Made by a program: the position numbers and the translations under genes. The notes below the pieces were generated by a model. It saw only the letters and a list, made by a program, of their open reading frames with translations, ran no database searches and was not told where the DNA came from. This document shows, piece after piece, positions 1 through 64,000 of a stretch of 64,000 bases of DNA. Location of the stretch: the IMG/VR virus record IMGVR_UViG_3300035703_000009, positions 1 to 64,000 of that record; one strand, 5' to 3'. How positions within the stretch are numbered: the stretch's first letter is position 1; each line of letters starts with the position of its first letter.

Positions 1-13
1 GTTAGTGGTAATT

Positions 14-277
14 TTAATCTTTGTATCTACTCCATACCGCAGAACCATCAATACCATCTTTCCACATTCCTTCGTCATTTTCCTTAACAGTTTTGAAGAA
101 TTCTTTAACTAAATCCAACACTTCTTTTTTATCCATTTTTACACCTTCGTAATATACATCATCTCTTTGATTTCTGAAGAATTCTTCAAAACGATTAAAA
201 CTACCACTAACATCAGATATACGCAATTCTTTTTCTGCGTTTTCCGAAGTTTTGTCTTTATTATTTAAGTTTTCCAT
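14..277 (-). CDS. hypothetical cassette protein (87 aa)
   Basis: ORF starts inside the loop of attC-like site 1; its leader ends ...LRISDVSGS. Confidence 0.7.
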   Translation of the reverse strand: MENLNNKDKTSENAEKELRISDVSGSFNRFEEFFRNQRDDVYYEGVKMDKKEVLDLVKEFFKTVKENDEGMWKDGIDGSAVWSRYKD

Positions 278-328
278 ATCTATTTAATTTTGTGTTAGAA
301 CTGCGTATATCTACAACAGTTATAGGCA
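202..328. mobile_element. attC-like recombination site 1 (integron-type cassette boundary)
   Basis: TACCACTAAC (202-211) and GTTATAGGCA (319-328) cores flank a 16-bp inverted repeat, AGATATACGCAATTCT (215-230) / AGAACTGCGTATATCT (297-312), 15/16 match. 202-211 is the exact reverse complement of 1-10. Confidence 0.7.
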
Positions 329-520
329 ATGTCTGATGAAGTTCACAGAAAGTATCTCGTATGATGGAAATTTTCGTTTTGCTTTACCTATTGCTCCTTT
401 ATCCGTTTTGGCGAACACTACAATGTCATAATGGGCATAATCCCACCTCATTTTAACCAAGAAGGCACTGCCTATAACAGCAGGTTGCTTCAATGGCTTA
501 GTTTCGTTCTTTTTTGACAT
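320..520 (-). CDS. hypothetical cassette protein (66 aa)
   Basis: ORF starts inside the loop of attC-like site 2; its leader ends ...KQPAVIGS and its stop lies in the TAAC core. Confidence 0.65.
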   Translation of the reverse strand: MSKKNETKPLKQPAVIGSAFLVKMRWDYAHYDIVVFAKTDKGAIGKAKRKFPSYEILSVNFIRHCL

Positions 521-607
521 ATCTTCGTTTATTTAAAGGTTGTAATTCTAATTAAGTTTATCGGTTAAAGTCGCCACTAAAGCAACCTGCAAAACGTTAT
601 GTGTAAT
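469..607. mobile_element. attC-like recombination site 2
   Basis: TGCCTATAAC (469-478) and GTTATGTGTAAT (596-607) flank a perfect 11-bp inverted repeat, GCAGGTTGCTT (480-490) / AAGCAACCTGC (580-590). 469-478 is the exact reverse complement of 319-328. Confidence 0.7.
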
Positions 608-620
608 ACTATTATACTAA
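608..620 (-). promoter_or_regulatory. -10-like box (TAGTATAATAG) pointing into the cassette array
   Basis: ATTATA at 611-616 on +, between the upstream terminator and the first attC-like core. Confidence 0.55.
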
Positions 621-628
621 GTTAGATT

Positions 629-660
629 AAAAAATAAAAAAGGGATCCTAAGATCCCTTT
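629..660 (-). terminator. intrinsic terminator
   Basis: AAAGGGATC-CTAA-GATCCCTTT hairpin (639-660) followed by a T-run on the minus strand, downstream of 684..1442. Confidence 0.8.
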
Positions 661-683
661 AGAGCCTGAAATTAAAATGCGTG

Positions 684-1442
684 TTACTGTTTAGCACCGC
701 AGCTGGGACAGAACTTCCAGCTGGAATTTTTCATCCTGGTGCCGCAGTCGGTGCAATAGTTGCGAATGCTCTGCACTTCTGCTGGCTTGCTCGATTCTGG
801 CAGGATCTGCATCACGATCGATTTGCTAAACCATATAGAATAACTCGAAGAGTCCTGCACAAAGCTTTGGTCGGAGCTCTCGCCCTTTTCAGCTCTGCCG
901 GTCTCGATTGTGCTCTTGCTTTTCACCGAGTTAGTAGACATCAGGGTTCCTGAAGAGTTCGAGGTGGTCGTAAAGCTCCCACCAATTGACTGAGAAGTGC
1001 TTGAGTAATAGCAGTTTACCGTTGTTCCGCCGAATGGAGGAAAACCTGATCCGTTGTAAACGTAGCCAGTCGACCAGTTTGAGGATGGCACGATTTCGTC
1101 ATAGAACTCGATGAGTACCTTGCCGTTCTGCTCGATTGCCTTGGCGGCTTGGGTAGAGTTCTCGACATCATATGTCTCAAATAGGAACTTCTTGGCCTCA
1201 TCGATCCAACGCTCTAAGAAGACGCGTTGGCCTGGACGAAGCACGATCCCTGCAGTCGAGATGGCGACTCCATTCAAGTAGATCTTGGCTAGAACTTTTG
1301 TTTGTTTTGGGTTAAATAACTCGATCTCGAACTGGGTTCCGTTCTTAAGATAGATCGAAGTGCCGTATTGTTTTAGGCGATTGCGATTCACTGCAACGTG
1401 TGCAGTAGGTTCACCCGAACCTGTGGTTGTTGTTTGGTACAT
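684..1442 (-). CDS. conserved phage protein, beta-rich N-domain with C-terminal zinc ribbon
   Basis: 252-aa ORF; C-terminal CTDC...CPSC zinc ribbon; Ser/Thr-rich linker. Confidence 0.75.
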   Translation of the reverse strand: MYQTTTTGSGEPTAHVAVNRNRLKQYGTSIYLKNGTQFEIELFNPKQTKVLAKIYLNGVAISTAGIVLRPGQRVFLERWIDEAKKFLFETYDVENSTQAAKAIEQNGKVLIEFYDEIVPSSNWSTGYVYNGSGFPPFGGTTVNCYYSSTSQSIGGSFTTTSNSSGTLMSTNSVKSKSTIETGRAEKGESSDQSFVQDSSSYSIWFSKSIVMQILPESSKPAEVQSIRNYCTDCGTRMKNSSWKFCPSCGAKQ

Positions 1443-1467
1443 AGTTTACCTGATTATTTTTAATTTA

Positions 1468-1539
1468 AGCTAACGTCTTTGCGGCAGGTACCGCTCCAAA
1501 GCCACTGGGACTCGACGCCAACTAGAGTTTCAGGCTCTA
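1468..1539 (-). ncRNA. candidate structured 5' leader RNA (three-way junction)
   Basis: Minus strand: P1 AGUUGGCGUC/GACGUUAGCU, P2 GAGUC/GGCUU, P3 GCGG/CCGC, plus a 5' hairpin UAGAG/CUCUA. GC-rich stretch in an AT-rich intergenic region. Confidence 0.5.
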
Positions 1540-1624
1540 TTACTATATACTCTGTTAAACATCGTTGGTTTTGGAGCAATCAATTGCGTAACAAAAAATA
1601 AGGAAGCAATTAAAAGGCTTCTTT

Positions 1625-2353
1625 TCATGGTTTTGTCAGTTTTTGATGAGCATCGAGCTGTTTAACTAACTCGTTTATCCCAAAGTCAATAGGGCCGTAC
1701 TCTTCGTCTGAGCAGTCAAATACTACGCGATCGTCCACTAATTTTAGGCATGCACGACGGTTCCACTTCGATTCACCAAAATGGACCATGGTCACTACAC
1801 CACCTGAAGTCTCCTCCTTTTCTTGTAGGCCAGCTAAGATATTTTGCAAATCGCTAGTTGTTTTCCAGGACTCTTTAAAGTCAGGCTGCAATACTTTAAT
1901 TCTTTCAATCAGCTCAGCTTTGTAACCTTTTCTATAAACATACTGCTCAATTGCATCTGCTAGGTTCTGTAAGTATTGAGGAGCTGAAATATTGATACGT
2001 AGATCGTAATCGGACCATTTCGTCTTATAGTCCCACATCATGATGCCGTTAGTCAGTCTTTTTTCCAAGTTATGTAGGAATCGGTTGCGTACTCTAACGA
2101 TGGAGTTGTCGCTGCCAAATAGGTGTAAAAAACGAAGGAACCAACGAGGACACCACCAAGGTTTCGCAGCATGGTCCATTGCAACAACCAACGCCTTAAG
2201 CTCGCTCATCCCATCACCATATGGAACAGAGCCTAAATAATGATACTTCTCCCAAAAGTTCTTGGGGAAGAACACCGCTCTGATGTGATCAAGCTCAATA
2301 TCCATTGTGTGTACTGGGCCCACTTTTGCCTTTTTTCCTTTAAATATTTTCAT
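1625..2353 (-). CDS. hypothetical protein
   Basis: 242-aa ORF in a tightly packed minus-strand run. Confidence 0.7.
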   Translation of the reverse strand: MKIFKGKKAKVGPVHTMDIELDHIRAVFFPKNFWEKYHYLGSVPYGDGMSELKALVVAMDHAAKPWWCPRWFLRFLHLFGSDNSIVRVRNRFLHNLEKRLTNGIMMWDYKTKWSDYDLRINISAPQYLQNLADAIEQYVYRKGYKAELIERIKVLQPDFKESWKTTSDLQNILAGLQEKEETSGGVVTMVHFGESKWNRRACLKLVDDRVVFDCSDEEYGPIDFGINELVKQLDAHQKLTKP

Positions 2354-2356
2354 AAG

Positions 2357-2650
2357 TTATTCTTTATTTGCTAATTCAAATAAAACGTCTGCGTGACAGG
2401 CTTTTGGATGACACCAACACGCGAGTGTCTTACCCTTCAATTTAGGTAGGTGTTCCAGTAACCACTTGCCTTCGCCCTCAGTGATCCACTCACGATACTT
2501 TTCAACAGCTTCTTCTCTGGTCGCAACTATGTGCTTAGCGAGAGTCTTCTTATCGGCCAGGTGGGTGAACGGGTTCCCCCATTGGGTTGGGCGTCCAACA
2601 TAGACGTCGTAGGCTTCCTTTTTAATGTGTACTACTTTAGGATGATTCAT
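2357..2650 (-). CDS. DUF4326-family protein
   Basis: Motifs YDVYVGRPTQWGNPF and LACWCHPKACHADVL; start revised to MNHPKVVH at 2650. Confidence 0.85.
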   Translation of the reverse strand: MNHPKVVHIKKEAYDVYVGRPTQWGNPFTHLADKKTLAKHIVATREEAVEKYREWITEGEGKWLLEHLPKLKGKTLACWCHPKACHADVLFELANKE

Positions 2651-3086
2651 ACTTTTCTTTTTCGGCCGCATCAAGCAGGCCCTTACCAAATTTTTCTACT
2701 CGCTCAACATATCGAGTTTTCACCCGGTCTGAGATGGCAAGCGGCGTGCCCTCATCATCGATGCGAACGAAGGTGATGTTGGTGTGCACCACTACTGCCT
2801 GCTTACCAGTATAAACGTTGTGCTTGCGAACTTCTAAGTAAACTTTGATTGATGTAGTGCCGAACTTTACCACCTCGCCGTAGATCTTTAGGATGTTGCC
2901 GATCTTTACAGGTGTCTTGAACACCAGCTCATCGATCTTTAGGGTGACGATTCGCTGAGTATCACAGATCTGTGAAACGTAAGATGCAGCCGCATCATCG
3001 ACGATCGAAAGTATTGTGCCCCCAAACATATTGGAGTGGACTCCGATATCGCTGGCTTTGCAAATATATGTTGTGATTAGTTCCAT
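2637..3086 (-). CDS. hot-dog fold acyl-CoA thioesterase
   Basis: NMFGGTILSIVDDAA, VTLKIDELVFKTPV, GTTSIKV and ITFVRID motifs of YciA-type thioesterases. Confidence 0.85.
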   Translation of the reverse strand: MELITTYICKASDIGVHSNMFGGTILSIVDDAAASYVSQICDTQRIVTLKIDELVFKTPVKIGNILKIYGEVVKFGTTSIKVYLEVRKHNVYTGKQAVVVHTNITFVRIDDEGTPLAISDRVKTRYVERVEKFGKGLLDAAEKEKYESS

Positions 3087-3090
3087 ATAG

Positions 3091-3438
3091 TTATTTTTTG
3101 ACTACTTTAAAAAGTGCTTTTTCGATGTAGAAACCGTTATTGATGAAATACTTTAAACTATCGACGTTACAGTGCGCGTAAACGGTTTTTTGAACATCCT
3201 TTAATTTAGCATCTCGATAGTTCCATAACATTTTATAGATTCCTCGACTTCTATATTCTTCTTTTACAAATGCATGGCATAAATAAATCACTGTTTCTTG
3301 TTCAACATATGAGACTATTCCTACTAACTCTCCTTTTATGAAACATCCATAATAGGTGGCGATTGCATCAATCAAGTCAGGTTTGATTTCGCTAAATTCC
3401 TTTTTTACTTTAGAATAATCTACTTTTTTTATTTCCAT
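3091..3438 (-). CDS. GNAT-family acetyltransferase
   Basis: FVKEEYRSRGIY acetyl-CoA-binding motif; YFINNGF. Confidence 0.8.
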   Translation of the reverse strand: MEIKKVDYSKVKKEFSEIKPDLIDAIATYYGCFIKGELVGIVSYVEQETVIYLCHAFVKEEYRSRGIYKMLWNYRDAKLKDVQKTVYAHCNVDSLKYFINNGFYIEKALFKVVKK

Positions 3439-4094
3439 TAGCTTTGAATGTTTGAACCAAACGACTTGTCCTGCACAACTTGGTTAAAGGGTAGCACCAC
3501 TCTAATGTTATACTTACCGGATTGGTTATGGTTATAGCTCATGTGCTGTAGTACTTTCGCATAAAAGTTGTCGATCTCCATGCCGGACCGCGCTCCCATC
3601 TCCAAGATGTCGAGGTAAGTCGTCGACTTGAGAGCGTATGCGTGCGCACACACTATCTGATTACGAAAGAACGGCTCGACAAGGCCTCCAAAGTACAGCT
3701 GGTCCCAATCGTTAAGTATCGATTGATTGATAGTTAGCAGCTCATTAGGGTCTGTCAGGAATAGAGCATCGTCCTCTAAGATGAGGACTCTATCCCAACT
3801 CTTGCTCTTAGCCAGCTGCACGCACTTGAGGTGGCTCGCTCTACAGGAGAGGGATCCCAACCTGTACTTCATGTCGTGCTTGATAAAGTTACGATACTCG
3901 ACCTGGTCAGGTAGCTGAGTGAGCTCGACCGCTTCTACTCTCTCAAAGTTGGTGATGTTCCACTTCTTAAACTGCTGTAGCAGACTAGCCATGCGACTCG
4001 TCTCACTAGCTCGGTTAATGTAGAGAACTCGATCAAAGTAGGAGTCGATTGATGTTGCCCGATAGGTAAAGTCATGCATCATCTCCTGTTCCAA
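3438..4094 (-). CDS. GT25-like glycosyltransferase
   Basis: YINR...R start, SCRASH and LILEDDA motifs, AHAY. Confidence 0.8.
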   Translation of the reverse strand: MEQEMMHDFTYRATSIDSYFDRVLYINRASETSRMASLLQQFKKWNITNFERVEAVELTQLPDQVEYRNFIKHDMKYRLGSLSCRASHLKCVQLAKSKSWDRVLILEDDALFLTDPNELLTINQSILNDWDQLYFGGLVEPFFRNQIVCAHAYALKSTTYLDILEMGARSGMEIDNFYAKVLQHMSYNHNQSGKYNIRVVLPFNQVVQDKSFGSNIQS

Positions 4095-4291
4095 ACCACC
4101 TCACCATTTACTTTGACTTTCGTGATTCCCTTGCCGCGAGAGAGCAGAGCGTTGACGTATTTTCTGGGACTCTTGATCTTATCATAGACTCGAGAGTTTC
4201 CTTTTTCATAGATGACAGTCACAGTATCGCCGCCTGGTAAGAGGCTCAATTCGTTGATTCTGTGCTCGTCACTGACGTGTATTGTGCTCAT
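4079..4291 (-). CDS. hypothetical protein
   Basis: Overlaps its operon neighbours. Confidence 0.65.
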   Translation of the reverse strand: MSTIHVSDEHRINELSLLPGGDTVTVIYEKGNSRVYDKIKSPRKYVNALLSRGKGITKVKVNGEVVWNRR

Positions 4292-4632
4292 AGTTCAAAT
4301 TTTTTCTTTAGGAATTTATAGGAATTGGAATGACGAATTGGGTGCAACTCTTCAGTGAATTGGTCGATAAGTAAGATCAGAGAAGCTGTATGCGCATCAA
4401 TCAGGTCGACCTTCCTTTGGACAGTGACGTTTAGTCGTTCATCGATCTGCTCCTCAAGCTCTTCTTCGATCCATAGGTTGTCCTCAAGTTGGTGCTTGAA
4501 CTCGTCCATGTGCAAGTCCTCATAGACCCTGCGTGAGATGCCGTCCAGGATCAGCACTCTGGGCACGTGTGCGTACTGTTGTTCAGCGATGAGCGAGTCC
4601 TTTCCGGTGTATTTCCAACTTTTATACGGCAT
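4288..4632 (-). CDS. hypothetical protein
   Basis: Operonic 114-aa ORF. Confidence 0.65.
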   Translation of the reverse strand: MPYKSWKYTGKDSLIAEQQYAHVPRVLILDGISRRVYEDLHMDEFKHQLEDNLWIEEELEEQIDERLNVTVQRKVDLIDAHTASLILLIDQFTEELHPIRHSNSYKFLKKKFEL

Positions 4633-4634
4633 GT

Positions 4635-4904
4635 TTACTTTATTTGGATCATTGATACCGATTCTACTCCGCGATAGATCAAAAGGTTTAGCGTGTCGTT
4701 GACCTGCACTAGGTTTAGACCATGGTCAACTTCGTGAGTCAGCCTGGTAATTTCGATGCCCTTTAGGGTCACGGCGTTGGTGCGGCCGATCTCTTCCACT
4801 TGAGTCGGCAGTTTCTTTGATTTCATCTTAATAAAGTAGGAGATTCCGATCGATGTTAATATTGAGAAGATTAAGATTAAGATAAACGGTTTTAGGTTAT
4901 ACAT
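4635..4904 (-). CDS. hypothetical membrane-anchored protein
   Basis: N-terminal hydrophobic segment FILILIFSILTSIGISYFI. Confidence 0.65.
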   Translation of the reverse strand: MYNLKPFILILIFSILTSIGISYFIKMKSKKLPTQVEEIGRTNAVTLKGIEITRLTHEVDHGLNLVQVNDTLNLLIYRGVESVSMIQIK

Positions 4905-5427
4905 GGGCCTCTTGGGTTTTATTCTGGTGATTTAAGATCCTGTCTAAATGTTTCCACATCGCGCTGGCTTCGAGGTGTTCAGGTGTGAACAGGTTATCCC
5001 TAAAGTCCTGGTATTCTGAATAGTACATCTTCACGATGTCGTTGCCCATTCGTTGGCCGTGCTCGATGTTTGCGATGCGATCGGCTAGCTTCACGATGAT
5101 GGCTAACTCACCGCAAGCCCTAATCTTAGGATAGGTTTTGGCCTTGCGCTCCTTACGATTGCGACCTAGTTCGTCAGTGACTGCGAAGACTATCTCTGCC
5201 ACCCTGGTGCCAAAGGCTTGCTTGATCTTTGAATATGTTAGGTCGCCGTCCTCGATCGAGTCGTGCAACCAGCCGGCAATTAGGGCATCGCCGCTGTGAC
5301 CATACCGCTTAAGCACGTCGACCACATCGCGTAGGTGCTTTTCATATGGAAAAATATCGTATGTCTGGTTTCTGTGGGTCAACAGTGATACCATCTCAGC
5401 TTCGTGATATAGTTTTGCGTAATTCAT
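4897..5427 (-). CDS. HD-domain hydrolase, RelA/SpoT hydrolase (Mesh1/SAH)-like
   Basis: H.NQ..PY..H, AGWLHDSIED, FG.RVA.IV..VTD and VKLADRIAN motifs. Confidence 0.85.
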   Translation of the reverse strand: MNYAKLYHEAEMVSLLTHRNQTYDIFPYEKHLRDVVDVLKRYGHSGDALIAGWLHDSIEDGDLTYSKIKQAFGTRVAEIVFAVTDELGRNRKERKAKTYPKIRACGELAIIVKLADRIANIEHGQRMGNDIVKMYYSEYQDFRDNLFTPEHLEASAMWKHLDRILNHQNKTQEAHV

Positions 5428-5720
5428 AGTTTATCCTTTAGTTTAGAGTAGCTTTTTTCTATTTTTTCAATGAGACCTAAGTCAACTGTTATCTTTTTTA
5501 AGTCGCTGATCGGCATCGGAGCGTAACAACGTTTGGTTCCTCTTATTTTTCGATACTTAATTCCGAGGCGAGATGTCGTCCAGTGCTTTTTAAGCGAGTC
5601 AGTGTGGCCTAAGTTAAAAGCATCTTCACTACACAAGACCAGAAAACCGACTTGTAAATCCTTTGCCATGAGCAAGGAGTCGTCTATCCAAAGGTCTGTT
5701 AAAATGAGCTGATTGTTCAT
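5424..5720 (-). CDS. hypothetical protein
   Basis: 98-aa ORF with an upstream TAGTATCAT -10-like box. Confidence 0.55.
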   Translation of the reverse strand: MNNQLILTDLWIDDSLLMAKDLQVGFLVLCSEDAFNLGHTDSLKKHWTTSRLGIKYRKIRGTKRCYAPMPISDLKKITVDLGLIEKIEKSYSKLKDKL

Positions 5721-5761
5721 GTGTTTAATATATGATACTAAAAATAGAGACTAATTAAAAC

Positions 5762-5788
5762 AAAAAAGGAGCGATTGCTCGCTCCTTT
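5762..5788 (-). terminator. intrinsic terminator
   Basis: AAAGGAGCGA-TTGC-TCGCTCCTTT hairpin downstream of the SPFH gene. Confidence 0.8.
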
Positions 5789-5806
5789 GTAAAGATAACT
5801 CATTTA

Positions 5807-6988
5807 TTATTTTCTGTCCTCAAGCAACTTCACTCCAAGTAAGCTTTCCAATAGGTTGGCTTGACCGTTTCCGTTGCTGCCTGAAATGTAGGTATTAGGC
5901 AGAGTAACTTTAGATAGTTTTTCAGCAACTCCGACTTTCGTCTTGTACTCCCATTCAGCTTTCTCCTGTGGAGTAAGACCGGCCGCTACTAATTTTGCGT
6001 TCTGATAAGATTGAGCATCAGCTAAGATCTTAATTTTTTGGTTTTCCAACTCAGCTGCCTCTTTTTCAAGTTTAGCAACCTCTTTTCTAGTTTCAGCGGT
6101 AACTACCTGTTTAGTTTGATCTTGTTTTTGTTCATATTCTATCTCCACGAGAGCTTGTTCACCCTTTGCCTTGGCTGTGAGGGCCTGTTGTTGGGCAGTC
6201 ATCAATTCCTGCTTGGAAACGCTAGCCTTAGTCGATGCGGCAACTTTCTTTGAGATCATGTCGTCCACTTGCTTTTCATAATCAACATCAGTGACCTGAG
6301 CGTCAGCTACTGTGATATTGTATTCTTTGATTGAGGAAGTTTTACGTTTGTATGTGCCGTCTCCGTTCTTTTGGATCTCTGTCTTATACACTCGCTTGTC
6401 TTCTTTCTCGAGAGAGTCGAACACAAACTGCTCGCTGGTCATCAAGAGGAAGGATCCATTCTTTAACTGATCGATGAAGTCCTGGGCCATCTGTGCTCGA
6501 CCTCCGGAGTAGTGCATCTCTGAGCTCATCAGCTGGGCTGAAGACTGCAAGCACTCTTTGGTATAAGGAGAGAGGCGTTTGGTCACCAACGACTGCGGAG
6601 TACGATGCGTGTTGTGGATGAGTACCATGTCCTTCTCGTCATTCGGCAAGATGTACTGGGTGATACCTTTCACATTAGCAGTAGTCGCGTCTCCACCAAA
6701 TCGAATGTTAATCACTCCGATCTCGATTGAGTTGTCGTTAAGATCTAAGTCGGCTTCGTTTTGCTGGTACGAAACTGAGATTTGGTTTGGCCATGCGGTC
6801 TGCTTTGCAAAGAAACCTGCATAGTAGACACCGGACTCAAACTGAACGAATTGCTTTCCACTTAATTGCTGGACAACGGTACGTTCACCACCATCGTTCC
6901 AGGAGAATGGGTTGATTATCGAAACTACGATTAACCCTACGATTGCAAGACCGGCAATCACGGCATACTTGATTGGACTTTTTTCCAT
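5807..6988 (-). CDS. SPFH/band-7 (prohibitin/flotillin-like) membrane protein
   Basis: N-terminal TM helix, GERTVVQ, ITVADAQVTDVDY and an Ala/Glu-rich coiled-coil tail. Confidence 0.8.
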   Translation of the reverse strand: MEKSPIKYAVIAGLAIVGLIVVSIINPFSWNDGGERTVVQQLSGKQFVQFESGVYYAGFFAKQTAWPNQISVSYQQNEADLDLNDNSIEIGVINIRFGGDATTANVKGITQYILPNDEKDMVLIHNTHRTPQSLVTKRLSPYTKECLQSSAQLMSSEMHYSGGRAQMAQDFIDQLKNGSFLLMTSEQFVFDSLEKEDKRVYKTEIQKNGDGTYKRKTSSIKEYNITVADAQVTDVDYEKQVDDMISKKVAASTKASVSKQELMTAQQQALTAKAKGEQALVEIEYEQKQDQTKQVVTAETRKEVAKLEKEAAELENQKIKILADAQSYQNAKLVAAGLTPQEKAEWEYKTKVGVAEKLSKVTLPNTYISGSNGNGQANLLESLLGVKLLEDRK

Positions 6989-7007
6989 TTTATTGTTGTT
7001 TAATTGT

Positions 7008-7280
7008 TTACAGATGTGATATTTTGCTCTTTAGGTCTTGAGCACGAGTGAGCTGATTTTTATAGCTCTCAAGGCGTTGTTCTGCCTCGATGACGCCGTT
7101 TGCAGAGTCAGCTTCTGCCTCTTCAATACGCTTCTTCAGCGTCTCGATGATCTGATCGATGCTTGTAGTGTCTGCCTTTTGCTTTGCTGGTGCCAAGTAA
7201 AACTTAGCAATGTTCCAGATTGCCCAAAAGAAGAGTAGGCTAAAACCTACGATGATGAATGTTACTAATAGTTTAAACAT
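7008..7280 (-). CDS. small membrane protein with coiled coil (likely SPFH partner)
   Basis: N-terminal TM helix; lies directly upstream of the SPFH gene. Confidence 0.65.
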   Translation of the reverse strand: MFKLLVTFIIVGFSLLFFWAIWNIAKFYLAPAKQKADTTSIDQIIETLKKRIEEAEADSANGVIEAEQRLESYKNQLTRAQDLKSKISHL

Positions 7281-7291
7281 AGTTTGATTGG

Positions 7292-7717
7292 TTATACGGT
7301 GTGCTCAATTCTTACTCTAACGCAAGTCTGAGGTTTATGAAAATTCATGAAAAAGTTATTGATGTAGCCCATTATGTTAGCTGAGCCGATTGGATTTGCC
7401 GAGTGGGTGTATATTGTTGGAAAATATCCACGTTGGTGAGGGTGCCTGACCTCAAACCAGTGTTCAACTAGCCATTTAGCGCAGTCATATCCGGTCTTTT
7501 CCTTGATGTTGTCGTAATTGAGAGTGTAGTTAGGAGAGACGTTTGTGTAATATTCCTGCATCGCAGAATCTCCCAAGTCATGGTCTAACGAGATGGTCTC
7601 TATGTTGTCCAGCCCAAGTTCATTGACTTTAGCTACGAACTCATCGTAACTTCTCACCACTATCCACTCAGGATCGATGGGAGTCCTGACGTCATCTAAA
7701 TAGATTTTATGTTTCAT
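7292..7717 (-). CDS. cyclic-phosphate-processing receiver-like domain protein
   Basis: IYLDDVRTP, ISLDHDLG, TGYDCAKW and HSANPIG motifs; start revised to MKHKIYLDD at 7717. Confidence 0.8.
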   Translation of the reverse strand: MKHKIYLDDVRTPIDPEWIVVRSYDEFVAKVNELGLDNIETISLDHDLGDSAMQEYYTNVSPNYTLNYDNIKEKTGYDCAKWLVEHWFEVRHPHQRGYFPTIYTHSANPIGSANIMGYINNFFMNFHKPQTCVRVRIEHTV

Positions 7718-7773
7718 TGGAGCTATTATACTAACTTGAACTACTACTTTAAAATTTGTTTTGTGCAATGCGA

Positions 7774-7780
7774 ATAAATA
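7774..7780 (+). promoter_or_regulatory. late promoter ATAAATA
   Basis: T4-like late consensus, 18 nt before ATG 7798. Confidence 0.7.
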
Positions 7781-7797
7781 ACTAAAAAAGAAGCAAT

Positions 7798-8448
7798 ATG
7801 TCAGAACGAGTACTAAATTTCTCAGAATTCTTCACAAAATACTCAAAGGAAGGACACGTAGACCAGGCAAGCCTTGATAACTTTACAGGAGCAGCCGCTA
7901 ACTTTGAAGAAGGATTTGACAAAGACACATACGACCAAGCTCCACTGGGTCCAAAAAAACCGATCGCATCAAGCACTGAGACAACTCCTCCACAACCTGG
8001 AGAAGTAGGAGCTCCTACCTTTAACGCAGAAACAGAAGAAGACATGGTCGCGCCAGACGAGATCGTTGCTGCCGATGAACCTGAAGGAGATGCAGAAGAG
8101 CCAGCCGAAGAGGCTGATGAATCTGATGAGCCGACAGAAGAAAAAGAAGAGAATGATGAGACACCAGAACCGGAAGCCGGCGCTAATCCTAAGAAGAAAG
8201 AAGAAAAGGTAGAAGAAGGATTAGTTGTAGATTTCGCTAACTTCATCAATGAAGAGTTCGATGACTTTGAATACGAAGGAGATGATCACTATCATGAAGA
8301 GCAAGAAGAAGACGACTTATTGGGAGCTAATCCATTTGACGAAGACGATGACTTTGGCCATGAAGAAGACGAATACGAATATTGCGATCAGTGTGACGAA
8401 CCTATCTATCACACGGTAGAAGGAGCAAGCTGCGGATGTAACATGTAA
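7798..8448 (+). CDS. acidic low-complexity late protein, putative internal head protein
   Basis: Late promoter; N-terminal VLNFSEFF and internal VVDFANFINE motifs; D/E-rich; C-terminal CxxC...CxC. Confidence 0.7.
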   Translation: MSERVLNFSEFFTKYSKEGHVDQASLDNFTGAAANFEEGFDKDTYDQAPLGPKKPIASSTETTPPQPGEVGAPTFNAETEEDMVAPDEIVAADEPEGDAEEPAEEADESDEPTEEKEENDETPEPEAGANPKKKEEKVEEGLVVDFANFINEEFDDFEYEGDDHYHEEQEEDDLLGANPFDEDDDFGHEEDEYEYCDQCDEPIYHTVEGASCGCNM

Positions 8449-8460
8449 AAAACTTAACGA

Positions 8461-9054
8461 ATGACTGGAATAATTATTGCATTCTTAGCAGGAGCGACGG
8501 CCGCAACATCTGCCTTGCTTGCCAAAAAATACTTGGCAACTAAAAAAAGACCTGACCTGATCGCTGACACAGTGAACAACGCTAACGTGATACACGATCA
8601 ATTAGATAAAATGCTAATAGAGTTTGAAGCCAACCGAATTTGGATAGCACAGTTTCACAATGGCGGACACTATTATCCAACCGGTAAGTCAATCCAAAAA
8701 TTTAGCTTCTTTTTTGAAGTAGTAAAGAACACAAAGGACGCTATTCAATCTAATTTTCAAAACATACCAGTGAACCTGTTTAGCAGAGCGCTAGGACAGA
8801 TACTTGAGAACGACATAATCGCTATCCCAGACTATAAAGACAAGAAGGTCGCTACCTATGGATTAAAATATGTGGCTGAGACCCACAAGTCAAAGAGCTC
8901 ATACCTTTTTGCCATCCGCAACGTTGACAACCGACTGATTGGTGTCATCGGGATCGACTATACCGAAAAAACTAAAAAACTTGATCCTCTTGATGTGACC
9001 CTACTTAAGTTAGAGGCAACCAAGATCGGTGGAGTGTTGATGAGTCACCTATGA
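8461..9054 (+). CDS. TM + GAF-like domain protein, putative T4 gpT-type holin
   Basis: Single N-terminal TM helix followed by ANRIWIAQFHNG...LIGVIGIDY, a GAF-fold pattern. Confidence 0.6.
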   Translation: MTGIIIAFLAGATAATSALLAKKYLATKKRPDLIADTVNNANVIHDQLDKMLIEFEANRIWIAQFHNGGHYYPTGKSIQKFSFFFEVVKNTKDAIQSNFQNIPVNLFSRALGQILENDIIAIPDYKDKKVATYGLKYVAETHKSKSSYLFAIRNVDNRLIGVIGIDYTEKTKKLDPLDVTLLKLEATKIGGVLMSHL

Positions 9055-9326
9055 GACTATTAGAAAGCTTTATGGAGTTCATTCAATCTGCTGCAGTGCA
9101 CCAACAACCCGATGCATATTCATATTATGGCAGCAATCCACGTAGAGCAGGAAAACGACTGATTGATAACTTACGAGAATTTTCTCAATCGTCAAACTCG
9201 TCATCATCAAAATCGTCTAAGTCTCCAGTCGGAGCAGAAGGCACTGAACCTAGTGTAGGAAAGTCCCAATTGAGCAAGACGTCGTCTAACTCATCGCTGA
9301 CCATCGTCAAGACTTGTAAGTCTTGA
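9051..9326 (+). CDS. hypothetical late protein (3' half overlaps an antisense gene)
   Basis: ATGA-coupled to the upstream gene; N-terminus MRLLESFMEFI. Confidence 0.45.
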   Translation: MRLLESFMEFIQSAAVHQQPDAYSYYGSNPRRAGKRLIDNLREFSQSSNSSSSKSSKSPVGAEGTEPSVGKSQLSKTSSNSSLTIVKTCKS

Positions 9327-9442
9327 ATCGCATGCCCGCTACTCTTCGTTAAAACTCGAGTCTTAATGGCTTCAAGCTTTTTTAAGATCTCATTTTCAAT
9401 CTCTTTAAGCGCAATCTTGATTTCTGGTGATTCTTGTGACAT
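9185..9442 (-). CDS. hypothetical protein with acidic tail
   Basis: Own AAAAC-N18-TACTAT promoter ending 5 nt before the ATG. Confidence 0.65.
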   Translation of the reverse strand: MSQESPEIKIALKEIENEILKKLEAIKTRVLTKSSGHAIQDLQVLTMVSDELDDVLLNWDFPTLGSVPSAPTGDLDDFDDDEFDD

Positions 9443-9478
9443 GTTCTATAGTACTAGTAAAAGTTTTTCGAGTTTTAG

Positions 9479-9485
9479 ATAAATA
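9479..9485 (+). promoter_or_regulatory. late promoter ATAAATA
   Basis: 18 nt before ATG 9503. Confidence 0.7.
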
Positions 9486-9502
9486 ATCAAGACAAATAAC
9501 TT

Positions 9503-9895
9503 ATGAACATGCTTAAACTTAGAAGACTAGTAGAACAAGATGAACCGATGTCAGCAATGACTGCACCGGCTCAGCCTGACATGCAAATGCCAGCCATGCC
9601 AGCTGACTTACCTGCACAGCTACCTACTCCAGCTCAATCGACTGTACCTGTTGATCCGATGACAATGACTGTTAGGGACTTTTTAGATAAGTGCAAGTCA
9701 CTTGACCCTCTAGTTTGCATGGGCATAGAGTCATTCATAGAAAAAAATACTGAAGCTTTCGGCGCAGATCAAGCACAAAGTGAGCCAGACCTTACTTTCT
9801 CAAATGCAGTTCAACCTGCAGCACCTCAAGCACCAGCTCAAGTTGAACCATTTTCCCTAGATCAAGCACCGGACGCTCTTAACTTCCCGGGATAA
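9503..9895 (+). CDS. Pro/Ala-rich late protein
   Basis: Late promoter; N-terminal LRRLVEQ. Confidence 0.65.
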   Translation: MNMLKLRRLVEQDEPMSAMTAPAQPDMQMPAMPADLPAQLPTPAQSTVPVDPMTMTVRDFLDKCKSLDPLVCMGIESFIEKNTEAFGADQAQSEPDLTFSNAVQPAAPQAPAQVEPFSLDQAPDALNFPG

Positions 9896-10179
9896 TGAGA
9901 GCAAAGAACTTCGATCAATACTTAAATGAAGTGCTAGGAGCAAATTCGATGGAAACCGACCCATTGGACTTAATCTTACGTCCAGACATTATTAGGCCCA
10001 ACCCAGTGACTTTGGGAGCTGGCTCAAGCTCGACAATACCTATGCATTGGAACAACTCACCATTTCTATCAGGAAGCAGGCTGACCAGTGCTTTTGGAAT
10101 AAATCCAAAGGCTCCGACTAGAAAGAAAGCATTACGCTTCCATGAGTTCATAGGAGCAGTTAAGAAGCTCACTAAATAA
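9895..10179 (+). CDS. putative internal head protein
   Basis: N-terminus MRAKNFDQYLNE; C-terminal LRFHEFI. Confidence 0.65.
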   Translation: MRAKNFDQYLNEVLGANSMETDPLDLILRPDIIRPNPVTLGAGSSSTIPMHWNNSPFLSGSRLTSAFGINPKAPTRKKALRFHEFIGAVKKLTK

Positions 10180-10182
10180 ATA
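10176..10182 (+). promoter_or_regulatory. late promoter ATAAATA
   Basis: 15 nt before ATG 10197. Confidence 0.7.
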
Positions 10183-10196
10183 ATAAAAAGAAGACC

Positions 10197-10562
10197 ATGG
10201 CATACGTCTCAAACTTTAAGAAATTCATCAAAACAGAAGAAAAGAAAACGACTGAAACTGGTGCGAACCCATCAATAGAGGAACAGGTTACATCGACTGA
10301 ACCTACTACTGATACTCCAGACACGAATGCTGCTCAGACCGAGACTCCGGCTGCTCCGGCAAGCGTAGAAGCAGATCCTGCGGTTGCAGCAGCTCGTCAA
10401 TCAGTCGCTCAAGCTATCGCAAATCGTGATAAGACGGTAATGGCAAAACAGGCTGAACTAGATAAACTAAAGACTGATCAGAATAACTTGGTTAACACAG
10501 CTAACACTAACTTAAATAAAGCCCTGCAAGACGCAGCTAAAAAACAAACAACTCAAGCCTAA
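10197..10562 (+). CDS. putative internal head protein, Thr/Ala-rich
   Basis: N-terminus MAYVSNFKKFI; late promoter. Confidence 0.65.
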   Translation: MAYVSNFKKFIKTEEKKTTETGANPSIEEQVTSTEPTTDTPDTNAAQTETPAAPASVEADPAVAAARQSVAQAIANRDKTVMAKQAELDKLKTDQNNLVNTANTNLNKALQDAAKKQTTQA

Positions 10563-11005
10563 TGGAACCCGTAAAGTCATACTCTGAGTTCGTCAACGAA
10601 GGCACCAAAGAAGTGGTGTACCCTACCAACTTTAAGGGCATGGTACAGAGCACACTAGCCAGCGTTTATACATCAGTGATGGCGATTGCCCAGGAACTAG
10701 CTAACGAAAAGGCAGCTCGTAATCCTTCGCGATATACCGGCACTATCGAGGAAGTTGACATCACCAGAGCGTTGAACATGATCTTTCACAGCGACTGGAA
10801 AAAGAAGCTAAAGCAGAAGGCCCTAGGCCAAATGATGTTAAAATCGGCGGAACGCGCCGGCAAGCAGGACGCAGTCGTCGCTAAGAAGAATCAACGTGCG
10901 ATGGGTAGAATGCTTGGAGACAAGAAATTTAACCTGGAAGTCGATAAACAGAGCGTTCGTTTTAGCGACGAACGTGGAGGTTTTGGACCCGGCTCAAACC
11001 AATAA
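10562..11005 (+). CDS. putative internal head protein
   Basis: N-terminus MEPVKSYSEFVNE resembles the T4 capsid-targeting sequence. Confidence 0.65.
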   Translation: MEPVKSYSEFVNEGTKEVVYPTNFKGMVQSTLASVYTSVMAIAQELANEKAARNPSRYTGTIEEVDITRALNMIFHSDWKKKLKQKALGQMMLKSAERAGKQDAVVAKKNQRAMGRMLGDKKFNLEVDKQSVRFSDERGGFGPGSNQ

Positions 11006-11011
11006 AGAGAA

Positions 11012-11746
11012 ATGACTGAACATGAACTCATACGCGACATAAACGACGAGATCACCTTCTCAGGCTCTCTACCTTACTCTTTGCCAGAAAGGGAGATCAA
11101 ACGTATCCTTACTAACGATTCTAGGTTCTTTTGGGACAATTGGAGACACGCAGTTGAGAGTAGATACTTACTCTTACCGACTGAGTTATTTGATACTCCA
11201 CAGTTCAAGAAGCATCGCCAGCTTCAACTACCAGATTGCGTGCAGTTCGTGGTAGACTTTAAAGAGGCCAAGGGTGGATCGATCTTCGCAACAATAGACC
11301 GCGACTTCTCAGAACAAAAATTTATTGGTTCCGAGATCTACTTGACCCCATTCATCGGCGAGAGCATCATGTATCGTACTGTGATCTTCTCATTTTTAGA
11401 CCTAACTAAGGGTCTAATGCTCGATACTATCGCATATGACTATAATAAGAATACCAAGATGCTTGGAGTATTAGGTAGGACTCCAAAGACTAATGCAGTA
11501 CTTAGGATCTATAAAAAGCTAGAACAGGAGAAGCTCTTTGAGGACGAACTCTTTCAGAGATATGTGCGTGCCCATGCAAAGGTAAGACTATCTCACATGC
11601 TACAGACATTTAACTATACCTTACCTGGAGACGTCACTGTGAACTATGCTAACATTGTCACCACTGCTGAAAAGGAGATGGAAGACGTTAAAGCTATGAT
11701 GAAAGGTGAGAATACGCCGGATTGGCTGTACCTTTATCATCAATAA
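11012..11746 (+). CDS. neck/head-tail adaptor protein (T4 gp13-like)
   Basis: C-terminal FQRYVRAHAK...FNYTLPGDVTVNY...AEKE pattern resembles gp13; late operon. Confidence 0.65.
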   Translation: MTEHELIRDINDEITFSGSLPYSLPEREIKRILTNDSRFFWDNWRHAVESRYLLLPTELFDTPQFKKHRQLQLPDCVQFVVDFKEAKGGSIFATIDRDFSEQKFIGSEIYLTPFIGESIMYRTVIFSFLDLTKGLMLDTIAYDYNKNTKMLGVLGRTPKTNAVLRIYKKLEQEKLFEDELFQRYVRAHAKVRLSHMLQTFNYTLPGDVTVNYANIVTTAEKEMEDVKAMMKGENTPDWLYLYHQ

Positions 11747-11755
11747 TCTATTAAA

Positions 11756-12133
11756 ATGCCACAAATTAGAGACTTTTACTTTAGAGACCAAACTGATCCT
11801 GCTTTTAGAGCTGACCAGCTAGAAGTATACGATAGCTTAGAAGAGACTCTACAGCAGGTGAAGATGACTCTGTTTACTCGTAAGGGCGAGGTGCTCGGCG
11901 AACCTAACTTTGGGATCGATGTTGAGAAGTATCTCTTTGAGTTTACAGTAGACCCTTTTTCCCTTTCTAAAGAAGCGACTGACCAGCTCAACACATATGT
12001 TGGTGAAGGTCGCTCTCGCAATATCACGACCCGCCCTGCAACCTATAAAGATTCCAGAGCTGGTCGTGAAATTTTCGTTCTTCTAATTGATATTCCTGAA
12101 TTGAAGAATCCTCTTTCTATTTTTTACGATTAA
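11756..12133 (+). CDS. baseplate wedge/sheath initiator (T4 gp25-like)
   Basis: LFTRKGEVLGEPNFGIDVEKYLFE motif. Confidence 0.8.
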   Translation: MPQIRDFYFRDQTDPAFRADQLEVYDSLEETLQQVKMTLFTRKGEVLGEPNFGIDVEKYLFEFTVDPFSLSKEATDQLNTYVGEGRSRNITTRPATYKDSRAGREIFVLLIDIPELKNPLSIFYD

Positions 12134-12135
12134 AT

Positions 12136-13845
12136 TTATAGAGCGCCTGCGCCTTTAGTTTCTCCGCCTTCTATGGTCTCAGCTCCTGCGGCAGGCTGTT
12201 CTGCTGTTGCTGCTGGTGCAGCAGCTGATGCACCTCCTCCTGCTGGAGCAGCCGCTTCTGATGCTGCAGCTTTTTCTTCAGCTGCCTTGCTCGCATCGAT
12301 CCAGTGTTTGTTAGAATCAATTTCGTCAGCAGTTAACCTTAGTTCTTTTCTAATGAGGTATTCGGTTGAGAAATATGGTGTACCATCGTCCTTCATGATT
12401 CCTTTCTTCGCAGTAAACGAAGCGATTCTCTTGGATTCAAGCTCATTCTGCTTCATTTCTTCAAAGACGTTATCGTTATTGAAAGTTATTCCAAGACCAT
12501 TACCGAACTTATAATCAGTCGCAAGATCAGGAAAGTCTAGGCACATCTGCAGGTAAAAAGGTTTAGTAATTAGTTCGGCAAAGACCGTACGCAGACGTCG
12601 AACGAATTTCTGATAACGAATCTCCTCACGAGTGATGCCCTCAGCGTTTAGCGTGAAGGCCCCCATACCGCTCTGTCCTTCCCAACGTGAGTAAGGAATC
12701 TTGGAGTCCATCTTCAGTTTCTTATAGAAGTAGTTTAGCAATTCAGAACCAGATAAGTTTGGGCCAGGCCATTGTAGAGGTTCGATCTTTACTTGTTGGT
12801 TCTGGTCATTGACTGGTAGCACATAGTTCTTATAGAACATCACGTTCGGCTTGCCCTCAACGCTCAGCTCACCAGTGTCACCGTTAAAGTAGATGTCCTC
12901 CTTAAGCAAGTTCATGAACTCTCTAACGTCTTCCTGACTCTTCTGTAAGCTCTTAGAACCAATCGGCACAGTAGTCGTCAGACGAATCGGTGCGTTCATC
13001 ACGTGCCAAATTACTTTGCTGTGTTCGATGATGCGTAATAAGTTAAAAGACCTGATCAAGCGCTCGGTGAAAGAGACGCGTTTGGTCCTAAAGTGGTTTG
13101 AGTAGGAAAGGTAGATGATTTGTGAGTCGTTTAGCACTCTAGTCGAACCGTTTGACTGGTCGTACTGTACCCATTGCAAGAATAACTTGCCCTTAGCATC
13201 CTTTTGTAACTGAGGAGCTAGACTCACAGGATCAAGCTCTTTAAAGCCGATGATCTCGGTAGGTTTCTGTAGGTTGTCATACAGAATCTCAAAGGCCAGG
13301 TGACCCTCAACCAGGAACTGGAAGGCGTACTGCCATGCCGTGATAGCTGTGTCAAACCCCCAAGCTGTATAGATCTTCTCAAAGTTCTCGTTGTACTTGG
13401 TGACAACCTTTTCTTGATAGTTTAGACGCTCGTCCTTAGTATTACCTTGATAGATCATCTTACCGGTAAGGTCTCGGCTGTAACAAAACCTGTTCTCCTC
13501 GTCATAGACGATCATGTCGTCGACGATGGTTTCGAGAATGAATTCAATCTCGCCATTGGCCGCAACGTCACGTAGTCGTTCACGCTTGACAGCATAGTCC
13601 AATTGGAAAAAGGCGATCGCTTTGGTCCTCAGCTGGGAGGTAGTATCGGCGATTGCCATCGAAAACTTGAGCAGGTCTGAGCTGTCTGCGCTAAGCTTGT
13701 TTGAGCGAGCTGCGATCTGGCTCTCGATGAAGCCGATCGCCTGTGAGTTTTTTAGGAGAAGGTCCTCGTATCGAGTGCCGAACTTACTAAGTCCTTCAAG
13801 CGCTCCTCCTGCTCTGTTTTTACGTACGTCTAAGAATCCTGCCAT
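12136..13845 (-). CDS. gp20: portal protein (T4 gp20-like)
   Basis: EIEFILETIVDDMIVYD, FLVEGHL, YFYKKL...KIPYSR, ITREEIRYQKFVRRLR and EEMKQNEL. Confidence 0.9.
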   Translation of the reverse strand: MAGFLDVRKNRAGGALEGLSKFGTRYEDLLLKNSQAIGFIESQIAARSNKLSADSSDLLKFSMAIADTTSQLRTKAIAFFQLDYAVKRERLRDVAANGEIEFILETIVDDMIVYDEENRFCYSRDLTGKMIYQGNTKDERLNYQEKVVTKYNENFEKIYTAWGFDTAITAWQYAFQFLVEGHLAFEILYDNLQKPTEIIGFKELDPVSLAPQLQKDAKGKLFLQWVQYDQSNGSTRVLNDSQIIYLSYSNHFRTKRVSFTERLIRSFNLLRIIEHSKVIWHVMNAPIRLTTTVPIGSKSLQKSQEDVREFMNLLKEDIYFNGDTGELSVEGKPNVMFYKNYVLPVNDQNQQVKIEPLQWPGPNLSGSELLNYFYKKLKMDSKIPYSRWEGQSGMGAFTLNAEGITREEIRYQKFVRRLRTVFAELITKPFYLQMCLDFPDLATDYKFGNGLGITFNNDNVFEEMKQNELESKRIASFTAKKGIMKDDGTPYFSTEYLIRKELRLTADEIDSNKHWIDASKAAEEKAAASEAAAPAGGGASAAAPAATAEQPAAGAETIEGGETKGAGAL

Positions 13846-13848
13846 GTA

Positions 13849-14469
13849 TTAAAGTGTTGATTTTTCTATGAATTCCTCAAAGACTAGCTCCATGTTTAGC
13901 ATTTCTGGAAAGAGCCCAAGTGGTGAGAACTTTGGTCGAACTAGGAGCCCAAATTGATCGAAATCAATGAGCCGAGCTTCGACTACGTCCTCTATTTTAT
14001 ATTTATTTATAGCATAGTCGAGGTTTGTTGCTCCAATCGACTGTGCAAGTAAGCTGGGTGGAAAGAGATAGAACCTCTTGTCAAGGAGACGACGTTGTTC
14101 GATCGGAAGTAAATTACCGTCTTCGAAAAGAGTAGGCAGGCCATTTCGTGAAGCTAACTCATAGTATGCCTCAAGTAGTTTAGATGCGATTTTTGCCGGA
14201 ATCACCTTCAAGTTTAGCATCAACATCGTCTGTTGCCAGTTATCATGATAGAGTAGCAGACCAGTCGGCATCATGTCATAGTATCGCCGACCTCTGGTGA
14301 GAGTCGGTACTGTCTGTTCAGTAAGGGCGACTGCTGGGCTGATCATAGTAAGCGAATAGAATCTTCCAGGAATGATCTGCAGCTTTGGCTGCGGAATTCC
14401 GACCTCCTGGCCTACTGCTGTCAGGGAAAGGCGTCCGTCGTTCTTTTTTATTTGGCTAAAGGTCTTCAC
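13849..14469 (-). CDS. putative DNA end protector (T4 gp2-like)
   Basis: IPGRFY, YYDMMP and LNL motifs; located next to the gp4-like gene as in T4. Confidence 0.5.
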   Translation of the reverse strand: MKTFSQIKKNDGRLSLTAVGQEVGIPQPKLQIIPGRFYSLTMISPAVALTEQTVPTLTRGRRYYDMMPTGLLLYHDNWQQTMLMLNLKVIPAKIASKLLEAYYELASRNGLPTLFEDGNLLPIEQRRLLDKRFYLFPPSLLAQSIGATNLDYAINKYKIEDVVEARLIDFDQFGLLVRPKFSPLGLFPEMLNMELVFEEFIEKSTL

Positions 14470-14481
14470 TAATTATTTCTT

Positions 14482-14982
14482 TTACATGTTATTGAACAGA
14501 AAGTTTTCGGTGATGATACCAAACTTCATGTTTTGACTCAACGCATACGCTTGAGCGGCCTTAAACTTTGCAGTATTGATGATATACATCTTCGCATGAC
14601 GCGCATAGTTTAATGTCTGTTTTTCAGTGAGCCGAGTAGGAGGCTCAGGTGGAGTCAAGTACTTGTTGGGTTTGATCTCGATAAGCCACTTCGTCACAGA
14701 ATCATCCTGGTTCCTCGTGCACATATAACAGTCGATCCAATATGTACTCTCCTTTTTGAGAATCGGATTAAAGTAAGGGATCCCGTGAGGTTCTGAGGCA
14801 TACTCAAGGACTCGGATATGATTGTCACAGTACTCTAAGAACTTAAATTCCCAGCTAGAACGATAGATGATCTTAGTAAGGTCTCCCTTGTACTTTTCTG
14901 GGTTCTTGGGAGTAAAATAACCCTGACGAACTCTGCCGTTTTGCGGCTTGAGAAAATCATGGATGTCCTTTTTAGCTTTCAT
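14482..14982 (-). CDS. gp4: head completion nuclease (T4 gp4-like, TnsA-N fold)
   Basis: PKNPEKYKGD...IIYRSSWE.KF..YCD, IPY, IEIKP, N.AK..AA and IITE. Confidence 0.85.
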   Translation of the reverse strand: MKAKKDIHDFLKPQNGRVRQGYFTPKNPEKYKGDLTKIIYRSSWEFKFLEYCDNHIRVLEYASEPHGIPYFNPILKKESTYWIDCYMCTRNQDDSVTKWLIEIKPNKYLTPPEPPTRLTEKQTLNYARHAKMYIINTAKFKAAQAYALSQNMKFGIITENFLFNNM

Positions 14983-14989
14983 ATAGGAT

Positions 14990-14996
14990 TATTTAT
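14990..14996 (-). promoter_or_regulatory. late promoter ATAAATA (gp4-gp2-portal operon)
   Basis: GGATAAATAATCC on the minus strand just upstream of gp4. Confidence 0.65.
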
Positions 14997-15000
14997 CCAA

Positions 15001-15031
15001 AAATAAAAATGGAGCCGACTTGGGCTCCATT
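15001..15031 (-). terminator. intrinsic terminator
   Basis: AATGGAGCC/GGCTCCATT hairpin followed by a T-rich tract on the minus strand. Confidence 0.7.
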
Positions 15032-15051
15032 CAGTTATCTGTGAGTTAGGC

Positions 15052-15363
15052 TTAACCTACGTTGTCTGCGATGAATTGGTCTGCGTCCTCTGGGCCGATT
15101 TTGCCCTGCTCAACGAGCTTTAGGATTAGTGAGGCAATCGCCAGCTTTTCAGGCACTGCGTCCTCGTCGATCTCTACTTCATTACGTTCGAAAGCGGCGA
15201 CTAGGTCCTCGTGAGCTTCCTTTGCGGCAGCCTCAACTTCTTCTTCAGAACCAACTAGCTCAACCAGTTCGTCCAGCATTTGAGTGTCTAGGTCGAGCGC
15301 ATTTTCCTCATCCGGATTGGCACCAACCACATAATTTTCATCGAGTCTAAGTAACTTAACCAT
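15052..15363 (-). CDS. acidic late protein
   Basis: Late promoter at 15380-15386; N-terminus MVKLLRLDEN. Confidence 0.7.
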   Translation of the reverse strand: MVKLLRLDENYVVGANPDEENALDLDTQMLDELVELVGSEEEVEAAAKEAHEDLVAAFERNEVEIDEDAVPEKLAIASLILKLVEQGKIGPEDADQFIADNVG

Positions 15364-15379
15364 GGTGGTATGTTTTTAT

Positions 15380-15386
15380 TATTTAT
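15380..15386 (-). promoter_or_regulatory. late promoter ATAAATA
   Basis: 17 nt before ATG 15363. Confidence 0.7.
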
Positions 15387-15395
15387 CAACCCAAC

Positions 15396-16544
15396 TTACG
15401 CTAAAATGAGATCAAATGCCGAGTCTGAAAAGTATTGAGCGAGCATGGAATTAAAGCTCACAAAGGTTAAAGAAGAATCTCGAATCGAGAGGAAGAGGTA
15501 AAGGTCATTGATGTCTTTCACATCAAGCAAGAGTCGAGCCGATTGGGGATATTTCTTCTTTAGGTCGCTTATCAGCTTGGTCCACAAGAAGACTTGATAT
15601 CCCTGCTTCAGAAGCTCAATCGATTGCTGCTTACCGGCCTTGTCGTTGTCGAAGAGAATACGAGAGTTCTTTTTGGTGACCAAGTTACCGAGTAAGGCCT
15701 TGCTCTTTGTCACGCCGGTGGTGGCGATCGAGTTGTCAAGGAACATCGAATCGATCTGGCCCTCAGTAATAATTATGGGACGCGAGAAGTCAACGTTCAG
15801 CACGTTGAAGTAGTTATTTAACGAGTCGATTTCTTGAATCAGGCTGTCCTCCAGGTCCCTCACGAGGCCGTTCTTTTTGAGTTCAGAATAGTTCTTGATG
15901 TTGTACTTTGGTCCGGGCATGGAATCATCGAGCTTACGTAGGGCAAAGCCCAGCATTCGGCCCGACTTGAGGTCTAGGTTGAATAAGTACACCTTGTCCT
16001 GTCGAGAGTCATAATAACAACTCGACTCAAACACAGGTAGACTGTCAATCTTACGCTTTTTGACGAATCGGCCGACTGGGCTCTCAGGATCGGCCTCACT
16101 GCAAGGTAACAGAGAAAACCTCTCGACTAGGTCATCAAACATTAGCAGTTTCTGACCGATCTCACGATTGATGAGAAGCTCTATTAAAAAGCCTCTCTTC
16201 TTTAGCGTGGTCTCAGGCTTGAACTCTACTCGCTTCTTCTCTAACCCAGGTAGGGTCAAGTTATACTTGGTTGAAAAGTGGGAGATGAACTTTGCAAGCG
16301 GCACCCACACCATGCAACCGTCGTTGTAACACTTATAGGTATGGGTTTTGAGGTAGAGGTTACCTCGTTTCTTGTGTGAATCGGATGCGGAGTCGCCACA
16401 GTAAGGGCAGGCAATGTTTATCTTGTCTCCGTCTGACTCATATATCTCTTGCTTAGTCAACTCGTTTGGAAACCTTCGCTTCAGTACTGCCTTACAGAAC
16501 TGTTGCAGAGAGTAGTCGGTCTTCAGGTCCAGTTGGTTATTCAT
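15396..16544 (-). CDS. gp61: DNA primase (T4 gp61-like)
   Basis: Zinc finger CPYCGDS...YKCYNDGC and TOPRIM motifs ITEGQIDSMF and FDND; likely start MNNQLD at 16544. Confidence 0.88.
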   Translation of the reverse strand: MNNQLDLKTDYSLQQFCKAVLKRRFPNELTKQEIYESDGDKINIACPYCGDSASDSHKKRGNLYLKTHTYKCYNDGCMVWVPLAKFISHFSTKYNLTLPGLEKKRVEFKPETTLKKRGFLIELLINREIGQKLLMFDDLVERFSLLPCSEADPESPVGRFVKKRKIDSLPVFESSCYYDSRQDKVYLFNLDLKSGRMLGFALRKLDDSMPGPKYNIKNYSELKKNGLVRDLEDSLIQEIDSLNNYFNVLNVDFSRPIIITEGQIDSMFLDNSIATTGVTKSKALLGNLVTKKNSRILFDNDKAGKQQSIELLKQGYQVFLWTKLISDLKKKYPQSARLLLDVKDINDLYLFLSIRDSSLTFVSFNSMLAQYFSDSAFDLILA

Positions 16545-17973
16545 CGTCAGTGTCATCTTCTCCATTTTCAGCCTCGACTAGTGCGGCTTGTTTCTTCTTA
16601 GTGAGTCGTTTAATGTATTTGTCCAGCTCAAACTTCGGCACGATCACCGAGTTTAGGCCGTACTTTGTGATGGTCGCAAGGTACTCTGGAAAGTCATCCT
16701 CTGAGACTTGAGTTTCAGGATTACCGATTATCTTCCAGAACTTTTGTGGAGTCTCAATGTATTCTAGAGAGTCTTGGTTGACCACATAAAGCGGATAGAT
16801 CTGATCATCCGTGAGATCTTTTTTAGACTTAACAGTCACAACTTCGACTGCTCTTTTTAGATGCGTGTCGATTGAGCTCATCTTCATCGCGACGAGGAGT
16901 CGATTGATGGGTTCGACGATTAAGGTAAAGAATTGTTGGTCACGATCCATAGGCGGAGCGAGCTCAGTAGGATAATTTTCAGGAGCATAGGCAAATACAT
17001 CAAAGTTGTGCTCGTTTGGAGCGCAATAGTAGAACTTGATCTTGTCCTTTTCGCGAATGAGCGAGTACTTTTGGTTGAGTCCGCTCTTAAGCAGAAGATA
17101 GTTATAGTAAGCCGATGCTCGAGGATAGATTGAGATACCCTTCTTAAGGTTTAGGGTCGTAATGTCCTCGACATACTTGTTATAGACTCGCACGTTAAAG
17201 TTAAAGGCTAATTCAGTAGGGTGGAGTTCCATGAACTCTTCCTTAAGAGCTTGTAGCTTGGGAATGAGGTCACGCTCAATATTCAGCTTCTTACCGATCT
17301 CGAGGATGTATTCATCTAGCTTGATCAGGTTCTTACGAGCCCAGTCAGGATAGGAACCTTTGATCGGTTCTAAGCCCTTGATGACTAGGTAACGTTTTTC
17401 TTTAGGCATCAGTGCCAAGTTAGGATTCGGATCGTAAGCTACCTTGATCGCATAGTTCTTTTTCTTGAGCCAGATGCCATACTCAGACAGGTTCTCAAGC
17501 TTGAACTTGAGACGGTTCTTCGTGTTGAAGATCTTTCCGTACTTTTCAAAGCACTGGTCAAAGTATTTCGATAGTCTGTGATGGTCGATGGCGACACAAA
17601 TCGCTAGGGCTTCTTCACGAGTGAATGAAGCGCCTTCTATCGAATCGATAGCTGATTCAAACTGCACGTAAATGGAGTCAGTATCAGTGTAGATTGCAGC
17701 TTCACGCTCGATCTTATTGATCTTGTATCCGTCGATTTTCAATATCTGGTGAAGCTCAGTATCAAGGTGCCACTTTTCTTGAAAGTAGTAGTTCACTGCC
17801 TTGATGGAAAACTTGATCAAGTCTTGGCCCTGTAAAGTTATAGATTGGGCGATGTCTGGGTTGTAAAAATAGAACCACTTGTTACCAAAGGCTCCATAGA
17901 TTGAGTTAATTAAGATCTTGACTGCGTTTTGCTTAAGGTCTAACTTTTTGATCTGCTTTGTTATGTCTTCCAT
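16537..17973 (-). CDS. family B DNA polymerase, C-terminal subunit of a split polymerase
   Basis: Starts at motif B (KILINSIYGAFG) and contains YTDTDS, KKKNY and KGLE; no exonuclease domain or motif A. Confidence 0.88.
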   Translation of the reverse strand: MEDITKQIKKLDLKQNAVKILINSIYGAFGNKWFYFYNPDIAQSITLQGQDLIKFSIKAVNYYFQEKWHLDTELHQILKIDGYKINKIEREAAIYTDTDSIYVQFESAIDSIEGASFTREEALAICVAIDHHRLSKYFDQCFEKYGKIFNTKNRLKFKLENLSEYGIWLKKKNYAIKVAYDPNPNLALMPKEKRYLVIKGLEPIKGSYPDWARKNLIKLDEYILEIGKKLNIERDLIPKLQALKEEFMELHPTELAFNFNVRVYNKYVEDITTLNLKKGISIYPRASAYYNYLLLKSGLNQKYSLIREKDKIKFYYCAPNEHNFDVFAYAPENYPTELAPPMDRDQQFFTLIVEPINRLLVAMKMSSIDTHLKRAVEVVTVKSKKDLTDDQIYPLYVVNQDSLEYIETPQKFWKIIGNPETQVSEDDFPEYLATITKYGLNSVIVPKFELDKYIKRLTKKKQAALVEAENGEDDTDDE

Positions 17974-17981
17974 ACATGGGT

Positions 17982-18010
17982 ATTGTACTTGCTGTTTCCA
18001 TGTAAGTTTA
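17982..18010 (-). promoter_or_regulatory. TAAAC-N18-TACAAT promoter
   Basis: Recurrent bipartite motif; ends 8 nt before the polymerase ATG. Confidence 0.65.
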
Positions 18011-18109
18011 TGAAAGCGCTAAGTAAAAAAATTTTTAATTGTTTTGAGCAAGTTCGGCCCATCTGAATAAGATTACTAAATTATAGTGGTGAATTAAAAT
18101 TGACCTTCA

Positions 18110-18116
18110 ATAAATA
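18110..18116 (+). promoter_or_regulatory. late promoter ATAAATA
   Basis: 18 nt before ATG 18134. Confidence 0.7.
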
Positions 18117-18133
18117 ATAAAAAGCCACTCGGC

Positions 18134-18754
18134 ATGGTCGAAGAAGAACTGGAAAGTATTTCAGAGATATGTGACAGCTTACCTTTTATGCAGTCTTTTC
18201 CATTTAGAGACTATGCAATAACTTTGCAAGACACACCTGATCAGTCCACCCAAGACTTAGGCATTGATCCAATACTCATAAAAACATTCGGCCACCTCGA
18301 ACTCAGCAAGAGGGTACACTTTAGCTATGTAGAAGGCGACTCGACCATCATGGTCAGCTTTTACCTAGACGACCTAAAGTTCATCGATGTAAACCAAAAG
18401 AGGATCACCAAGCTGGACTCGGTTCGTGCAGAACTTGAACATGGGCTCGCTTCAAATGACGTTGATACTAAGATCAAGATGATTAAGAGGGGCAAGAGCT
18501 TCGTAAAGAAGTTTAAGTCTTCGATCCTAGACTCACCGTCTTTTGAGAGAATACTGATGGACCTTTGCGAGATAAAGGAGGCCCACCTGGCGACTAACGT
18601 GATGTTAGACTTGCACAAGTTGAATCCTAATGACTCACTTAAACATGGAGACTTTTCAAAAAGAGATCGTGAGACCATCGCAGCATATCTCAATTTTCAA
18701 CTGCACTATGCTAAGATTATCTTAGGAATCGTAATTGCAGCTAAAATATACTAA
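18134..18754 (+). CDS. hypothetical late protein
   Basis: 206-aa ORF behind a late promoter. Confidence 0.7.
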   Translation: MVEEELESISEICDSLPFMQSFPFRDYAITLQDTPDQSTQDLGIDPILIKTFGHLELSKRVHFSYVEGDSTIMVSFYLDDLKFIDVNQKRITKLDSVRAELEHGLASNDVDTKIKMIKRGKSFVKKFKSSILDSPSFERILMDLCEIKEAHLATNVMLDLHKLNPNDSLKHGDFSKRDRETIAAYLNFQLHYAKIILGIVIAAKIY

Positions 18755-18758
18755 TTAC

Positions 18759-19523
18759 ATGGCAAAAACAAGAGGACGCAGAGAAAAAGAAGAACTAGAA
18801 AATCTCGATGACTGGGACAAGAAAAACATCGCTGATCGTATGAAGGCGAGTTTTTCCCAAAAGATCGATATTAAGTGTAAGTCTAACGCACAAAAAGAAG
18901 TTCTTAATGCTATTGAACAGAATTTTATCACCATTATCACTGGTCCTCCAGGCACAGGTAAGACTTACTTATCTTGTGCAAGAGCTCTAAAATACGTAAA
19001 AGATCACAATGAACCCTATCAAAAGATAGTGTTAATTAAATCAGTTAATGTGCCAAAGGACGAGGAGATCGGTTACCTAAAAGGCACTCTCGAAGAAAAG
19101 ATGGAGATGTACATGTACCCGTTCATCTCAAACTTTCACAAGGTCATCGGCAAGACTGCAACCGAAGAGCTTAAGGCTAATGGAGTGATCGAGATCCTGC
19201 CGATCAAGTTTGCGCTTGGAGTCACTCTTGATAACTCGATCGTGCTCATCGACGAGGCTCAGCAGATTGCAAAGGATCACCTTCACACGCTCTCAACCAG
19301 AATAGGAACTAATTCTAAAATGATCTTCCTTGGGGACATCAAGCAAAAATCAGTCAATAAATCCCAAAAGAGCGCGCTGGAAATACTAATGGAACACTTT
19401 GACGGGCACGAAGGAATAGGTTCAGCGAAGCTAGGAGTCGATGACATAGTGCGCCATCCAATCATAAAAACTCTTGAGGAGATCTTCCAAAAGATAGAAG
19501 ACGCCGAGAAGCTTAATAAATAA
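18759..19523 (+). CDS. phoH: PhoH-family ATPase
   Basis: GPPGTGKT, IGYLKG, IDEAQ, GD..Q and DIVRHP; start revised to MAKTRG. Confidence 0.92.
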   Translation: MAKTRGRREKEELENLDDWDKKNIADRMKASFSQKIDIKCKSNAQKEVLNAIEQNFITIITGPPGTGKTYLSCARALKYVKDHNEPYQKIVLIKSVNVPKDEEIGYLKGTLEEKMEMYMYPFISNFHKVIGKTATEELKANGVIEILPIKFALGVTLDNSIVLIDEAQQIAKDHLHTLSTRIGTNSKMIFLGDIKQKSVNKSQKSALEILMEHFDGHEGIGSAKLGVDDIVRHPIIKTLEEIFQKIEDAEKLNK

Positions 19524-19527
19524 CTCT

Positions 19528-19872
19528 ATGAAAACATTCGTTCACTCTTTTAATTCTTTTTCTCTTAATGAGATGGCAATCAAGTCTCGAGAAGAAATGT
19601 ATCGCCCTGAAAAGATCGAGATCGATCTTTCTGGTCCAGAAGGCAACGCTTTCTACCTCATGGGTTTAGCTAGAAAGTTATACCGTCGAAAATATCCGGA
19701 GCAAAAGGAAGGATTTAACGTTTCTCAAAAGCTTGCCAAAAAGTTCGATCCAGAGATGGAACTAAAATCGGCTGAGGAACTTTTTATGGAGGAGATGATG
19801 AGTGGCGATTACGATCACCTATTAAAGGTGTTTGATGATGAGTTTGGAGACATGGTAACTTTATATCGATAA
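19528..19872 (+). CDS. conserved small phage protein with capsid-targeting-like leader
   Basis: MKTFVHSFNSFSLNE leader, then IDLSGPEGNAF...MMSGDYDHLL; ATAAATA at 19516-19522. Confidence 0.7.
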   Translation: MKTFVHSFNSFSLNEMAIKSREEMYRPEKIEIDLSGPEGNAFYLMGLARKLYRRKYPEQKEGFNVSQKLAKKFDPEMELKSAEELFMEEMMSGDYDHLLKVFDDEFGDMVTLYR

Positions 19873-19959
19873 CCACGAGAACTGGTTAAGGAGTCTTAGT
19901 ATTGAATAGTATTCTCAAATAATTTTTCATAATGTACTTAGAAGGTGTAATAGTGTGCG

Positions 19960-21573
19960 TCAATTATGCGGACTTTCTTGCGCACACACTTCCACAGATT
20001 CCTTGGAATTTAATTTAGTTAGGTCAACCTCAATCTTCGCCACCTCAAACTCCTGTTCGTGATAGATCTCTTCACGGATCTTTGCGTGCTTTTCCATGTA
20101 TCCATCGAGCAGATCAATTAGATCCCAAATGATTACCTTGTTCTTTTCGGCAAGCTTACGCATGCCTCGGCCTATAGACTGTCGAATGGTGACCTCAGCT
20201 TTAGTCGACTCTGCAAAGACGATGTGATGTACATTTTTGAGGTCTATTCCAGTAGAAAAAGTGCCGAAGCTTGCTACAATTATCACGTCATTATTGGATT
20301 CCATGATGTCCTTGAATCGATCACGGTCACTGGAGTCGACCTCGCCGTCAATGTAAAAGGTGTTTGGGTTCCACTCAAATAGTTTCTGTTGGATCTTTTT
20401 ACCATAGCCGTTCTTCACGTCAGAAAAGAGGATGAGAGTGTTTTTACTTAGCTTTCGAGTAAGCGAGTCGATAAAGTCTAGCCGTTCTTTGCTCTCAAAG
20501 ATGAATCCACGTTCAATATTAAGCATGTCACGACCATAGTCCTTAGCGCTGTTATACATGGCTTTGCCGTCCTTCTTAAGCGCCCAATACTTTTGTAAGT
20601 ATTGACTCTTGCGATCGTACTTTAGGCCGACTGCCTTTATCTTGATGTTTGGTGAGTAGCCATTGTCGATCAGGTGCTTTGCTGAAAGCACCATCACTAG
20701 CGGACCAACATTCTCTTGCACTCTAAAGAAGTCAGAGTACTGCTCGTCGATTTTTACCGTGCCAGAAAGACCAAGTCGGTACGTCCAATTGACACAAGAC
20801 AGCAGGATGTTACGAATGACGTTGCCTCTGGACTTGTGCACCTCATCGACACACACAGTATGAAATGATTGGAACATGGAGGGTTGCCAGTTCTGTAGGC
20901 TCTGGTAGGTGGAGACCACCACCTCGCTCTCGTCAAACCTCTTCTGGTCGAACTTATCTTCTCCGCCGATAGTGCAGACCTTCCACTGTCTCTTACCTAC
21001 GGAATAGAGCTCGAATTTCTCGGCTGTCTGGCCGACTAGCGAGATGTTTGGGACTATAATTAGCGACTTTTTACTGGAGTCGATCTTGCGACCGTCTCGT
21101 AAAAAAGAATTGAAGATGTAAAAGATTAAGGTCTTACCAGCAGAAGTTGCCAGCTCTTGGGTGCAGAACTTATATTTGATAGCACGGTAGGCTCCCTCGA
21201 TCTGGTAGTCTCTAGGCTTAATTAAGTTGCCATGCTCATCTAGCACTCCATCAAGGAGCTTATTAACGTACTCTAGGTAACGCTCTCTAGGTAAGTTTAG
21301 GTTGAGTAGAGCGTCGATTCCATCGATCTCACAGTCGTAACCATATCGATTGGCACAGTTGTAGACTTCTTTCCACAGGCCGACTGCGATGCGACCCTCT
21401 TTGGTGATGAACTTGTCCTTTCCGTCCCAGATTCCTCTGTCAACTAGAGGATTAAAGTCTCCCTTCTTTGACTTGCGCTTAAAAAAATTGAATAGGTCAT
21501 TGCGCTCAGAATTGAGGTCAAAATCGACTAGAGATATGAAACGTAGGTCGTCGGTTAGCTTAAACTTGAGCAA
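19960..21573 (-). CDS. uvsW: SF2 DNA helicase UvsW
   Basis: PRDYQ, ATSAGKT, DEVH, GLSGT, FSTGID and QSIGRGMR. Confidence 0.9.
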   Translation of the reverse strand: MLKFKLTDDLRFISLVDFDLNSERNDLFNFFKRKSKKGDFNPLVDRGIWDGKDKFITKEGRIAVGLWKEVYNCANRYGYDCEIDGIDALLNLNLPRERYLEYVNKLLDGVLDEHGNLIKPRDYQIEGAYRAIKYKFCTQELATSAGKTLIFYIFNSFLRDGRKIDSSKKSLIIVPNISLVGQTAEKFELYSVGKRQWKVCTIGGEDKFDQKRFDESEVVVSTYQSLQNWQPSMFQSFHTVCVDEVHKSRGNVIRNILLSCVNWTYRLGLSGTVKIDEQYSDFFRVQENVGPLVMVLSAKHLIDNGYSPNIKIKAVGLKYDRKSQYLQKYWALKKDGKAMYNSAKDYGRDMLNIERGFIFESKERLDFIDSLTRKLSKNTLILFSDVKNGYGKKIQQKLFEWNPNTFYIDGEVDSSDRDRFKDIMESNNDVIIVASFGTFSTGIDLKNVHHIVFAESTKAEVTIRQSIGRGMRKLAEKNKVIIWDLIDLLDGYMEKHAKIREEIYHEQEFEVAKIEVDLTKLNSKESVEVCAQESPHN

Positions 21574-21588
21574 TCATCATAGATTATT

Positions 21589-22035
21589 TTACAAGCCAAG
21601 CGTCTTTTCGATGTCGAGGCGAGTCTTGATGCCAAAGATCACATTATCGATTGTTTTGATCGACTCGGTGAAAAAAGAGACCTGGTTCTCAAATATCTCA
21701 AGGAATTCCTTGGTCGCAGAAGTCTTTCCGTCGATCACCATGTTCTTTTCGTTGGCTTGATAACGCAGGGCTAGATTTCTGGAAAGTGTTTCCATTTCAG
21801 CTGCCTTTTCTTCTCGCATCTTCTTACGTAGGGAGGTCAAGTGTTCAAGTAGGGAGTGATTGTCCTCTAAAAGCTGCTGACGTAGTGATAGCATGTTCAC
21901 TTGAGCGTCCTTTAGCGTCTTAAGGTTAGATAACTTTTCTATATTTGCGTAAATTGAGCTAGAAACTTCCTTTCTACGTGCTTCGAACTTCTTTGAGATG
22001 CGGTCTTTGGTCGTTTCTTGGTCTTTTTCTTCCAT
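21589..22035 (-). CDS. uvsY: UvsY-like recombination mediator
   Basis: Helical 148-aa protein adjacent to uvsW; C-terminal IKTIDNVIFGIKTRLDIE. Confidence 0.6.
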   Translation of the reverse strand: MEEKDQETTKDRISKKFEARRKEVSSSIYANIEKLSNLKTLKDAQVNMLSLRQQLLEDNHSLLEHLTSLRKKMREEKAAEMETLSRNLALRYQANEKNMVIDGKTSATKEFLEIFENQVSFFTESIKTIDNVIFGIKTRLDIEKTLGL

Positions 22036-22051
22036 ACAGTGAAATTTACCT

Positions 22052-22079
22052 TTTATACTAAAACTGGAGCTAAAGTTTA
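22052..22079 (-). promoter_or_regulatory. TAAAC-N17-TATAAA promoter (uvsY-uvsW)
   Basis: Recurrent bipartite motif. Confidence 0.6.
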
Positions 22080-22562
22080 ACCCTGAAAGTCGTAGAATTT
22101 ATAGCAAGTGGAACCTACTCTAAAGTATTCATCATTCTCAAAGTCCATTGGTTCTATCGTGGAAATGATTTCGTTGCCTAGTTCCACTGAACTGCCGTCT
22201 GGTGAGTACATTTTTGCAGTATCAACGTTGGCTTGACCCGCAATGATTAGCTTGAGGTCATACTTTTCGTAAAGACGATGTGCGGTATCCGAATAGTCTA
22301 CGTCTGAATTAAGGATGATGAAAACTGACGGGTATTTGATCTTTTTACCTTCCTTGTCAAGGGTAGCGACCTGCTTGATGATGTTTTCTTGAGCTTTATT
22401 TTCCTCTAAGTAGCTTAAATAACTGCTCCTGGTCCTAAATACTAGGATGGCAAACGGTCTTTTCATTTGCAAGGTGTCGCGGACCTCAGTCCAAGTCGGA
22501 GAAGGAGTCTCTTGCTGTTCATTAAGATAATGCTGGAAGGTTTTTAGCTTTTTTTGAGCCAC
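22077..22562 (-). CDS. putative internal head protein
   Basis: GTG start, MAQKKLKTFQHYLNE; late promoter 19 nt upstream at 22581-22587. Confidence 0.7.
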   Translation of the reverse strand: MAQKKLKTFQHYLNEQQETPSPTWTEVRDTLQMKRPFAILVFRTRSSYLSYLEENKAQENIIKQVATLDKEGKKIKYPSVFIILNSDVDYSDTAHRLYEKYDLKLIIAGQANVDTAKMYSPDGSSVELGNEIISTIEPMDFENDEYFRVGSTCYKFYDFQG

Positions 22563-22624
22563 TTGGACGAAACTTTTTATTATTTATCAATACAAGATAC
22601 TGAAATCTAATTAAGAAATTTAAC

Positions 22625-23185
22625 ATGATTACTCAACTTGACATATATGACTTTGACGAGACGTTAGTCAGAGCTCCAAGCTATACAAACAAAAAAACAG
22701 TAGAAAGAGCTCATCCTGAGCATAATTTTGACACGCCGTATGCCTTTTACGATCACTCAAAGTCCCTGTGTGAGGACTTACACCACATACAGCTCATTGC
22801 ACCAGTATATGAGTGTTGGGGTCAGGCAAACCAAAACCCATCGGCAATCACAGCATTGGTCACGCACAGAGTAGAAAGCCTAGCGGATGAAGTAAAGGAC
22901 GTGTTGAACAGACGTGGCGTATCAATGGACTACTACTTCTTTTATGGAAGGGCTATCCCAAAGTTCAAAGCGATTGAGGAACTGCTCGAAAGGTTTCCAA
23001 ACATCAAGAAAGTAAGGATATTTGATGACTCATACGAACAGATCGACATCTACTTGACATACATTAACATCATCAAAGAAATAGACCATGACATTGAATA
23101 TGAGTTGTGGGCAGTAGACAAGACCAAGATATTTAAAGTAAACTCGCTAAACATTAGCGAACCTAAACGTATAAGTCTGATATGA
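22625..23185 (+). CDS. HAD-superfamily phosphatase (RNA-repair 'Swiss army knife'-like)
   Basis: DFDETL motif I, VTHR motif II, K, FDDS motif IV. Confidence 0.8.
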   Translation: MITQLDIYDFDETLVRAPSYTNKKTVERAHPEHNFDTPYAFYDHSKSLCEDLHHIQLIAPVYECWGQANQNPSAITALVTHRVESLADEVKDVLNRRGVSMDYYFFYGRAIPKFKAIEELLERFPNIKKVRIFDDSYEQIDIYLTYINIIKEIDHDIEYELWAVDKTKIFKVNSLNISEPKRISLI

Positions 23186-23778
23186 TAGTGATGATAGAAG
23201 GCCCACGTAACGTCGGCAAGACCACACTTATGTCCTCTTTTCTTGAAAAGAACAAGGATTCTAACGTGATCTATTACAAGTTTCTCTTTGCAAAGTACAT
23301 CGATCAGTTTAACATGCGAGACCAGGAATCTGGACCAGGCATGCACTACTTTAGCTTAGGCAACATACTTAGCATCTTTGAGCTTAATCAGACTCTATTT
23401 AAAGACAAGATCATCTTATTTGACCGATGCATCCACTCAGCCTATGTCTGGGCGATCTATCGAGAAAGGTTAGGTCGTGAAAAGTTGTTGGCTGAATACT
23501 CAAAGATACTCAACAGTGAGCTCTACACCGATTGCTCTACCTTTTACATCAATCGTCGAGAATCTATCAAGACTAAAACTAGAGGAAAGGACTTATTTGA
23601 TAACTTTGAAAGTCATGATAAAGAGTTGGCCCTGTTTGAAGAGCTGCTCGACTTAAACATGAAACCCGTCTCAGACGCCAATAGAGGAAATCACTTTGTG
23701 AAGTTCATCAATGATTTTAACGATGAAAGCATTAGAGATTTCAACTACGTACTTGGTGACTTGATAAAGAGAGGGTAG
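23182..23778 (+). CDS. P-loop nucleotide kinase (dNMP/thymidylate kinase-like)
   Basis: EGPRNVGKTT Walker A; LFDR...S.YV. Confidence 0.8.
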   Translation: MIVMIEGPRNVGKTTLMSSFLEKNKDSNVIYYKFLFAKYIDQFNMRDQESGPGMHYFSLGNILSIFELNQTLFKDKIILFDRCIHSAYVWAIYRERLGREKLLAEYSKILNSELYTDCSTFYINRRESIKTKTRGKDLFDNFESHDKELALFEELLDLNMKPVSDANRGNHFVKFINDFNDESIRDFNYVLGDLIKRG

Positions 23779-23787
23779 TTTGCCTTA

Positions 23788-23794
23788 ATAAATA
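23788..23794 (+). promoter_or_regulatory. late promoter ATAAATA
   Basis: 19 nt before ATG 23813. Confidence 0.7.
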
Positions 23795-23812
23795 ATAAAA
23801 AACCAAGTAAGG

Positions 23813-24382
23813 ATGCGTAAAGAACTTAGATCCTTTGACCAATATTTAGTCGAACAAGCGGAGACAGCAGTCGCTAACCGTCCGTTAAAAGGATATACTG
23901 CCGAACAAATGATCACCAGGATCGGAGAACTAATGGAAGTTCTATCTGATGACATTCGATTTGGAGTTCCATCTGACACTCTTGGTAGAGTCACTACTTA
24001 TCGTGATGCAAACGGTGCCATCCAAAAGATCCAAGACATGCAGCACTACTATTCAAGCAAGGGCGAAGAAGTTCGCTTCTATGCATGGTCAATCAGTTAT
24101 TCAGGTAGCTGGAAGGCGACCAAGAATCTAAAGAGTAAAATCGAGGCTGCTGGAGGGTTTGGAGAAGAGAAGCTAAATATGAATCTTAAAAAGATCATAG
24201 ACTACTTTACTGAGAACGCAGAGGACTCCGACAACGTTCGTAGCATATCGATCAGCATGGACGCAGAGAGCATTCGCAAGGCCATGCAAAAGCCTGCTGA
24301 AAAACCAGAAGCCGCTGAGACTCCAGCGCCGACTGAAACCGCTAAATCTGAAGAAAAACCAGCTGAAACACCGGCTGAATAA
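23813..24382 (+). CDS. putative internal head protein
   Basis: N-terminus MRKELRSFDQYLVEQ; Pro/Ala/Glu-rich tail. Confidence 0.7.
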   Translation: MRKELRSFDQYLVEQAETAVANRPLKGYTAEQMITRIGELMEVLSDDIRFGVPSDTLGRVTTYRDANGAIQKIQDMQHYYSSKGEEVRFYAWSISYSGSWKATKNLKSKIEAAGGFGEEKLNMNLKKIIDYFTENAEDSDNVRSISISMDAESIRKAMQKPAEKPEAAETPAPTETAKSEEKPAETPAE

Positions 24383-24385
24383 TCT

Positions 24386-26296
24386 ATGGCAGGAATAAAC
24401 AACTTACGAGAAATACGCGACAAGCGCGGGGATGACTTTTTAAATGGCATGATGAATAATTACGTCATCATCAATGAGAAGGTCGATGGCACATTCTTTG
24501 GAGTAAAAAAGACTAAAGGAGACCTATTTAAGTACTTCAAGAAATCGGGAGAGATCAGCTATGTCGATCGAGTGCTGATGAAGTACTACAACCACGTGAT
24601 CGCATATTTTGAGTCGATTCCTCTCGAGAAGAGGCAACGTATTCCAACAAATTTCTTTTTTGGATTCGAGTACTTGACCAAACGTGACGCAGCGGCAAGC
24701 CGATACTCAAGGATGCCAAAGAATGGCTTGGTTCTTTCCTACATCCATAAGTTAGATGATGCTGGAAACGTCATTGCTACAGTTCAAACAAAAGAACATC
24801 TTGATAGATGGGCGGACTATCTAGGAGTAGAGAGACCGCCGATAATCTTTGAAGGCAAGCTCGACGACGAACAAAGAGCCGAGATACTTGAGTTCGTCTA
24901 TGCACCAAACGATAAGTTATACGAAAAATTCAAGACCAAGTCCTTTACCAAGTACATCATCTCGGTTCTAAACAAGGATTATGAGTCGGCCTTCTTAAAG
25001 AACTCTAAGGAAGCTGGAATCGAAGGAATCATTTTTAGGTTCTATGATCAGAACTCTGAAAACCCAGAAGCAAACGTCTTCCTAGCAAAGTTGATAGATC
25101 CGCTATTTCAAGCAAAGGTAAAAGAAGGCGAGCCTGCTCGTAAGAATTCCTCGCAAGACTATATCTGGCTGATCGTCATCGACCTAATGAACCACTTTGA
25201 GATGTATGACCTTTCCGCATTAAAGGAAATGGCAAGCACACCAGGATCCTTTGAAGAAAAGTACGTGCAAATCATCAATTCCATATTTAAAGACTTTATT
25301 AAACAATACGCTGGCAAGTATGCAGGTCTGCATCTAGAGGTTCCAGAATACTTAAATCGACCTGAGTTCAACCTTGATTTTAGCCTAATCCAGGATCCAG
25401 AAGTAAAGAAGTTGGTCGAATCCAGCGAGACCTATGCTGAGATCTATAAGATCTTGCTCAACTTTTTCAGAAAGGCTCGTAAGAAATCGACTTCGGGTTT
25501 CTTCACCAACGAGTTACTGACTCAACTCAACCTCATCGTCGCAAAGATTCGTAACGTGATCATGGGAGACGAGGTGTATGAGGGACTCTTCCCAAGCTTT
25601 AGCGAGTTTGTGGGATCAGCAAACGATGAGTACATGCTGAGCGAGAAAGAAGTCGCTGAGCGCAATAGCAAAAAAGTCGAGGCTAATGAGGTCAATGTTC
25701 TAATTGGAAGCTTTCAGCCAGTGACGATGGGTCACATCAAAGCGGCAAAGAAGCTAAAGGAAAAGAACGGGTTACCGTGCGTCTTTGTTGCGATAAAGCC
25801 TCAATCGCCCACCGCAAAGTCACCTTTTTCTCCACGCTTAACTAAAGCACTATTAGACAAGGTGCAACAGGAGTTTAACGACCTGATAGTCGACGTCAAG
25901 ATAGTCGACTCTGGCCAGATTGAGGATGTAGTAGGCACATTGACTCCAAACTATGAACCTGCTCTTTGGGGAACAACTGAGCGTCGTCTTAAGGACTTTG
26001 CTCTGCAATTAGATTACATCAAAAAAAGAAACATTCCAATAAGGCTCTCTTCGAACCTAAAGTTGACTGAATTACCAGTCTACGTTAGATCAGAAGAAGT
26101 TATTGCTGCCATAAAGAGCTCAGACTTTGCTGAATTCAAAAAGCTAGTGCCAATATCTGTCGCATCAGAGTTCTTTAACTTACAAAAAGAGCTCGGATCG
26201 AAGATTGATGAAGCGACTAATTCAATGCAGAAGATATTTGAATCCGCAGAGATCTCGATTGAGATCGAGGATCCAAAGCTAAAGGAATCGGACTAA
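24386..26296 (+). CDS. RNA ligase (Rnl2-like) fused to a HIGH-class nucleotidyltransferase domain
   Basis: Ligase motifs I EKVDGT, III FGFEY, IV EGIIFR, V LAKL; C-terminal GSFQPVTMGH (T/HxGH)...SPF...FKKLVP. Confidence 0.75.
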   Translation: MAGINNLREIRDKRGDDFLNGMMNNYVIINEKVDGTFFGVKKTKGDLFKYFKKSGEISYVDRVLMKYYNHVIAYFESIPLEKRQRIPTNFFFGFEYLTKRDAAASRYSRMPKNGLVLSYIHKLDDAGNVIATVQTKEHLDRWADYLGVERPPIIFEGKLDDEQRAEILEFVYAPNDKLYEKFKTKSFTKYIISVLNKDYESAFLKNSKEAGIEGIIFRFYDQNSENPEANVFLAKLIDPLFQAKVKEGEPARKNSSQDYIWLIVIDLMNHFEMYDLSALKEMASTPGSFEEKYVQIINSIFKDFIKQYAGKYAGLHLEVPEYLNRPEFNLDFSLIQDPEVKKLVESSETYAEIYKILLNFFRKARKKSTSGFFTNELLTQLNLIVAKIRNVIMGDEVYEGLFPSFSEFVGSANDEYMLSEKEVAERNSKKVEANEVNVLIGSFQPVTMGHIKAAKKLKEKNGLPCVFVAIKPQSPTAKSPFSPRLTKALLDKVQQEFNDLIVDVKIVDSGQIEDVVGTLTPNYEPALWGTTERRLKDFALQLDYIKKRNIPIRLSSNLKLTELPVYVRSEEVIAAIKSSDFAEFKKLVPISVASEFFNLQKELGSKIDEATNSMQKIFESAEISIEIEDPKLKESD

Positions 26297-26298
26297 AT

Positions 26299-26327
26299 TA
26301 AAACCTTTTATCAAAAAAGGATATAAT
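26299..26327 (+). promoter_or_regulatory. TAAAAC-N17-TATAAT promoter
   Basis: Recurrent bipartite motif. Confidence 0.7.
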
Positions 26328-26360
26328 ATTGGTAAGCAAAAAAAAGCTTTACTCGACCGA

Positions 26361-27932
26361 ATGAAGTATACAGAACTCGAAGAAGCTGACATAGATTACA
26401 TTTCTGAAATCTATTTCAACAAGGAAATTTCATGGGATCAGCGACTTCGCATGCTCTCTGAACGCTATAAAAGATCTGAGCGCACGATTCAACACTGGAT
26501 CTCAAAGCTAGGATTTAGCACCAAACAACAAGAAGAATCTCCGCAGCTGATCGCTGCCAAGTCCCGAGAGCTAGATCGAAGCAAATCGAAGTTCATCATC
26601 ACCTGGGCACAAAACAATACTGACGTTCACGAAAGGTTTATCACCAACCTAGAAGCATATGCTGCTGAGCTGGATGCCAGCATTCACGTGATTGCAGGTA
26701 GATACAAGAACCCAACATCTGTGTTTACCGATCGCAAGTATGACGTATGGTCAGACCGAATCGAAAGGTACTTGGACGCGAATCGTCATGATGTGCATAA
26801 GTACGTCTCAATCATGTCTGACGTGAAGATACAGCCGACTGCGGTCGATCCGATGACGGGCTTACAGGGCATGAGCGGTATCAATTCCTGCGTTTTTGGT
26901 TCGCCTAAGGTGCAGATGGAAATGATCCCAGTTTTGACTGGCAACAGACCAAAGATGATGGTAACTACTGGCGCATGCACAGTGAAGAACTACACCGACT
27001 CAAAGGCCGGTAAAAAGGGCGAGTTTCATCACACTCTAGGATTTGCCATCATTGAGATCAAGGACGATGACACTTTTTTCATAAGACAAGTAACAGCTTC
27101 AGATAACGGAGACTTTAACGACCTATACTTTAACGTAAAGTACTCTGAAGGTGAGGGTAAGAGCTCAATTAGTCGTAACTCATCGATCGCTGCACTAGTG
27201 TTAGGCGATCTACACTATGGTCAACATGATCCTCAAGTATTAGACCAATCATTTAACCTGATGGCCAAGTTAAGTCCCGATCACGTCATCATCCACGACG
27301 CGTTTGACGGAACCTCAATCAACCATCATGAGACCAAGGACCCATTTGTCCAATACCAAAAGGAAATGGCTGGCACAAACTCGCTAAAGAAGGAGATAGA
27401 TGCCTTGTTGCTTGGCCTTGAAGACTTTCAAGACTATAACGTGGTCATCGTTCGCAGCAACCACGACGACTTCATCGATCGTTGGTTAAAGGACACCGAT
27501 TGGAGAAAGACTGTCACCCCAAAGAACTCTCTCGAATACATGCAATACTCGGCAGCCATACTAAGCGGCCAAGCTCCAAACGGAGTCATTCCATACCTGA
27601 TCAACCAAAAGTTTCCTCACTTTAAGACACTAGGCAGAAACGATAGCTACCTGGTGAAGGGCTGGGAACTAGGTCAGCATGGAGATATCGGTTCGAGCGG
27701 AACCAGGGGATCGCTATTACAGTTACGCAAGCTCAACACCAAGATAGTGGTAGGCCACTATCATGCTCCAGGCAGAAAAGACGGTGCTTTGTCAGTTGGA
27801 ACCTCGACCAAGCTTCGCCTAAACTATAACCTAGGCGCTAGCAGTTGGTTACAGTCTCACGTAATCATCCATCAAGACGGAAAAGCACAACACATTAACT
27901 TTATTAACGGCGAATTCACTACTCTAGAATAA
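26361..27932 (+). CDS. HTH + calcineurin-like metallophosphoesterase (T5 A1-like)
   Basis: N-terminal HTH (SERTIQHW); GDLH, HD.FD, SNHD, QHGD and GHYH metal-binding motifs. Confidence 0.75.
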   Translation: MKYTELEEADIDYISEIYFNKEISWDQRLRMLSERYKRSERTIQHWISKLGFSTKQQEESPQLIAAKSRELDRSKSKFIITWAQNNTDVHERFITNLEAYAAELDASIHVIAGRYKNPTSVFTDRKYDVWSDRIERYLDANRHDVHKYVSIMSDVKIQPTAVDPMTGLQGMSGINSCVFGSPKVQMEMIPVLTGNRPKMMVTTGACTVKNYTDSKAGKKGEFHHTLGFAIIEIKDDDTFFIRQVTASDNGDFNDLYFNVKYSEGEGKSSISRNSSIAALVLGDLHYGQHDPQVLDQSFNLMAKLSPDHVIIHDAFDGTSINHHETKDPFVQYQKEMAGTNSLKKEIDALLLGLEDFQDYNVVIVRSNHDDFIDRWLKDTDWRKTVTPKNSLEYMQYSAAILSGQAPNGVIPYLINQKFPHFKTLGRNDSYLVKGWELGQHGDIGSSGTRGSLLQLRKLNTKIVVGHYHAPGRKDGALSVGTSTKLRLNYNLGASSWLQSHVIIHQDGKAQHINFINGEFTTLE

Positions 27933-27945
27933 ATAACTAAAAGAG

Positions 27946-28143
27946 TTGCTAGTGAAACACGTCAAAGCTAAACCAGAGAGCTGGTCAAACGTCGAAAAAT
28001 ATCGTAAGGGTAAGGCTCGATTAGAGAATGCAGTGATGCAACACCCAGAAGACGATCCAAAGACCTCAATCTACGATTTTGTGAAACGCAACATCAAGCG
28101 TAAGCTTTGGGTCATTCCTTATGACAAGCTTAAGGCAAAGTAA
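27946..28143 (+). CDS. small hypothetical late protein
   Basis: ATAAATA at 27929-27935 upstream; start uncertain (TTG or GTG). Confidence 0.55.
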   Translation: MLVKHVKAKPESWSNVEKYRKGKARLENAVMQHPEDDPKTSIYDFVKRNIKRKLWVIPYDKLKAK

Positions 28144-28158
28144 ATAATTAAACGATAG

Positions 28159-29853
28159 ATGCGACACATCACTAGAATATTTGAATCCTTTGACCTTTCA
28201 GCAATCAAGTCACAGCTTGAAGGCAAGGTCGGCGGCAACATACAGGATGATAAGACCAAGATCACTTCCTTTGAAGGACTGGAAAAGGTGTTTGACCTCA
28301 TTCCTTTAGAGCTGACTGAGTCTGCAAATTCACCGGAGATGAATGACCTAGTCGGGTTGTTGATCGATAAGGATCGAATTGACTTTCTAAAGGCATATGT
28401 CGAGAAAGAGGCCAAGGTTGTCAATCAAATAGCCAATGACCTAAAGCCGATCTTCACACCAAAGGACGAGCTCAACTTTGCTCGTTCGATCCAAGCATAC
28501 ACTACAGTCTCACAAAGACTTCTTAAGATCCATAACCTAATGAGTCCGGCTCCAGCAAAGGCTAACGAGTCGAGGCTGGTTGAGGAGTTAAATCCCGACG
28601 AAGACACAAAGAAAAAGATGGAGGAGATTGCGAGAGTGAGCAAGGAGAGCCTAGCGAACAGCTACGCCAAGATCTTTAACATTCAGACAAAAAACATTGA
28701 GTCGATACCAGAGACGGGTGAAGGCGCTGACAAGCTAGAGAGCCTCATTGAGTTATTAAGTTCGCTTGGAGTGCTATCCCTAGTTAAGGAAGAAGCGGCA
28801 AAGAAAAAGAGTCGCATGCCCAAAGAAGAGTCCCTCTCCACCAAAAAGAAGAAAAGGATTAGCGTACGACTACTTAGAGCGATAGCCATCTCGCAGTTGC
28901 CGGCAATCTCAAACCAACAGATAGACAAACCCGGTGACTATTTTAGACTATTCAAGTCATTAGAGTCCCAAAACCCAGCATGGATGGACCTTTCAATCGA
29001 AAAATACGTCTTTGGTGGAAACGCCAAGGAGGTATCTGACTTCAACGCTACTGCTCGTGGCACTGAAAGCGCGACCGAAGAGAACCAGATCAACTACTTG
29101 CGAGCGAATCGTTCATGGATCCTAAGCTACATCAAGAGCGACAAGGACGGAACCTTGACCGATAAGGAAGAAAATAATTATGTCTCACAGCTTGAGACCA
29201 CCTGCACTGAAAAGGAAAAGGAGATCAAGAACTATTACTTGTCCCGTGACTTCAACATCAGTAACGTGAGCGGCATACAAATTAAGCCAGAGATTAAGCT
29301 TCCTCTCTACTCAAAAGTAAGGTTAGCTGTGTCTGAAAGCGACAGGCTAAAGGAAAGCCCGCTTAGAAACATCGTAGGAGGAGCTCTGGCAATAGTCGGT
29401 GGACTCTTTTCAAGAATAGAGGACAAAGTTGACTCAGGAGCGCTGGCTGCATCCAAAGCTAGAAACGAAGCCATATTCAAGGGAATTAGTGCAATCGCTA
29501 AAGGAACTGTAACACTAGTCGGTGGCAAACAAGCCGGTCGAGACTATGAAGCTGGCCTAGAGAAGATAAGTTCTAAGTTAAACCCAGAACGCATCACCCT
29601 ATCCCAAGACGAAAGGAAAGGTAGAGTTAAAGAAGATATGATCGCGACGACTGATGCGACAGGATATGCTCCAGTGAATCCAGAAGCACCAGGTCAGTTC
29701 ATGCAGACTCCTAATTCCATGGCAGGTACCATGGACACTTTCTCACTACTTGGTCCAGGTAAAAAGAGCGAGGCTAAGAAAAAGTCAAAGACTGCAGGTT
29801 CAAAGGTGTTAACCTTTGCCGATTTCATCGATAGTAAAAGCAAAGTTGATTAA
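28159..29853 (+). CDS. large late protein, putative internal head/ejected protein
   Basis: N-terminus MRHITRIFESF, C-terminal VLTFADFID, hydrophobic Gly-rich helices; GTAAATAAT upstream. Confidence 0.7.
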   Translation: MRHITRIFESFDLSAIKSQLEGKVGGNIQDDKTKITSFEGLEKVFDLIPLELTESANSPEMNDLVGLLIDKDRIDFLKAYVEKEAKVVNQIANDLKPIFTPKDELNFARSIQAYTTVSQRLLKIHNLMSPAPAKANESRLVEELNPDEDTKKKMEEIARVSKESLANSYAKIFNIQTKNIESIPETGEGADKLESLIELLSSLGVLSLVKEEAAKKKSRMPKEESLSTKKKKRISVRLLRAIAISQLPAISNQQIDKPGDYFRLFKSLESQNPAWMDLSIEKYVFGGNAKEVSDFNATARGTESATEENQINYLRANRSWILSYIKSDKDGTLTDKEENNYVSQLETTCTEKEKEIKNYYLSRDFNISNVSGIQIKPEIKLPLYSKVRLAVSESDRLKESPLRNIVGGALAIVGGLFSRIEDKVDSGALAASKARNEAIFKGISAIAKGTVTLVGGKQAGRDYEAGLEKISSKLNPERITLSQDERKGRVKEDMIATTDATGYAPVNPEAPGQFMQTPNSMAGTMDTFSLLGPGKKSEAKKKSKTAGSKVLTFADFIDSKSKVD

Positions 29854-29875
29854 TTATCACCTGCTTCTTATCTCA

Positions 29876-29882
29876 ATAAATA
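29876..29882 (+). promoter_or_regulatory. late promoter ATAAATA (baseplate operon)
   Basis: 20 nt before ATG 29902; sits inside a GCTTCTT/AAGAAGC hairpin. Confidence 0.7.
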
Positions 29883-29901
29883 ATAAAAAGAAGCGCAGCT
29901 C

Positions 29902-31773
29902 ATGAGAAACATAATTAAGATGGGTCAGAACTCAAATCCTACTGGAGGAGAGAATGAGCCAGCATTTGGAAAGTCTCTTGATAGCCTGCTCAATGTTGAT
30001 CAGGACACCTTTAACCACCTGGCATCCACATATGATCCCAACGTCAAGCCAATCGGCGTGACTGATGGACCAGGAGCAGAAGGAATCACGGTCGAGGCAG
30101 CTGACTCTATTTTCAACCCATTCTACCTATTTAGATACGCAAAGTATGGAAATGTTGCAGGTGCATCTAAGGGTTATTCAACTGAGTATCACCGAGATGT
30201 CAATCCAATTTCTCAGAACTCAAACAGTGCTGTGCAGAAGGATACCGTTACCTTAATCAACGAAAACAAGAAGTTCATCAATAACCCGACTGCAAGTCAA
30301 ATCATCGAGTGGGCAGCAAATGATGCCGATCGCAAGACAGCAAACACTTTGGGTCCGACTCCATATCAGTGGAACGACTTTTTATGGTGTAAGTGGTATG
30401 GTCGTATACCAAACAATCGTCTATTGACTCTGCGTAGGTACCCGATTCCGGTAGAAGATAACCTGCTTATCGCGTCTGAAAAGATGCCGCTTGTTCCAAT
30501 CGCTCAAGCTGTGACTTGGTGGGGAGGAGAGACTGAAAACTCGTTAGACAACATACTTGGTCTATCATATGGTTTTAATTGGACGTCAAAGACCGCTGAA
30601 GTCACTGATGCTAACGGTAATGAGATTTCAGTCGACGCGTTAAATGGATCGCTCGGAATAGAAAATAAGACTTTGCGACAGTTCTTAAACGCTGCTCTTG
30701 GAGGAAGTGATAATCCGTACGCTGCGACTGGCTTGGATAAAAAGTTACAAGACTGGGTCAAAGAATCATACACGAAGGGACCGTATTGGAACCGAGTGTT
30801 AGGTCCGATTAACGTGATCAACAAGACTCAAATCAGAGACACTGGCTATACTTTCACTCACCAAATCCAATTAAAGTTTTCCTATGCGTTAAGGTCATTT
30901 AATAACATCAATCCTAAGATCGCGATGTTGGACCTAATTACTAACTTTTTAGCTTTGACTTACAATAAAGCTGAGTTCTGGGGAGGCAGCATACGTTATT
31001 TTAAACAAACAGGCTTGCTCTTACCGGGTTTGCCGCAGGCTGATTTTGAAAAAGGCGACTACATCACTGGAATCAAGGAAACGCTCAAGGCTCTCTTACA
31101 AAGGGCTCAAGAACAAGCAAAAGATGTTTCAACGCTAATCGGAAAGGTGGTTGCCAAAGAAGAGTCTATTGATGCAGCACTGGCTAAGGTTGAGAGCTCA
31201 CAGATAGCTCGAAACATTGCCGGCTCTTGGGTAAAGGACTTGATTCAGGGACCGATTGCGATGCGTGCTATCCTAGACGGCAGGGCCGTTGGTGAATGGC
31301 ACTTAACAGTTGGCAACCCAATCGATCCGATCGCAGTGATTGGGAACTTGTGTCTAAAGAACACTAAAATAAAGTTTTCTGACGCTCTTGGACTAGATGA
31401 CTTTCCTACCGAAGTAAGCTTCACGGTCACGTTAGAGCCAGGCAGAGCCAGAGCAAAGCAAGACATTGAGTCGATGTTTAATGCTGGTGGCGGAGACATG
31501 TCATTCACTCCACTACCTCTTCCTTCTTCTGCATACAACTCATATGGAGAAAGAAACTCAATTGTTGCAAACTCGCTTAGGGCTGGAAACAATGCTGACC
31601 CTAATGCAAAGGATGCATACACTGGATCAAACAAGTCAGTTACATCAAACCAATCTGGAGCAGAAAACATTGCAAACTACTTTAGAACAAACGTCACTAA
31701 GGCATACGGTTCAAAGTTTGCAGCATCGCCTGTGTTAGATGACTACTTTTTACAACTAAAAACTAAGGACTAA
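29902..31773 (+). CDS. baseplate/tail-tube initiator-like structural protein
   Basis: Late promoter; tube-like HLTVGNP...DDFPTEVSFTVTL segment; precedes the gp53-like gene. Confidence 0.55.
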   Translation: MRNIIKMGQNSNPTGGENEPAFGKSLDSLLNVDQDTFNHLASTYDPNVKPIGVTDGPGAEGITVEAADSIFNPFYLFRYAKYGNVAGASKGYSTEYHRDVNPISQNSNSAVQKDTVTLINENKKFINNPTASQIIEWAANDADRKTANTLGPTPYQWNDFLWCKWYGRIPNNRLLTLRRYPIPVEDNLLIASEKMPLVPIAQAVTWWGGETENSLDNILGLSYGFNWTSKTAEVTDANGNEISVDALNGSLGIENKTLRQFLNAALGGSDNPYAATGLDKKLQDWVKESYTKGPYWNRVLGPINVINKTQIRDTGYTFTHQIQLKFSYALRSFNNINPKIAMLDLITNFLALTYNKAEFWGGSIRYFKQTGLLLPGLPQADFEKGDYITGIKETLKALLQRAQEQAKDVSTLIGKVVAKEESIDAALAKVESSQIARNIAGSWVKDLIQGPIAMRAILDGRAVGEWHLTVGNPIDPIAVIGNLCLKNTKIKFSDALGLDDFPTEVSFTVTLEPGRARAKQDIESMFNAGGGDMSFTPLPLPSSAYNSYGERNSIVANSLRAGNNADPNAKDAYTGSNKSVTSNQSGAENIANYFRTNVTKAYGSKFAASPVLDDYFLQLKTKD

Positions 31774-31774
31774 T

Positions 31775-32362
31775 ATGTTACTAGGCAGAATACTAAGGGC
31801 AAAACGAACTTTCACGACTAAGCTAAACGATGTCATCATTGACTTAATTAGCTCTACGTTCAATTTTGAAGCGGCCAGTGGACCTGCTCAAGGTTACGTT
31901 AGAGTAAAAGAGTTTGAAGTGATGCGTCCAGACCTGATCTCGATTAGGATGTATGCCGATCACCAGTACTATGAGCCATTGTTAAAGTACAATGGAATCT
32001 CCAATCCTTTTTCCCTAGACGTAAACGAAGTGTTACTCGCTCCGCCATTTAAGAACTTAGACGCGATGGTGGTTGCACCAAAGAGTGTTGTCGAAAAAGG
32101 ATTAGAGCTTGCAGCAAACAACGAGTCTAAACTAGTCGTGCCAAAAACAGTTAAAGATAAGAAGAGACTTGATGCTCTCAAAGATAAGGTAAAGGAGATA
32201 GTTCCACCTAATGTTAATACCTCAGGAAACAAAAACGTGAAAGTAAGAGATGGAAAGGTCATATTCGGTGAGGACGTGACCCAAGTGAACAAGGATAACT
32301 GTCCGGTGCCAATATCAAGAGCAAGACTCATTCAACAACTCACAAAAGCTAACCTATTCTAA
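31775..32362 (+). CDS. baseplate wedge protein (gp53/LysM-like)
   Basis: RPDLIS..Y...LLKYNGISNPF motif. Confidence 0.75.
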   Translation: MLLGRILRAKRTFTTKLNDVIIDLISSTFNFEAASGPAQGYVRVKEFEVMRPDLISIRMYADHQYYEPLLKYNGISNPFSLDVNEVLLAPPFKNLDAMVVAPKSVVEKGLELAANNESKLVVPKTVKDKKRLDALKDKVKEIVPPNVNTSGNKNVKVRDGKVIFGEDVTQVNKDNCPVPISRARLIQQLTKANLF

Positions 32363-33855
32363 TGTCATTTAACCAGACCATAAAAGGCACGGTGTTGCCA
32401 AAGGTTCCCTTAAAAACTCTGTTTGAGGAGGACACTTCAGTCGATAGCCAGAGCGATGCCTCAAGGAAGGCTCCAAAGTACATGCCGGACTCAGGGCAGC
32501 TGACTGGCGCAAGGGAACCCTATGTCAAAATAGGAGGACAGATCGTCAAAGGGATTGACATGTTGACAATCGATGAGACTGGATTTATCCCTACTGTCTC
32601 AATGACGTTCGTCGATCCATTAGGCGAGTTTGCCGGCGATTACTTTCCAAAGACGAATCTTATCATGAACGTCTACCTAAAATCAGGTAGCGAGAAGTTT
32701 AAGCCGATTCGCTGTGATTTCTTAATCAAGTCAGTAAAATCGATTCCGCCTAAGTTTACAGGTAAAAAGGATGCGATTGCAATGGGCACCACTTACATGG
32801 TAAAAGGAGAGCTCTACATTCCTAACATCTATCGTAGCATCTCAAAGAGTTATGCTAAGTTGAACTCTAAGGACGCCTTAAAAAAGATATGTGATGAGTT
32901 AGGCTTAGGATTTGCAGAAAATGAGAGCAAGCCTGCCGATTCAATGACTTGGATCAATACTAACATGAGTAATCTACAGTTCATCCAAAAGATAGTTGAA
33001 CACTCATATCAGAGCGATGACACTTTTTTCATGGCATTCATCGACAAGTACTATTACTTAAACTTTATTGAAGTCAATGAGCAGTTAAAAGTAGGTGAAG
33101 CACAAAAGACATTCATCACTTCAGGCAATGCGTTATTGCCTAGTTTTAACCAAAGATCAAAGGACGATGCAGGTGCGGCTGCCATTCAAGACGACACTAC
33201 TTACAACTATTTGACTACTGAAGTCGACTATAAGAACTCGATAAACTACATTCACACATTGAACTTGGTCTCGGCACAAGGGGACGTTTTAAAAAACCAG
33301 GGATATAAAAAGGAGATCTACTATTATGATCACCTTAAAAAAGCAGACACGCCGAGGGACAAGTTCATCAACTTCTTCATGGCTCCGCTACGTAGTCAGG
33401 ATCGAGATACCTCGACTTTTCTAATTCCAGAAGAGCAAAGCCTAGCTGAAAACAAGATAAAAAAGTGGATGAACATTGACTACGGTAACACTCACATCCA
33501 TTGGAACGCGGCTAGAGTCATAAATAACCATAACTTGAAGGAGTTGGAGAAAATTAAGCTAAAGGTCGTGCTAAATAACATTAACTTTCAAGCTATTCGA
33601 GGATTCATGATACCTGTGGCGATAACCGTTCAACAGGCTGAAAAGATATTAAAATCAACTGAATCTGGCGATGAGGCTAATCAAAAGGCTAATGTTAGAA
33701 CTAATCTTAATGACCAAGCGATTGACGAACAACTTACGGGTTACTACTACATTAGCGGAGCAAAATATCACTATGACGCATTGCACCCGAATGGCCTCTA
33801 CACTGAGCTTTTCCTCGCACGTAGAGAGTGGAGACCTTCGAAAAAAACTAGTTAA
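32362..33855 (+). CDS. baseplate hub protein (gp27-like)
   Basis: Position between gp53-like and gp5-like genes; C-terminal LTGYYYISG...TELFLARRE. Confidence 0.6.
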   Translation: MSFNQTIKGTVLPKVPLKTLFEEDTSVDSQSDASRKAPKYMPDSGQLTGAREPYVKIGGQIVKGIDMLTIDETGFIPTVSMTFVDPLGEFAGDYFPKTNLIMNVYLKSGSEKFKPIRCDFLIKSVKSIPPKFTGKKDAIAMGTTYMVKGELYIPNIYRSISKSYAKLNSKDALKKICDELGLGFAENESKPADSMTWINTNMSNLQFIQKIVEHSYQSDDTFFMAFIDKYYYLNFIEVNEQLKVGEAQKTFITSGNALLPSFNQRSKDDAGAAAIQDDTTYNYLTTEVDYKNSINYIHTLNLVSAQGDVLKNQGYKKEIYYYDHLKKADTPRDKFINFFMAPLRSQDRDTSTFLIPEEQSLAENKIKKWMNIDYGNTHIHWNAARVINNHNLKELEKIKLKVVLNNINFQAIRGFMIPVAITVQQAEKILKSTESGDEANQKANVRTNLNDQAIDEQLTGYYYISGAKYHYDALHPNGLYTELFLARREWRPSKKTS

Positions 33856-33857
33856 CG

Positions 33858-34916
33858 ATGCATAATTTTTTGGGAATAAGATATAAGACCGATAACTTTC
33901 GTAAGGGAGTCTTTACTGATCCTTATGATGAGCCTACTTTCTTGACCTTTGCCATCGACTTTAAGTTTGAAGACACAGCGGCTAGCGTCATCACCAGTCA
34001 CCACCTATGGGACTCTCCTCTCTTTAACGAAAAGAGTGGCAGCGCCCTTAAGTTCTTAGAGAATCGAGGATACGCAGATGACGCGCATGGAGTCAAGGTC
34101 TTTAAGGAGATCCTACGTTACTTGACGTTTGATGCACCTTGGTACTTTCAGTCGATTTCCGGTCTGAATGGAATGTGGAAACAGGCGACTGACATGGCTT
34201 CAGGCAACAAGACTAAGGGCACATCTCTTACTATCGAGACGCTAGAGGCAGTAGATCTACGCATCACTGAGCTGGCCAGCATCTATCGCAAGGCCATGTT
34301 CGATAAGGTCCACATGCGTGAAAAGGTTCCAGATAACCTGCGATGGTTTGCAATGGACATCTACATCGCAGAGGCACGTAATCTTAGGTATCGTCTACCA
34401 GGCATAGGTCAAAACACGGCTCAACTCTTTGGTGTAAACACGGCGGCAATCGGTAACGTGCTAGGAGGAGGCAACATCTTATCCAACGTGTTGGAGCAGT
34501 ATGGCTACGTCAAATTTAGGTGCAGACAGTGTGAGTTTGACTTTTCAGACTCTTTTGCCGGAGGCAGCAAGCTCGACGTCACCACGACCAATAAACCGGC
34601 GACTAACTCATTTAAGATCAATGTAGGTTACTTTGAGGAGGAGACTAGGTTTGCAGACGGCTCGAGAATATTCGATGACCTAATCAGGTCTGAGATCGAG
34701 AATCCATGGAGCTTACGCAATGTGGGAACTGACATCAAGAATGCAGGTTCGTTCTTGTCAGGCTTACCCCTGATCGGAGACGACATACAGAGGGCAGGTC
34801 AGAAAGTACAGAATGCTTTTGCTCAAGTCGGAGGACTCTTGAATCCTGCGCTGGGTGCAGCCTCTCAATTCATTGACCCGCCAGTAAAAACGCTAGGTAA
34901 CGCATATCGTCGATAA
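33858..34916 (+). CDS. tail-tube-like/baseplate protein (gp19/gp54-like)
   Basis: WYFQSISGL, IETLEAVDLRI, FRCRQCEFD; structural operon context. Confidence 0.5.
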   Translation: MHNFLGIRYKTDNFRKGVFTDPYDEPTFLTFAIDFKFEDTAASVITSHHLWDSPLFNEKSGSALKFLENRGYADDAHGVKVFKEILRYLTFDAPWYFQSISGLNGMWKQATDMASGNKTKGTSLTIETLEAVDLRITELASIYRKAMFDKVHMREKVPDNLRWFAMDIYIAEARNLRYRLPGIGQNTAQLFGVNTAAIGNVLGGGNILSNVLEQYGYVKFRCRQCEFDFSDSFAGGSKLDVTTTNKPATNSFKINVGYFEEETRFADGSRIFDDLIRSEIENPWSLRNVGTDIKNAGSFLSGLPLIGDDIQRAGQKVQNAFAQVGGLLNPALGAASQFIDPPVKTLGNAYRR

Positions 34917-34942
34917 AACTTTAGTGCTTAACTTGATATAAT
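34914..34942 (+). promoter_or_regulatory. TAAAAC-N17-TATAAT promoter
   Basis: -10 box ends 6 nt before ATG 34949. Confidence 0.65.
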
Positions 34943-34948
34943 TAAAAG

Positions 34949-35743
34949 ATGGAAGAACGTTATCATGACATTAACCGCCGGGAGATTGACCTAATCGACA
35001 AACAATTCTTGGGAGTCGTCGAAGACCCAAACGATCCTCGAAAGGAGGGCCGTGCCAAAGTAAGAGTAGTCAGCATATATGACGATATTCCAGTCGATGA
35101 CCTACCTTGGGCATATCCCAAGCAGAAGAGCGCCTTTTTTGGTAAGGAAGGCAGAGGCGGGTCGCTTTCAGTGCCGAAAAAAGGCTCGATAGTTGCAGTT
35201 AGGTTCGATAACGGTAACCCATACTGTCCAGAGTATTACTCGCTACATGAGATTGCTGAAGACGTTCGAGAAGAACTGGGCAAGAACGGTGAGTATTTAG
35301 GTTCTCACGTGGTTCTCTTTGATGGAGATGAGGAACTAAAGATTTGGTTTACCATCTCAAAGGGAATCACCATGCAGCTTAAGGGATCCCGAGTAAATAT
35401 AGGTCGAGACAAGGCCATCACCATTGAACACGACCAGACTCAATCGATCATCGAATTACGAGGAGGTAATATCTCTATACACGCGAATTCAAGAGTCGAG
35501 GTGACCTCCGGAAGCGAAATAGAGGCGGCCTCCAACGACATATGGATTAACGGTAATTTCGTGAAGGTGGGTCATAATCCAGTAACTGGACCAGCTGTGC
35601 TCGGAGACACTTTATTTTTGCTGCTTAGTGCCATGGCCAGCGCAATCGACGGCAAGTTCCCACCGACTCCAGGTGCGGTCACAGCAGCGGTCAATGCCGC
35701 AAAGGAGGCGGTCCTCTCTAAGACCGTTAAAGTCTCAATGTAA
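34949..35743 (+). CDS. baseplate central spike (gp5/GpV OB-fold), no lysozyme domain
   Basis: GVVEDPNDP..EGRAKVRV...LPWA...VPKKGS.V.V.F..GNP, followed by a short beta-helix. Confidence 0.85.
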   Translation: MEERYHDINRREIDLIDKQFLGVVEDPNDPRKEGRAKVRVVSIYDDIPVDDLPWAYPKQKSAFFGKEGRGGSLSVPKKGSIVAVRFDNGNPYCPEYYSLHEIAEDVREELGKNGEYLGSHVVLFDGDEELKIWFTISKGITMQLKGSRVNIGRDKAITIEHDQTQSIIELRGGNISIHANSRVEVTSGSEIEAASNDIWINGNFVKVGHNPVTGPAVLGDTLFLLLSAMASAIDGKFPPTPGAVTAAVNAAKEAVLSKTVKVSM

Positions 35744-35747
35744 GAAT

Positions 35748-36101
35748 ATGGAAAAATTTGAAATTAGACCTTGGGGCTGGTTTGAAGTGTTAACTGAAGA
35801 CGTTAACTATAAAGTTAAAAGATTAGTAGTATGTCCAGGCAAAAGACTCTCATATCAATACCATAATAAAAGAAAAGAACATTGGGTTGTTGTGCAAGGA
35901 GATGGAGTTTTTATCTATGGAAATGATAATTCGACTTTTGAAAAAACTGTGGAAACAGGTAGTTCAATTTTTATTGAAATTGGTGAGTATCATCGTATAC
36001 AAAATACAGGAGAAAGTGATCTGATCATCATTGAAACCCAATTAGGTCAGTGTGATGAAGAAGACATTGTAAGAATAGTTGACGACTTCAATCGAGTCTA
36101 A
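35748..36101 (+). CDS. mannose-6-phosphate isomerase type II cupin domain
   Basis: RPWG, VKRL.V.PG.RLSYQYH..R.EHWVVV, HRIQN, IETQLG and EEDIVR; start revised to 35748. Confidence 0.88.
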   Translation: MEKFEIRPWGWFEVLTEDVNYKVKRLVVCPGKRLSYQYHNKRKEHWVVVQGDGVFIYGNDNSTFEKTVETGSSIFIEIGEYHRIQNTGESDLIIIETQLGQCDEEDIVRIVDDFNRV

Positions 36102-36694
36102 CGATATAGAGTTTCAATGCTCTCATACCTTAAAAAAGAATTAAGGCTTGAATTTGGATTGACTGAAACCATTGAAATCCCTTTACTTTTAAGCAGCTGC
36201 ATATTGAATTTAATCTTTTCAAATCTAGGTAGATACCAATCAGCTCCAACTGAATGGCCGATTTGATTTGAGGAGGAGTTGGATTTTTTCCAAAAATGAC
36301 TGGGGTCTTGCCACTTCAATGAGACTCCAGCAATGTAAAAAATTGAATTTGGAATGTAGTTTGTGTTGAAAAGATCAATTGCGTTTGAAATTGAGTCAGG
36401 AAAGAGTCTCGTATTTTTTCTAGAGTAAACTTTAGTCCATCCTGGTATTTTATTTTTGATGTTCTTTTGTAACCAGTCACTTGAATAAATTGTGGAATTT
36501 CTTTTAAGCTCTTCTAGTTTTTCAGGATAGCGCGAAAGTTCATTTGAAATGATAAGATCAGAAAAAAAGAAATAATTAGGAATAAATTTAAGCCAAATTC
36601 GATTTACACCGAGCGTCACAATGTTTGGATGAATTTTCTCAAAGTCAATTGAATTGATTTGTGGATCGTTACCTAAAACTAAAACTTTAGCCAT
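36098..36694 (-). CDS. sialyltransferase-like (Maf/DUF115/GT42-type) protein
   Basis: VLVLGN.P, TLGVNR, P.Y.FF.D and IAGV pattern. Confidence 0.55.
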   Translation of the reverse strand: MAKVLVLGNDPQINSIDFEKIHPNIVTLGVNRIWLKFIPNYFFFSDLIISNELSRYPEKLEELKRNSTIYSSDWLQKNIKNKIPGWTKVYSRKNTRLFPDSISNAIDLFNTNYIPNSIFYIAGVSLKWQDPSHFWKKSNSSSNQIGHSVGADWYLPRFEKIKFNMQLLKSKGISMVSVNPNSSLNSFLRYESIETLYR

Positions 36695-36986
36695 TCAACC
36701 AGTCTCTAGAGTTCATATTTTTATCGTCAATGAAGACATCATATGCTGGCTTACCAAACTTTAGTTCGTGATACTGGACACCCCAAGTCCTAAGTTGTTG
36801 CTCAGTTAATTGTCTCCAATCGATTCCACTTTTAGTGCCCCTGGCAGTCCAGAAAACGATCTGGTGACCTTCCTCGTATAAAGCATTGACTTTTGCGATT
36901 GCCTGAGGAATCGGAGTCGCAGTTTCATACTTTAGGGACTCAGCTAGAGTGCAGATGGTGTCGTCAATGTCGATGTAGTAGGTCAT
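36687..36986 (-). CDS. capless HAD phosphatase (capsule-biosynthesis type)
   Basis: IDIDDT, WTARG and GKP..DVFIDDK. Confidence 0.85.
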   Translation of the reverse strand: MTYYIDIDDTICTLAESLKYETATPIPQAIAKVNALYEEGHQIVFWTARGTKSGIDWRQLTEQQLRTWGVQYHELKFGKPAYDVFIDDKNMNSRDWLNG

Positions 36987-37266
36987 CTATCTTAATGTTG
37001 TTTTCTTCTTTGAACTTTTCCCAAGCAGCCGCATCCATCATGTCTGGAAAGCGTGAGCCTCCATTGCAAGACTCCTTTACATAGATCTTGCCGGGAAAGG
37101 AACATCCGCAATTGATGCAAAATTCATATACGGCACAGTCATTCTTACAGACCTGTGAACGATAAAAGACTTGCTCTTTTTCGTGCTTAGGCAAGAGGTG
37201 GAACTGGTCGCCCAGCATCTTTAGGTTGCCCTCAATGAACTGGTAGATTTTCTTAGGGGTTATCAT
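36964..37266 (-). CDS. Cys-rich hypothetical protein
   Basis: CxxxC...CxxCGC...C metal-binding pattern. Confidence 0.65.
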   Translation of the reverse strand: MITPKKIYQFIEGNLKMLGDQFHLLPKHEKEQVFYRSQVCKNDCAVYEFCINCGCSFPGKIYVKESCNGGSRFPDMMDAAAWEKFKEENNIKIDDLLHRH

Positions 37267-38153
37267 TTTCCTCTTAATGTTTTTCTTTTGTCAAGTTCAG
37301 ACTTAAGAACTTCTCTGGGGCCGTAACCTCCTCTAGCGCTTTCGATATCACGAATGCTCTTTATCAGCTTAATGAGTCCTTGGGGCTCGACTGAAGCTAT
37401 TTGATCACTGCCCCAAAGAGAACGATCGACTGTGATGTGACGTTCGATCCAGGTGGCTCCAAGCAAAGTTGCAGCAATGGTCGTAGTAAGTCCAAACTCA
37501 TGACCGGAATACCCCACCGCAAATGACTTTGGAAAGTCTTTACCCTTACTGATGTGGCTCAAGTAGGTGATATAGTCGAGATTAAGTTCATGATTTGGAG
37601 CAGGATAAGTAGAGTTAGTATGAAAAACTACATCAGGTCTACATTCAACTACTGCTAAGTCTATTTCCTCTTGTGTGCTCATACCGGTGGAGATAAGGAG
37701 AAAGTCTGAACAGTCTCGTGCGTATTGAATTAGCTCGAGGTCATGGATTAGGGCCGATGGTATTTTCATCATCACTCCCCACTTGCCATTAGGTAAGAGG
37801 GTCTCAAATTTTCGCGCAAAGTCAACTGACTTTTTGTCCCACACTGAGGTAAACCAACGCATTTTTCGAGCTTCGCAATAGTCATCTATTTCCTTGTACT
37901 GTTCATGGGAAAGCTCAATGTCGAGTTTATATTGAAAGTAAGTGGTCGCCTCTTTGCGCCAGGGCACCCTTTTTGTTTTTGACCTTTCCGCTTGAGGAAC
38001 ACACGATTCAGGATCACGTTTTTGAAACTTTACATAATCAACTCCGGAAACTGCCGCAATATCAATAAGTTTTTTTACATTATTGATGAATTCCTTCGTA
38101 GAGGAACCATATGCATAATTTATGCCTATTTCTGCAATTATCGTGGTTTTCAT
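37263..38153 (-). CDS. neuB: N-acetylneuraminate/nonulosonate synthase lacking the C-terminal AFP/SAF domain
   Basis: IIAEIGIN, VKFQKR, KIPSA, ISTGMS, STYP, GYSGHE, IERHIT and GSDQ; start revised to 38153 (ATGA overlap). Confidence 0.92.
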   Translation of the reverse strand: MKTTIIAEIGINYAYGSSTKEFINNVKKLIDIAAVSGVDYVKFQKRDPESCVPQAERSKTKRVPWRKEATTYFQYKLDIELSHEQYKEIDDYCEARKMRWFTSVWDKKSVDFARKFETLLPNGKWGVMMKIPSALIHDLELIQYARDCSDFLLISTGMSTQEEIDLAVVECRPDVVFHTNSTYPAPNHELNLDYITYLSHISKGKDFPKSFAVGYSGHEFGLTTTIAATLLGATWIERHITVDRSLWGSDQIASVEPQGLIKLIKSIRDIESARGGYGPREVLKSELDKRKTLRGK

Positions 38154-39184
38154 GAGTTTACTAGAGAGTTTATCCAAGAAAAAGTTTTTTTCATTCCATC
38201 TACTAAAGGCTGGGAGACTTTCCAACCCATTTTTTCTTCATAAAGTTGGTTGTCTGAATTTCTACCTTTGACTCCAATTGGACACTTGAATCCGTACTTT
38301 TTCTTGAATTCTTCGCCTTCTATATTTTCAATAGAGATATTTTTATTTGAGATTAAGATCGCCATTTCAGCAAGTTGATTAATTGTAACCATCTCTTCAG
38401 AACCGATGTTGACAGGTCCTAAGAATCCATCTTGTCTCATGAATCTAAGAACTGCTTCAACACAATCATCAATGTACAAAAAAGAGCGAGTCTGCATACC
38501 GTCTCCCCAAACTTCTATGATACCTCCGCTCTGGGTTTCTGCTACTTTGCGGCACATTGCAGCGGGAGCCTTTTCCTTACCTCCTTTCCAAGTTCCATAG
38601 GGGCCAAATATGTTATGGAACCTGGCAATTCGCACGTCTAGCCCGTAGTTTCTATGAAAAGCTAAATAAAGTCGCTCACTAAAAAGTTTTTCCCAACCGT
38701 ATTCTGAGTCAGGATTTGCTGGATATGCTGATGACTCTTCACAATTTGGGTTATTTGGATCGAGCTGATTGTGCTCTGGGTACATGCACGCAGAAGAGCT
38801 ATAGAAAATCTTCTTTACTGATTTTTTGACGGCTTCATGTGCAACATTTAAGTTTATTAGAGATGAGTTATGCATTACATTAGCATCGTTATTACCTGTA
38901 AAAATATAACCAGCTCCTCCCATGTCAGCAGCAAGTTGATAAACTTCATCGAAAGATTTTTCTCTGTCCCCTTCAAAAGTTTGATTAGGAGATAACATGA
39001 CACAACTTACAAACTTAGGGTCTCTAAGATCACCTAAAATAAACTCATCACAAAAATCATCTTTATCAAAGTACTCATGAACTTTAATGTCAACTGCTCT
39101 GACCCAAAAGCCTTCTTCCTTTAATTTTTTAGCCAGGTGGCCTCCTATGAAGCCTCCTCCACCAAGTACTAGTGCCTTTTTCAT
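38150..39184 (-). CDS. NAD-dependent epimerase, GDP-mannose 3,5-epimerase-like
   Basis: GGGGFIG, QLAADMGGAGYI, YSSSACMYPE, YGWEK, RFHNIFGP and EKAPAAMCRK. Confidence 0.88.
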   Translation of the reverse strand: MKKALVLGGGGFIGGHLAKKLKEEGFWVRAVDIKVHEYFDKDDFCDEFILGDLRDPKFVSCVMLSPNQTFEGDREKSFDEVYQLAADMGGAGYIFTGNNDANVMHNSSLINLNVAHEAVKKSVKKIFYSSSACMYPEHNQLDPNNPNCEESSAYPANPDSEYGWEKLFSERLYLAFHRNYGLDVRIARFHNIFGPYGTWKGGKEKAPAAMCRKVAETQSGGIIEVWGDGMQTRSFLYIDDCVEAVLRFMRQDGFLGPVNIGSEEMVTINQLAEMAILISNKNISIENIEGEEFKKKYGFKCPIGVKGRNSDNQLYEEKMGWKVSQPLVDGMKKTFSWINSLVNS

Positions 39185-39921
39185 AATTTTCTTTTATTTT
39201 TTTCAAAAATTTTGTCTCCTGGAAAGGAGGCTGTATTTATGAATCCTTTTTGAGTTAAGAAAGCCATCATTTCATCTAGTGAATTTCCTGCCTGAACCGT
39301 ATGCTTTTGGTCCCACTCAATTATAAGAGTAAGGTTATTTGCTTTTTCTAAAAAATCGCTCATACCTTTTAATACATTCATCTCAAACCCTTGAACATCA
39401 ATTTTTATTAACCCAATATCGTAACTTGGATTTTCAAGTAAAAACGTGTCTAATTTTTTACAGACAACTTGCTCAGTAATGTAATTTTTAGAATTCATAT
39501 TAGAGATCGCAACCTCTTTGTTAAAGGAAGCATTGTCTGAGCAATAAGGAATGAATATTTCTTGAGTAGTATCAGAATCAAATAGAGCAAAGTTTAGAAT
39601 TTGCATGTTTTTACAAGAGTTTGCACTTTTACTCTGCTCTAACAATGAAACATTCATACTAAGCGGCTCAACTGATAGTACGGAATAACCATATTTTTCA
39701 GCAGGTATTGAAAACATTCCGCAATTTGCACCAACATCTAACACAGACCTAGATTTATCCATTTTTCTTACAAGATTAAGCATCATAGTGTAATCCTTCA
39801 TCTCATTGAGGTTTGTTCTAGCTTTTATTTTATAGTCAGTGACAAAATAGTCAAAATTAAAGATTACGTATTCAAAATTAGCGTTTTTAAAAATAAATCT
39901 TTCAGGTTTAGTAGAAATCAT
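39181..39921 (-). CDS. FkbM-family methyltransferase
   Basis: LDVGANCG, VEP and IKIDVQGFE. Confidence 0.85.
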   Translation of the reverse strand: MISTKPERFIFKNANFEYVIFNFDYFVTDYKIKARTNLNEMKDYTMMLNLVRKMDKSRSVLDVGANCGMFSIPAEKYGYSVLSVEPLSMNVSLLEQSKSANSCKNMQILNFALFDSDTTQEIFIPYCSDNASFNKEVAISNMNSKNYITEQVVCKKLDTFLLENPSYDIGLIKIDVQGFEMNVLKGMSDFLEKANNLTLIIEWDQKHTVQAGNSLDEMMAFLTQKGFINTASFPGDKIFEKNKRKL

Positions 39922-39932
39922 GAGCGTTTAGA

Positions 39933-40715
39933 TTATTTGAAGTAAGAATCATAATTAAAATCAGATAACTTATTTGAATAGTAATGAGGTCCTATTATTT
40001 TTAAGAATGCGTTTTGGTCCTTGATTCCACCGTCAGTGTCGCTAGCATTAGTCAACTGATTAGCCATACCGGGAGTAAATGAATAGCAGTTTAACGAAGG
40101 CTCAATTAGTATGAATGAGTGATCTATTGCTCGAGATCGGTGCACACACGCGTCCAGTAACTCTACTATTTTAGGTATTGAACTTGGATTAATTAAATAT
40201 GAGTGGCCGCAAAAAGAACCATATACTCGGTGTATGTACTTGATTCCAGTTAACTCATAATCCCCTCCTTTATTCCAACGACTGGGATCATTGTTTAGAT
40301 GATAAAAAGAAGAAAGGAAAAATATGTCCCAATCTAGGTTAAATTTTTCTTCAATGTACTTAAATCTTTCGTTAAAATCTTCGCAGAGAATGACATCATC
40401 TTCAAATATTCCAAGTATCTTATCACTGCTAGTATCGTATTCTTTAATTAGAGTGTAGTGGGAGCGATAGCATTTTTTCTGTCCTTCAGAAAAGGCTGAA
40501 CTAAATGGTATGCTGCAGCCAGATAAGTCTTCGTACGCTCTAAATTTTTTAGCATCGATGTTATGCTTTTTTAATTCAGAATTAACGTGGGCAAGTCTGT
40601 CTACTCTTCTGTCTAAATTTATGAAATAGAAGTCAATGTTCTTTCTTTCTATTTTTAAGAAGGTTTTTGTGTGAGCCATATACTTATGTATTATTTTTGT
40701 CTTATTTTTATCCAT
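39933..40715 (-). CDS. GT25 glycosyltransferase
   Basis: INLDRRVDR, CYRSH and IFEDD. Confidence 0.82.
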   Translation of the reverse strand: MDKNKTKIIHKYMAHTKTFLKIERKNIDFYFINLDRRVDRLAHVNSELKKHNIDAKKFRAYEDLSGCSIPFSSAFSEGQKKCYRSHYTLIKEYDTSSDKILGIFEDDVILCEDFNERFKYIEEKFNLDWDIFFLSSFYHLNNDPSRWNKGGDYELTGIKYIHRVYGSFCGHSYLINPSSIPKIVELLDACVHRSRAIDHSFILIEPSLNCYSFTPGMANQLTNASDTDGGIKDQNAFLKIIGPHYYSNKLSDFNYDSYFK

Positions 40716-41530
40716 CTTTCTGGAGTCAAAGCATTAGTATCAAAGCTTTGATAGTCTGGTCCAAACCACTCATCTGGATAAGGACAGTAAACAAGCTTAT
40801 CCGTAGATTTTGATAAATATGCAGCCCACCATGAAAAAGTACTGTTTGCAATAATGAAGTGGTCACACAAAGACTGAGCTATGAAGTCACTAATATAATC
40901 ATCGCTATAGTCAAAATAAGTAATAGGTTTTTGATATTTTTCAAATTTTCCAAATATGAATTCTTTAGTATCTTCATTATCAGTAAAGATGCATATTTCA
41001 TCGATGCTTTTTTTAGATAAAATGTCTTCTATACTTCTTTGATAGTATTCTAAAGTAAGAACTGGGTGTCTATGCTCGACACCTTTATGCCCTCCTCCAA
41101 ATTTACGATCATACTGATCACCCCAGCGTATGTGAATCGAAAGTTTCTTTGAGTTCTGATTCATTTTACTATTAACCTTTTCTATAATAGTTGGGTCAAA
41201 GACCAAATACTCAAGTACTTTTTTTTCATAATCATCAAAAAACAAAGAGGACTGAAAATATCCTACTATTTCTACTAATTTATCACTAGTTGGAATATTG
41301 TGGATTCCAAATTTAGATTCCTTATGAGTCAGTGAAATATTTGACTTTATTTTGACAGAGGAACGTGTAGGTAGATTTGGAAAAAGCTTTGCGTGCTCCC
41401 ACTCAGATGGAACAAAAAAGCTACTGTTGTTCTTAATTGCTTGACCAATAATAGTCGCAACTCTAAACAATTGATTGCCAAGGCGTCCATGACGATGGTC
41501 TAATATTTGCAAAGTAGTGAAACCTTTCAT
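40691..41530 (-). CDS. GT11 alpha-1,2-fucosyltransferase-like
   Basis: GRLGNQLF, GYFQS, HIRWGD and IIANSTFSWWAAYL. Confidence 0.9.
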   Translation of the reverse strand: MKGFTTLQILDHRHGRLGNQLFRVATIIGQAIKNNSSFFVPSEWEHAKLFPNLPTRSSVKIKSNISLTHKESKFGIHNIPTSDKLVEIVGYFQSSLFFDDYEKKVLEYLVFDPTIIEKVNSKMNQNSKKLSIHIRWGDQYDRKFGGGHKGVEHRHPVLTLEYYQRSIEDILSKKSIDEICIFTDNEDTKEFIFGKFEKYQKPITYFDYSDDYISDFIAQSLCDHFIIANSTFSWWAAYLSKSTDKLVYCPYPDEWFGPDYQSFDTNALTPERWIKIRQK

Positions 41531-41546
41531 ATTTAAAAATTGTTTT

Positions 41547-42464
41547 TTATGAGTTTTGTACTACACTAGACTCAATGAGTTTAGACGGAAGCATTATTTT
41601 CGGTTCACTGAAACTTGCACTTTTAAAAAATTTATCATTATAATTGATAGTGTTTCGAGTAAGTGTGTGATGAAAGATTCCATCGTAATAGCTTTGGCTA
41701 TGATATACACTAGCTACATAGCTAAGAGAACTCTTTGACATTATGAATGCATCTGATTTGATTATTCTATCTAGCGTTTTTACAGGGTGCTCATCTAAAT
41801 GAAAAAATACTTTTCCATGCGCATTAAGTTCATTAAAATATTGAAAATCTAAAATGTCACCTTGAGAGTAAATATGAAATTGAATATTTTTATTAGTGGG
41901 CATGATTTCTTTAACGAAGTCAATGGAGCCGTTAGGAATATTGGGGTAATAATATCTACGCCATTCGGAGAAATCAGTGTCCTCGTCAGTAGCTCGTCTA
42001 ACATGAATAGAAATAATGAAATCTGAATTTTCTTCTCTTGGGTATTTTTTAATTAACTCTTCTTGAATATTGTTTAATAGAAAAATGTTATGGTCAGTTA
42101 GTGTCTTTAGATCTGCCCAGTGAAGATTAACTATTGATTTTTCTAAAGAGGAAGGATTATATATTAAAGTGTCTAACAATTCATATACACTCAGCTCTAC
42201 TACAGGAAGCGAATCAGACTCAGTAATCGAGTCTCTTAATAAAAAATCTCGAGTATATTCAAAAAAATGAAGATCCCATTCTTCTTGAGAAAAATTAAAT
42301 TTTTGAATGTGTCCAACGTTTTTCATTGGAGTTAATAAAAAATCAACTCCATAGTGTTTAGCCAATGCATAGCCGCCTAATTGAAGTTGAAAGGCAGAAC
42401 CAAAACCTTCGTTGTGTCCAGGAAGGTATAAATTTGAACAATCTATCTCACATTTTATTATCAT
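41547..42464 (-). CDS. GT11/GT23-like GDP-sugar transferase
   Basis: EGFGSAFQ, IHVRR, FHIYSQG and MSKSSLSY. Confidence 0.65.
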   Translation of the reverse strand: MIIKCEIDCSNLYLPGHNEGFGSAFQLQLGGYALAKHYGVDFLLTPMKNVGHIQKFNFSQEEWDLHFFEYTRDFLLRDSITESDSLPVVELSVYELLDTLIYNPSSLEKSIVNLHWADLKTLTDHNIFLLNNIQEELIKKYPREENSDFIISIHVRRATDEDTDFSEWRRYYYPNIPNGSIDFVKEIMPTNKNIQFHIYSQGDILDFQYFNELNAHGKVFFHLDEHPVKTLDRIIKSDAFIMSKSSLSYVASVYHSQSYYDGIFHHTLTRNTINYNDKFFKSASFSEPKIMLPSKLIESSVVQNS

Positions 42465-43171
42465 TACATTCCTCCAGTAAAATTTGAAAAATCTTTATTT
42501 AAAATTATATTATTCTGAAAACGAAGATTTCCATCAAAAGTTTGATAAAAAGTAAAATTTTGAGTTTTCATAAAATCTAATATTTCTTCTCTAGAAGAAG
42601 CATTTTCATACTGATATCGACAATCGTCTTCCATGTCCAAAAATTGAACTCTACGCAAATGTGGACCTAAACTCTTTGTAATATCTAAATCTTTTCCTTG
42701 AGCATCTATTTTTATTAATTCGATGTGTTCATATACTAGTGAGTCCAATAACATCTTAAGAGAAAAGGTTTCCACGTCAATTTCGCAATCTATTTCACAC
42801 TCTGGAATATTTTGCAATTTTGGAGTCAATAGACTAGAACAGCCAACATTTCCACTAAGAAGGTAAAATTTACTTTCACGTAAGGTGTCAACATTATCAC
42901 AAGCACCAATTATATGATAATAGTTTTCTTTTTGTTCATTTTCTTTAAATACATCTAATATGTTCCAGGTTTTTCCATCCCACTCATTTATTCCATCCAA
43001 ACAATAAGGATTAGGTTCGATTCCAATTACAAAAATATTTTTGACATTAGAGAACCACTGACGTGTGACTGGAGCGCTTATTGACGTGCCTATGTCAAAT
43101 CGCAATTTTTTATTTTTTAACTTTGAATTTAGTAATTTAAAATCACAATTTGAAAATTTACTAAAATTCAT
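42464..43171 (-). CDS. FkbM-family methyltransferase
   Basis: DIG, GIEPNP and IKIDAQGKD. Confidence 0.8.
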   Translation of the reverse strand: MNFSKFSNCDFKLLNSKLKNKKLRFDIGTSISAPVTRQWFSNVKNIFVIGIEPNPYCLDGINEWDGKTWNILDVFKENEQKENYYHIIGACDNVDTLRESKFYLLSGNVGCSSLLTPKLQNIPECEIDCEIDVETFSLKMLLDSLVYEHIELIKIDAQGKDLDITKSLGPHLRRVQFLDMEDDCRYQYENASSREEILDFMKTQNFTFYQTFDGNLRFQNNIILNKDFSNFTGGM

Positions 43172-43809
43172 TTTGTAAAAATATAATTTTCTCCATCAAA
43201 AACTTCTTTTTCAAAATATCCTATTGACTCCAAGTAATTTTTAGCATCTTGAATAGTATGACCTCGCTTTTCAAGAGCGTGATTGAGCTCTATGATAATT
43301 AAAGGAGACTGCTCTCTTAAAAACTTTTCACCGCCTAAGAGCACTTCATAATCATAGGAGTCAACATCAATTTTTATTAAGTCTATTTTTTTTCCAATTT
43401 GTTCAACAAAAGAATTTAGAGTTATGAAATCATGTTCGCGATCATCAGTTATACCTTGAGACCAAACTTTAAAAATTTTATCTAGTTTAAGGCCATCTTC
43501 TTTTCCAAGAGGTCTATTAATTAGAATTACGTTCTCTTTACAGTCATTGTATGCCAAGTTTTTCTCTAACATATCGACAATATCAGTAGGTTCAAATGCA
43601 TAAACTGTTCCTTTTGATGCAAGTTTAGAAAAAGGAATTGTGTACATTCCTATGTTTGCACCTGCGTCTATGATATTAAATTCAGGCTTTACGTAAGAAT
43701 GTATAAACTTTTTAGTGGAAATCTCAGCAGAAGAAAACCAGCCGGCGTCACATTCGTTATATGATGGAAAAGAATATGAAATTTCTGAAGTATATTGAAT
43801 TGAGATCAT
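43168..43809 (-). CDS. FkbM-family methyltransferase
   Basis: IDAGANIG, AFEP and IKIDVDSYD. Confidence 0.85.
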   Translation of the reverse strand: MISIQYTSEISYSFPSYNECDAGWFSSAEISTKKFIHSYVKPEFNIIDAGANIGMYTIPFSKLASKGTVYAFEPTDIVDMLEKNLAYNDCKENVILINRPLGKEDGLKLDKIFKVWSQGITDDREHDFITLNSFVEQIGKKIDLIKIDVDSYDYEVLLGGEKFLREQSPLIIIELNHALEKRGHTIQDAKNYLESIGYFEKEVFDGENYIFTK

Positions 43810-44366
43810 AGTTGTGGGGTTATGTAAGCTACACCGCTATTTGTGAGGCTAGACGTGCTAAAGGTTACAGTATAATTAAGTTTTCCATAAATTTCATCTA
43901 GCGAGTTGTTCACGTAGCTCAAATTAAGAGGTTGGCCTCGATAGATATCGTATCCGAACTTAGGATTTTCATTTTCATCAGGAACAAAAAAATCATGAAT
44001 AGCAATAACTGGGATTATTTGCTTTTTTTTAATCTCAAAAAGTTCATCTAAAAGAGGCCAGTACTCTTCCCAATGCGCATCTAAAAAGAAAAAAGTATTT
44101 GAAGTTAAGGATTTGCTGCGTATAATTTCTGGGCTATTTCCTAAAATTAGCTCACAATTTGTAATCTCTTTTAAAGTCTGTTCAGCTATCTTGTAGTTTT
44201 GCAAATCATTTTCTACTGTAAAAACCTTGGAAAAATACGGCGCAACTATCCTGGCAGATTCTCCAAGATAAGATCCAGTTTCAAAAAAAACATCTATTTT
44301 GTATTTTTTGGATAAGTTAATAGTCCACTCTAATAGTTGAGGATCTGAATACGCAGGTCTAGTCAT
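43806..44366 (-). CDS. class I SAM-dependent methyltransferase-like protein
   Basis: FFETGSYLG, GNS, FFLDAH and IHD. Confidence 0.75.
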   Translation of the reverse strand: MTRPAYSDPQLLEWTINLSKKYKIDVFFETGSYLGESARIVAPYFSKVFTVENDLQNYKIAEQTLKEITNCELILGNSPEIIRSKSLTSNTFFFLDAHWEEYWPLLDELFEIKKKQIIPVIAIHDFFVPDENENPKFGYDIYRGQPLNLSYVNNSLDEIYGKLNYTVTFSTSSLTNSGVAYITPQL

Positions 44367-44376
44367 CGTAGTTCAT

Positions 44377-45138
44377 TTATTTTTTAAACACTGGGATGTT
44401 TTGCATCTTGTGTGAATTTTGAGTGTTAAAACTTCGGTAAATCCCTATTACTTCTTTTTCTCTAGCTGAAAGCTTGTCCAGATCAGCGGCAGTAAAATAA
44501 GGATTTTTTTCTAAAAACTGCATAGCCCATTCAAGTTCAGCATAGGAAGCACCTATTTGATCTTCATCGCTTCGTCCGTCTTCCCAGAGTCCATCAGTTG
44601 GTTTTGCTTTAATAATTGATCTAGATATTCCCAAATCTTCCCCTAGCTCCCATACCTCAGTTTTTAATAAATCAGCAATAGGGCTAATATCTACTCCTCC
44701 ATCTCCATATTTTGTAAAGAAACCGACTCCAAAGTCTTCTACTTTGTTGCCTGTTCCAACAACCAGCCCATGATTCTCAGTAGCGATTTGATAGAGAGTC
44801 ATCATTCTGAGTCTTGACCTAGAGTTAGCCAACGCAAGTTTGTTATCTTTTGTAAACAACGACTTAAAATTTTCAAAAACTTGGGTAAGATTCAACTCAA
44901 TTGATTCAACATTTGAGAAGTTGCTCTTTAACCAAGAAATGTGTTCATCTGCTCTAGTTAACTGATCTGGCGCTTGATGAATAGGCATGCTTACAACAAT
45001 GGTTTTTATTCCGGTCATTGCACAAAGAGTAGAAACAACGGCAGAGTCTATTCCTCCAGAAACTCCTATAATAAATGTTTTAAGATTAGCCGATTTTAAA
45101 TAATCATTCAACCACTTTGAAATTTGTTGTTGTAACAT
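44377..45138 (-). CDS. nadE: NH3-dependent NAD+ synthetase
   Basis: GVSGGIDS, NSRSRLRM, GTGNKVE, GFFTKYGDGG, PTDGLW and DEDQIG. Confidence 0.93.
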   Translation of the reverse strand: MLQQQISKWLNDYLKSANLKTFIIGVSGGIDSAVVSTLCAMTGIKTIVVSMPIHQAPDQLTRADEHISWLKSNFSNVESIELNLTQVFENFKSLFTKDNKLALANSRSRLRMMTLYQIATENHGLVVGTGNKVEDFGVGFFTKYGDGGVDISPIADLLKTEVWELGEDLGISRSIIKAKPTDGLWEDGRSDEDQIGASYAELEWAMQFLEKNPYFTAADLDKLSAREKEVIGIYRSFNTQNSHKMQNIPVFKK

Positions 45139-46204
45139 TCTTGATTTGATTTTTTACTTCTTCTCGATTATCTAATACTAACACTTCATATCCAAGTTCT
45201 GCTAAAGCTACTGCGTATTTTAGCTGTTGAGACTCCTCAATTAAGGTACTTTCTGCCTTATATGTAACGTATGGTAACTCTACTTTAATTGATTTATCGG
45301 GATTAGCTTTAATAAAGTCCTCGATTTGATATTGTAAATGTTTTTCATTCATTTCATCGGTTGCTTTAGAGATTACTGCATCGATTCCTACTTCTTCGCC
45401 ACACTTAGCTAGTGCTCTATTATCCCTAGGAAAACAGGGACCTCCGAATCCAAAACCAGGTCTTAAATATTTGTTTCCAATTCTTGAGTCAGTTCCGATC
45501 GCCTTTAAAACGACATCTGCATTGCACTCTAGTCTTTTTGCAATATCGCCGACCATGTTTGCAAAACTGATCTTGGTTGTCAAAAAGCAGTTTACTGAAA
45601 GTTTAGTCAATTCAGCTTCGGTGCAGCTCATCCTATTAAAAATTGGGCTAGAATCACACAGTCTTTCGTAAACTTGCTGTATACGATTGCCTGCATCAAG
45701 GTCAGCTTGCCCAATCAATACGTTATCACAATTTAGTTGATCTTTAATGATTGTGCCTTGTGCTATAAATTCTGGATTATAGGAGACTTTATAATTGTAT
45801 TCAGATAGCTTATTTTGAAGAGTCTCGCAATATCCAGGAAAGGTGGTACAATTTATTATTAAGTCTTTTCTTGTTTCTTGTTTTCCAAAAGAGATTAGCT
45901 TTTCTGCAATCTGCTCTATTTGTGAATGGTCATATTTCCAATCGTTAGTTGAAGGAGTTCTGACCACAACAAAAATGAGATTACTCTCTAGCGCTCTTTC
46001 CAAATTAGTTGTAAATTCTACATTTTTAGATTCAATCAAAAATTCATTTACGTATGGTTCTGATGTTCGAAAAGACTTTGAAGAAAGAGCATCTATGTAA
46101 TCTTGAGAAACATCTACGCCTAGTACAAAATATCCTTTTCTCTCTAAATTTAAAGCTAAACATAAGCCAAGTTTACCTACTCCGATTATCGAAATTTTGT
46201 TCAT
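45104..46204 (-). CDS. ugd: UDP-glucose/GDP-mannose 6-dehydrogenase
   Basis: GVGKLG, YNPEF, KISFAN and GFGGPCFPRD. Confidence 0.9.
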   Translation of the reverse strand: MNKISIIGVGKLGLCLALNLERKGYFVLGVDVSQDYIDALSSKSFRTSEPYVNEFLIESKNVEFTTNLERALESNLIFVVVRTPSTNDWKYDHSQIEQIAEKLISFGKQETRKDLIINCTTFPGYCETLQNKLSEYNYKVSYNPEFIAQGTIIKDQLNCDNVLIGQADLDAGNRIQQVYERLCDSSPIFNRMSCTEAELTKLSVNCFLTTKISFANMVGDIAKRLECNADVVLKAIGTDSRIGNKYLRPGFGFGGPCFPRDNRALAKCGEEVGIDAVISKATDEMNEKHLQYQIEDFIKANPDKSIKVELPYVTYKAESTLIEESQQLKYAVALAELGYEVLVLDNREEVKNQIKNVTTTNFKVVE

Positions 46205-46868
46205 TTTTTACCATTTTTTGATTATTTATCGTTTTTTTAGTTAAGTGCTTAGTATTTTTGATAAAACGATCTATTATGAAATCGTAATTTACTTCTTTTT
46301 TTTCTATGTCGCTATGTCCTGGAATCTGAATAGCAGCTAACGGATAGCTACCGAAACACTCAAACTTACTTTGAACATTTTTTGCGAGCCATACATCAAT
46401 TATTTCGATGTTATTATTTTCAAAAGCATGCAATATAAAGTCAAATATTGTAGAATTATACGCTATTGCGTGTGCAGCATAACAGTTAGTTATTTTTAAG
46501 AGGTTTGGGCTCACTTGACTAAGTGAGGAATGACTATTATATCCAAGGTAATAGAGAGCCCAATGAGTCCTCTGTAGCTGATCTATCGCAGGAGGAATAA
46601 AGTTAATATTCATTAGTTCAAAGTCATCTTCGAAGACCAAAACATTTTTTAAGCCTAATGCTTTTGCTCTTTTGATTGTTTCTATGTGAGAAAGTAGACA
46701 GCCTTGACGACCGTTGCCGTCTGGAGGAACTATGCCTGAGAGTCTCTCAACGCGATCAGCTATTCCTAGCTGGTTAAAAATAGTCAACGCTCTAGCTAAG
46801 CGATCTGGTCTAGAATCTAAATTAATTAAGTAAATCTTTTGAAAATAATTAAATGCTTCCTTTATCAT
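46173..46868 (-). CDS. GT25 glycosyltransferase
   Basis: INLDSRPDR, GCLLSH and VFEDD. Confidence 0.85.
   Translation of the reverse strand: MIKEAFNYFQKIYLINLDSRPDRLARALTIFNQLGIADRVERLSGIVPPDGNGRQGCLLSHIETIKRAKALGLKNVLVFEDDFELMNINFIPPAIDQLQRTHWALYYLGYNSHSSLSQVSPNLLKITNCYAAHAIAYNSTIFDFILHAFENNNIEIIDVWLAKNVQSKFECFGSYPLAAIQIPGHSDIEKKEVNYDFIIDRFIKNTKHLTKKTINNQKMVKNEQNFDNRSR
46223..46229 (-). promoter_or_regulatory. late promoter ATAAATA inside the glycan island
   Basis: GATAAATAAT on the minus strand, 19 nt before the ugd ATG, matching the spacing at structural genes. Confidence 0.6.
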
Positions 46869-47482
46869 GCGTCAATTTTACCCAGATGACAAACAACGTA
46901 ATCTGGAGTATCTATTTTATAGTGTTTTTCCTTTAAGATATGACTAATACTGGTCCAATCATGGCCATATCCGTCCGCCCATTGAAATGAGCAAGCACGA
47001 CGGTGGCAAATTGAACTTGTACCGATCCTATTTGCCTTGGGCTCGACCGTCCTTTTCCATTTTTTTTCTCCATTAAAGATATAATCGTCATAGTAACACC
47101 AAACATACTCTGAATCTTTAAAGCCACTAAGTATCTCAAGGTGTGTACTTCCAAAATAATCATCACTGTCTAAATAGCACACAATCTCGCCTGTGGATTG
47201 AGTTAAACCGGCTTGCCTAACTGTTCCGCTAAATAAGGGTTGTTTTGGAAGTTCAATCAAACGCACAGCTGAAAAATTAGAGTATTTTTCTCGAGTTATT
47301 TTTGAAGTTTTTTCGCAGCCGTCACTCACAATTATGAGCTCAGCACTCTTAAAAGTCTGGTCCAAAAAAGAATTTACTGCGCGTCTAAATTTGAACTCAC
47401 GATTTGAGGCAGCTTCAAACCCTCCACTAGTGTAGTGATCTAAATATGAAGCCATGATTACAGTTATCCTTGGAGAATTCAT
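46865..47482 (-). CDS. GT2 glycosyltransferase
   Basis: ITVIMASY, ELIIVSDG and YLDSDD. Confidence 0.85.
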   Translation of the reverse strand: MNSPRITVIMASYLDHYTSGGFEAASNREFKFRRAVNSFLDQTFKSAELIIVSDGCEKTSKITREKYSNFSAVRLIELPKQPLFSGTVRQAGLTQSTGEIVCYLDSDDYFGSTHLEILSGFKDSEYVWCYYDDYIFNGEKKWKRTVEPKANRIGTSSICHRRACSFQWADGYGHDWTSISHILKEKHYKIDTPDYVVCHLGKIDA

Positions 47483-48195
47483 GACAGTTCGTTGATTTTT
47501 AAAAAAGTTGGCTTAAAAGCACATAGATCAAAACATACATCCAGCTTTCCATGAGAAAAACCCATCTTTTTATACTCAGAAACATCACGATTTGAGATCC
47601 CAGGAATCCTAGGAGTTATTCCTTGAAAATGTATTATTGGAGAACTAGTAATGATTGCAAAATTCCATCCTTTTCTATAGAGCATATCATATAGGTAATC
47701 ATCTCCGCAAAAAAAGTGCAGATTTCTTGGAATTTGAGAGTATGCGGACCTACGCATGGTAAAGTCCCAACCTTGACGGTACTTACCATGAAAAATTCGA
47801 TATTCAAGTTGTGTACAAGACTGATAATTTGGGTGATTTGTTGAGTGAGCAACGCAGCCTACTCGCGGTTCTCTTTCAAAGACGTCAAGAGTGTCCTTAA
47901 TGAAATTTTTTGGAATTATTAGGTCGTTATTTAAAAAACAGCACAACTCATAATTATTTTTAAGAGCAAAATCGTTCCACACGTGGTTTAGTGGACGATT
48001 TTGTCCTGTATATTCTATCTTCTTTAAAAAGGAAAAAGAAAGTTGATCTAGGGACTCTCTAGTGCCGGGCTCAGTAGACCCATTATCGACGACTGTCAAC
48101 TCGAAATCCAGGCAACTCTGAACCGACAGTTGCGTAATTAGATCAATTGTATACTTTATATGATTTCTGTTAATTATTATTACGCCTAATTTCAT
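47479..48195 (-). CDS. GT2 glycosyltransferase
   Basis: VVDNGS, FLNND and GDD. Confidence 0.85.
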   Translation of the reverse strand: MKLGVIIINRNHIKYTIDLITQLSVQSCLDFELTVVDNGSTEPGTRESLDQLSFSFLKKIEYTGQNRPLNHVWNDFALKNNYELCCFLNNDLIIPKNFIKDTLDVFEREPRVGCVAHSTNHPNYQSCTQLEYRIFHGKYRQGWDFTMRRSAYSQIPRNLHFFCGDDYLYDMLYRKGWNFAIITSSPIIHFQGITPRIPGISNRDVSEYKKMGFSHGKLDVCFDLCAFKPTFLKINELS

Positions 48196-49052
48196 AAAGA
48201 ATCGTATATTTTAGTAAATTCGTTTACTATTGTTTGAGGATGCCAGTGTTGTTCCATCCAACTCCTACTTTCCTTTCCTTTTTCAAGAATAAAATCAAGA
48301 CCGGCATCGACTATTTTGTTTAGTTCCGTCTCAAGGGAATTGATCCAAACGTTGAAAAAAGGAGAAACTTGAGCACCAGAGGAAGAGAGTAGTATTTTTT
48401 CAACGTCTGGAGAAAGAGAGCATATTGTGAGTTTGCCAAGTGCAAGTCCTTCTAAACCTGATCTATGATAGCTTGAAGTAACGCACTCATCTATAATTAT
48501 GTTGCATTTTGATTTGCGAGCAATACAAGCATCAAGAGAGACTCCAGTTATCACATCAATTTCTACAGAGGTGCCATACTCTCTTTTAATCTTGTTAAGT
48601 ACTGCAAGAGTCTGATCATATCCCTTATCGTGCCACTTACCGAGTTTTTTTGTTCGGCTTGGAGAAAAACCTATTTTAATTGCATGTGAAACCTGCTGAG
48701 AAGAATATTGCGGAGTTGTGAAGTCAATCACATTTCTAACTATTGAGCAGCCTGAATACTCTGGCAGAGTTGCATGATATTGAGAAATTACTAACTTGCG
48801 GTCAACTCGGCTTTTTAGGTCTACTTGAAAAGGTTCGCTATGGTATTGCAAAACAGTTTTGATCCCATGCCGATTGCCAGGTAAGAGATTATGAGCATGT
48901 AGAATACTACCTGCTGGGAAGGCACGCATAGCCGGTGCACCTAATCCTGCCATCTCGCATCGATAGCCTTGACCGAATTTATTGATGGCTTTAGCTAATT
49001 CTAAAGGAGCTTGAGCAATAGGTGTTTGTCTATAGTGATAAACTATTTTCAT
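48192..49052 (-). CDS. GT-B (GT4-like) glycosyltransferase
   Basis: KG...NIIIDE...SGLEGLALGK C-terminal GT-B motif. Confidence 0.65.
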   Translation of the reverse strand: MKIVYHYRQTPIAQAPLELAKAINKFGQGYRCEMAGLGAPAMRAFPAGSILHAHNLLPGNRHGIKTVLQYHSEPFQVDLKSRVDRKLVISQYHATLPEYSGCSIVRNVIDFTTPQYSSQQVSHAIKIGFSPSRTKKLGKWHDKGYDQTLAVLNKIKREYGTSVEIDVITGVSLDACIARKSKCNIIIDECVTSSYHRSGLEGLALGKLTICSLSPDVEKILLSSSGAQVSPFFNVWINSLETELNKIVDAGLDFILEKGKESRSWMEQHWHPQTIVNEFTKIYDSL

Positions 49053-49055
49053 TAT

Positions 49056-50513
49056 TTACTTTTTTTTTAATATTCCTGGTTCGCCTTTTTCAAATTTACA
49101 AGTAAGATACTTTAACTCTAACAAGTAATTATGCACACTAGAAATATTCTTATCTGAATTTGATCTAAATATTGAATTTAATCCGTTTGTGTAGCCGTTA
49201 AAACCAAACAGGGACAGTGAATAGTGCGGAATCTTTAACTCCTCTAATAACAAAATCATGCTAAGTCCACTAGTTGGAAGAAGATAGCTTTTTTTTAAAG
49301 CGGCAGATATAGAAATTAGAGCAGGGTAGTGGTAGTTTAGTATTTTCTTGCTAGGATAACTAGCACAAATGTCACTGACTGCTTTGTGCCAAAGATCAAT
49401 AGGTTTTGAGAAAACTATCAAATAATCTGAGGGTTGGTCTAAATTAAATCTAGCCTGCCGAAATATGCAGTGAACGCTTGTTTTAGTGCCGGTGTGAGTA
49501 GGTTCGATTGGATAACCGTTGAATCTAATAACTACATCATGTGAATCAATTAGTTCTCCATGTTGGTGTTCTAAAAGTTCTGAAGAATTTGCGATTATTG
49601 CTATTTTTTTGCCAGTTAAATACTCTTTGAATGAACTTAATGAAGTTAACTTAGATTTAAGTAAAAATCTGTTTTCAGAAGATCTATTCAGTGTAATTGG
49701 TATTGAACTATTTTGCTGTTTTACATGAGGAATCGGCCTAGGTTGTTCTTCGGCATTTATAGTTTGTCTATCAGAATTAAAAGAACTCGGCTGGACTAAA
49801 AATTGGCTACTTTCTTTGTTTTTAAAAAGCCACACTTGATTGATTTTAGAATATTGAGCTGAGTTGTTTAGAGTTGTGAAAAGAATTACATCTTTAGACT
49901 CTAAGGAAGCTCGCATAGTTATAAATTTAGAGTCTAAGTATTCATTTGAAAAAGAAATGTTAGCTTCAGAATAAAAACTAGGATTTAGACAAGAATTCAA
50001 GTGATTATTTAGTTGTAAATCTAACGAATTGGAAGTTAACATTCTATTTGAGAGTTCATGGTAAACTTCTTCAGATAATGATATTTTTTCACTTAGGTGA
50101 AAAAAGAGAACTGAATTGAGCGCTTTGCCTAACTTATTTTCAGATATGAAATTACAGCTTTTTTGAAAAATTGAATAGTTAGAAAAGTATAGTAAACTTT
50201 CGTTTTCTGTAGATTCATTAAATACTGTCCATTTTAGAGCAGAGTTCACCAGTTCAAAATATTGCACTCGTCCCTTATATTTGTCTATTACACTAAAAAT
50301 AGGATGCGACGTTTGTAATTTTATTGCGAGCTTTGGATAAATTTTAAGAAGAATGTCATAATTCCTAGTGGATAATTGATCCATAGGATGATCGAGTAGG
50401 TTAATTGTACCAGTAAACCATGGATTGTTTTTTATAAAAGAAAAAATACTGGTTCTAAGTAGGTGAAAATTTTTGTTAGTGGCCTCAGTATACGCATTAA
50501 CTATCTTATCCAT
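49056..50513 (-). CDS. two-domain protein with C-terminal GT29 sialyltransferase-like domain
   Basis: IAIIANS..LL...GELIDSHDVVIRFN...GTKT (sialylmotif L), PTSG...LFGF (S) and VH (VS-like). Confidence 0.75.
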   Translation of the reverse strand: MDKIVNAYTEATNKNFHLLRTSIFSFIKNNPWFTGTINLLDHPMDQLSTRNYDILLKIYPKLAIKLQTSHPIFSVIDKYKGRVQYFELVNSALKWTVFNESTENESLLYFSNYSIFQKSCNFISENKLGKALNSVLFFHLSEKISLSEEVYHELSNRMLTSNSLDLQLNNHLNSCLNPSFYSEANISFSNEYLDSKFITMRASLESKDVILFTTLNNSAQYSKINQVWLFKNKESSQFLVQPSSFNSDRQTINAEEQPRPIPHVKQQNSSIPITLNRSSENRFLLKSKLTSLSSFKEYLTGKKIAIIANSSELLEHQHGELIDSHDVVIRFNGYPIEPTHTGTKTSVHCIFRQARFNLDQPSDYLIVFSKPIDLWHKAVSDICASYPSKKILNYHYPALISISAALKKSYLLPTSGLSMILLLEELKIPHYSLSLFGFNGYTNGLNSIFRSNSDKNISSVHNYLLELKYLTCKFEKGEPGILKKK

Positions 50514-51151
50514 TTTACTTGATCTAAGTCTTTTTGAGTGTCGACGTCAACTACATCTTCGATCGGGTAGAACACGGTAGACGGGCCGTACATATTCTTA
50601 TTTAATTTATAGAGAGCAGAAGCTCTAAAGATGCACATGTAGTGACTGATCTCAAAGCACTTTGGATAGTCTTGGCGTCGGTATAGATCGTGTTCAAGTA
50701 AAGGCTTGCCGAAAACGCCGTCTGCTCCATGCTCCTGTAACATGAGATAAGGTGAGACTTTAAGTTCCTTCTTACATAGCATAGAATCAGCAAGACCTAA
50801 GTCAGCAAACTGACAGTAATATTCATAAGCCGCGTAAATCTCTTTCCAGGTCCTCTCTGGATAGGTTAAGTAGAGCATTATTACTTCAGCAGACATGGGA
50901 AGCCCGACGTTTTTTACGGCGTGTTGCATCACGTCCCGAATGTTAGCAGAGTCGTCTGATAGTTCAGAAGGACGATCGATTGCACAACACCCATGCTTAA
51001 TGGCTAACTGAAATATCTCAGGGTCGTCGGTCGTCACAAAAACACGTCTACGAAGAGACTCTGGAATCGAGTCTATTGTCGCTTTAAAAAGCTTACGGTT
51101 CTTAAAGGGTAGGCCCTTGGAACCCAGTCTGGCTGGAATGATGATGTTCAT
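50501..51151 (-). CDS. neuA: CMP-nonulosonate (acylneuraminate) cytidylyltransferase
   Basis: IIPARLGSKGLPFKN, VTTDD, RP.ELS.D, RRQD and DVDT..D. Confidence 0.92.
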   Translation of the reverse strand: MNIIIPARLGSKGLPFKNRKLFKATIDSIPESLRRRVFVTTDDPEIFQLAIKHGCCAIDRPSELSDDSANIRDVMQHAVKNVGLPMSAEVIMLYLTYPERTWKEIYAAYEYYCQFADLGLADSMLCKKELKVSPYLMLQEHGADGVFGKPLLEHDLYRRQDYPKCFEISHYMCIFRASALYKLNKNMYGPSTVFYPIEDVVDVDTQKDLDQVKWIR

Positions 51152-51765
51152 AGTTGATCGAACTCTTTGAGAGTTATTTTTGGAATCTGTAGGTTACTAG
51201 ACTCGCTCAAGTTGTAAAAAGATACTCCGCGCCTTTCAAGCTCAGCTCTAAGCTTTTGATAAGCAAGATTGACCTTAGTCAGGTGCTTAGTCTTAACGAC
51301 ACTGTGCGCTCCATCCTTGGGATTATAAAAGTGCCCGTCTGTAAAGTCGACACCAATAACGCCGATGTGTTTTGCTCCCAATCGATACGCTAGGCAGACC
51401 GCACAATACGGCGAATTCAAATAGTGATCGAGATGGTTCTTTTTATCTAGACAAGTCAGCTCTCGAGTACCTAACTCAAAATAGATTAGGCTAGTGTGTC
51501 GCCAGCCCCTGGCGCAAGTAAAGAGGTGTTTTGACTTTGACTGTACTACTAGGTCCTTGCGTTTACCGACAAACCGTAATGGGCTGTCTGTGACTAGTAA
51601 ATAGGTCGGAGTAAAAAGGGCCGGCACGTCGTTGACTCCGATCGTGGTGTATCGTTCCGCATGTTCAGCAAAGCCCAGCAGAGAAGTGCCACAGCCACAG
51701 ACTATGATCTTTTCACCTGAATGCGGACGGTCAATGTCCTTAAGAGATTTGATTAAGCTAGACAC
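51148..51765 (-). CDS. sialyltransferase-like (Maf/DUF115/GT42-type) protein
   Basis: VCGCGTSL, TIGVND and AYRLGAKHIGVIGVDF...HFY. Confidence 0.65.
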   Translation of the reverse strand: MSSLIKSLKDIDRPHSGEKIIVCGCGTSLLGFAEHAERYTTIGVNDVPALFTPTYLLVTDSPLRFVGKRKDLVVQSKSKHLFTCARGWRHTSLIYFELGTRELTCLDKKNHLDHYLNSPYCAVCLAYRLGAKHIGVIGVDFTDGHFYNPKDGAHSVVKTKHLTKVNLAYQKLRAELERRGVSFYNLSESSNLQIPKITLKEFDQL

Positions 51766-51799
51766 TTAGATAAATTATTTTAAAACCTAGTCTTCAATT

Positions 51800-51828
51800 T
51801 TTATACAAGATCAGGAACATAAGTTTTA
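51800..51828 (-). promoter_or_regulatory. TAAAAC-N17-TATAAA promoter for the glycan island
   Basis: Recurrent motif; overlaps a divergent TAAAAC-N17-TACAAG site facing dnaJ. Confidence 0.6.
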
Positions 51829-51830
51829 AA

Positions 51831-52826
51831 ATGGATCATTATTCAACCCTTGGTGTCTCTAAGAACGCAACAGACGATGAGATTAAAAAAGCCTATCGTC
51901 AAATGACGTTAAAGTACCATCCCGACAGAAATCAGGACGATCCAGGAGCGGCTGACCAGTTTAAGAAGATAGCGGCTGCTTATGAAGTGTTAAGCGATTT
52001 AAAAAAGAAGGCAGAATACGATGGAGCTGCACAAAAGGCCTCACATGACTGGAACTATAACTTTAACGACGATTTTACCACCTTTTCAAATAACTTTAGG
52101 AACTCAGAGTTTAGAAGAAAGTCAAACGAACGTGCTAGAGCCTCACAGGGCAAGACCCACATGGGTCCAGTCGATACTTCATACTTGGACATCAATTTAA
52201 ACTGTGAAATCGATTTTAAAGAGACTGTCTTGGGTAAAAAGGTCGACATCACGTTTACTCGCAAAAAAATCGTCTATACTGGAGCGGCTGGCAACTTACT
52301 TAAGTACGTCAAAGAGGACGAAGAGAAGGAGATCAAGGTAAACTTTGACTTGCGTAAAACCTATTTACAGATCAAAAAGGAGGGACAAAACTATGTGGCT
52401 AAGGTCCGAGTGAGTAAGTTCGGTAACGAGGACGTCTCAGTAAGACCCAACATCTGGGGAGACATGGAGCAGTATCCTCTTACTGGAGAGTTATACATCA
52501 CAGTAACTATCATTATGCCTCCAGGAGTCGAACTTGAAAACAATAACATCATACACAGGGTTGAGATCCCACTATATAAGGCAATCATACCTGGAGAAAA
52601 AGTAGAGATTGAGACCGTCCTAGATAAAAAATATGAGGCTGAGATCAAGAGCCCAACTCACCTAAACGATCTTAAGCTAGTGATTAAGGAACAGGGCATA
52701 GCCGACTCATTTGGCACGATCGGTGATTATATCGTTAGATTCTCCATACTGGCTCCAAGAGTTGCTGATTTTAGTAAATCCAAAGTAGAGAGTTTGCGTA
52801 CAATATTGGTTGACTCCGGCGCATAA
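51831..52826 (+). CDS. dnaJ: DnaJ-family co-chaperone (class B, no zinc finger)
   Basis: J domain with YHPD and AYEVLSD; C-terminal substrate-binding domain. Confidence 0.88.
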
Positions 52827-52851
52827 CTTAAAAAATCTCCCAAAAGCCTTA

Positions 52852-52858
52852 ATAAATA
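52852..52858 (+). promoter_or_regulatory. late promoter in the loop of a 10-bp hairpin
   Basis: AAAGCCTTAA (52843-52852) / TTAAGGCTTT (52869-52878); 19 nt before the TTG start. Confidence 0.75.
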
Positions 52859-52876
52859 ATAAAAAAATTTAAGGCT

Positions 52877-54856
52877 TTGACAAGTACAAATTTAAGCTTC
52901 AATGGAGACAATCAGGACTGGGTCCTTATTGTTGAGAACATCGGCGAGACACTGGCTCAAGTCAAGTCTGGCGAAAACAACTCAGTTCTCGAAGGAGTCT
53001 GTGCAGTATTCGGCAGAATGAACAACAATCGCCGCGTTTACGAAAAAGAAGAATATTTACCCCACCTTTCATACTTAAAGGATAAGATCGCAAAACGACA
53101 ACTTGTCGGAGACTTGGATCATCCACCTCACTTTGATGTTAGCTTAAAGAGCGCATCACACATCATCGAAGAGCTTAAATATGATGGCGGAGACAAGGTT
53201 TACATTAAACTACGTATCCTCGAAAACACTCCAAACGGAAAAATTGCAAAGGCACTATTGGATGGCGGAGTTCAACTTTCGATCTCATCCAGAGCAGCCG
53301 GTCAAGTCTTTGAAGGCGGCAAAGTAAAACTACAAAGAATCTTTACTTACGATCTAGTAGGAGAGCCTGGATTCACAGAAGCGATCCTTAGAAAAACAGT
53401 TAGCGAGTCACTTAAGCATGACTTTCAGATGATAACTGAGAGCTACAACCACCTTAAAGAGGAGTCAGTAGTACAAACTCAAAACTTGACAGACATTTCA
53501 GAAAGTCTCAATTTTTCTGAAAATTTCAAAGTCTACAAGATAAATAAAACTAATGAAGATCTAGGATTAAACTTCCAATCGTCTTCAATTCAACAAAAAA
53601 ATAAAACAACCATGGTTGAATATGTAACTAAAGATCAGATGGATCAGTACTCTGAAGTATTAAAGAACCAGTTCGCCGGTCTTAAGAAAGAAATCAAATC
53701 TCAAAAGGAGCTACTTGAGTCAGCTAACTCATCTAATCCTACTGACATTAAGTTAGTTGGTTTTGTGAATTACTTGGCAGAACAACTCGAAGGAGTTGTA
53801 AACTATGCTAACTACATTTCAGGTAAGCTTAATGAGTCGATCAAGTACTCAGAGCACGTTGCAGAGACCACTAACAATTCTATCGCGTACTCAAGCTATG
53901 TTGGTGAACAGCTAAACAAATCGATCCAACATCAAGATCACATCGCTGAAAAGCTCAACCAAACTATTAACTATTCCGAGTACATCAAGGAAAACTTAAA
54001 TAACTCAATCAAATATCAAAACTATTTAGCTGAAGAGATAGACAAAGGAATCCAGTACACTGAATACGTTGCTGAAGGCTCAAACCGCGGCTTAGAATTC
54101 TCTGACTACTTAGCAGAACAACTCAACCTTAACCGCGATTACGCAGGCTATATTGCTGAAAAGCTTGGTCAGAGCATTGGTTATACTGAGTATATCGTTG
54201 AGTCTCTAAACGAAGGCACAACTGTTGGAAGCAAACGAAACGTTCTAAACGGAGTTGAAAAACTCGATGAGTCAGTTTCAGTTGACGCTCTAATCGCTAA
54301 GGTTGACCAAGTGATAACTGAAGTAAGCGACAAGTCTTCTAAAGCGGTTCTTGAAAGCAGATACCCATTCTTAAAGGTAATGAGTGAAGCTAAAAAGAAA
54401 GCATTCTTCGCTCTTGAAACAGACACTAAACAAGCGATTGTTGAAGCCCTAAACGGAGCTATCTGGTTCAACGAAAACGATGTAGCTGGAATCATGGAAG
54501 CAGTGGTTGATCATAAGACTCAAAACCTACCAGTTCACATAAGATTTATGCCTGCTGACTACAAAGCACTATGGAACGAGATGCATGAGAGCGAAAAGAA
54601 TCGCATCCACGCTAAGTCTCAGATGTATGACATTCGTACTCCATACCAAGCAAAAGCTTTCTGGGATGAAATGGACCTAAGAGGAGTTCAAGAAAGAATC
54701 GCAATCGAAAAGAATAACACAAAAATACAAGCACAGCTCAACGAAAGCCAAAGTACAGAAGGCCTAATACCTGTAAACCAGGTGGTTGAGATGCAGAGAG
54801 GTTACTCTCAAAACTATCTCGAGAAACTCCAACGCCAGGCGGACTATCGTAGATAA
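52877..54856 (+). CDS. gp21: prohead protease (gp21-like) fused to scaffold/core protein (gp22-like)
   Basis: N.NRRVY, GDLDHP, TPNG.IAK, ISSRAAG and YDLVGEPGF, then about 400 aa of helical repeats; directly upstream of the capsid gene. Confidence 0.88.
   Translation: MTSTNLSFNGDNQDWVLIVENIGETLAQVKSGENNSVLEGVCAVFGRMNNNRRVYEKEEYLPHLSYLKDKIAKRQLVGDLDHPPHFDVSLKSASHIIEELKYDGGDKVYIKLRILENTPNGKIAKALLDGGVQLSISSRAAGQVFEGGKVKLQRIFTYDLVGEPGFTEAILRKTVSESLKHDFQMITESYNHLKEESVVQTQNLTDISESLNFSENFKVYKINKTNEDLGLNFQSSSIQQKNKTTMVEYVTKDQMDQYSEVLKNQFAGLKKEIKSQKELLESANSSNPTDIKLVGFVNYLAEQLEGVVNYANYISGKLNESIKYSEHVAETTNNSIAYSSYVGEQLNKSIQHQDHIAEKLNQTINYSEYIKENLNNSIKYQNYLAEEIDKGIQYTEYVAEGSNRGLEFSDYLAEQLNLNRDYAGYIAEKLGQSIGYTEYIVESLNEGTTVGSKRNVLNGVEKLDESVSVDALIAKVDQVITEVSDKSSKAVLESRYPFLKVMSEAKKKAFFALETDTKQAIVEALNGAIWFNENDVAGIMEAVVDHKTQNLPVHIRFMPADYKALWNEMHESEKNRIHAKSQMYDIRTPYQAKAFWDEMDLRGVQERIAIEKNNTKIQAQLNESQSTEGLIPVNQVVEMQRGYSQNYLEKLQRQADYRR
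53612..54856 (+). CDS. putative nested in-frame scaffold protein (414 aa)
   Basis: Internal ATAAATA at 53540-53546 and an A-rich tract before an in-frame ATG (codon 246). Confidence 0.55.
   Translation: MVEYVTKDQMDQYSEVLKNQFAGLKKEIKSQKELLESANSSNPTDIKLVGFVNYLAEQLEGVVNYANYISGKLNESIKYSEHVAETTNNSIAYSSYVGEQLNKSIQHQDHIAEKLNQTINYSEYIKENLNNSIKYQNYLAEEIDKGIQYTEYVAEGSNRGLEFSDYLAEQLNLNRDYAGYIAEKLGQSIGYTEYIVESLNEGTTVGSKRNVLNGVEKLDESVSVDALIAKVDQVITEVSDKSSKAVLESRYPFLKVMSEAKKKAFFALETDTKQAIVEALNGAIWFNENDVAGIMEAVVDHKTQNLPVHIRFMPADYKALWNEMHESEKNRIHAKSQMYDIRTPYQAKAFWDEMDLRGVQERIAIEKNNTKIQAQLNESQSTEGLIPVNQVVEMQRGYSQNYLEKLQRQADYRR
53771..54211 (+). repeat. about 10.5 copies of a 14-aa repeat (Y/H-x-AE-x-LN-x-SI-x-Y-x-E)
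   Basis: YLAEQLEGVVNYAN, YISGKLNESIKYSE, HVAETTNNSIAYSS and following units. Confidence 0.85.
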
Positions 54857-54883
54857 TCAAAAACTAAAAAAATCAACTCAAAA

Positions 54884-56554
54884 ATGGCACGTACTAAAAT
54901 TTTCAGACGTTCAAGTGATAAGAACTTGGCCGCAACCTGGAAGCCAGTCCTTGAGAGCTATGGTGCAAATGTTGAAAAGACACCTTGGTTAGCAGAATAT
55001 GCTCACAACCACGGAATCTTCGACAACACTACTCCATTGTTCGAACAGGCTACTGCTCCCGGTCTATTCTTCCAACAACCAGCCTCTTTAGGCGGCTATG
55101 CTGGACAGATCTCCGCACCAACTAACTCGATGACTCCGTTCTCGGGTGGTGCAAAAAATGCATACGGTAACGTAGGCGACACCGTAGGTTCTGGTGACAA
55201 ATTTCCTTCATTGCTTCCTGTAGCTATCCAAGTTGCAGCTAAGACAATTGGATTTGACCTTGTTCCAGTTATCCCAATGGATTCTCCAGTAGGATTCCTT
55301 CCTTATCTTGATTACTTGTACACAGGTGGTCGTACAGATAAAGCATTTGATCCTTACATGGTAAAAGTTGTAGGAATCAACGCGAATGACTTCCCAGCTG
55401 GTCCAGCGTATGGTGATTCAATCACTGTATCTGGTAGTGGAGCTGGCGATTTCGATCTAGAATTCGTAGGCTACTCTCGTGTTGACGGTAACTTGATCAT
55501 CAAAATAGTTGCAGATAATGGCTCAAACATCATCGCTACTTCTCTTGAAGGTAACACTTTGACGATTGGAGTTGATACTTCAGCTACAGTTGATGCTGGT
55601 GCAGTACAATTAGTTTCTGCTCTTGAAAACCACATCTCTGGTTTCACTTCAGTATCTGATGATGACTATGCAAATTCTGGAAACTTTGTTGGTCCTTACC
55701 TTCCAACTACCGGAGCAGTTCCTGGTTCAATGAAGCGTGAAGCTTCTGAGCTTTCTAAGTTCCGTCAAATGGGCTTAAGAATGTTTACCAAATTCGTTGA
55801 GGCTGAAACTGATCAAGTTGCTATCTCTGCAACTGTTGAGCAGATCCAAGACCTTAACCGCGTTTGGAACTATGACGTTATCTCAATGCTTGAGAACGTT
55901 GCAGTTAACGACATCGCTCAATCAATCAACAAGCGTCTTGTAGACCGCGTGTTCACCCTTGCTGACGTTCACTCTAATGAAATCGATCTAGTTGAAGGTA
56001 CTGGAATCACTAACCTAGACTTAACTGCAGGTTCTGGTGGTTTCGAAAACATCTCAACTTTACAACGTAGAGTTGTTACCAAGATCCTTGAACTTGCTAA
56101 CTTGATCTACCACAGAGGTCGTTTCGGAGCAGCTTCTTACCTTGTTACCACAGGTCGTGTTGCTTCTGCTCTTGCAGACGTAGCTGGTTACTCAATCGCT
56201 CAAGTTCCATCTGACATGTCAACTACTGCAGGTCAATTGTACCCAGCAGGTAAAGTGTATGGCGTTCAGGTATATGTTGATCCTAACTTAAGTTGGGGAG
56301 ATACGCGTATCGTTCTTGGACGTAAGGGTGCTGACGAAGAACCAGGTGTTAAATTCATGCCTTACATCATGGCGGAATCACTTCAAACTATCGCTGAAGG
56401 AACAATGTCTCCTAAGATCGGTATGAAGTCGCGTTACGCTATCACCGAGGCTGGATGGCATCCTGAGACTCAGTATGTTAGCATGAACCTTCAAGGTCAA
56501 GACCTTGGTGTTCTAACTGGTAGCATCGCTCCACAGCCAAGCGGCACGCTATAA
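54884..56554 (+). CDS. gp23: major capsid protein (T4 gp23-like)
   Basis: W.PVLE, FDLVPVIPM.SP.G, EQIQDL, RGRFGAA, VYVDP, FMPY and SPKIGMKSRYA. Confidence 0.92.
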   Translation: MARTKIFRRSSDKNLAATWKPVLESYGANVEKTPWLAEYAHNHGIFDNTTPLFEQATAPGLFFQQPASLGGYAGQISAPTNSMTPFSGGAKNAYGNVGDTVGSGDKFPSLLPVAIQVAAKTIGFDLVPVIPMDSPVGFLPYLDYLYTGGRTDKAFDPYMVKVVGINANDFPAGPAYGDSITVSGSGAGDFDLEFVGYSRVDGNLIIKIVADNGSNIIATSLEGNTLTIGVDTSATVDAGAVQLVSALENHISGFTSVSDDDYANSGNFVGPYLPTTGAVPGSMKREASELSKFRQMGLRMFTKFVEAETDQVAISATVEQIQDLNRVWNYDVISMLENVAVNDIAQSINKRLVDRVFTLADVHSNEIDLVEGTGITNLDLTAGSGGFENISTLQRRVVTKILELANLIYHRGRFGAASYLVTTGRVASALADVAGYSIAQVPSDMSTTAGQLYPAGKVYGVQVYVDPNLSWGDTRIVLGRKGADEEPGVKFMPYIMAESLQTIAEGTMSPKIGMKSRYAITEAGWHPETQYVSMNLQGQDLGVLTGSIAPQPSGTL

Positions 56555-56583
56555 GCGAACCTTTTAGCTAAACTAGCTATATC

Positions 56584-56614
56584 AAAAAAGAGGACCCGTA
56601 AGTCCTCTTTTTTT
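56584..56614 (+). terminator. intrinsic terminator after the capsid gene
   Basis: AAAAAAGAGGAC-CCGTAA-GTCCTCTTTTTTT. Confidence 0.88.
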
Positions 56615-56625
56615 GTTTTAGCGGG

Positions 56626-56632
56626 ATAAATA
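56626..56632 (+). promoter_or_regulatory. late promoter ATAAATA
   Basis: 20 nt before ATG 56652. Confidence 0.72.
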
Positions 56633-56651
56633 ATAAAAACTTACAGATCAC

Positions 56652-57020
56652 ATGGCAACTATCATGTCAACTTTTTTGGGAATACAAGCACAGTTTAAAG
56701 TGCTACACTGGCAGACCCAAACCTACTCAAAACACATGGCCTATGGAGGCATATACGAGACTCTTGACGGACTAGTCGACGAGTTCATGGAAACTTACAT
56801 GGGCAAGCATGGTCGTATCGCTCTAGAAGGAGAAAAAGACGCAATCATCCTAAGCAACATCGGCGAGATGAAAATCGAGGACTTCCTAGAAACTCTTACA
56901 GGTTTCTTATTGTCCTTTAATAATCAACTAGATAGTAGCAAGGACAGCGATCTCCTGAACCTTAGGGACGAAATGTTAGGGGCAGTCAACAAGCTAAAAT
57001 ACTTGCTCACCTTAAAATAA
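56652..57020 (+). CDS. Dps/ferritin-like four-helix protein (DUF5856-type)
   Basis: LHWQT..YSKH.A....YE.L..LVDEF.E and NLRDEM....NKLKYLLTL. Confidence 0.8.
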   Translation: MATIMSTFLGIQAQFKVLHWQTQTYSKHMAYGGIYETLDGLVDEFMETYMGKHGRIALEGEKDAIILSNIGEMKIEDFLETLTGFLLSFNNQLDSSKDSDLLNLRDEMLGAVNKLKYLLTLK

Positions 57021-57029
57021 TAAGAAAAG

Positions 57030-57278
57030 ATGTTTGCAATACTCATACAATATGGAGCGCTTGGTGTCCTGATCCTTGGGTTGGGTGCAGCACTCTGGTA
57101 TCTACTTAAAAGGCAGATCGAAAACGAAGAAAAACTAAAGGCTAGACTCGATGCAGTCGAGCAAGACCTAGGCGATTATCTTAGAGCTGATCAGGGAAAG
57201 ATGCTGCAGGTGATTGAAAACAACACTAAGGCGCTAAAGGAACTAAGAGAAATAATCGTCAAATCCAATGAAGAATAA
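57030..57278 (+). CDS. putative holin-like membrane protein
   Basis: QYGALG-containing TM helix followed by a coiled coil; late operon. Confidence 0.5.
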   Translation: MFAILIQYGALGVLILGLGAALWYLLKRQIENEEKLKARLDAVEQDLGDYLRADQGKMLQVIENNTKALKELREIIVKSNEE

Positions 57279-57729
57279 AGTACTACTTCCGATCGTCTTT
57301 TTTGCGACCATTGCTGTTGCCATCGGGTACATAGCGGTCAGCGGTAAGAATCACGTAGATGCGGTCCAAGAGTCGGCTGTTCTAATTGAGCAAAGGGCTC
57401 AATTGAAAGACTCAGTCGTTAGCCTAGAATGCGTTAAGAAAGAGTCGATCAAAAAGCTAAAGGAGGCAGACTCAGTTCTCACTTCCCAAAATGAGCTGAT
57501 CACCAGCCAACAGAAAAAGATCGTCTCGCTCGACAAGGAGGCGAAGGTGGCAAAGGCCCAACCCAAGTCAGTGATGGCTATTGAGCCCAAGATAATCTAT
57601 GTGCACGACACGGTGTTCGTCACCGAAAAGAAAAACTTTTGGGGCAGGACCAAAAAGACAGTCGTCTCAGTGCAGGCCATCGACAGCGTGTTCAGCGAAG
57701 AGCAGGTCGATAGCTTAGAGACCAAATAA
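57268..57729 (+). CDS. membrane-anchored coiled-coil protein (i-spanin-like)
   Basis: N-terminal TM helix, long coiled coil, follows the holin-like gene. Confidence 0.45.
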   Translation: MKNKVLLPIVFFATIAVAIGYIAVSGKNHVDAVQESAVLIEQRAQLKDSVVSLECVKKESIKKLKEADSVLTSQNELITSQQKKIVSLDKEAKVAKAQPKSVMAIEPKIIYVHDTVFVTEKKNFWGRTKKTVVSVQAIDSVFSEEQVDSLETK

Positions 57730-57745
57730 AATAATTAACTAGCCA

Positions 57746-59518
57746 ATGTACTCATCTGGAATCGAAATACCTAAAGTCCAATTTTCTCTGATCGCTTTTA
57801 GCCAGATCGAGCCCGGAAGCTTTTTCTTGGGCTTTGACCTGGACAATGCAGGTACGCTATCAAAAATAGACAATACTGGAACCATTACTGTGATCGAGGG
57901 AGCCGGCGGAGGCAGCTCAATTATGATTGAGGACAGTGGGTTAGGCTCAACTGTTCGTATCAATAACTGTAATTCAGCAAGCAGTTGCTCTTCAACAGTC
58001 AGTGGCGGTTATTCAAACACTGCATCGGGTAATTATGCCACAGTTAGTGGCGGTTATTCAAACACTGCATCGGGTAATTATGCCACAGTTAGTGGCGGTG
58101 AGAGCAATACCGCATCGGTTTATCATTCCACAGTTAGTGGCGGTTTTGGCAACACGACATCGGGTGGTGCTTCCACCATTGGCGGCGGGTGTAGCAACAC
58201 GGCATCGGGTTATATTTCCACAGTTAGTGGCGGTAGCCAAAATACGGCATCGGGTTATAATTCCACAGTTAGTGGCGGTATATGCAACACGTCATCGAGT
58301 AGTTCTTCCACAGTCGGCGGTGGTGCGAGCAACACGGCATCGGGTTATTGTTTTTCCACAGTCAGTGGCGGTGTGGTTAACACCGCATCGGGTGCTGCTT
58401 CCACAGTGGGTGGCGGTAGCCAAAATACGGCATCTGGTGCTGTTTCTACAGTCGGTGGCGGATGTAACAACACGGCATCGGGTTGTTCTTCCACAGTGGG
58501 TGGCGGTAGACAAAACACGGCATCGGGTTGTAATTCAACAGTCAGTGGCGGTTGCGGTAATACTATTAATGCTTTTACAACATGTTTAGGTTATAGCGTA
58601 GTTGGAAATACCATAGGCGGTGGTCAACAAAATACAATAAATTCAAATAGCGCTTATAATGCAAATGCTGGTGGTGTTACAATAGCAGGCGGTTTTAACA
58701 ATACAACATGTTCAGGTTCTTATGGGTTTAATACCATAGGTGGTGGTCGTAGCAACACGTCATCTGGTGATTATTCCACAGTAAGCGGCGGAAATGCCAA
58801 CATGGCATCGGGTTATTTTTCCACATTAAGTGGCGGTTTTAGCAACACGGCATCGAATTCTTCTTCCACAGTCGGTGGCGGTAGCCAAAATACGGCATCT
58901 GGTGCTGTTTCAACAGTCGGTGGCGGATGTAGAAACACGGCATCAGGTTATTGTTCAACAGTCGGTGGCGGTTTTTGCAATAATGCATCGGGTGCTCGCT
59001 CTACTATTGGAGGAGGGTGTCGCAACACGGCATCGTGTACTTATTCTACAGTCGGTGGCGGTAGGAGCAACACGGCATCGGGTGCTTATTCCACAGTCGG
59101 TGGCGGTTTTTGCAACACGACATCGGGTTCTATTTCCACAGTTGGTGGCGGATATTGCAACACGGCGTCGAGTAATTCTTCCACAGTGGGTGGCGGATGT
59201 TGCAACACAGCATCTGGTGCTTGTTCCACAGTAAGCGGCGGGGTTAACAACACGGTATCGGGTGGTTATTCCACAGTCGGTGGCGGATGTAGAAACACGG
59301 CATCGGGTTGTAGAAGTTTTGTTGCAGGTGGTCAATGTAATAACACAAACAGTTGCAATGACGCTATGATAGTGGGCAGCTGTATCACGGCTGATCGCGC
59401 ATGTGCTACATTTGTCAATAACCTATCAATCAAGAGCATACCTACTTCGAGCGCGGGCTTACCTAGCGGCTCAGTCTGGCGGTGCACAGCTGACAATACT
59501 TTGCGTATCATTGCATAA
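57746..59518 (+). CDS. fibre/adhesin-like protein with Gly/Ser/Cys-rich beta-roll repeats
   Basis: About 29 copies of the 15-aa unit STV(S/G)GGxxNTASxxx; C-terminal PTSSAGLPSGSVW. Confidence 0.8.
   Translation: MYSSGIEIPKVQFSLIAFSQIEPGSFFLGFDLDNAGTLSKIDNTGTITVIEGAGGGSSIMIEDSGLGSTVRINNCNSASSCSSTVSGGYSNTASGNYATVSGGYSNTASGNYATVSGGESNTASVYHSTVSGGFGNTTSGGASTIGGGCSNTASGYISTVSGGSQNTASGYNSTVSGGICNTSSSSSSTVGGGASNTASGYCFSTVSGGVVNTASGAASTVGGGSQNTASGAVSTVGGGCNNTASGCSSTVGGGRQNTASGCNSTVSGGCGNTINAFTTCLGYSVVGNTIGGGQQNTINSNSAYNANAGGVTIAGGFNNTTCSGSYGFNTIGGGRSNTSSGDYSTVSGGNANMASGYFSTLSGGFSNTASNSSSTVGGGSQNTASGAVSTVGGGCRNTASGYCSTVGGGFCNNASGARSTIGGGCRNTASCTYSTVGGGRSNTASGAYSTVGGGFCNTTSGSISTVGGGYCNTASSNSSTVGGGCCNTASGACSTVSGGVNNTVSGGYSTVGGGCRNTASGCRSFVAGGQCNNTNSCNDAMIVGSCITADRACATFVNNLSIKSIPTSSAGLPSGSVWRCTADNTLRIIA
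57992..59346 (+). repeat. 45-bp (15-codon) degenerate tandem repeat in two blocks of about 13 units
   Basis: 58001-58045 is exactly duplicated at 58046-58090; the other units are degenerate. Confidence 0.9.
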
Positions 59519-59522
59519 AAAT

Positions 59523-59550
59523 AAAAAAGGAGAACTTAACGTTCTCCTTT
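59523..59550. terminator. intrinsic terminator between convergent units
   Basis: AAAGGAGAAC-TTAAC-GTTCTCCTTT hairpin; the longer T-run is on the minus strand. Confidence 0.8.
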
Positions 59551-59562
59551 GTATTATAAGGT

Positions 59563-59744
59563 GGGCAGCCTTTAACTTTGGAAATTAGAGATTATAAATG
59601 ATTTTTGAATTCTTACAGTTATACTCTTTGAAATCTTGAATCTTGAAGTTTGTACGGCAATATCATATCCGGCATCCTGATCAAGTATTGTTAAAACCAA
59701 ACGGTTTCGACGATAATTCTAGTTGCCTCAGTCTCCGGCTACCC
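59563..59744 (-). ncRNA. candidate about 180-nt RNA with closing stem and UUCAA repeats
   Basis: Ends GGGUAGCC / GGCUGCCC pair over 8 bp; internal UUCAAGAUUCAAGAUUUCAAAG...UUCAAAA; lies between a stop codon and a terminator. Confidence 0.5.
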
Positions 59745-59750
59745 TTTTCT

Positions 59751-60182
59751 TTAAATTTCTGTGGTATGATTAAACGTGTCCAGCTTTTCTTGGATAGATT
59801 CAATAGTCTGTTCCAACACCTCAACTTGTGTGTCCTTCCACTTGATGTCGAAGTGTGCTACCATTTCGATAGGTGTAGCTGAATCATAACGATTCGTTTG
59901 CTTACCCTTGTTTGTGCTGACTGATTGAATACGATTCATGTGGCTCTTTAGCTCAGACAAGGAAAAGATCTCAGATCGAACTGGAGCTGACGCCAGGTGA
60001 ATACGTGTCTTTAGACTGATTAGCTCGGAGGTCTCCTTATTGAGTTCTTCCCAAACTTTGTCCAGGTCATATGGAGTCTCAGACTCAGCTATTACTGAGT
60101 TGTACGAATAGATTTTCTGCCACAGCTTATTGATCTTAGCTGCCTTCTTGTTTTTCTCCTTTAGAGCTTGTGCGATTGTCAT
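59751..60182 (-). CDS. DIP1984/septicolysin-like helical protein
   Basis: MTIAQALK.K, L..LKTRIH and IESIQEKLDTFN..TEI. Confidence 0.65.
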   Translation of the reverse strand: MTIAQALKEKNKKAAKINKLWQKIYSYNSVIAESETPYDLDKVWEELNKETSELISLKTRIHLASAPVRSEIFSLSELKSHMNRIQSVSTNKGKQTNRYDSATPIEMVAHFDIKWKDTQVEVLEQTIESIQEKLDTFNHTTEI

Positions 60183-60197
60183 GTTTATTGATGGTTT

Positions 60198-60482
60198 TTA
60201 GTTTTCGTTGATTTTAGTCCATTCACCGGCTGGAGGAACCACTACTTCTTCATAATTTTTCCAAACACAAGGAGTTCCCTCCTTAACGGTTTCAGCACCA
60301 GTCGGTACTGCTAATAAGATCTGGCCGGTGTCGTCCTTAGCGATTGCCAAGAAGCCGAATCCTTCGCAAATGATCTCGGTGTATTCTTCGTTGTTTAAAC
60401 CATCCGCGATTTCAAGTATATCAAAGTCGTGCGGCATTTCTGGATCGTGTAGTTCGCAATACTGCTTGGAAAAGTCTGCCAT
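60198..60482 (-). CDS. hypothetical protein
   Basis: MADFSKQYC...ICEGFG; preceded by TAAAC-N17-TACAAT. Confidence 0.7.
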   Translation of the reverse strand: MADFSKQYCELHDPEMPHDFDILEIADGLNNEEYTEIICEGFGFLAIAKDDTGQILLAVPTGAETVKEGTPCVWKNYEEVVVPPAGEWTKINEN

Positions 60483-60500
60483 AGTTATGAGTGTTTAGCT

Positions 60501-60528
60501 ATTGTACTTGGTTTGGGTAAAGAGTTTA
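60501..60528 (-). promoter_or_regulatory. TAAAC-N17-TACAAT promoter
   Basis: Recurrent bipartite motif. Confidence 0.65.
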
Positions 60529-60580
60529 AATTTTGGCTAAAAATTATTAGAGATTACCGGTTAGGCCTGAGTCTACCGGA

Positions 60581-61942
60581 TCAATATGACTTAACTGCCA
60601 CTTTTTTAAGGTCTAGAAGGTCCTCCTTGTACATCTGGGAAGGATCCTTCTGCTTAATTGAGTCTAACTCTTTTTCTTTTTGAGCCACCTGTACGAGCAG
60701 TTCCTCGTATTTTTCCTTAGTCAAGGTATGGATCGGCATCGAGAGCAAGTATGAATAGGAACCGTCAATCTCGTCAAAGCCATTTGTTTGTAGATAAGCG
60801 ATGATGTCCTTACGTGGCACGTTATTGATCTTTAGCTTGCCATCAATGATCGATTTGATGAAGTTTGCACGGTTAGTGAGCAAGCTCAGCTCGGCTGAGA
60901 TGGTCGAGATTAGGTATGCCTTACGCTTATGATAGTAAGTCAGTCTAAACTTCACAAAGTAGTCGATGATCTCAGATGCAGAATTAAAGACTTTAAGCTC
61001 GCCGTTCTCGTCAAGCACCGTGAAATTTTCGCTCTGCTTTTCTTCCATCTTCAAGAATCGATCAAGTCGACCGCTGTCTTGTAACTGCTTAAGGTCTTCA
61101 CGACGAAACTTTAGCGTGTAGCTGATGTTTGACTTGCAGTTGTTTTCGTAACCAGCGACCCGTCGAGAGTCTTCTAAGTCGCTCAGATAGTTGTCAAACT
61201 TCTCATAAGTCATTGAAGGAGGTAGCTCAGAGATCTCGACAGTCGAGGTATTTTTTACCTCGTACTTGCCCTTAAATATCCACGACTTTTCGGTTTCTTC
61301 CACCTGAAAGCATCCACCGCTAAATCCATTGAACCATGGAGCAGGGTCCTTAAACGTTTTGCCCTCAAGCGATTTTAAGCAGGCTTCGATGAGCTCGACT
61401 GGGTTACGGTTTAGGATGTTAGTCGCAAAGCCGACTGCGATACCGCTGCCGCCATTAAGCAATATCGTTGGAATTACTGGCAAGAAGAACTTAGGTTCGA
61501 TCTCACAGCCCTCTTCCCAACGCGACTCCAGCAACTCAAAGTCCTTGTATAGAGACCTAAAGTTAGGGTGCAGTTTAGTTGAGATGTAACGTGGAGCGCC
61601 GGCTTCAGGCGAACGCAAGGAGCCGAACTGGCCGATTGCATCAAGCACTGGCATCGAGTTCTTAAAGGACTGGGCCATGCCGACTATCGCGCCGTTGAGC
61701 GAGCCGTCACCGTGATGGTAGTGAGCATCACTCGCGACTTTACCGGCCAACTGAAAGATCTTTAACGGTTTTTCGCTGCCGCTTTTCCAGACCCTATCGG
61801 CCACAAAGATGACCTTACGTTGAGTTGGCTTGAATCCATCGATCACTGATGGAATGGCGCGTTCTTCGACCACATAGATCGCATATTCTCGATAGTCTTG
61901 ATCGAGATATTGGGTGACTGTTTTTATTTCAGGCTTTTGCAT
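60581..61942 (-). CDS. gp52: type IIA DNA topoisomerase, breakage-reunion subunit (T4 gp52-like)
   Basis: RAIPSVIDGFKPTQRK, YHHGD, GAPRYI (catalytic Tyr) and GIAVGFAT. Confidence 0.93.
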   Translation of the reverse strand: MQKPEIKTVTQYLDQDYREYAIYVVEERAIPSVIDGFKPTQRKVIFVADRVWKSGSEKPLKIFQLAGKVASDAHYHHGDGSLNGAIVGMAQSFKNSMPVLDAIGQFGSLRSPEAGAPRYISTKLHPNFRSLYKDFELLESRWEEGCEIEPKFFLPVIPTILLNGGSGIAVGFATNILNRNPVELIEACLKSLEGKTFKDPAPWFNGFSGGCFQVEETEKSWIFKGKYEVKNTSTVEISELPPSMTYEKFDNYLSDLEDSRRVAGYENNCKSNISYTLKFRREDLKQLQDSGRLDRFLKMEEKQSENFTVLDENGELKVFNSASEIIDYFVKFRLTYYHKRKAYLISTISAELSLLTNRANFIKSIIDGKLKINNVPRKDIIAYLQTNGFDEIDGSYSYLLSMPIHTLTKEKYEELLVQVAQKEKELDSIKQKDPSQMYKEDLLDLKKVAVKSY

Positions 61943-62264
61943 CAGTTATAGGTACTTTAAAATAGTTATTTTTTACTAGATACTCATAAAGACCCTTAAG
62001 GTCTTCACAGATCGGAGTTTCGTCGTCGTGTGCAGTAAGATCAGCACGACCGACACCATCACCAACATAATCCTTTTCGTACATGAACCACATGAACCAA
62101 TCGAACCCATGGTCAGTTAATATACACGACCATAATTTGTGAACCAGATCGGCATATTGCTCGGTAAAATCATATAACTTGATGCCGAGTTGAAGTGCAG
62201 AATCTGTCCTTTCTGTTTGTTTTACCATGAGATCGGTAAGTTCTTTGAAGTGAGTAAACGTCAT
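61929..62264 (-). CDS. hypothetical protein between the topoisomerase subunits
   Basis: 111-aa ORF overlapping both neighbours; DWFMWFMYE. Confidence 0.7.
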   Translation of the reverse strand: MTFTHFKELTDLMVKQTERTDSALQLGIKLYDFTEQYADLVHKLWSCILTDHGFDWFMWFMYEKDYVGDGVGRADLTAHDDETPICEDLKGLYEYLVKNNYFKVPITDAKA

Positions 62265-64000
62265 TATTCTTGAGGTATGTTTAAAATTCTTTCTTTACGA
62301 GGAGCAGAGTCAGCACCGAACCACACATTTAAGGAGTCGCGGTGAGCAATGTCGTTTTTGATCTGCACGATCTTGGGATCCTTAATGATCTCAGCATACT
62401 CAAAATCTTCGAGTGCAGCTAATCCTTTCTTATATTCTATGTTCCAACCTTTTGATTGGCTTTTTTGTGACCATTGGTCAAACTCCTGATTAGTATAAAA
62501 ATTGAGCACGTCCTTGCCTTTTTTTGCGACTACTAGCGGAGTCATCACCTTGTAGACTCTGCCTTGGTCGAAGAGCTCTGGCCAAAATCGGTTAAAGAAG
62601 TTGATGAGTAGAGCAGCGATCGAGTTTCCGTCTGGATCGGCATCAGTGTAGATGTAGATGCGGCCATATCGTAAGCCTCGAGGCTCTTCTCCAAGCTTTA
62701 GTCCTAATGATGCCATTAGCTGAACTGCCTCGTCGTTCTTGATGATCTCTGAGCTCTTCATTTCGCTAACGTTAAGGAACTTACCTTTGAGAGGAAAGGC
62801 TCCCTGGGTTTGAGTATCGCGAAACTTGCGCACTGCGGAAAGGGCTGAAAGTCCTTCATAGATTCCCAAGATGCAGGGACCACGGTCTCCTTTCTTTTGA
62901 GCGTCGATTAACTTTGGAATCTTCGTCTTATCTAACGTGCTGTTGAGCTTACGTAGCTCTGCACGTTCTTGGGCAAGTGCTTTCTTTTCTACCCAGTCAA
63001 GCACCGATTGAATAATCTCCGACTTAAATATCGCTTTAGCTAGCTTGTCGCTAACCTCGTGCGAGGTCTCGAACTCCTTGGGCTCGGTGATCAGCTTTTC
63101 TTTGGTTTGTGAGCTAAATGCGGAGTTGACTATCGTGCAGTCTATAAAGACCATCATGTGTTGGCGAATGTCGCTGGGTTTTACGTCAACTTTGTGCTTC
63201 TTTTTGATCATCTCACGCAGCTGTGCGATGAGCTGATTGGTGATGTACTCGACGTGAGTACCTCCGTCTTTAGTGTGGACAGAGTTCACAAAGCTTACGG
63301 TAGCGAACCCCTTTTCAGACTTAGCAAAGCCTATGTTCCAGTCCTTTGACTCTTCGTAATGGAAGTCGGTCGTGTAGAGCTTGATGTACTCTTCAAAGCT
63401 CTTAAACTTGATCGTGTGTTCCCAACTCTGACCATTGTCAGTCTTTGCAAACTTTAAGGTCAGCTTAGGGTTGCAGGCAACCACGTCCAAGCAGCGCTTA
63501 AAGATCATGAAATAAGTAGTCTCATCGATTGAGCTCATCTTAAAGCGCTCAAGGTCAGGTTGATACACGATTTGGGTAAATCCGCGCTTGGCTGGAGTGA
63601 TCACTGCTTTGCTGCGTTTGTGCATGTTATCAGTGAACTCCTGCTCAAACTTATTTTTTCCATCACAAGTAGCGATGAAGAAACTCTTACTGAAGATGTT
63701 GGTGAGAGTCGCACCCACGCCATTGGTTCCAGCAACAGTTCTCTTTTCAGAGTCATCGAAGTTTGAACCGGCCTTGAGATTGGAAAAGATCATTTCTGGA
63801 ATCCACTCTTTGTGCACTCGGTGTTTCTCGACTGGAATTCCACCATTATCCATCACTGAGATGGCGTTGGTGGTCATGTTGATTGCTACCTGGATCTCAT
63901 TGAGCTTTGGATTGCGACGATGTTCGTCGACCGAGTTAGAGATGATCTCATCGAAAAGCTTAATAAAGCCTGGATTGTAGGTCACCTCTTGCGACCAAAT
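62264..64000 (-). CDS. gp39: type IIA DNA topoisomerase, ATPase/TOPRIM subunit (T4 gp39+60-like), 5'-truncated by the window
   Basis: EIISNSVDE, DNGGIP, GTNGVG, EGLSA, PLKGK, DADPDG and YKKGL; the frame is open to the window edge. Confidence 0.93.
   Translation of the reverse strand: MWSQEVTYNPGFIKLFDEIISNSVDEHRRNPKLNEIQVAINMTTNAISVMDNGGIPVEKHRVHKEWIPEMIFSNLKAGSNFDDSEKRTVAGTNGVGATLTNIFSKSFFIATCDGKNKFEQEFTDNMHKRSKAVITPAKRGFTQIVYQPDLERFKMSSIDETTYFMIFKRCLDVVACNPKLTLKFAKTDNGQSWEHTIKFKSFEEYIKLYTTDFHYEESKDWNIGFAKSEKGFATVSFVNSVHTKDGGTHVEYITNQLIAQLREMIKKKHKVDVKPSDIRQHMMVFIDCTIVNSAFSSQTKEKLITEPKEFETSHEVSDKLAKAIFKSEIIQSVLDWVEKKALAQERAELRKLNSTLDKTKIPKLIDAQKKGDRGPCILGIYEGLSALSAVRKFRDTQTQGAFPLKGKFLNVSEMKSSEIIKNDEAVQLMASLGLKLGEEPRGLRYGRIYIYTDADPDGNSIAALLINFFNRFWPELFDQGRVYKVMTPLVVAKKGKDVLNFYTNQEFDQWSQKSQSKGWNIEYKKGLAALEDFEYAEIIKDPKIVQIKNDIAHRDSLNVWFGADSAPRKERILNIPQE

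Follow-up and report, generated by a model that had tools for sequence, protein, structure and literature searches.

The first 607 nt of this jumbo-phage contig are the distal end of an array of small genes, each with its own DNA hairpin site, and the array works like a bacterial integron without being one. Arrays of this type are common in freshwater phages, where they often lie beside a phage recombinase gene. Modular cassettes, exact junctions at a GTTA core, complementary cassette ends and polymorphism within one phage lineage were all found. That a phage Xer-like tyrosine recombinase acts on these sites, that the sites fold as single-stranded DNA and that circular intermediates form is inferred. 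A site-specific, recombinase-driven cassette system is considered likely.

Inverted repeats and hairpin elements at positions 1-607

The analysed stretch (hereafter the window) comprises 64,000 nt and begins at base 1 of a 207,110-bp IMG/VR contig, a size that makes it a jumbo phage. Genes for portal, prohead protease, DNA polymerase, helicase and topoisomerase are present. The closest GenBank relatives are metagenomic huge phages, at only 24-28% protein identity, and a near-identity search of positions 1-3000 against GenBank phages gave no match. The backbone genes next to the array (2357-4094 and 4897-5427, minus strand) include DUF4326, a 4HBT thioesterase, an acetyltransferase, a GT25 glycosyltransferase and an HD_4 domain protein, which are auxiliary and not structural genes. 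Further away, a 13-kb block of lower G+C (0.30-0.37 against about 0.43) at 38150-51151 (minus strand) encodes a glycan-synthesis set (NAD epimerase/dehydratase, FkbM methyltransferases, GT25, GT11, a UDP-glucose/GDP-mannose dehydrogenase, a GT29-like transferase and a cytidylyltransferase) and looks like an acquired island.

Positions 1-607 are A+T-rich, unlike the backbone that follows, and consist of four abutting inverted repeats. A preliminary description had reported two elements with TAAC and GTT cores, and small genes lying between cores that are perfect 10-bp complements (1-10 with 202-211, 319-328 with 469-478). These features were confirmed, and the complementarity was found to be longer, namely 1-22/190-211 (22 nt, 91%) and 319-334/463-478 (16 nt, 88%). 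The internal repeats of the two elements are 215-230/297-312 (16 nt, 94%) and 480-497/573-590 (18 nt, 89%). As also described, the flanks of a single element do not match each other beyond TAAC/GTTA. One correction concerns the two small open reading frames, which run into the elements: their ribosome-binding region, start codon and first 14-22 codons lie in the hairpin loops. The following features were defined:

1..15 (+): R' box of cassette 1 (GTTA core plus variable bases, A at position 11); the contig starts exactly at the G of the core, and cassette 1 is taken as 2-319.
14..277 (-): cassette 1 gene, 87 aa, function unknown; it starts inside the loop of element 1 and reads through the TAAC core, with GTT read as Val.
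197..211 (+): R'' box of cassette 1, ending in TAAC, with C at position 11 from the core end.
208..322 (+): hairpin element 1 (attC-like), composed of TAAC, 3 nt, stem 215-230, 66-nt loop, stem 297-312, 6 nt and GTTA, with an A.C mismatch at 226/301.
319..333 (+): R' box of cassette 2, complementary to 464-478; cassette 2 is taken as 320-596, and the stop codon of its gene is the TTA of the core.
320..520 (-): cassette 2 gene, 66 aa, function unknown; it starts inside the loop of element 2.
464..478 (+): R'' box of cassette 2.
475..599 (+): hairpin element 2 (attC-like), composed of TAAC, 1 nt, stem 480-497, loop, stem 573-590, 5 nt and GTTA.
596..610 (+): distal end of the array, a GTTA core followed by a half-site that obeys the R' rule (A, T at positions 11-12) but has no partner; it is interpreted, by inference, as the remnant of the primary insertion site.
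612..617 (-): perfect TATAAT hexamer facing the array, a candidate promoter only, its role being inferred, and not reported by a consensus scan because the -35 hexamer is poor.
639..660 (-): terminator-like hairpin plus T run ending the backbone operon, just before the array.

The arrangement is not due to chance. Among 31 inverted repeats of at least 14 nt in the whole window, five fall within the first 607 nt, where about 0.3 would be expected. A covariance model built from 16 homologues of element 1 scored 202-328 at 116 bits (E 1e-20) and 469-605, which was not in the training set, at 60.5 bits (E 1.7e-9), and found nothing else in the window. A first, loose hairpin scan was no better than shuffles (8 hits against about 10) and was replaced by a scan requiring the asymmetry of the spacers. 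The latter found only the two elements in 64 kb, both in the same orientation. Searches of the cassette proteins against PHROGs, Pfam and the protein atlas gave nothing usable.

A phage-specific family of arrays and the linked recombinase

A 40-mer from the start of the window also hit a second viral locus (L001), where a longer array lies to the left. There, small minus-strand genes are separated by units of the form TAAC, 1-3 nt, stem, loop, stem, 5-6 nt, GTTA, which come in a 48-nt version of highly conserved sequence and in 80-200-nt versions like the two in the window. The body of cassette 1 is 99% identical in L001 and 92% identical in three further loci (L041, L075 and L090). Rfam gave no family for the related array. 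A 33-mer of the short version occurs on 104 viral contig stretches, on contigs from 4 kb to 464 kb, but in only one of 185,579 bacterial and archaeal species genomes, on a 1.4-kb contig (CAYWZI010000295.1) binned into a Microbacteriaceae MAG, which is probably a mis-binned phage fragment. The family is therefore phage-specific. In the fetched loci, the scan found 659 elements, against 80-90 in shuffles, and the covariance model gave 115 hits in 32 loci. A large share of the arrays lie at contig ends, suggesting that these loci regularly break metagenomic assemblies, as happened at position 1 of the window.

In L001 and L106, a related locus, the array ends about 55 nt from the start of a gene for a 267-aa tyrosine recombinase, and the first cassette next to it begins with the same 13-mer as the half-site at 596-610. 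Pfam assigned Phage_integrase plus Phage_int_SAM_4 to this protein. The best NCBIfam models were XerA_Arch (180.6 bits, cut-off 220) and the integron-integrase subfamily TIGR02249 (153.6 bits, cut-off 265, in two pieces). When aligned to VchIntIA (2a3v), the protein has 31 residues where IntI has 79, while the alignment to XerA (4a8e) is continuous, and the expected catalytic motifs are visible. It thus lacks the I2 insertion that defines IntI and that is reported as essential for hairpin recombination (PMC8138268, PMC7790495). Hairpin recombination would therefore need another solution, or the substrate may be double-stranded. Homologues at 63-100% identity are encoded by 41 viral loci, and public databases hold at least 120 clusters at 82% identity or more, named only "XerD". 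A distant homologue (36% identity) is carried by the isolates Polaribacter phage Freya_1 to Freya_10 (MT732463-MT732472), in which the DNA before that gene ranges from about 50 nt to about 4.1 kb, but no TAAC/GTTA hairpin elements were found there.

In related phage contigs, such arrays are tightly linked to the recombinase gene. Upstream of it, 125 correctly oriented elements were counted in 104.6 kb, against 4 in 160.5 kb downstream, and 24 of 26 loci with enough upstream sequence have an array. With the covariance model, all hits are upstream and on one strand. In 28 loci, a conserved ATATATAATA|GTTA lies about 55 nt upstream of the recombinase start codon, and the sequence becomes variable immediately after GTTA, which is the behaviour of an attI site. 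This was seen in relatives and not in the window. A different backbone without a recombinase gene, represented by three related contigs (L157, L159 and L163) of phages of about 58-84 kb with a DnaB-type helicase, has its own conserved junction (ending in TATTTGGGA, then GTTA), followed by three different first cassettes.

The preliminary description had proposed that the array might use a host or distant tyrosine recombinase, as no integrase was seen. Indeed, no recombinase gene was found in the 64-kb window, nor next to several other arrays. For instance, the closest backbone relative in GenBank (LR756500.1, a 462-kb huge phage) carries an array of at least 8 elements of the same family (6448-10271) with no recombinase gene within 10 kb on either side. 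Arrays lacking a recombinase are inferred to be served in trans or from elsewhere in the genome. The enzyme linked to the related arrays is a phage-encoded Xer/XerA-like protein and not a host IntI.

An alternative is that the array is a fragment of a canonical bacterial integron, a cluster of attC sites lacking an integrase (CALIN), picked up from a host and mobilised by host IntI. CALINs recognised by IntI1 have been reported in virulent phages (PMC9892861), and the AAC/GTT core and the cross-matching are shared with attC sites. However, the near-absence of the short element from species genomes, the non-IntI nature of the linked recombinase, the inverted gene orientation and the lack of attC-type bulged bases all speak against it, and the 15-nt R box with TAAC/GTTA, in which position 5 is T in 60% of cases and the rest is free, appears to differ from RYYYAAC/GTTRRRY. 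This explanation is considered very unlikely.

Cassette units, polymorphism and strand asymmetry

The ends of each cassette body are complementary to each other. Across 195 non-redundant cassettes, the 8 nt after GTTA match the complement of the 8 nt before the next TAAC at 5.25 of 8 positions, against 2.8 for shuffled partners and 2.9 for the two flanks of one element. The latter value is the random level, and accordingly no circle junctions were detected. In 283 cassettes the complementarity covers positions 1-15, with a fixed non-complementary position 11, where the base is A on one side (276 of 283) and C on the other (210 of 283). Both cassettes of the window and the terminal half-site at 596-610 obey this rule. 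In 114 array loci, 139 right ends of homology fall at GTTA +3 to +5, and examples that break exactly at GTTA were found.

The extent of the mobile unit was established with two phage contigs (L158 and L162) which are 100% identical on both sides of a single additional unit in L158. This unit consists of the body of a 236-aa N6/N4 methyltransferase gene with complementary ends plus the hairpin to its right in window orientation, and ACGTTA is shared at both junctions. Systematic mining gave only this one fully clean cassette indel, and statistics on whether a shared body keeps its left or right element had too few informative pairs. The unit therefore runs from TTA through the body and the hairpin to the next G, so that in gene orientation the hairpin precedes the gene.

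An exact look-up of the 87-aa protein of cassette 1 returned 8 contigs. Contigs with the same backbone (27 differences in 5,400 nt, or fewer; at least 99.5% identical) from other samples extend to the left of position 1, in line with the proposal of the preliminary description that the array continues there. One variant continues with a long element, an 80-aa cassette, another element and a 55-aa cassette, while the other continues with the short conserved element and a 71-aa gene. Both diverge exactly at 1|2. In one variant (L151) the core left of cassette 1 reads ATTA instead of GTTA, everything from TTA onwards being identical, which is either a point mutation of the core or a sign that the base before TTA belongs to the left partner. 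In the probable source run, the main contig stops at position 1 with two alternative neighbours. Contigs from other lakes break at 319 and 476. In two lake runs the backbone contigs begin exactly at 319, with alternative left neighbours, and in a third (X4) the body of cassette 2 (253-420) has zero depth although the backbone is present. As these are assembler contigs from metagenomes, some alternative junctions could belong to co-occurring phages that share cassettes rather than to variants of one phage. Searches for the far end of the array with backbone patterns found only the contig itself in IMG/VR and nothing in the metagenome collection, and a look-up of the 90-aa gene left of the array found only one short contig. 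The identical 55-aa cassette protein occurs in at least three unrelated phage backbones, flanked by elements there too.

Not all exchanges follow a single crossover point. Bodies and elements have also been exchanged at the TAAC core: elements 1 and 2 of the window (the latter 94% identical) sit between other bodies in the locus L096, element 1 is also next to other bodies in lake samples, and the loci L117 and L079 share a body between unrelated elements.

It could be argued that each body is a miniature transposon bounded by its 15-nt terminal inverted repeats, or that the hairpins, whose fixed tetranucleotides recall IS608-type ends, are targets of a single-strand HUH transposase of the IS200/IS605 or REP/RAYT type. 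Against this, the inverted repeats differ for every body with only the 4-nt core constant, the associated gene is a tyrosine recombinase and no transposase or HUH gene is associated, and the units are strictly tandem and co-oriented at one locus per genome. The covariance model found no copies elsewhere in the window. This possibility is regarded as highly improbable.

The stems are supported by covariation. On the covariance model hits, 94.5% of cells are paired, against 56% in shuffles and about 30-46% for slid partners, and 616 cells show double changes against 170. Although that alignment is fitted to the model, which inflates pairing somewhat, the unfitted alignment of 16 homologues of element 1 already shows six compensatory pairs. 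Isolated non-Watson-Crick pairs in the stems are A.C on the plus strand of the window in 292 cases, G.T or T.G in 52 and other in 48, even though the scan favoured G.T on that strand, and position 11 of the long arm shows the same bias. The minus strand, which carries the genes, therefore forms G.T pairs where the plus strand has mismatches. This fits selective folding of one DNA strand, as in integrons, but fits an mRNA structure equally well. In 110 of 240 long elements an ATG-initiated ORF starts in the loop and runs through the core, and GTT is in frame as valine in 88 of those, a count inflated by relatedness among the elements.

[quoted passage not shown] A conserved module (hairpin plus about 35 nt of 5' leader) does sit between variable ORFs, many left ends of homology lie 33-37 nt from TAAC, the irregular pairs are G.U on the transcribed strand, the loops of long elements hold the ribosome site and start codon, and PeSLs also generate mini-circles (PMC2839356). 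However, this explains neither the complementarity of the two ends of every body, nor the sharp junction at GTTA next to non-homologous sequence, nor the near-obligate position upstream of a tyrosine recombinase with a conserved junction site. Moreover, the elements have no T run and gave no sigma-70 promoter match in a consensus scan, the promoter type of the host being unknown, and elements of neighbouring cassettes differ in sequence, which leaves little homology to recombine on. This explanation is considered unlikely.

In the favoured model, each cassette is a body with complementary ends (GTTA-N6-A-T ... C-N6-TAAC) followed by a hairpin element with an 11-20-bp stem. The recombinase is proposed to cut and rejoin within the core (G|TTA), inserting cassettes at the attI-like site and excising them by hairpin-to-hairpin recombination. 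In an excised circle the two body ends would meet around the hairpin and form a full 15-bp arm, which would explain why each gene lies between complementary cores.

More tentatively, the system is possibly an integron analogue native to phages, perhaps evolved independently, in which a simple Xer-like recombinase without the IntI helix recombines folded hairpins. It would trade small host-takeover or anti-defence genes among unrelated phages, jumbo phages included, acting in trans during co-infection on arrays that lack their own recombinase. The in-frame reading of the core suggests that the same recombination could swap start-codon/N-terminal modules between genes. The integron integrase is thought to have become able to use hairpin DNA by gaining one helix; a second, phage-borne platform would show that this strategy arose, or diverged, more than once. 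It would also give phage ORFan regions a concrete exchange mechanism, define a large pool of mobile phage genes, including DNA methyltransferases, that can be mined for counter-defence functions, and provide a compact recombinase/site pair of interest as a genetic tool.

Comparison with known systems

No description of this system was found in the literature searched, which did not include most subscription journals. Bacterial integrons, especially sedentary chromosomal integrons with homogeneous attC sites (Vibrio cholerae repeats), share with these arrays the tandem one-gene cassettes with an imperfect hairpin site, the AAC...GTT core with the crossover at G|TT, the complementarity of the inverse core to the first bases of its own cassette, the fixed primary site next to a tyrosine recombinase with a variable first cassette, the precise gain and loss of units, families of near-identical sites within a lineage, and mostly ORFan cargo plus DNA methyltransferases. 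The arrays described here differ by the 267-aa Xer/XerA-like enzyme without I2 insertion, by the complementary arm of about 15 nt with a fixed mismatch/wobble at position 11, and by the asymmetric internal loop (1-3 versus 5-6 nt) and the A.C/G.T pair in place of extrahelical bases. Their genes read towards the primary site and are co-oriented with the recombinase gene, the hairpin lies 5' of the gene and often contains its start codon and first ~20 codons, and they are found in phages and not in bacterial genomes, apart from the single MAG contig mentioned above.

The integrons and CALINs reported in phage genomes (Qi et al., 2023, PMC9892861) are likewise cassette arrays with hairpin sites in virulent phages and with DNA methyltransferase cargo. 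They were found with IntegronFinder, as canonical attC sites recognised by IntI1, in 21 phages, whereas the present family is a separate, phage-specific one with its own non-IntI recombinase and is far more widespread in metagenomic phages.

The PeSL cassettes of T4-type phages (Arbiol et al., 2010, PMC2839356; Comeau et al., 2014, PMC4122927) also are conserved stem-loop modules between small non-essential genes in variable regions of large phages, with module-level shuffling and proposed circular intermediates. PeSLs are a strong promoter plus a terminator and shuffle by homologous recombination. Here, the only terminator-like site on the gene strand (660-639) lies outside the array, and the element stems are A+T-rich and followed by GTTA. 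The arrays have complementary body ends, an exact GTTA junction and a linked tyrosine recombinase.

Finally, a Xer-type recombinase is shared with the pdif modules of Acinetobacter plasmids and with CTX phage integration through a folded single-stranded attP, the latter being a possible precedent for hairpin substrates without an IntI insertion. In contrast to the 28-bp dif-like sites (11-6-11) that flank such modules in alternating orientation, the sites described here are 48-200-nt hairpins with a 4-nt core, all in one orientation and arranged in a tandem array at one locus.

What the first reader, a model, noticed from the sequence alone, without database searches (positions are those of the whole stretch)
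202..520. attC-like sites supply the start codon and an in-frame leader peptide of the cassette genes
Seen: both ORFs start inside the loop of the adjacent element and read through its arm and core in the same frame. The core GTT is read as Val in both (D-V-S-G-S; A-V-I-G-S). The stop of ORF 320..520 is the TAA of the next core. Inference: the recombination site doubles as the translation-initiation module. If crossover occurs at the minus-strand GTT, shuffling would create in-frame leader-body fusions. If it occurs at the plus-strand GTT, the cassettes are self-contained with inverted genes.
Basis: partly seen in the sequence, partly recalled or inferred. Interest (0 to 1): 0.65.

Follow-up and report, generated by a model that had tools for sequence, protein, structure and literature searches.

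The report
Phage integron-like cassettes with built-in leaders
The two small genes at the start of this lake-phage contig are gene cassettes of a widespread, apparently undescribed, integron-like system of uncultured phages, in which the hairpin site in front of each gene also carries that gene's start codon and first 15-25 codons.

Summary
Minus-strand ORFs 14-277 and 320-520 each start in the loop of a hairpin element and read through its 3' arm and GTT core as Val. ORF 320-520 stops at the TAA of the next core.

This is a family trait. In gene direction each site reads ATTnnnnnTAAC, 5-nt spacer, stem, loop, stem, 1-2 nt, GTTAnnnnnAGT. I found 529 such sites in 133 IMG/VR loci, against 12 in shuffles. 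Of the 113-130-nt sites, 101 of 176 hold an ATG in frame with GTT, 28 use frame +1 and 3 use frame +2.

The same leader sits on different gene bodies, and one identical body sits behind different leaders. Metagenome contigs break exactly at the cores.

A 264-268-aa Xer-like tyrosine recombinase lies just downstream of related arrays, behind a conserved attI-like junction. It lacks the IntI-specific insertion. Co-oriented sites number 319 upstream of it and 5 downstream.

Stem mismatches are G.T on the sense strand (384 against 43). Shared units run from TAAC to TAAC.

No recombinase lies in this 207-kb contig; the array runs off position 1. Recombination itself is inferred, not shown.

The parts
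208..322 (-). Hairpin site W1 (115 nt). Read on the minus strand: TAAC 322-319, spacer 318-313, 5' arm 312-297, loop 296-231 holding the ATG at 277-275, 3' arm 230-215, GAT 214-212, GTTA 211-208.
   Evidence: Inverted repeat I5. Scanner hit with score 13. It is 78% identical to a site in the 462-kb phage LR756500.1, and ISDV-type relatives occur in many IMG/VR loci.
475..599 (-). Hairpin site W2 (125 nt). Read on the minus strand: TAAC 599-596, spacer 595-591, 5' arm 590-573, loop 572-498 holding the ATG at 520-518, 3' arm 497-480, T 479, GTTA 478-475.
   Evidence: Inverted repeat I4. Scanner hit. Folded as ssDNA, the sense strand gives an R stem, an internal loop and an L stem, with z = -2.1. 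Copies 76-95% identical in leader peptide sit on other gene bodies in L010, L014, L015 and L018.
14..277 (-). ORF1, 87 aa. The leader MENLNNKDKTSENAEKELRISDV is encoded in W1; the body SGSFNRF... lies between the cores.
   Evidence: The body is 93-95% identical in L005-L008 behind other leaders; the leader alone occurs on other bodies in L010-L013. No Pfam or PHROG match.
320..520 (-). ORF2, 66 aa. The leader MSKKNETKPLKQPAV is encoded in W2. The stop codon TAA (322-320) is the core of W1.
   Evidence: Only the leader has relatives. No Pfam or PHROG match.
1..211 (-). Body 1, flanked by its own inverted repeat: GTTAGTGGTAGT... at 211-190 and ...ATTACCACTAAC at 22-1. The contig begins exactly at this core.
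   Evidence: Inverted repeat I1, 22 nt, 91% complementary. The family rule is that a body's own flanks match 5.78 of 8 positions, against 2.9 for controls. Source-run contigs continue past position 1 in two different ways.
319..478 (-). Body 2, flanked by its own inverted repeat: GTTATAGGCAGTGCCT at 478-463 and AGACATTGCCTATAAC at 334-319.
   Evidence: Inverted repeat I6, 16 nt, 88% complementary.
2..319 (-). Predicted cassette 1 (site W1 plus ORF1 body), if the crossover is at TAA|C on the sense strand, which equals G|TTA on the plus strand.
   Evidence: This is an inference from three observations: TAAC-to-TAAC shared units, the attI-like junction, and the G.T bias on the sense strand.
320..596 (-). 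Predicted cassette 2 (site W2 plus ORF2 body). It is the last cassette at the end of the array away from the expected recombinase.
   Evidence: Same inference as for cassette 1. Logan contigs of other lakes end or branch at 319, 312/314, 475 and 208.
596..607 (-). Outermost R'' box, ATTACACATAAC, which marks the upstream (gene-direction) end of the array.
   Evidence: No further sites were found upstream.
639..660 (-). Terminator-like hairpin followed by a T-run, belonging to the preceding 252-aa gene (684-1442). It is not part of the array and marks its border.
   Evidence: Inverted repeat I13; sequence.

Best explanation
Window 1-607 is the outer end of an array of mobile gene cassettes. The array belongs to a phage-specific, integron-like system.

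Each cassette consists of a structured site followed by a small gene body. In gene direction the site reads TAAC, 5-nt spacer, 10-25-bp stem, loop, stem, 1-2 nt, GTTA. The body's two ends (GTTAnnnnnAGT ... ATTnnnnnTAAC) are complementary to each other.

On the folded sense strand of a free cassette, the body ends would form an 'R' stem and the site an 'L' stem, separated by an asymmetric unpaired spacer. That is an attC- or dif-like substrate.

In related phages a Xer-like tyrosine recombinase is encoded directly downstream of the array, behind a conserved junction (TAAC|TAnnnTATATA). It most likely exchanges cassettes by cutting at TAA|C on the sense strand, so each cassette runs from one TAAC to the next.

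Because the site sits at the 5' end of its gene, its loop has been used for expression signals. In the 113-130-nt class the loop holds an A-rich initiation region, the ATG, and a 15-25-codon leader. The leader is read through the 3' arm and the GTT core (Val) into the body.

Shown:
- the anatomy and the frame bias
- modular reassortment at the cores
- the association between recombinase and array in related phages

Inferred:
- that the recombinase acts on these sites
- which strand is cut, and where
- that the leaders are translated
For: Family and structure. There are 529 sites in 133 loci against 12 in shuffles, in discrete size classes of 48, ~79, ~88, ~115 and ~125 nt. Stems covary: 5151 Watson-Crick pairs across 322 unique sites that fall in 207 sequence clusters.

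Leaders. Frame 0 occurs in 101, frame +1 in 28 and frame +2 in 3 of 176 long sites. Dozens of leader families end in (A/D/G)V. The context before the ATG is A-rich.

Reassortment.
- One site cluster occurs between many different bodies.
- The ORF2 leader occurs on at least 5 bodies, and the ORF1 body behind 3 leader variants.
- In lake metagenomes the same sites join other bodies, with breaks at 208, 312-319 and 475. In the source run there are two different continuations past position 1.

Body flanks. A body's own flanks are complementary at 5.78 of 8 positions, against 2.96 for the R''/R' pair of one site and 2.88 for random pairs.

Recombinase.
- It matches PF00589 plus a SAM-like N-terminal domain.
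- It lies downstream of 17 of 47 array 3' ends and 0 of 46 array 5' ends.
- In 74 loci chosen by recombinase homology alone, 319 co-oriented sites lie upstream and 5 downstream. In 51 of 55 loci a site ends within 1.5 kb of the gene.
- A conserved attI-like junction precedes it. Phages with identical recombinase regions diverge exactly at TAAC.

Strand and cassette unit. Mismatches on the sense strand are G.T in 384 cases and A.C in 43. Units shared between unrelated contexts run from TAAC to TAAC. Among bodies at least 95% identical, 5 distinct events keep the upstream site and 0 keep only the downstream site.

Phage specificity. The 48-nt class has more than 120 hits in IMG/VR but only 3 in 185,579 prokaryote genomes.
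Against: - No tyrosine recombinase, Y1 transposase, serine recombinase or reverse transcriptase is found in this 207-kb contig, nor in LR756500.1, which also carries an array. For this window the recombinase link is therefore by analogy.
- The recombinase lacks the IntI-specific insertion that reads attC extrahelical bases.
- Within an array, R'' and R' of one site share only TAAC/GTTA, so an attC-type fold in situ would have a 4-bp R stem.
- The ORF1 body is 100% identical behind leaders that are 70% identical. This needs exchange at GTTA or homologous recombination in the 3' arm, which the TAA|C model does not predict.
- Four of the five linkage events involve the very common 48-nt site.
- Leader sequences show no clear third-position bias: 51, 39 and 59 variable columns at codon positions 1, 2 and 3. 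Translation therefore rests on frame maintenance and context.
- My scanner requires TAAC and GTTA, so their invariance is partly by construction. The looser AAC/GTT scan recovered the same array sites plus 3 hits outside the array, and homology breakpoints fall on the same cores.
Confidence: 0.62

Rival explanations
1. Classical integron orientation. The gene-sense strand is the 'top' strand and the crossover is at G|TTA just before the body. A cassette is then a body plus the site downstream of it. Every insertion fuses the incoming body to a leader supplied by the preceding cassette.
For: The ORF1 body is 100% identical over 211 nt behind leader sites only 70% identical, with identity starting about 10 nt before GTTA. 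One near-identical leader occurs on many bodies. A nearly universal frame across GTT (101 of 132 leader ORFs) is what in-frame swapping would select. The extra unpaired bases lie on the 3' arm of the antisense strand, which is where I recall attC extrahelical bases lie on the bottom strand (from memory, not tested).
Against: Shared units run from TAAC to TAAC and include the upstream site (5 events against 0). Homology between phages with identical recombinase regions breaks at TAAC|attI, not at GTTA. Mismatches would be A.C on the strand that folds in this model. Cassettes would arrive without their own start codon.
Confidence: 0.15
2. There is no dedicated site-specific recombination. The sites are conserved regulatory or RNA-structure modules, like the PeSL promoter/stem-loop cassettes of T4-type phages. 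Bodies are reshuffled by ordinary homologous recombination between near-identical sites during co-infection. The hairpins would work in the mRNA (processing, stability, start-codon exposure). The neighbouring recombinase would have another job.
For: Sites 48-130 nt long and more than 93% identical recur between unrelated genes, which gives ample homology. The G.T (G.U) bias on the transcribed sense strand is the classical signature of RNA structure. Sites are co-oriented with genes, 167 sense against 4 antisense. Some loops hold a Bacteroidota-type promoter. The sense RNA folds into the chain of hairpins with z = -6.4. Arrays exist without any recombinase in LR756500.1. PeSL shuffling is documented (PMC2839356, PMC4122927).
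Against: Homologous recombination does not explain why every body carries its own 8-22-nt inverted repeat ending in GTTA/TAAC. It does not explain the near-obligatory, polar position of the recombinase (319 against 5 sites; 51 of 55 loci). It does not explain the sharp break at TAAC next to a conserved attI-like sequence. An RNA stem closing each ORF would put the processing helix inside coding sequence.
Confidence: 0.17
3. Chance, or a private feature of this phage. Two small AT-rich ORFs happen to lie among local inverted repeats, and there is no shared mechanism.
For: Only two sites lie in the window, and two ORFs sharing a frame has a 1 in 3 chance. Isolated W1 folds only weakly as ssDNA (z about -1.1).
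Against: The same architecture occurs in hundreds of sites from more than 200 viral contigs, with 12 hits in shuffles. W1 is 78% identical to a site in a distant 462-kb phage. The frame bias also argues against chance.
Confidence: 0.01

Closest known systems
Integrons (IntI, attI, attC cassette arrays), including sedentary chromosomal integrons with homogeneous attC families such as VCRs
   Same: - There is an array of small, mostly ORFan cassettes; only 7 of 148 have a Pfam hit.
- The sites are imperfect bipartite hairpins with conserved AAC/GTT-type cores and stems that vary in sequence but covary.
- Each cassette start is complementary to its own distal core.
- A tyrosine recombinase of the Xer/IntI clade lies at one end, behind an attI-like junction, and is transcribed away from the array.
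- Site families are shared by many cassettes.
- The stop codon often lies in the TAAC core.
   Different: - The recombinase is 264-268 aa and lacks the IntI-specific insertion. It scores below the cut-offs of the NCBIfam IntI, XerC/D and XerA models.
- Cassette genes point toward the recombinase rather than away from it, so each site lies 5' of its gene.
- Sites carry start codons, leaders and sometimes promoters.
- The R boxes are 12 nt with a conserved G.T. The spacers are 5 nt against 1-2 nt, instead of extrahelical bases.
- The system is found in phages and essentially not in bacterial genomes.
CALINs (clusters of attC sites lacking an integrase) reported in virulent phages (Qi et al. 2023, PMC9892861)
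   Same: These are clusters of attC-type sites in phage genomes with no integrase nearby, as in this window and in LR756500.1. Cargo there includes DNA methyltransferases, which also occur in or near these arrays.
   Different: The published cases are clusters of a few sites each (a minimum of two per CALIN; 3 in phage TJE1), found with IntegronFinder or HattCI in cultured phages and recombined by bacterial IntI1. Here the arrays are dense (up to 18 sites in 8 kb) and form a distinct, self-consistent site family. They occur in uncultured lake phages, often with their own Xer-like recombinase, and the sites hold gene starts. Whether IntegronFinder would call these sites was not testable here.
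PeSL promoter/stem-loop cassettes of T4-type phages (Arbiol et al. 2010, PMC2839356; Comeau et al. 2014, PMC4122927)
   Same: Conserved intergenic modules combine a stem-loop with expression signals. They flank small accessory genes in hyperplastic regions of large phages and mediate modular shuffling.
   Different: PeSLs are direct repeats thought to act by homologous recombination. They have no dedicated recombinase, no TAAC/GTTA cores, no gene-specific flanking inverted repeats and no encoded leader.
Xer recombination on folded single-stranded DNA (CTX-phi attP(+) hairpin with XerCD; PMC3442271) and pdif modules of Acinetobacter plasmids (from memory)
   Same: A Xer-family enzyme acts on a hairpin that mimics a two-arm site with an unpaired central region. 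In pdif modules the gene modules are bounded by inverted Xer sites.
   Different: Those systems use host XerCD and dif-like 28-bp sites. No dif-like duplex site was recognised here, and the enzyme is phage-encoded.

Membership tests
Integron | An IntI-type tyrosine recombinase carrying the additional domain (I2 helix) between patches II and III | tested here: not met
   No PF00589 match occurs in the window's 207-kb genome. In related arrays the recombinase aligns to VchIntIA (2a3v) in two blocks: query 20-179 to IntI4 17-180, and query 193-264 to IntI4 244-313. About 50 residues of IntI4 therefore have no counterpart. TIGR02249 scores 161 bits against a cut-off of 265.
Integron | attC sites: imperfect inverted repeats R''-L''...L'-R' with conserved ...AAC and GTT... 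cores and a variable loop | tested here: met
   The architecture is TAAC, spacer, stem, loop, stem, spacer, GTTA. It occurs in W1 and W2 and in 529 family members against 12 in shuffles. Lengths are 48-130 nt. The official attC covariance model could not be run.
Integron | Extrahelical bases that mark the recombined (bottom) strand | tested here: inconclusive
   No single-base bulges were seen. Instead there is a constant asymmetric spacer (5 nt against 1-2 nt) and conserved G.T wobbles on the sense strand. Whether these are equivalent is unknown.
Integron | The first bases of a cassette are complementary to the inverse core of its own attC | tested here: met
   A body's own flanks match at 5.78 of 8 positions beyond GTTA/TAAC, against 2.96 for the same site and 2.88 for random pairs. 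Complementarity often runs 10-16 nt or more. In the window the repeats are 22 nt and 16 nt.
Integron | The array abuts an attI site next to the integrase gene | tested here: met
   This holds in related loci, not in the window. A conserved TAAC|TA(T/G)nnTATATA sequence lies 40-80 nt before the recombinase ATG. In 51 of 55 recombinase loci a site ends within 1.5 kb upstream. The window's array runs off the contig in the direction where the recombinase would lie.
Integron | Cassette genes are mostly promoterless, transcribed away from attI from a common promoter, with attC 3' of the gene | tested here: not met
   Genes are co-oriented with the recombinase gene and point toward it. The site lies 5' of the gene in the shared units. 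Loops hold start codons and sometimes promoters.
Integron | Integrase-dependent cassette excision and insertion | not testable with these tools
   Only population polymorphism at the cores is seen.
CALIN (attC cluster without integrase) | At least two attC sites with no integron integrase nearby | tested here: inconclusive
   There are two sites and no recombinase in the contig. However, the contig starts inside the array, and source-run contigs continue past position 1. LR756500.1, apparently a whole genome, has an array and no PF00589 match.
PeSL regulatory cassettes | A conserved direct-repeat motif of a terminator-like stem-loop followed by an early promoter, flanking genes in T4-type phages | tested here: not met
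   The sites are not direct repeats of one motif. The stems differ in sequence, the loops are large, and the signals lie inside the loop. A PeSL-like promoter repeat does exist elsewhere in this genome.
IS200/IS605 or REP/RAYT hairpin elements | A Y1 HUH transposase acting on subterminal hairpins | tested here: not met
   There is no PF01797 match in G000 or LR756500.1. The recurrent neighbour of these arrays is a tyrosine recombinase, not an HUH enzyme.

The most novel reading that the evidence does not exclude
Uncultured freshwater phages, probably of Bacteroidota, carry their own cassette-exchange platform, a 'phage integron'. It is run by a short Xer-like recombinase that lacks the IntI insertion. 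Its single-strand hairpin sites have been turned around so that they sit 5' of each gene and double as that gene's promoter, start codon and leader module. The platform would trade hundreds of ORFan accessory genes between unrelated phages. The AT-rich array in this 43%-GC phage would be one such import.
Probability: 0.55. Interest if true: 0.9.

Novelty: new variant of a known kind. Interest (0 to 1): 0.85.

Why it matters
If this is right, integron-type cassette capture is not confined to bacteria and archaea. Phages would have an independent version, built on a Xer-like enzyme without the domain thought to be needed for hairpin-site recombination. That bears on how IntI evolved from Xer.

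It would also give a concrete mechanism for the fast turnover of small accessory genes in large phages, which is where anti-defence genes are usually found. It would define a catalogue of hundreds of mobile ORFan cassettes with exact boundaries.

A recombination site that also encodes the start codon and the N-terminus is an unusual overlap of DNA-structure and protein-coding constraints. One visible result is the V-x-x-S motif that the R' box imposes.

There is a practical point too. These arrays break metagenome assemblies exactly at the cores, which explains contig ends such as position 1 of this record.

Tried and rejected
- **Rfam scan.** A scan of the array and of the LR756500.1 locus at E up to 1 gave only a chance miRNA hit. 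No known ribozyme or RNA family matched.
- **Other enzyme families.** Searches of both genomes for a tyrosine recombinase, Y1 HUH transposase, serine recombinase and reverse transcriptase were all negative. HUH-type, serine-type and retro-type mechanisms were dropped.
- **Host integron origin.** The commonest 48-nt site has only 3 exact hits in 185,579 species genomes, all in metagenome-assembled genome (MAG) assemblies. Among 50,697 GenBank phage records it occurs only in two uncultured huge phages.
- **ORF1 and ORF2.** Pfam and PHROG scans found nothing.
- **Codon-position test for leader translation.** The result was not significant.
- **Array-level token alignment for single-cassette indels.** No informative pairs emerged in the first data set. 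The recombinase-anchored set gave two informative groups.
- **Relatives of the window's phage.** I looked for an array and recombinase beside the homologue of the 252-aa gene. None of 16 relatives shows that arrangement: 15 have no site and none has the recombinase (L233 gave three scanner hits, not examined). The array is a lineage-specific insertion, and the missing end could not be recovered that way.
- **The other contig end.** It shows no clean site with my scanner.
- **Translational bypassing and RNase III processing-stem readings.** I considered and set these aside. There are no matched take-off and landing codons, and a processing helix would lie inside coding sequence.
- **Limits of the read data.** All runs laid were Logan contigs, not raw reads. 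No circle junctions or read-level joints could be sought.
Full report
**1. Setting**

The window is bases 1-64000 of a 207,110-bp linear IMG/VR virus contig, rated 81% complete. Positions 1-620 are AT-rich compared with the rest of the genome, which is about 43% GC. This stretch holds two small minus-strand ORFs, 14-277 (87 aa) and 320-520 (66 aa). They lie downstream of a 252-aa gene (684-1442) that ends in a terminator-like hairpin at 639-660. Neither small ORF matches Pfam or PHROGs.

**2.

Four inverted repeats tile the region with gaps of only 1-6 nt:
- 1-22 with 190-211
- 215-230 with 297-312
- 319-334 with 463-478
- 480-497 with 573-590

Read in gene direction (minus strand), two kinds of unit alternate.
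- A 'site' reads TAAC, spacer, stem, 66- or 75-nt loop, stem, 1-3 nt, GTTA.
- A 'body' reads GTTA-x ... x'-TAAC, and its two ends are complementary.

Both ATGs (277-275 and 520-518) lie in site loops. Both frames read the 3' arm and then GTT as Val (ISDV|SGS and QPAV|IGS). The stop of ORF 320-520 is the TAA of the next core.

These two are the only such sites in the 207-kb genome; locally shuffled genomes give 0-1. The sense strand 620..1 folds as exactly this chain of four hairpins, with z = -6.4.

**3. It is a large family**

Site W1 (205-330) is 78% identical to a stretch of LR756500.1, a 462-kb uncultured phage whose homologue of one large window ORF (24386-26296) is only 28% identical. 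That phage has a cluster of like sites.

Searching IMG/VR with the two ORFs gave a telling pattern.
- The body of ORF1 is 93-95% identical in four contigs, but behind other leaders.
- The ORF1 leader alone sits on other bodies.
- For ORF2, only the leader (residues 1-20) has relatives, on five different bodies.

My scanner then found 529 sites in 133 loci (1.11 Mb), against 12 in shuffles.

The architecture is strict. In gene direction it reads ATTnnnnnTAAC, a 5-nt spacer, a stem of 10-25 bp, a loop, the other arm, 1-2 nt, then GTTAnnnnnAGT. Total lengths fall in discrete classes of 48, ~79, ~88, ~115 and ~125 nt. Stems differ in sequence but stay paired: 5151 Watson-Crick pairs in 322 unique sites.

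The family is nearly absent from 185,579 prokaryote species genomes (3 hits). It is also absent from cultured phages in GenBank. The window sequence occurs in about 20 lake-water metagenomes.

**4. Sites as start modules**

Among the 176 sites of 113-130 nt, I counted those with an ATG inside the site that opens a frame running at least 25 codons past the core.
- 101 are in frame 0, where GTT is read as Val.
- 28 are in frame +1, where TTA is read as Leu. Several of these look like lipoprotein signal peptides.
- 3 are in frame +2.

The 48-nt class has no frame-0 case and the ~88-nt class has 6 of 102.

The 20 nt before these ATGs are A-rich and lack a Shine-Dalgarno sequence. From general knowledge, this is the Bacteroidota style of initiation. 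Genes that follow short sites start 20-60 nt after GTTA, with the same kind of context.

Codon-position variation in the leaders is not significantly biased. Translation of the leaders is therefore inferred from frame maintenance and context, not shown.

The upstream ORF most often stops at the TAA of the core (83 of 390) or 12 nt before it (49).

**5. Modules reassort at the cores**

One site cluster (at least 93% identical) lies between different bodies on both sides. The 48-nt site occurs in 47 contexts, and several leader sites occur in 2-3 contexts each.

Logan contigs from other lakes carry W1 and W2 joined to other bodies. Homology ends at 208, 312-319 and 475. In the probable source run, two different contigs continue beyond window position 1. 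So the array goes on, and it is polymorphic exactly at the core where the IMG/VR contig stops.

**6. A recombinase partner**

The most recurrent large ORF near arrays is a 264-268-aa tyrosine recombinase, found in 16 of the 96 loci with two or more sites. It matches PF00589 at E = 3e-38 and has a SAM-like N-terminal domain. It always lies just downstream of the last site and is co-oriented with the cassette genes.

The placement is strongly polar.
- It lies within 1.5 kb of 17 of 47 array 3' ends and of 0 of 46 array 5' ends.
- In the reverse test, 74 loci were chosen by recombinase homology alone. These hold 319 co-oriented sites upstream and 5 downstream. In 51 of the 55 loci with enough upstream sequence, a site ends within 1.5 kb of the gene.

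The last body ends in ATTnnnnnTAAC, followed by a conserved TA(T/G)nnTATATA... sequence 40-80 nt before the recombinase ATG. Phages whose recombinase regions are at least 95% identical carry quite different cassettes, and their homology breaks exactly at that TAAC. This is the geometry of attI next to intI.

The enzyme belongs to the Xer/IntI clade. Its best PDB matches are XerA (4a8e) and VchIntIA (2a3v). All NCBIfam models score below their cut-offs, and about 50 residues of IntI4, which I take to include the IntI-specific insertion, have no counterpart.

The window's genome and LR756500.1 have no such gene. In the window, however, the array leaves the contig in the direction where the gene would lie. 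Sixteen relatives of the window's phage, found through the 252-aa gene, show no comparable array beside that gene and no recombinase (15 have no site at all; L233 gave three scanner hits, not examined). Together with its low GC, this marks the array as an import.

**7. Which strand, and which unit**

Three lines point the same way.
- Stem mismatches are G.T on the gene-sense strand (384) and rarely A.C (43). There is also a conserved G.T at position 11 of the body-closing stem, in 198 of 275 bodies. The sense strand therefore appears to be the one that folds.
- Units shared between otherwise unrelated contexts run from one TAAC to the next and include the site upstream of the gene. An example is L022 and L099, with site and body 100% identical and both flanks unrelated. 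Among bodies at least 95% identical, 5 distinct events keep the upstream site and lose the downstream one; none does the reverse. Four of the five involve the very common 48-nt site, and looser thresholds give one or two converse cases.
- The attI-like break is at TAAC|.

Together these favour cutting at TAA|C on the sense strand, which equals G|TTA on the window's plus strand. Cassettes are then self-contained: site with start and leader, then body. Relative to a classical integron the genes are 'inverted' and point toward the recombinase. In the window this predicts cassettes at 2-319 and 320-596.

The ORF1 body, however, is 100% identical behind leaders only 70% identical. The leader/body junction therefore also exchanges, whether by a minor reaction or by homologous recombination in the conserved 3' arm.

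**8. Alternatives**

A PeSL-like model has homologous recombination between conserved regulatory modules, with the hairpins working in RNA. It fits the G.U bias, the strict co-orientation with genes (167 against 4) and the promoters seen in some loops. It does not explain the body-specific inverted repeats, the polar recombinase or the attI-like break.

HUH, serine-recombinase and retro-element mechanisms lack their enzymes in both genomes. No Rfam family matches.

**9. What is known**

CALINs and a few integrons have been reported in phages (PMC9892861). PeSL shuffling is known in T4-type phages (PMC2839356, PMC4122927). Full-text searches found no description of this site family, of a Xer-like recombinase coupled to arrays in phages, or of recombination sites that supply start codons.

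Cargo is almost all ORFan: only 7 of 148 cassette proteins have a Pfam hit (YopX, a C5 methylase, HAD_SAK_2 and DUFs).

**10. Verdict**

The element is best filed as a new, phage-borne variant of the integron kind, not as a member of the integron family. Recombinase action, the cut site and leader translation remain inferences.

Noticed in passing
L002:2830-3760 (G000 205,830-206,760): Near the other end of the genome contig, each small plus-strand gene is preceded by a near-identical motif: AAAAAGTTTTTAGTTGTC..., about 10 nt, then TTTTGTTATATTTAC. It looks like a repeated early promoter in the PeSL style. It is a different modular system in the same phage.
   Followed up: no
L002:3797-4111 (G000 contig 3' end): The last gene of the contig is AT-rich (99 aa, no family hit). 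The contig stops 2 nt after ...GTTGTATAAC-GG, that is just after a TAAC core plus the start of a typical spacer. This end may also break inside a cassette array.
   Followed up: partly
window:38000-51000: This is a 13-kb AT-rich block (30-37% GC, against about 43-44% for the rest of the window) of about 14 tightly packed minus-strand genes of 190-490 aa. It may be a second imported region.
   Followed up: no
L015:3891-5258, L120:2883-4288, L138:7655-8453: Some array-associated recombinase genes are interrupted. In L015 and L120 an insert of about 850 nt separates roughly residues 140-172 from residue 237. In L138 there is a frameshift or split. GIY-YIG/NUMOD homing endonucleases recur near arrays (7 loci).
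   Followed up: no
for example L015:2054-2142 and L005:3823-3911 (~88-nt sites): Ten of 90 unique ~88-nt sites contain TTTG-N17-23-TAnnTTTG, the Bacteroidota housekeeping promoter consensus, in or next to the loop. This suggests Bacteroidota hosts, and that some sites are promoter modules rather than leader modules.
   Followed up: partly
for example L100:1124, L099 (minus strand) 1547 and L051:9967: In the frame +1 class the leader is a lipoprotein-type signal peptide (for example ...LAFASLL|LVAGCSS). The GTTA core and the R' box lie inside the signal sequence or lipobox.
   Followed up: no
48-nt sites, for example L010:1822-1869: The short class has an almost invariant 11-nt loop, TCGTTTTAATG, while its 11-bp stem varies with compensatory changes. 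The loop itself seems to be recognised by something.
   Followed up: no
L155, L175, L179, L185, L187, L202, L216: Many IMG/VR contigs begin 50-180 nt upstream of the recombinase gene, at the attI-like junction. These arrays systematically break short-read assemblies, as at window position 1.
   Followed up: partly
L048:7624-8100 and L070:7076-8128: Phage loci next to arrays encode SmpB (the tmRNA partner) in 5 loci and a full DnaJ in 4 loci.
   Followed up: no
L003:2774-2870 (LR756500.1): This is a 97-nt 'body' with a perfect 16-nt inverted repeat (GTTATGAACAATGCTT ... AAGCATTGTTCATAAC) and no ORF. It appears to be an empty or non-coding cassette. In all, 20 body clusters shorter than 120 nt were seen.
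   Followed up: no

Follow-up and report, generated by a model that had tools for sequence, protein, structure and literature searches.

Short peptide tags on late genes of a 207-kb uncultivated phage resemble the T4 capsid-targeting sequence and a tandem-repeat scaffold

Tagged proteins in the window

The genome studied here (IMGVR_UViG_3300035703_000009; G0) is a 207-kb metagenomic contig of an uncultivated phage, and the window, that is, the whole stretch of DNA analyzed, comprises its positions 1-64,000. Genomes G1, G2, and G4 were the relatives compared with G0. In the window, similar N-terminal peptides were identified on the + strand in the ORFs at 7798 (VLNFSEFF), 9051 (LESFMEFI), 9895 (AKNFDQYLNE), 10197 (VSNFKKFI), 10562 (VKSYSEFVNE), 19528 (VHSFNSFSLNE), 23813 (LRSFDQYLVE), and 28159 (RIFESF), and on the minus strand in the ORF at 22562 (LKTFQHYLNE, with a GTG start). 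Glu is missing at the canonical position in four of the nine, namely those of 7798, 9051, 10197, and 28159. Further copies are internal (VVDFANFINE, residues 143-152 of the 7798 ORF; FPSFSEFV, residues 403-410 of a ligase ORF) or C-terminal (LRFHEFI in the 9895 ORF and VLTFADFID in the 28159 ORF). A sequence-only reading of this DNA had listed the nine N-terminal peptides and the four further copies, and all of them were located where it had placed them.

A cluster of tagged genes lies at 7798-11005. Protein A (7798..8448, + strand; 216 aa) is acidic (pI 4.1, 33% Asp+Glu) with a C-terminal CxxC...CGCNM, and carries a Glu-less N-terminal tag, RVLNFSEFF (nt 7810-7833), as well as its internal copy of the cleavable type (nt 8224-8253), which, in an alignment of nine homologues, follows VEE[SG] and stays conserved while the acidic tracts on either side vary. 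Protein B (9051..9326, + strand; 91 aa) begins with LLE/SFMEFIQ (slashes mark boundaries after Glu), and 17 homologues retain M-K-[KR]-[IL]-V-E-N-[FY]-x-[ED]-F-[ILM]; since the aromatic pair sits after a possible L-x-E site, this tag may survive cleavage. The Pro/Ala/Gln-rich 9503 protein (9503..9895, + strand; 130 aa), with a late-promoter motif at its head, has the N-terminus LKLRRLVE, an aliphatic leader variant, and the variant LKRLVE stands in for FDQYLNE in some orthologues of the 9895 gene. That gene encodes the basic protein C (9895..10179, + strand; 94 aa), with a cleavable-type leader, MRAKNFDQYLNE (nt 9895-9930), and a conserved Glu-less C-terminal tag, LRFHEFIG (nt 10132-10155; LSYQEFID or LTYKDFIG in orthologues). 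Its leader is swapped or shortened in orthologues (MKKANE/WYGA, MRLKRLVE/GFGA), with the boundary after Glu retained. The low-complexity protein D (10197..10562, + strand; 121 aa), acidic as is the 9503 protein, begins with VSNFKKFIKTEE, and [SN]FKKF[IM]K[TS] is retained in 12 homologues. Protein E (10562..11005, + strand; 147 aa) is a conserved basic protein with the leader MEPVKSYSEFVNE (nt 10562-10600), which reads MEKLVKTYQEFINE in relatives vs MKTYQEFIAE in T4; in its alignment (A2), Glu13 is invariant and Tyr7 and Phe10 are at least 90% conserved. No tblastn match to protein E was found in 50,697 phage records. A T4-type portal protein (12136..13845, - strand; phrog_213, E 1e-60) is encoded nearby, and the 206-aa protein adjoining it (13849..14469, - strand) carries [VI][FYW]E[EDQ]F[ILM]xNS at its extreme C-terminus, a motif conserved in about 20 homologues.

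Additional tagged genes were found further downstream. Protein F (19528..19872, + strand; 114 aa) consists of the leader MKTFVHSFNSFSLNE (nt 19528-19572) and a small phrog_1933 domain that keeps its own Met. Homologues of this domain (about 55 clusters, 62-103 aa) are leaderless and start with MAIKSK, and a leader occurs in only the 8 closest, placed as ...LNE/MAIKS. Protein G (22077..22562, - strand; 161 aa) has the leader MAQKKLKTFQHYLNE (nt 22562-22518); KL[FY]E[DE][YH] is retained in its orthologues, often without the Glu, and distant orthologues are leaderless. The leader of protein H (23813..24382, + strand; 189 aa), MRKELRSFDQYLVE (nt 23813-23854), has a counterpart in every orthologue at 30-80% identity (e.g., LFTQYIKE, GYLQYIKE, GNFKQFLNE, and KFKDYEHLNE). 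The following gene encodes a fusion of RNA ligase and cytidylyltransferase-like domains (24386..26296, + strand; weak Pfam hits) with an inter-domain LFPSFSEFVG that lacks Glu and is conserved in four orthologues; this motif may have a structural role instead of being a tag. Protein I (28159..29853, + strand; 564 aa) has a conserved Lys-rich C-terminal tag, VLTFADFID (nt 29806-29832), with VTSFNDFLK, VLSFSDFIN, and ILDFTSFYK at the C-termini of orthologues. Its N-terminal RIFESF, previously taken as a leader, is not conserved in orthologues. Further G0 carriers lie outside the window at 94026, 94772, 133644, 167184, 170051, 170558, 195111, 197564, and 200293. An intact NUDIX hydrolase is among the carriers, as is a PG_binding_1 protein, and a family at 69216 has internal motif copies.

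Leader architecture, motif enrichment, and late-promoter units

In 33 leaders from four genomes, Glu lies at residue 10-17, the first aromatic (position 0) is Phe in 24 and Tyr in 9, the second (position +3) is Phe in 25 and Tyr in 8, and position +4 is aliphatic (I15/L12/V6); at P3, all 33 have I, L, or V. Position +6 is Glu by definition of the motif, and the independent check is the invariant Glu13 of alignment A2. The leader consensus is M-x(0-6)-[ILV]-K-[ST]-[FY]-x-x-[FY]-[ILV]-[NATV]-E, and a second leader type, [FY]xxWxx[LIV]xE, is also present. The carriers belong to about 25 families unrelated by BLAST in G0 and its relatives, with about 20 carriers per genome. The proposal that the tag is a portable module is supported in silico by this diversity and by the 19528 family, in which the leader is grafted directly onto the ancestral initiator Met.

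The strict motif, [FY]xx[FY][LIVMF]xE, was compared between N-terminal and internal positions with the scaffold protein (see below) excluded. It occurs at 9/3952 N-terminal and 13/60641 internal positions in G0 (odds 10.6, p 3e-6) and is also enriched at N-termini in G1 (p 6e-6), G2 (p 1e-7), and G4 (p 6e-3), amounting to a 7-12-fold enrichment across G0 and the three relatives. For the extended Glu-free motif, [ILVM]x[STN][FY]xx[FY][ILVM], the odds were 16 at N-termini (p 5e-17) and 3.6 at C-termini (p 0.007), and the loosest form, [FY]xx[FY][LIVMF], was enriched only about 2-fold at N-termini. N-terminal enrichment was also found in the 735-kb phage LR756501, while no leaders were found in the 42 kb sampled of the related phage LR756500. 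The motif was not enriched over 100 kb of the control Tenacibaculum phage PTm1, and the control scan recovered T4 IPII and IPIII. Codons under the motif vary synonymously, which indicates that conservation acts on the protein level.

A late-promoter-like motif, ATAAATAA, occurs in 61 copies, where about 22 would be expected, and in 44 of the 61 an ORF on the same strand starts no more than 45 nt downstream; its consensus, RATAAATAAWAAAAA, usually lies 15-21 nt from the start codon. One copy (7774..7781, + strand) precedes the gene of protein A, and others in the window lie at 9479, 10176, 18110, 19516, 23788, 27929, 29876, 52852, and 56626 (+ strand) and at 14996, 15386, and 22587 (- strand). 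The genome also encodes a gp55-type late sigma factor (phrog_234, E 4e-16). The tagged genes had been assigned to late units, and this assignment was borne out: the motif is not equally common in non-late genes, and 14 of the 16 leader genes in G0 belong to units headed by ATAAATAA (Fisher p 6.5e-4). The two outside such units look like chance matches in enzymes. In silico, this association suggests that the leader genes are expressed late, together with the head genes.

A protease-scaffold fusion and the comparison with T4

A fusion protein encoded at 52877..54856 (+ strand) combines a prohead protease of the S77 family, to which T4 gp21 belongs (PF03420, 43.6 bits, above the cut-off), with a scaffold. 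The protease matched PDB 5JBL (E 1e-6), and the T4 catalytic residues align with its His82 and Ser137/138; its segments DLDHPP and SSRAAG correspond to ELNHPP and SSRGLG of T4. The scaffold part contains about ten tandem 14-residue repeats, xSIxYsEY[ILV]AExL (nt 53753-54214), which carry the four key positions of the leader and each end in aliphatic-x-Glu. A regular expression derived from the leaders found 8 copies in about 150 scaffold residues vs 13 in the remaining 60,641, and at least five repeat copies, mostly with 14-residue spacing, occur in 93 of the 150 best representative homologues. The flanks differ, with Y/Y and A-E in the scaffold repeats and F/F and N-E in the leaders. A full 12-residue PSSM derived from these repeats picked out the N-terminal leaders poorly (p 0.05-0.4), which indicates that the likeness between scaffold and leaders is confined to the four key positions. 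AlphaFold predicts a single long helix for the repeats, with low confidence; its models have pLDDT values of 59 and 46. The next gene encodes a gp23-like major capsid protein (54884..56554, + strand; phrog_138, tblastn), whose N-terminal region has the aliphatic-x-Glu sites VLE, LAE, and LFE without an aromatic pair, and a J-domain (DnaJ-domain) protein is encoded at 51831-52826, directly before the fusion and capsid genes.

The capsid-targeting sequence (CTS) of T4 IPI, IPII, and IPIII was described by Mullaney and Black in 1996 (summarised in PMC9026906 and PMC3012670), and the T4 sequences of IPII and IPIII begin MKTYQEFIAE/A. Residues 4 and 7 set targeting and residues 8 and 10 set processing, and Asp at position 10 stops cleavage but leaves targeting intact (PMC9026906). 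Residues 8 and 10 correspond to the gp21 rule L/I-x-E. The likeness to the T4 leader that the sequence-only reading had pointed out extends to these details, as the four conserved leader positions are those mapped in T4 IPIII. The features of a CTS that can be read in silico were present, as in T4: a short N-terminal propeptide of 10-19 residues with aromatics three apart followed by aliphatic-x-Glu, unrelated mature proteins as carriers, association with late genes, and an encoded S77 (gp21-family) protease. Some relatives have KTYQEFINE vs KTYQEFIAE in T4. Unlike T4, with 3 internal proteins and presumably Alt as a further carrier, the phages studied here have about 20 carriers per genome, whose mature parts show no homology to those internal proteins; the carrier domains and IPI, IPII, and IPIII had no Pfam or PHROG family in common. 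Glu-less C-terminal copies and the second leader type also set these phages apart, as does a scaffold in the form of a protease-fused tandem array, of which the one T4 gp22 sequence compared shows none. In addition, the phage lineage is very distant, and the capsid protein is nearest to those of huge uncultivated and Lak phages (32-38% identity).

Proposed head loading and alternative explanations

We consider it probable, at roughly 0.7, that the peptides are T4-type capsid-targeting propeptides; this reading comes from sequence, and core binding, cleavage, retention in the virion, and injection are inferred. The aromatic pair would dock a carrier onto the assembling prohead core, which would be formed by the C-terminal part of the fusion, where about ten repeats of 14 residues, every one presenting the aromatic-x-x-aromatic-aliphatic-x-Glu positions, would make up a helical array. 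After closure of the shell, the N-terminal gp21-family serine protease would cleave after each Glu, so that the scaffold would be cut into roughly 14-mers able to exit the head and the leaders would be removed. The mature proteins would stay in the head with the DNA, and some could then be ejected into the host. Glu-less copies, either C-terminal or behind an L-x-E site, would confer targeting without removal. Packaged proteins are thus probably predictable from sequence. More tentatively, and at somewhat short of even odds, the CTS may be a free-standing copy of the scaffold repeat, with cargo joining the core via the same contact as each repeat.

The location of the 7798-11005 cluster beside the portal gene, its content of small proteins that are acidic (A, D, and the 9503 protein) or of low complexity, and the putative internal cut sites in protein A and the 69216 family could mean that the carriers are mostly accessories of the prohead core or scaffold (cf. 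T4 gp67/gp68), degraded or structural, and not injected effectors. By analogy, several of the small carriers near the portal do look more like such core components than injected effectors. For the carriers as a whole this is rather unlikely, since others are folded domains or enzymes (the NUDIX hydrolase, the PG_binding_1 protein, the widespread phrog_1933 domain, and the conserved basic proteins C and E) and injected T4 anti-restriction proteins bear the same leader. It is less plausible still that the motif serves the prohead protease alone, as an extended site for recognition and cleavage that marks a propeptide boundary in head proteins and the scaffold, and has no part in targeting, other determinants bringing the proteins to the prohead. 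Such a role would agree with the need to degrade the scaffold, where aliphatic-x-Glu closes every repeat, with the 7798 and 69216 families, whose internal copies resemble cut sites, and with the capsid N-terminal sites that have no aromatic pair. However, the aromatic pair is retained in Glu-less copies, and four orthologous families have such copies conserved at their C-termini, which argues for a cleavage-independent role, and the aromatic positions in T4 govern targeting, not processing (PMC9026906). Leaders have also been added to proteins that are leaderless elsewhere, which is sensible only if the leader delivers the protein to the protease.

The J-domain gene directly preceding the fusion and capsid genes raises the thought that the peptide acts as a short linear motif recognized by another late-acting partner, such as this DnaJ-domain protein, and not as a signal for capsid loading. 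No link was found between the J-domain protein and the motif, and such a role would leave unexplained why the Glu is invariant, why the motif fits the T4 cleavage rule, and why it is repeated in tandem in the scaffold, making this highly improbable. The weak enrichment of the loosest motif would agree with coincidence, with sequence composition, or with a gene-start signal at the nucleotide level. Such explanations are already refuted by the 7-16-fold enrichment of the strict and extended forms in four genomes, the synonymous codon variation, the conserved C-terminal and internal copies, and the negative PTm1 control.

If capsid targeting is true, the T-even mechanism extends to a distant, very large uncultivated clade, and the motif would provide a sequence rule for listing probably head-loaded proteins, to which the early-acting anti-defence factors of T4 belong. 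The T4 reviews cited above describe an affinity of the CTS for the prohead core but do not name its binding partner, and a tandem CTS-like scaffold fused to the protease is a concrete candidate for it. If the peptides are indeed copies of the scaffold repeat, the packaged and injected proteome would be readable from sequence, including the tagged NUDIX hydrolase as a candidate anti-defence protein, and proteins with a terminal Glu-less copy would be permanently anchored. Cleavable and non-cleavable short tags may also be of use for loading proteins into capsids.

Encapsulin cargo-loading peptides are short tags at protein termini, frequently the C-terminus, that stay on the cargo and dock it inside an HK97-fold shell. 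They resemble the Glu-less C-terminal copies found here by analogy only, as encapsulins have other sequences, involve no protease or scaffold, and form cellular compartments. In the phiKZ-like giant phages phiKZ, 201phi2-1, and SPN3US, many head proteins are cut after Glu by a gp21-related prohead protease, and the propeptides, mostly >100 residues with S/A/G-x-E or A-x-E cleavage motifs, are thought to aid incorporation into the head (PMC5694885). Those propeptides share no aromatic-pair tag, whereas the leaders here are short with an aliphatic P3 as in T4; identity with the phiKZ type was ruled out by I, L, or V at P3 in 33/33 leaders and by their length of 10-17 residues. In phage P1, a short N-terminal region of DarB suffices for head loading and delivery to the host, but the Dar proteins have no common consensus, no reported cleavage, and an unrelated head module (PMC9024508).

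The CTS-like tandem scaffold fused to a gp21-type protease was found in at least 93 distinct 50%-identity clusters from a large clade of uncultivated big phages, including a 735-kb genome. Additionally, the cargo leaders stand further from the consensus of the scaffold repeats, K-Y-S-E-Y-L-A-E, than does the T4 CTS, KTYQEFIAE, which could therefore be a relic of an ancestral scaffold-repeat arrangement.

N-terminal leaders and their likeness to the T4 capsid targeting sequence

Short N-terminal leaders resembling the capsid targeting sequence (CTS) of T4 internal proteins were a real and conserved feature of this genome, and all peptides listed by the sequence-only reading were found in their places. 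The window is the first 64 kb of a 207-kb viral contig (G0; estimated completeness ~81%), and 66 related contigs were found in IMG/VR (portal identity 63-83%), three of which, assembled in full, served for comparison, namely G1 (217 kb), G2 (125 kb), and G4 (119 kb). Based on the capsid protein, the closest public genomes were those of huge uncultivated phages (LR756500, 38%), then Prevotella Lak phages (32%), followed by Chryseobacterium and Tenacibaculum jumbo phages (~28%). A search of 50,697 phage records returned no near-identical DNA, from cultured phages or otherwise.

Genes were called as non-overlapping longest ORFs, and the scaffold protein was excluded from strict-motif counts. The strict motif [FY]xx[FY][LIVMF]xE, whose Glu is the predicted cleavage site, occurred at 9 of 3952 N-terminal positions in G0 versus 13 of 60,641 internal positions (odds 10.6, p 3e-6), and was likewise enriched at the N-termini of G1 (p 6e-6), G2 (p 1e-7), and G4 (p 6e-3). 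The same bias was seen with flexible spacing, and a Glu-free version, [ILVM]x[STN][FY]xx[FY][ILVM], reached N-terminal odds of 16 (p 5e-17). T4 IPII and IPIII were recovered by the same scan as a positive control, and no motif enrichment was found in 100 kb of PTm1, a related jumbo phage whose scaffold differs. Codons under the motif varied synonymously, and its conservation is therefore at the protein level; this variation, together with internal and C-terminal copies, ruled out a translation signal or compositional bias as the cause.

Across 33 leaders, the Glu was at residue 10-17, and the consensus read [ILV]-K-[ST]-F-x-[QED]-F-[ILV]-N-E with S, A, or Q as the next residue. A second type of leader, [FY]xxWxx[LIV]xE, occurred 7 times at N-termini versus twice internally in the four genomes; its carriers (MSYLLSYQNWAKLNE and similar) were encoded in G0 at 170558-171823 (L105:6558-7823 in the numbering of that DNA piece) and also at 195111-196898 and 197564-198136 on the minus strand. 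In LR756501, a 735-kb phage, three successive ORFs of 341-361 aa (L111:9041-12245) had the leaders MSTLSHYKNFVNE, MIVGLKNFNGYVYE, and MALYNYNGFLFE, and lay ~8-11 kb upstream of a protease-scaffold gene with 15 repeats.

The fetched T4 sequences start with MKTYQEFIAE|A (IPII and IPIII) and MKTFKEFTST...ITE|A (IPI). In IPIII, the first 10 residues are enough for head incorporation, residues 4 and 7 mainly govern targeting, residues 8 and 10 govern processing, and Asp at position 10 stops cleavage but not targeting (PMC9026906). These key positions (two aromatics, an aliphatic residue, and the Glu) are those conserved in the leaders studied here, and the leaders of some relatives read MEKLVKTYQEFINE, compared with MKTYQEFIAE in T4. 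Our literature search found no paper describing this motif outside T-even phages; the papers found discuss the CTS for T-even phages only, with phiKZ-like phages and P1 as analogous cases. The best explanation for the leaders is a propeptide system of the T4 capsid-targeting type in a distant phage clade that is largely uncultivated, and packaging, cleavage, and injection of the carriers are inferred. Three features are apparently undescribed, as no description was found: a protease-fused scaffold of tandem repeats with the four key CTS positions, predicted non-cleavable terminal copies, and about twenty carriers per genome.

The leader as a portable module

In all-against-all BLAST, the carriers from the four genomes fell into ~25 unrelated families, within which the leader was retained despite divergence of the body. 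The family of the 23813 protein kept its leader at 30-80% body identity, and in the alignment of the 10562 protein, Glu13 was invariant and Tyr7 and Phe10 were nearly so. Among relatives of the 9895 protein, the leader was exchanged or shortened (MRAKNFDQYLNE, MRLKRLVE, MKKANE), and the homologous body always started directly after the Glu.

The 19528 family illustrates best that the leader is a module and not a protein family. Approximately 55 homologue clusters from other phages (62-103 residues) start with MAIKSK and have no leader. In the 19528 protein, listed in the sequence-only reading as a tagged small conserved domain, MKTFVHSFNSFSLNE stands immediately before the protein's own initiator Met (...LNE|MAIKS...), an arrangement found only in the eight closest relatives; five intermediates had an aliphatic variant, MKKHVLKLHE|MAIV. 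A cut behind this Glu would free the ancestral protein, with its own initiator Met as the first residue.

Four families had conserved copies without the Glu at the very C-terminus, namely the 28159 family (VLTFADFID, VTSFNDFLK, VLSFSDFIN, ILDFTSFYK), the 9895 family (LRFHEFIG, LSYQEFID, LTYKDFIG), the 156402 family, and the portal-adjacent protein at 13849-14469 ([VI][FYW]E[EDQ]F[ILM]xNS). The C-terminal enrichment of the Glu-free motif was modest (odds 3.6, p 0.007). Because T4 proteins that lack the cleavable Glu are still targeted, we read these copies as probable non-removable tags. An internal copy with the Glu was found in the acidic 7798 protein and in the 69216 family, which lies outside the window. 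It stood as a conserved stretch flanked by variable acidic tracts, with VEE[SG] before it, a pattern suggestive of the fusion of two tagged units. The ligase fusion had LFPSF[SGN][EQ][FY][IVF]G between its two domains, kept without the Glu in four orthologues, which may be either a tag or a structural element.

Prohead protease and scaffold repeats

The window contained genes encoding a T4-type portal (12136-13845, minus strand; phrog_213, E 1e-60), a Peptidase_S77 prohead protease fused to a scaffold (52877-54856, plus strand), and a gp23-like major capsid protein (54884-56554). The protease domain aligned with T4 gp21 (PDB 5JBL, E 1e-6), and in this alignment the His of DLDHPP and the Ser of SSRAAG coincided with those of T4 ELNHPP and SSRGLG. 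The N-terminal region of the capsid protein had aliphatic-x-Glu sites, and WKPVLE in this region matches T4 WKPLLE. Directly 5' of the protease-scaffold and capsid genes was a gene for a DnaJ (J-domain) protein (51831-52826, plus strand), which may be an assembly chaperone. Directly 3' of the capsid gene was a DUF5856 protein (56652-57020, plus strand) with its own ATAAATAA motif, named starvation-inducible transcriptional regulator in PHROG.

Residues ~293-446 of the protease-scaffold consisted of about ten tandem 14-residue units, xSIxYsEY[ILV]AExL, and the leader-defined motif had 8 copies in ~150 scaffold residues versus 13 in the rest of the proteome. The array was also present in G1, G2, G4, and LR756501 (at least 15 units), and was degenerate in LR756500. 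A library-wide search identified 273 representative clusters at E <= 1e-30; among the best 150 of these, 93 had at least 5 copies, overwhelmingly with 14-residue spacing, and the consensus was K-S-I-K-Y-S-E-Y-L-A-E-N-L-D. At the level of sequence, it is the four key positions that leaders and repeats have in common. A PSSM of the repeat (12 residues) picked N-terminal leaders weakly as an independent predictor (p 0.05-0.4), and we therefore do not claim the leaders as full repeat copies. The array was modelled by AlphaFold as a single long helix with low confidence, the models of the 10562 protein and the protease-scaffold had confidence too low to be used in fold searches, and prediction of the complex of these two proteins gave no usable model (score 0.00).

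All leader-rich genomes (G0, G1, G2, G4, and LR756501) had regular repeats, and no leaders were found in the 42 kb sampled of LR756500, where the repeats are degenerate. These results represent a co-occurrence of regular repeats and leaders over very few independent lineages. For two divergent scaffolds considered for co-variation of repeat and leader (P0093 and P0101), the contigs found were only 4 kb long. The protease-scaffold fusion of PTm1 (L112:7094-8788) had a tandem repeat of another kind, W[IL]xxx[FY]TK[EQ]LSE (also written W[IL]xxx[FY]TxxLxE), and no recognisable N-terminal leader family matching this repeat was found in the 100 kb scanned.

Predicted late expression and carrier proteins

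The motif ATAAATAA (extended consensus RATAAATAAWAAAAA) resembles the T4 late promoter, TATAAATA. It occurred 61 times versus ~22 expected, and 44 of the 61 copies were located at most 45 nt 5' of an ORF on the same strand, usually 15-21 nt away from its start codon. The protease-scaffold gene was preceded by the motif, as were many further large ORFs on the late strand. A gp55-like T4-type late sigma factor was encoded at 114025-114423 of G0 (L102:10025-10423; phrog_234, E 4e-16), which fits ATAAATAA as a T4-type late promoter. All tagged genes had been placed in late-promoter units by the sequence-only reading; this was true for 14 of the 16 leader genes in G0 (p 6.5e-4), with the other two outside such units, and the leader genes of G2 were similarly concentrated (p 7e-6). 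Therefore, the refuting outcome named beforehand by the sequence-only reading, an equally common motif in non-late genes, was not observed.

Most carriers had no known family. The 10562 protein had no tblastn match among phage records, and Atlas and PDB sequence searches with the 10562, 19528, 23813, and 28159 proteins returned nothing informative. A NUDIX hydrolase whose Nudix box is intact, tagged with the predicted cleavable leader MLIKKFSDFVNE and encoded at 170051-170542 of G0 (L105:6051-6542) and also tagged in its G1 orthologue, is a candidate packaged enzyme. Additionally, a 421-residue carrier with a type-2 leader had a peptidoglycan-binding domain (PG_binding_1, E 6e-17), and a phrog_1933 domain represents the third carrier with a known family. 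The portal-side cluster at 7798-11005 was a mix of acidic or low-complexity proteins and conserved basic ones, some of which are probably core components and not effectors.

A metallophosphoesterase of 523 aa without a tag (26361-27932, plus strand) matched phrog_1745, 'DNA transfer protein' (E 5e-146). In addition, a low-GC island on the minus strand (38000-50500; 31-35% GC versus ~44% elsewhere) harbored genes encoding two kinds of sugar-nucleotide enzyme, NAD-dependent epimerase/dehydratase and UDP-glucose/GDP-mannose dehydrogenase, along with glycosyltransferases of families 25, 11, and 29 (sialyltransferase-like), and NAD synthase, and is probably an acquired glycan-modification cassette.
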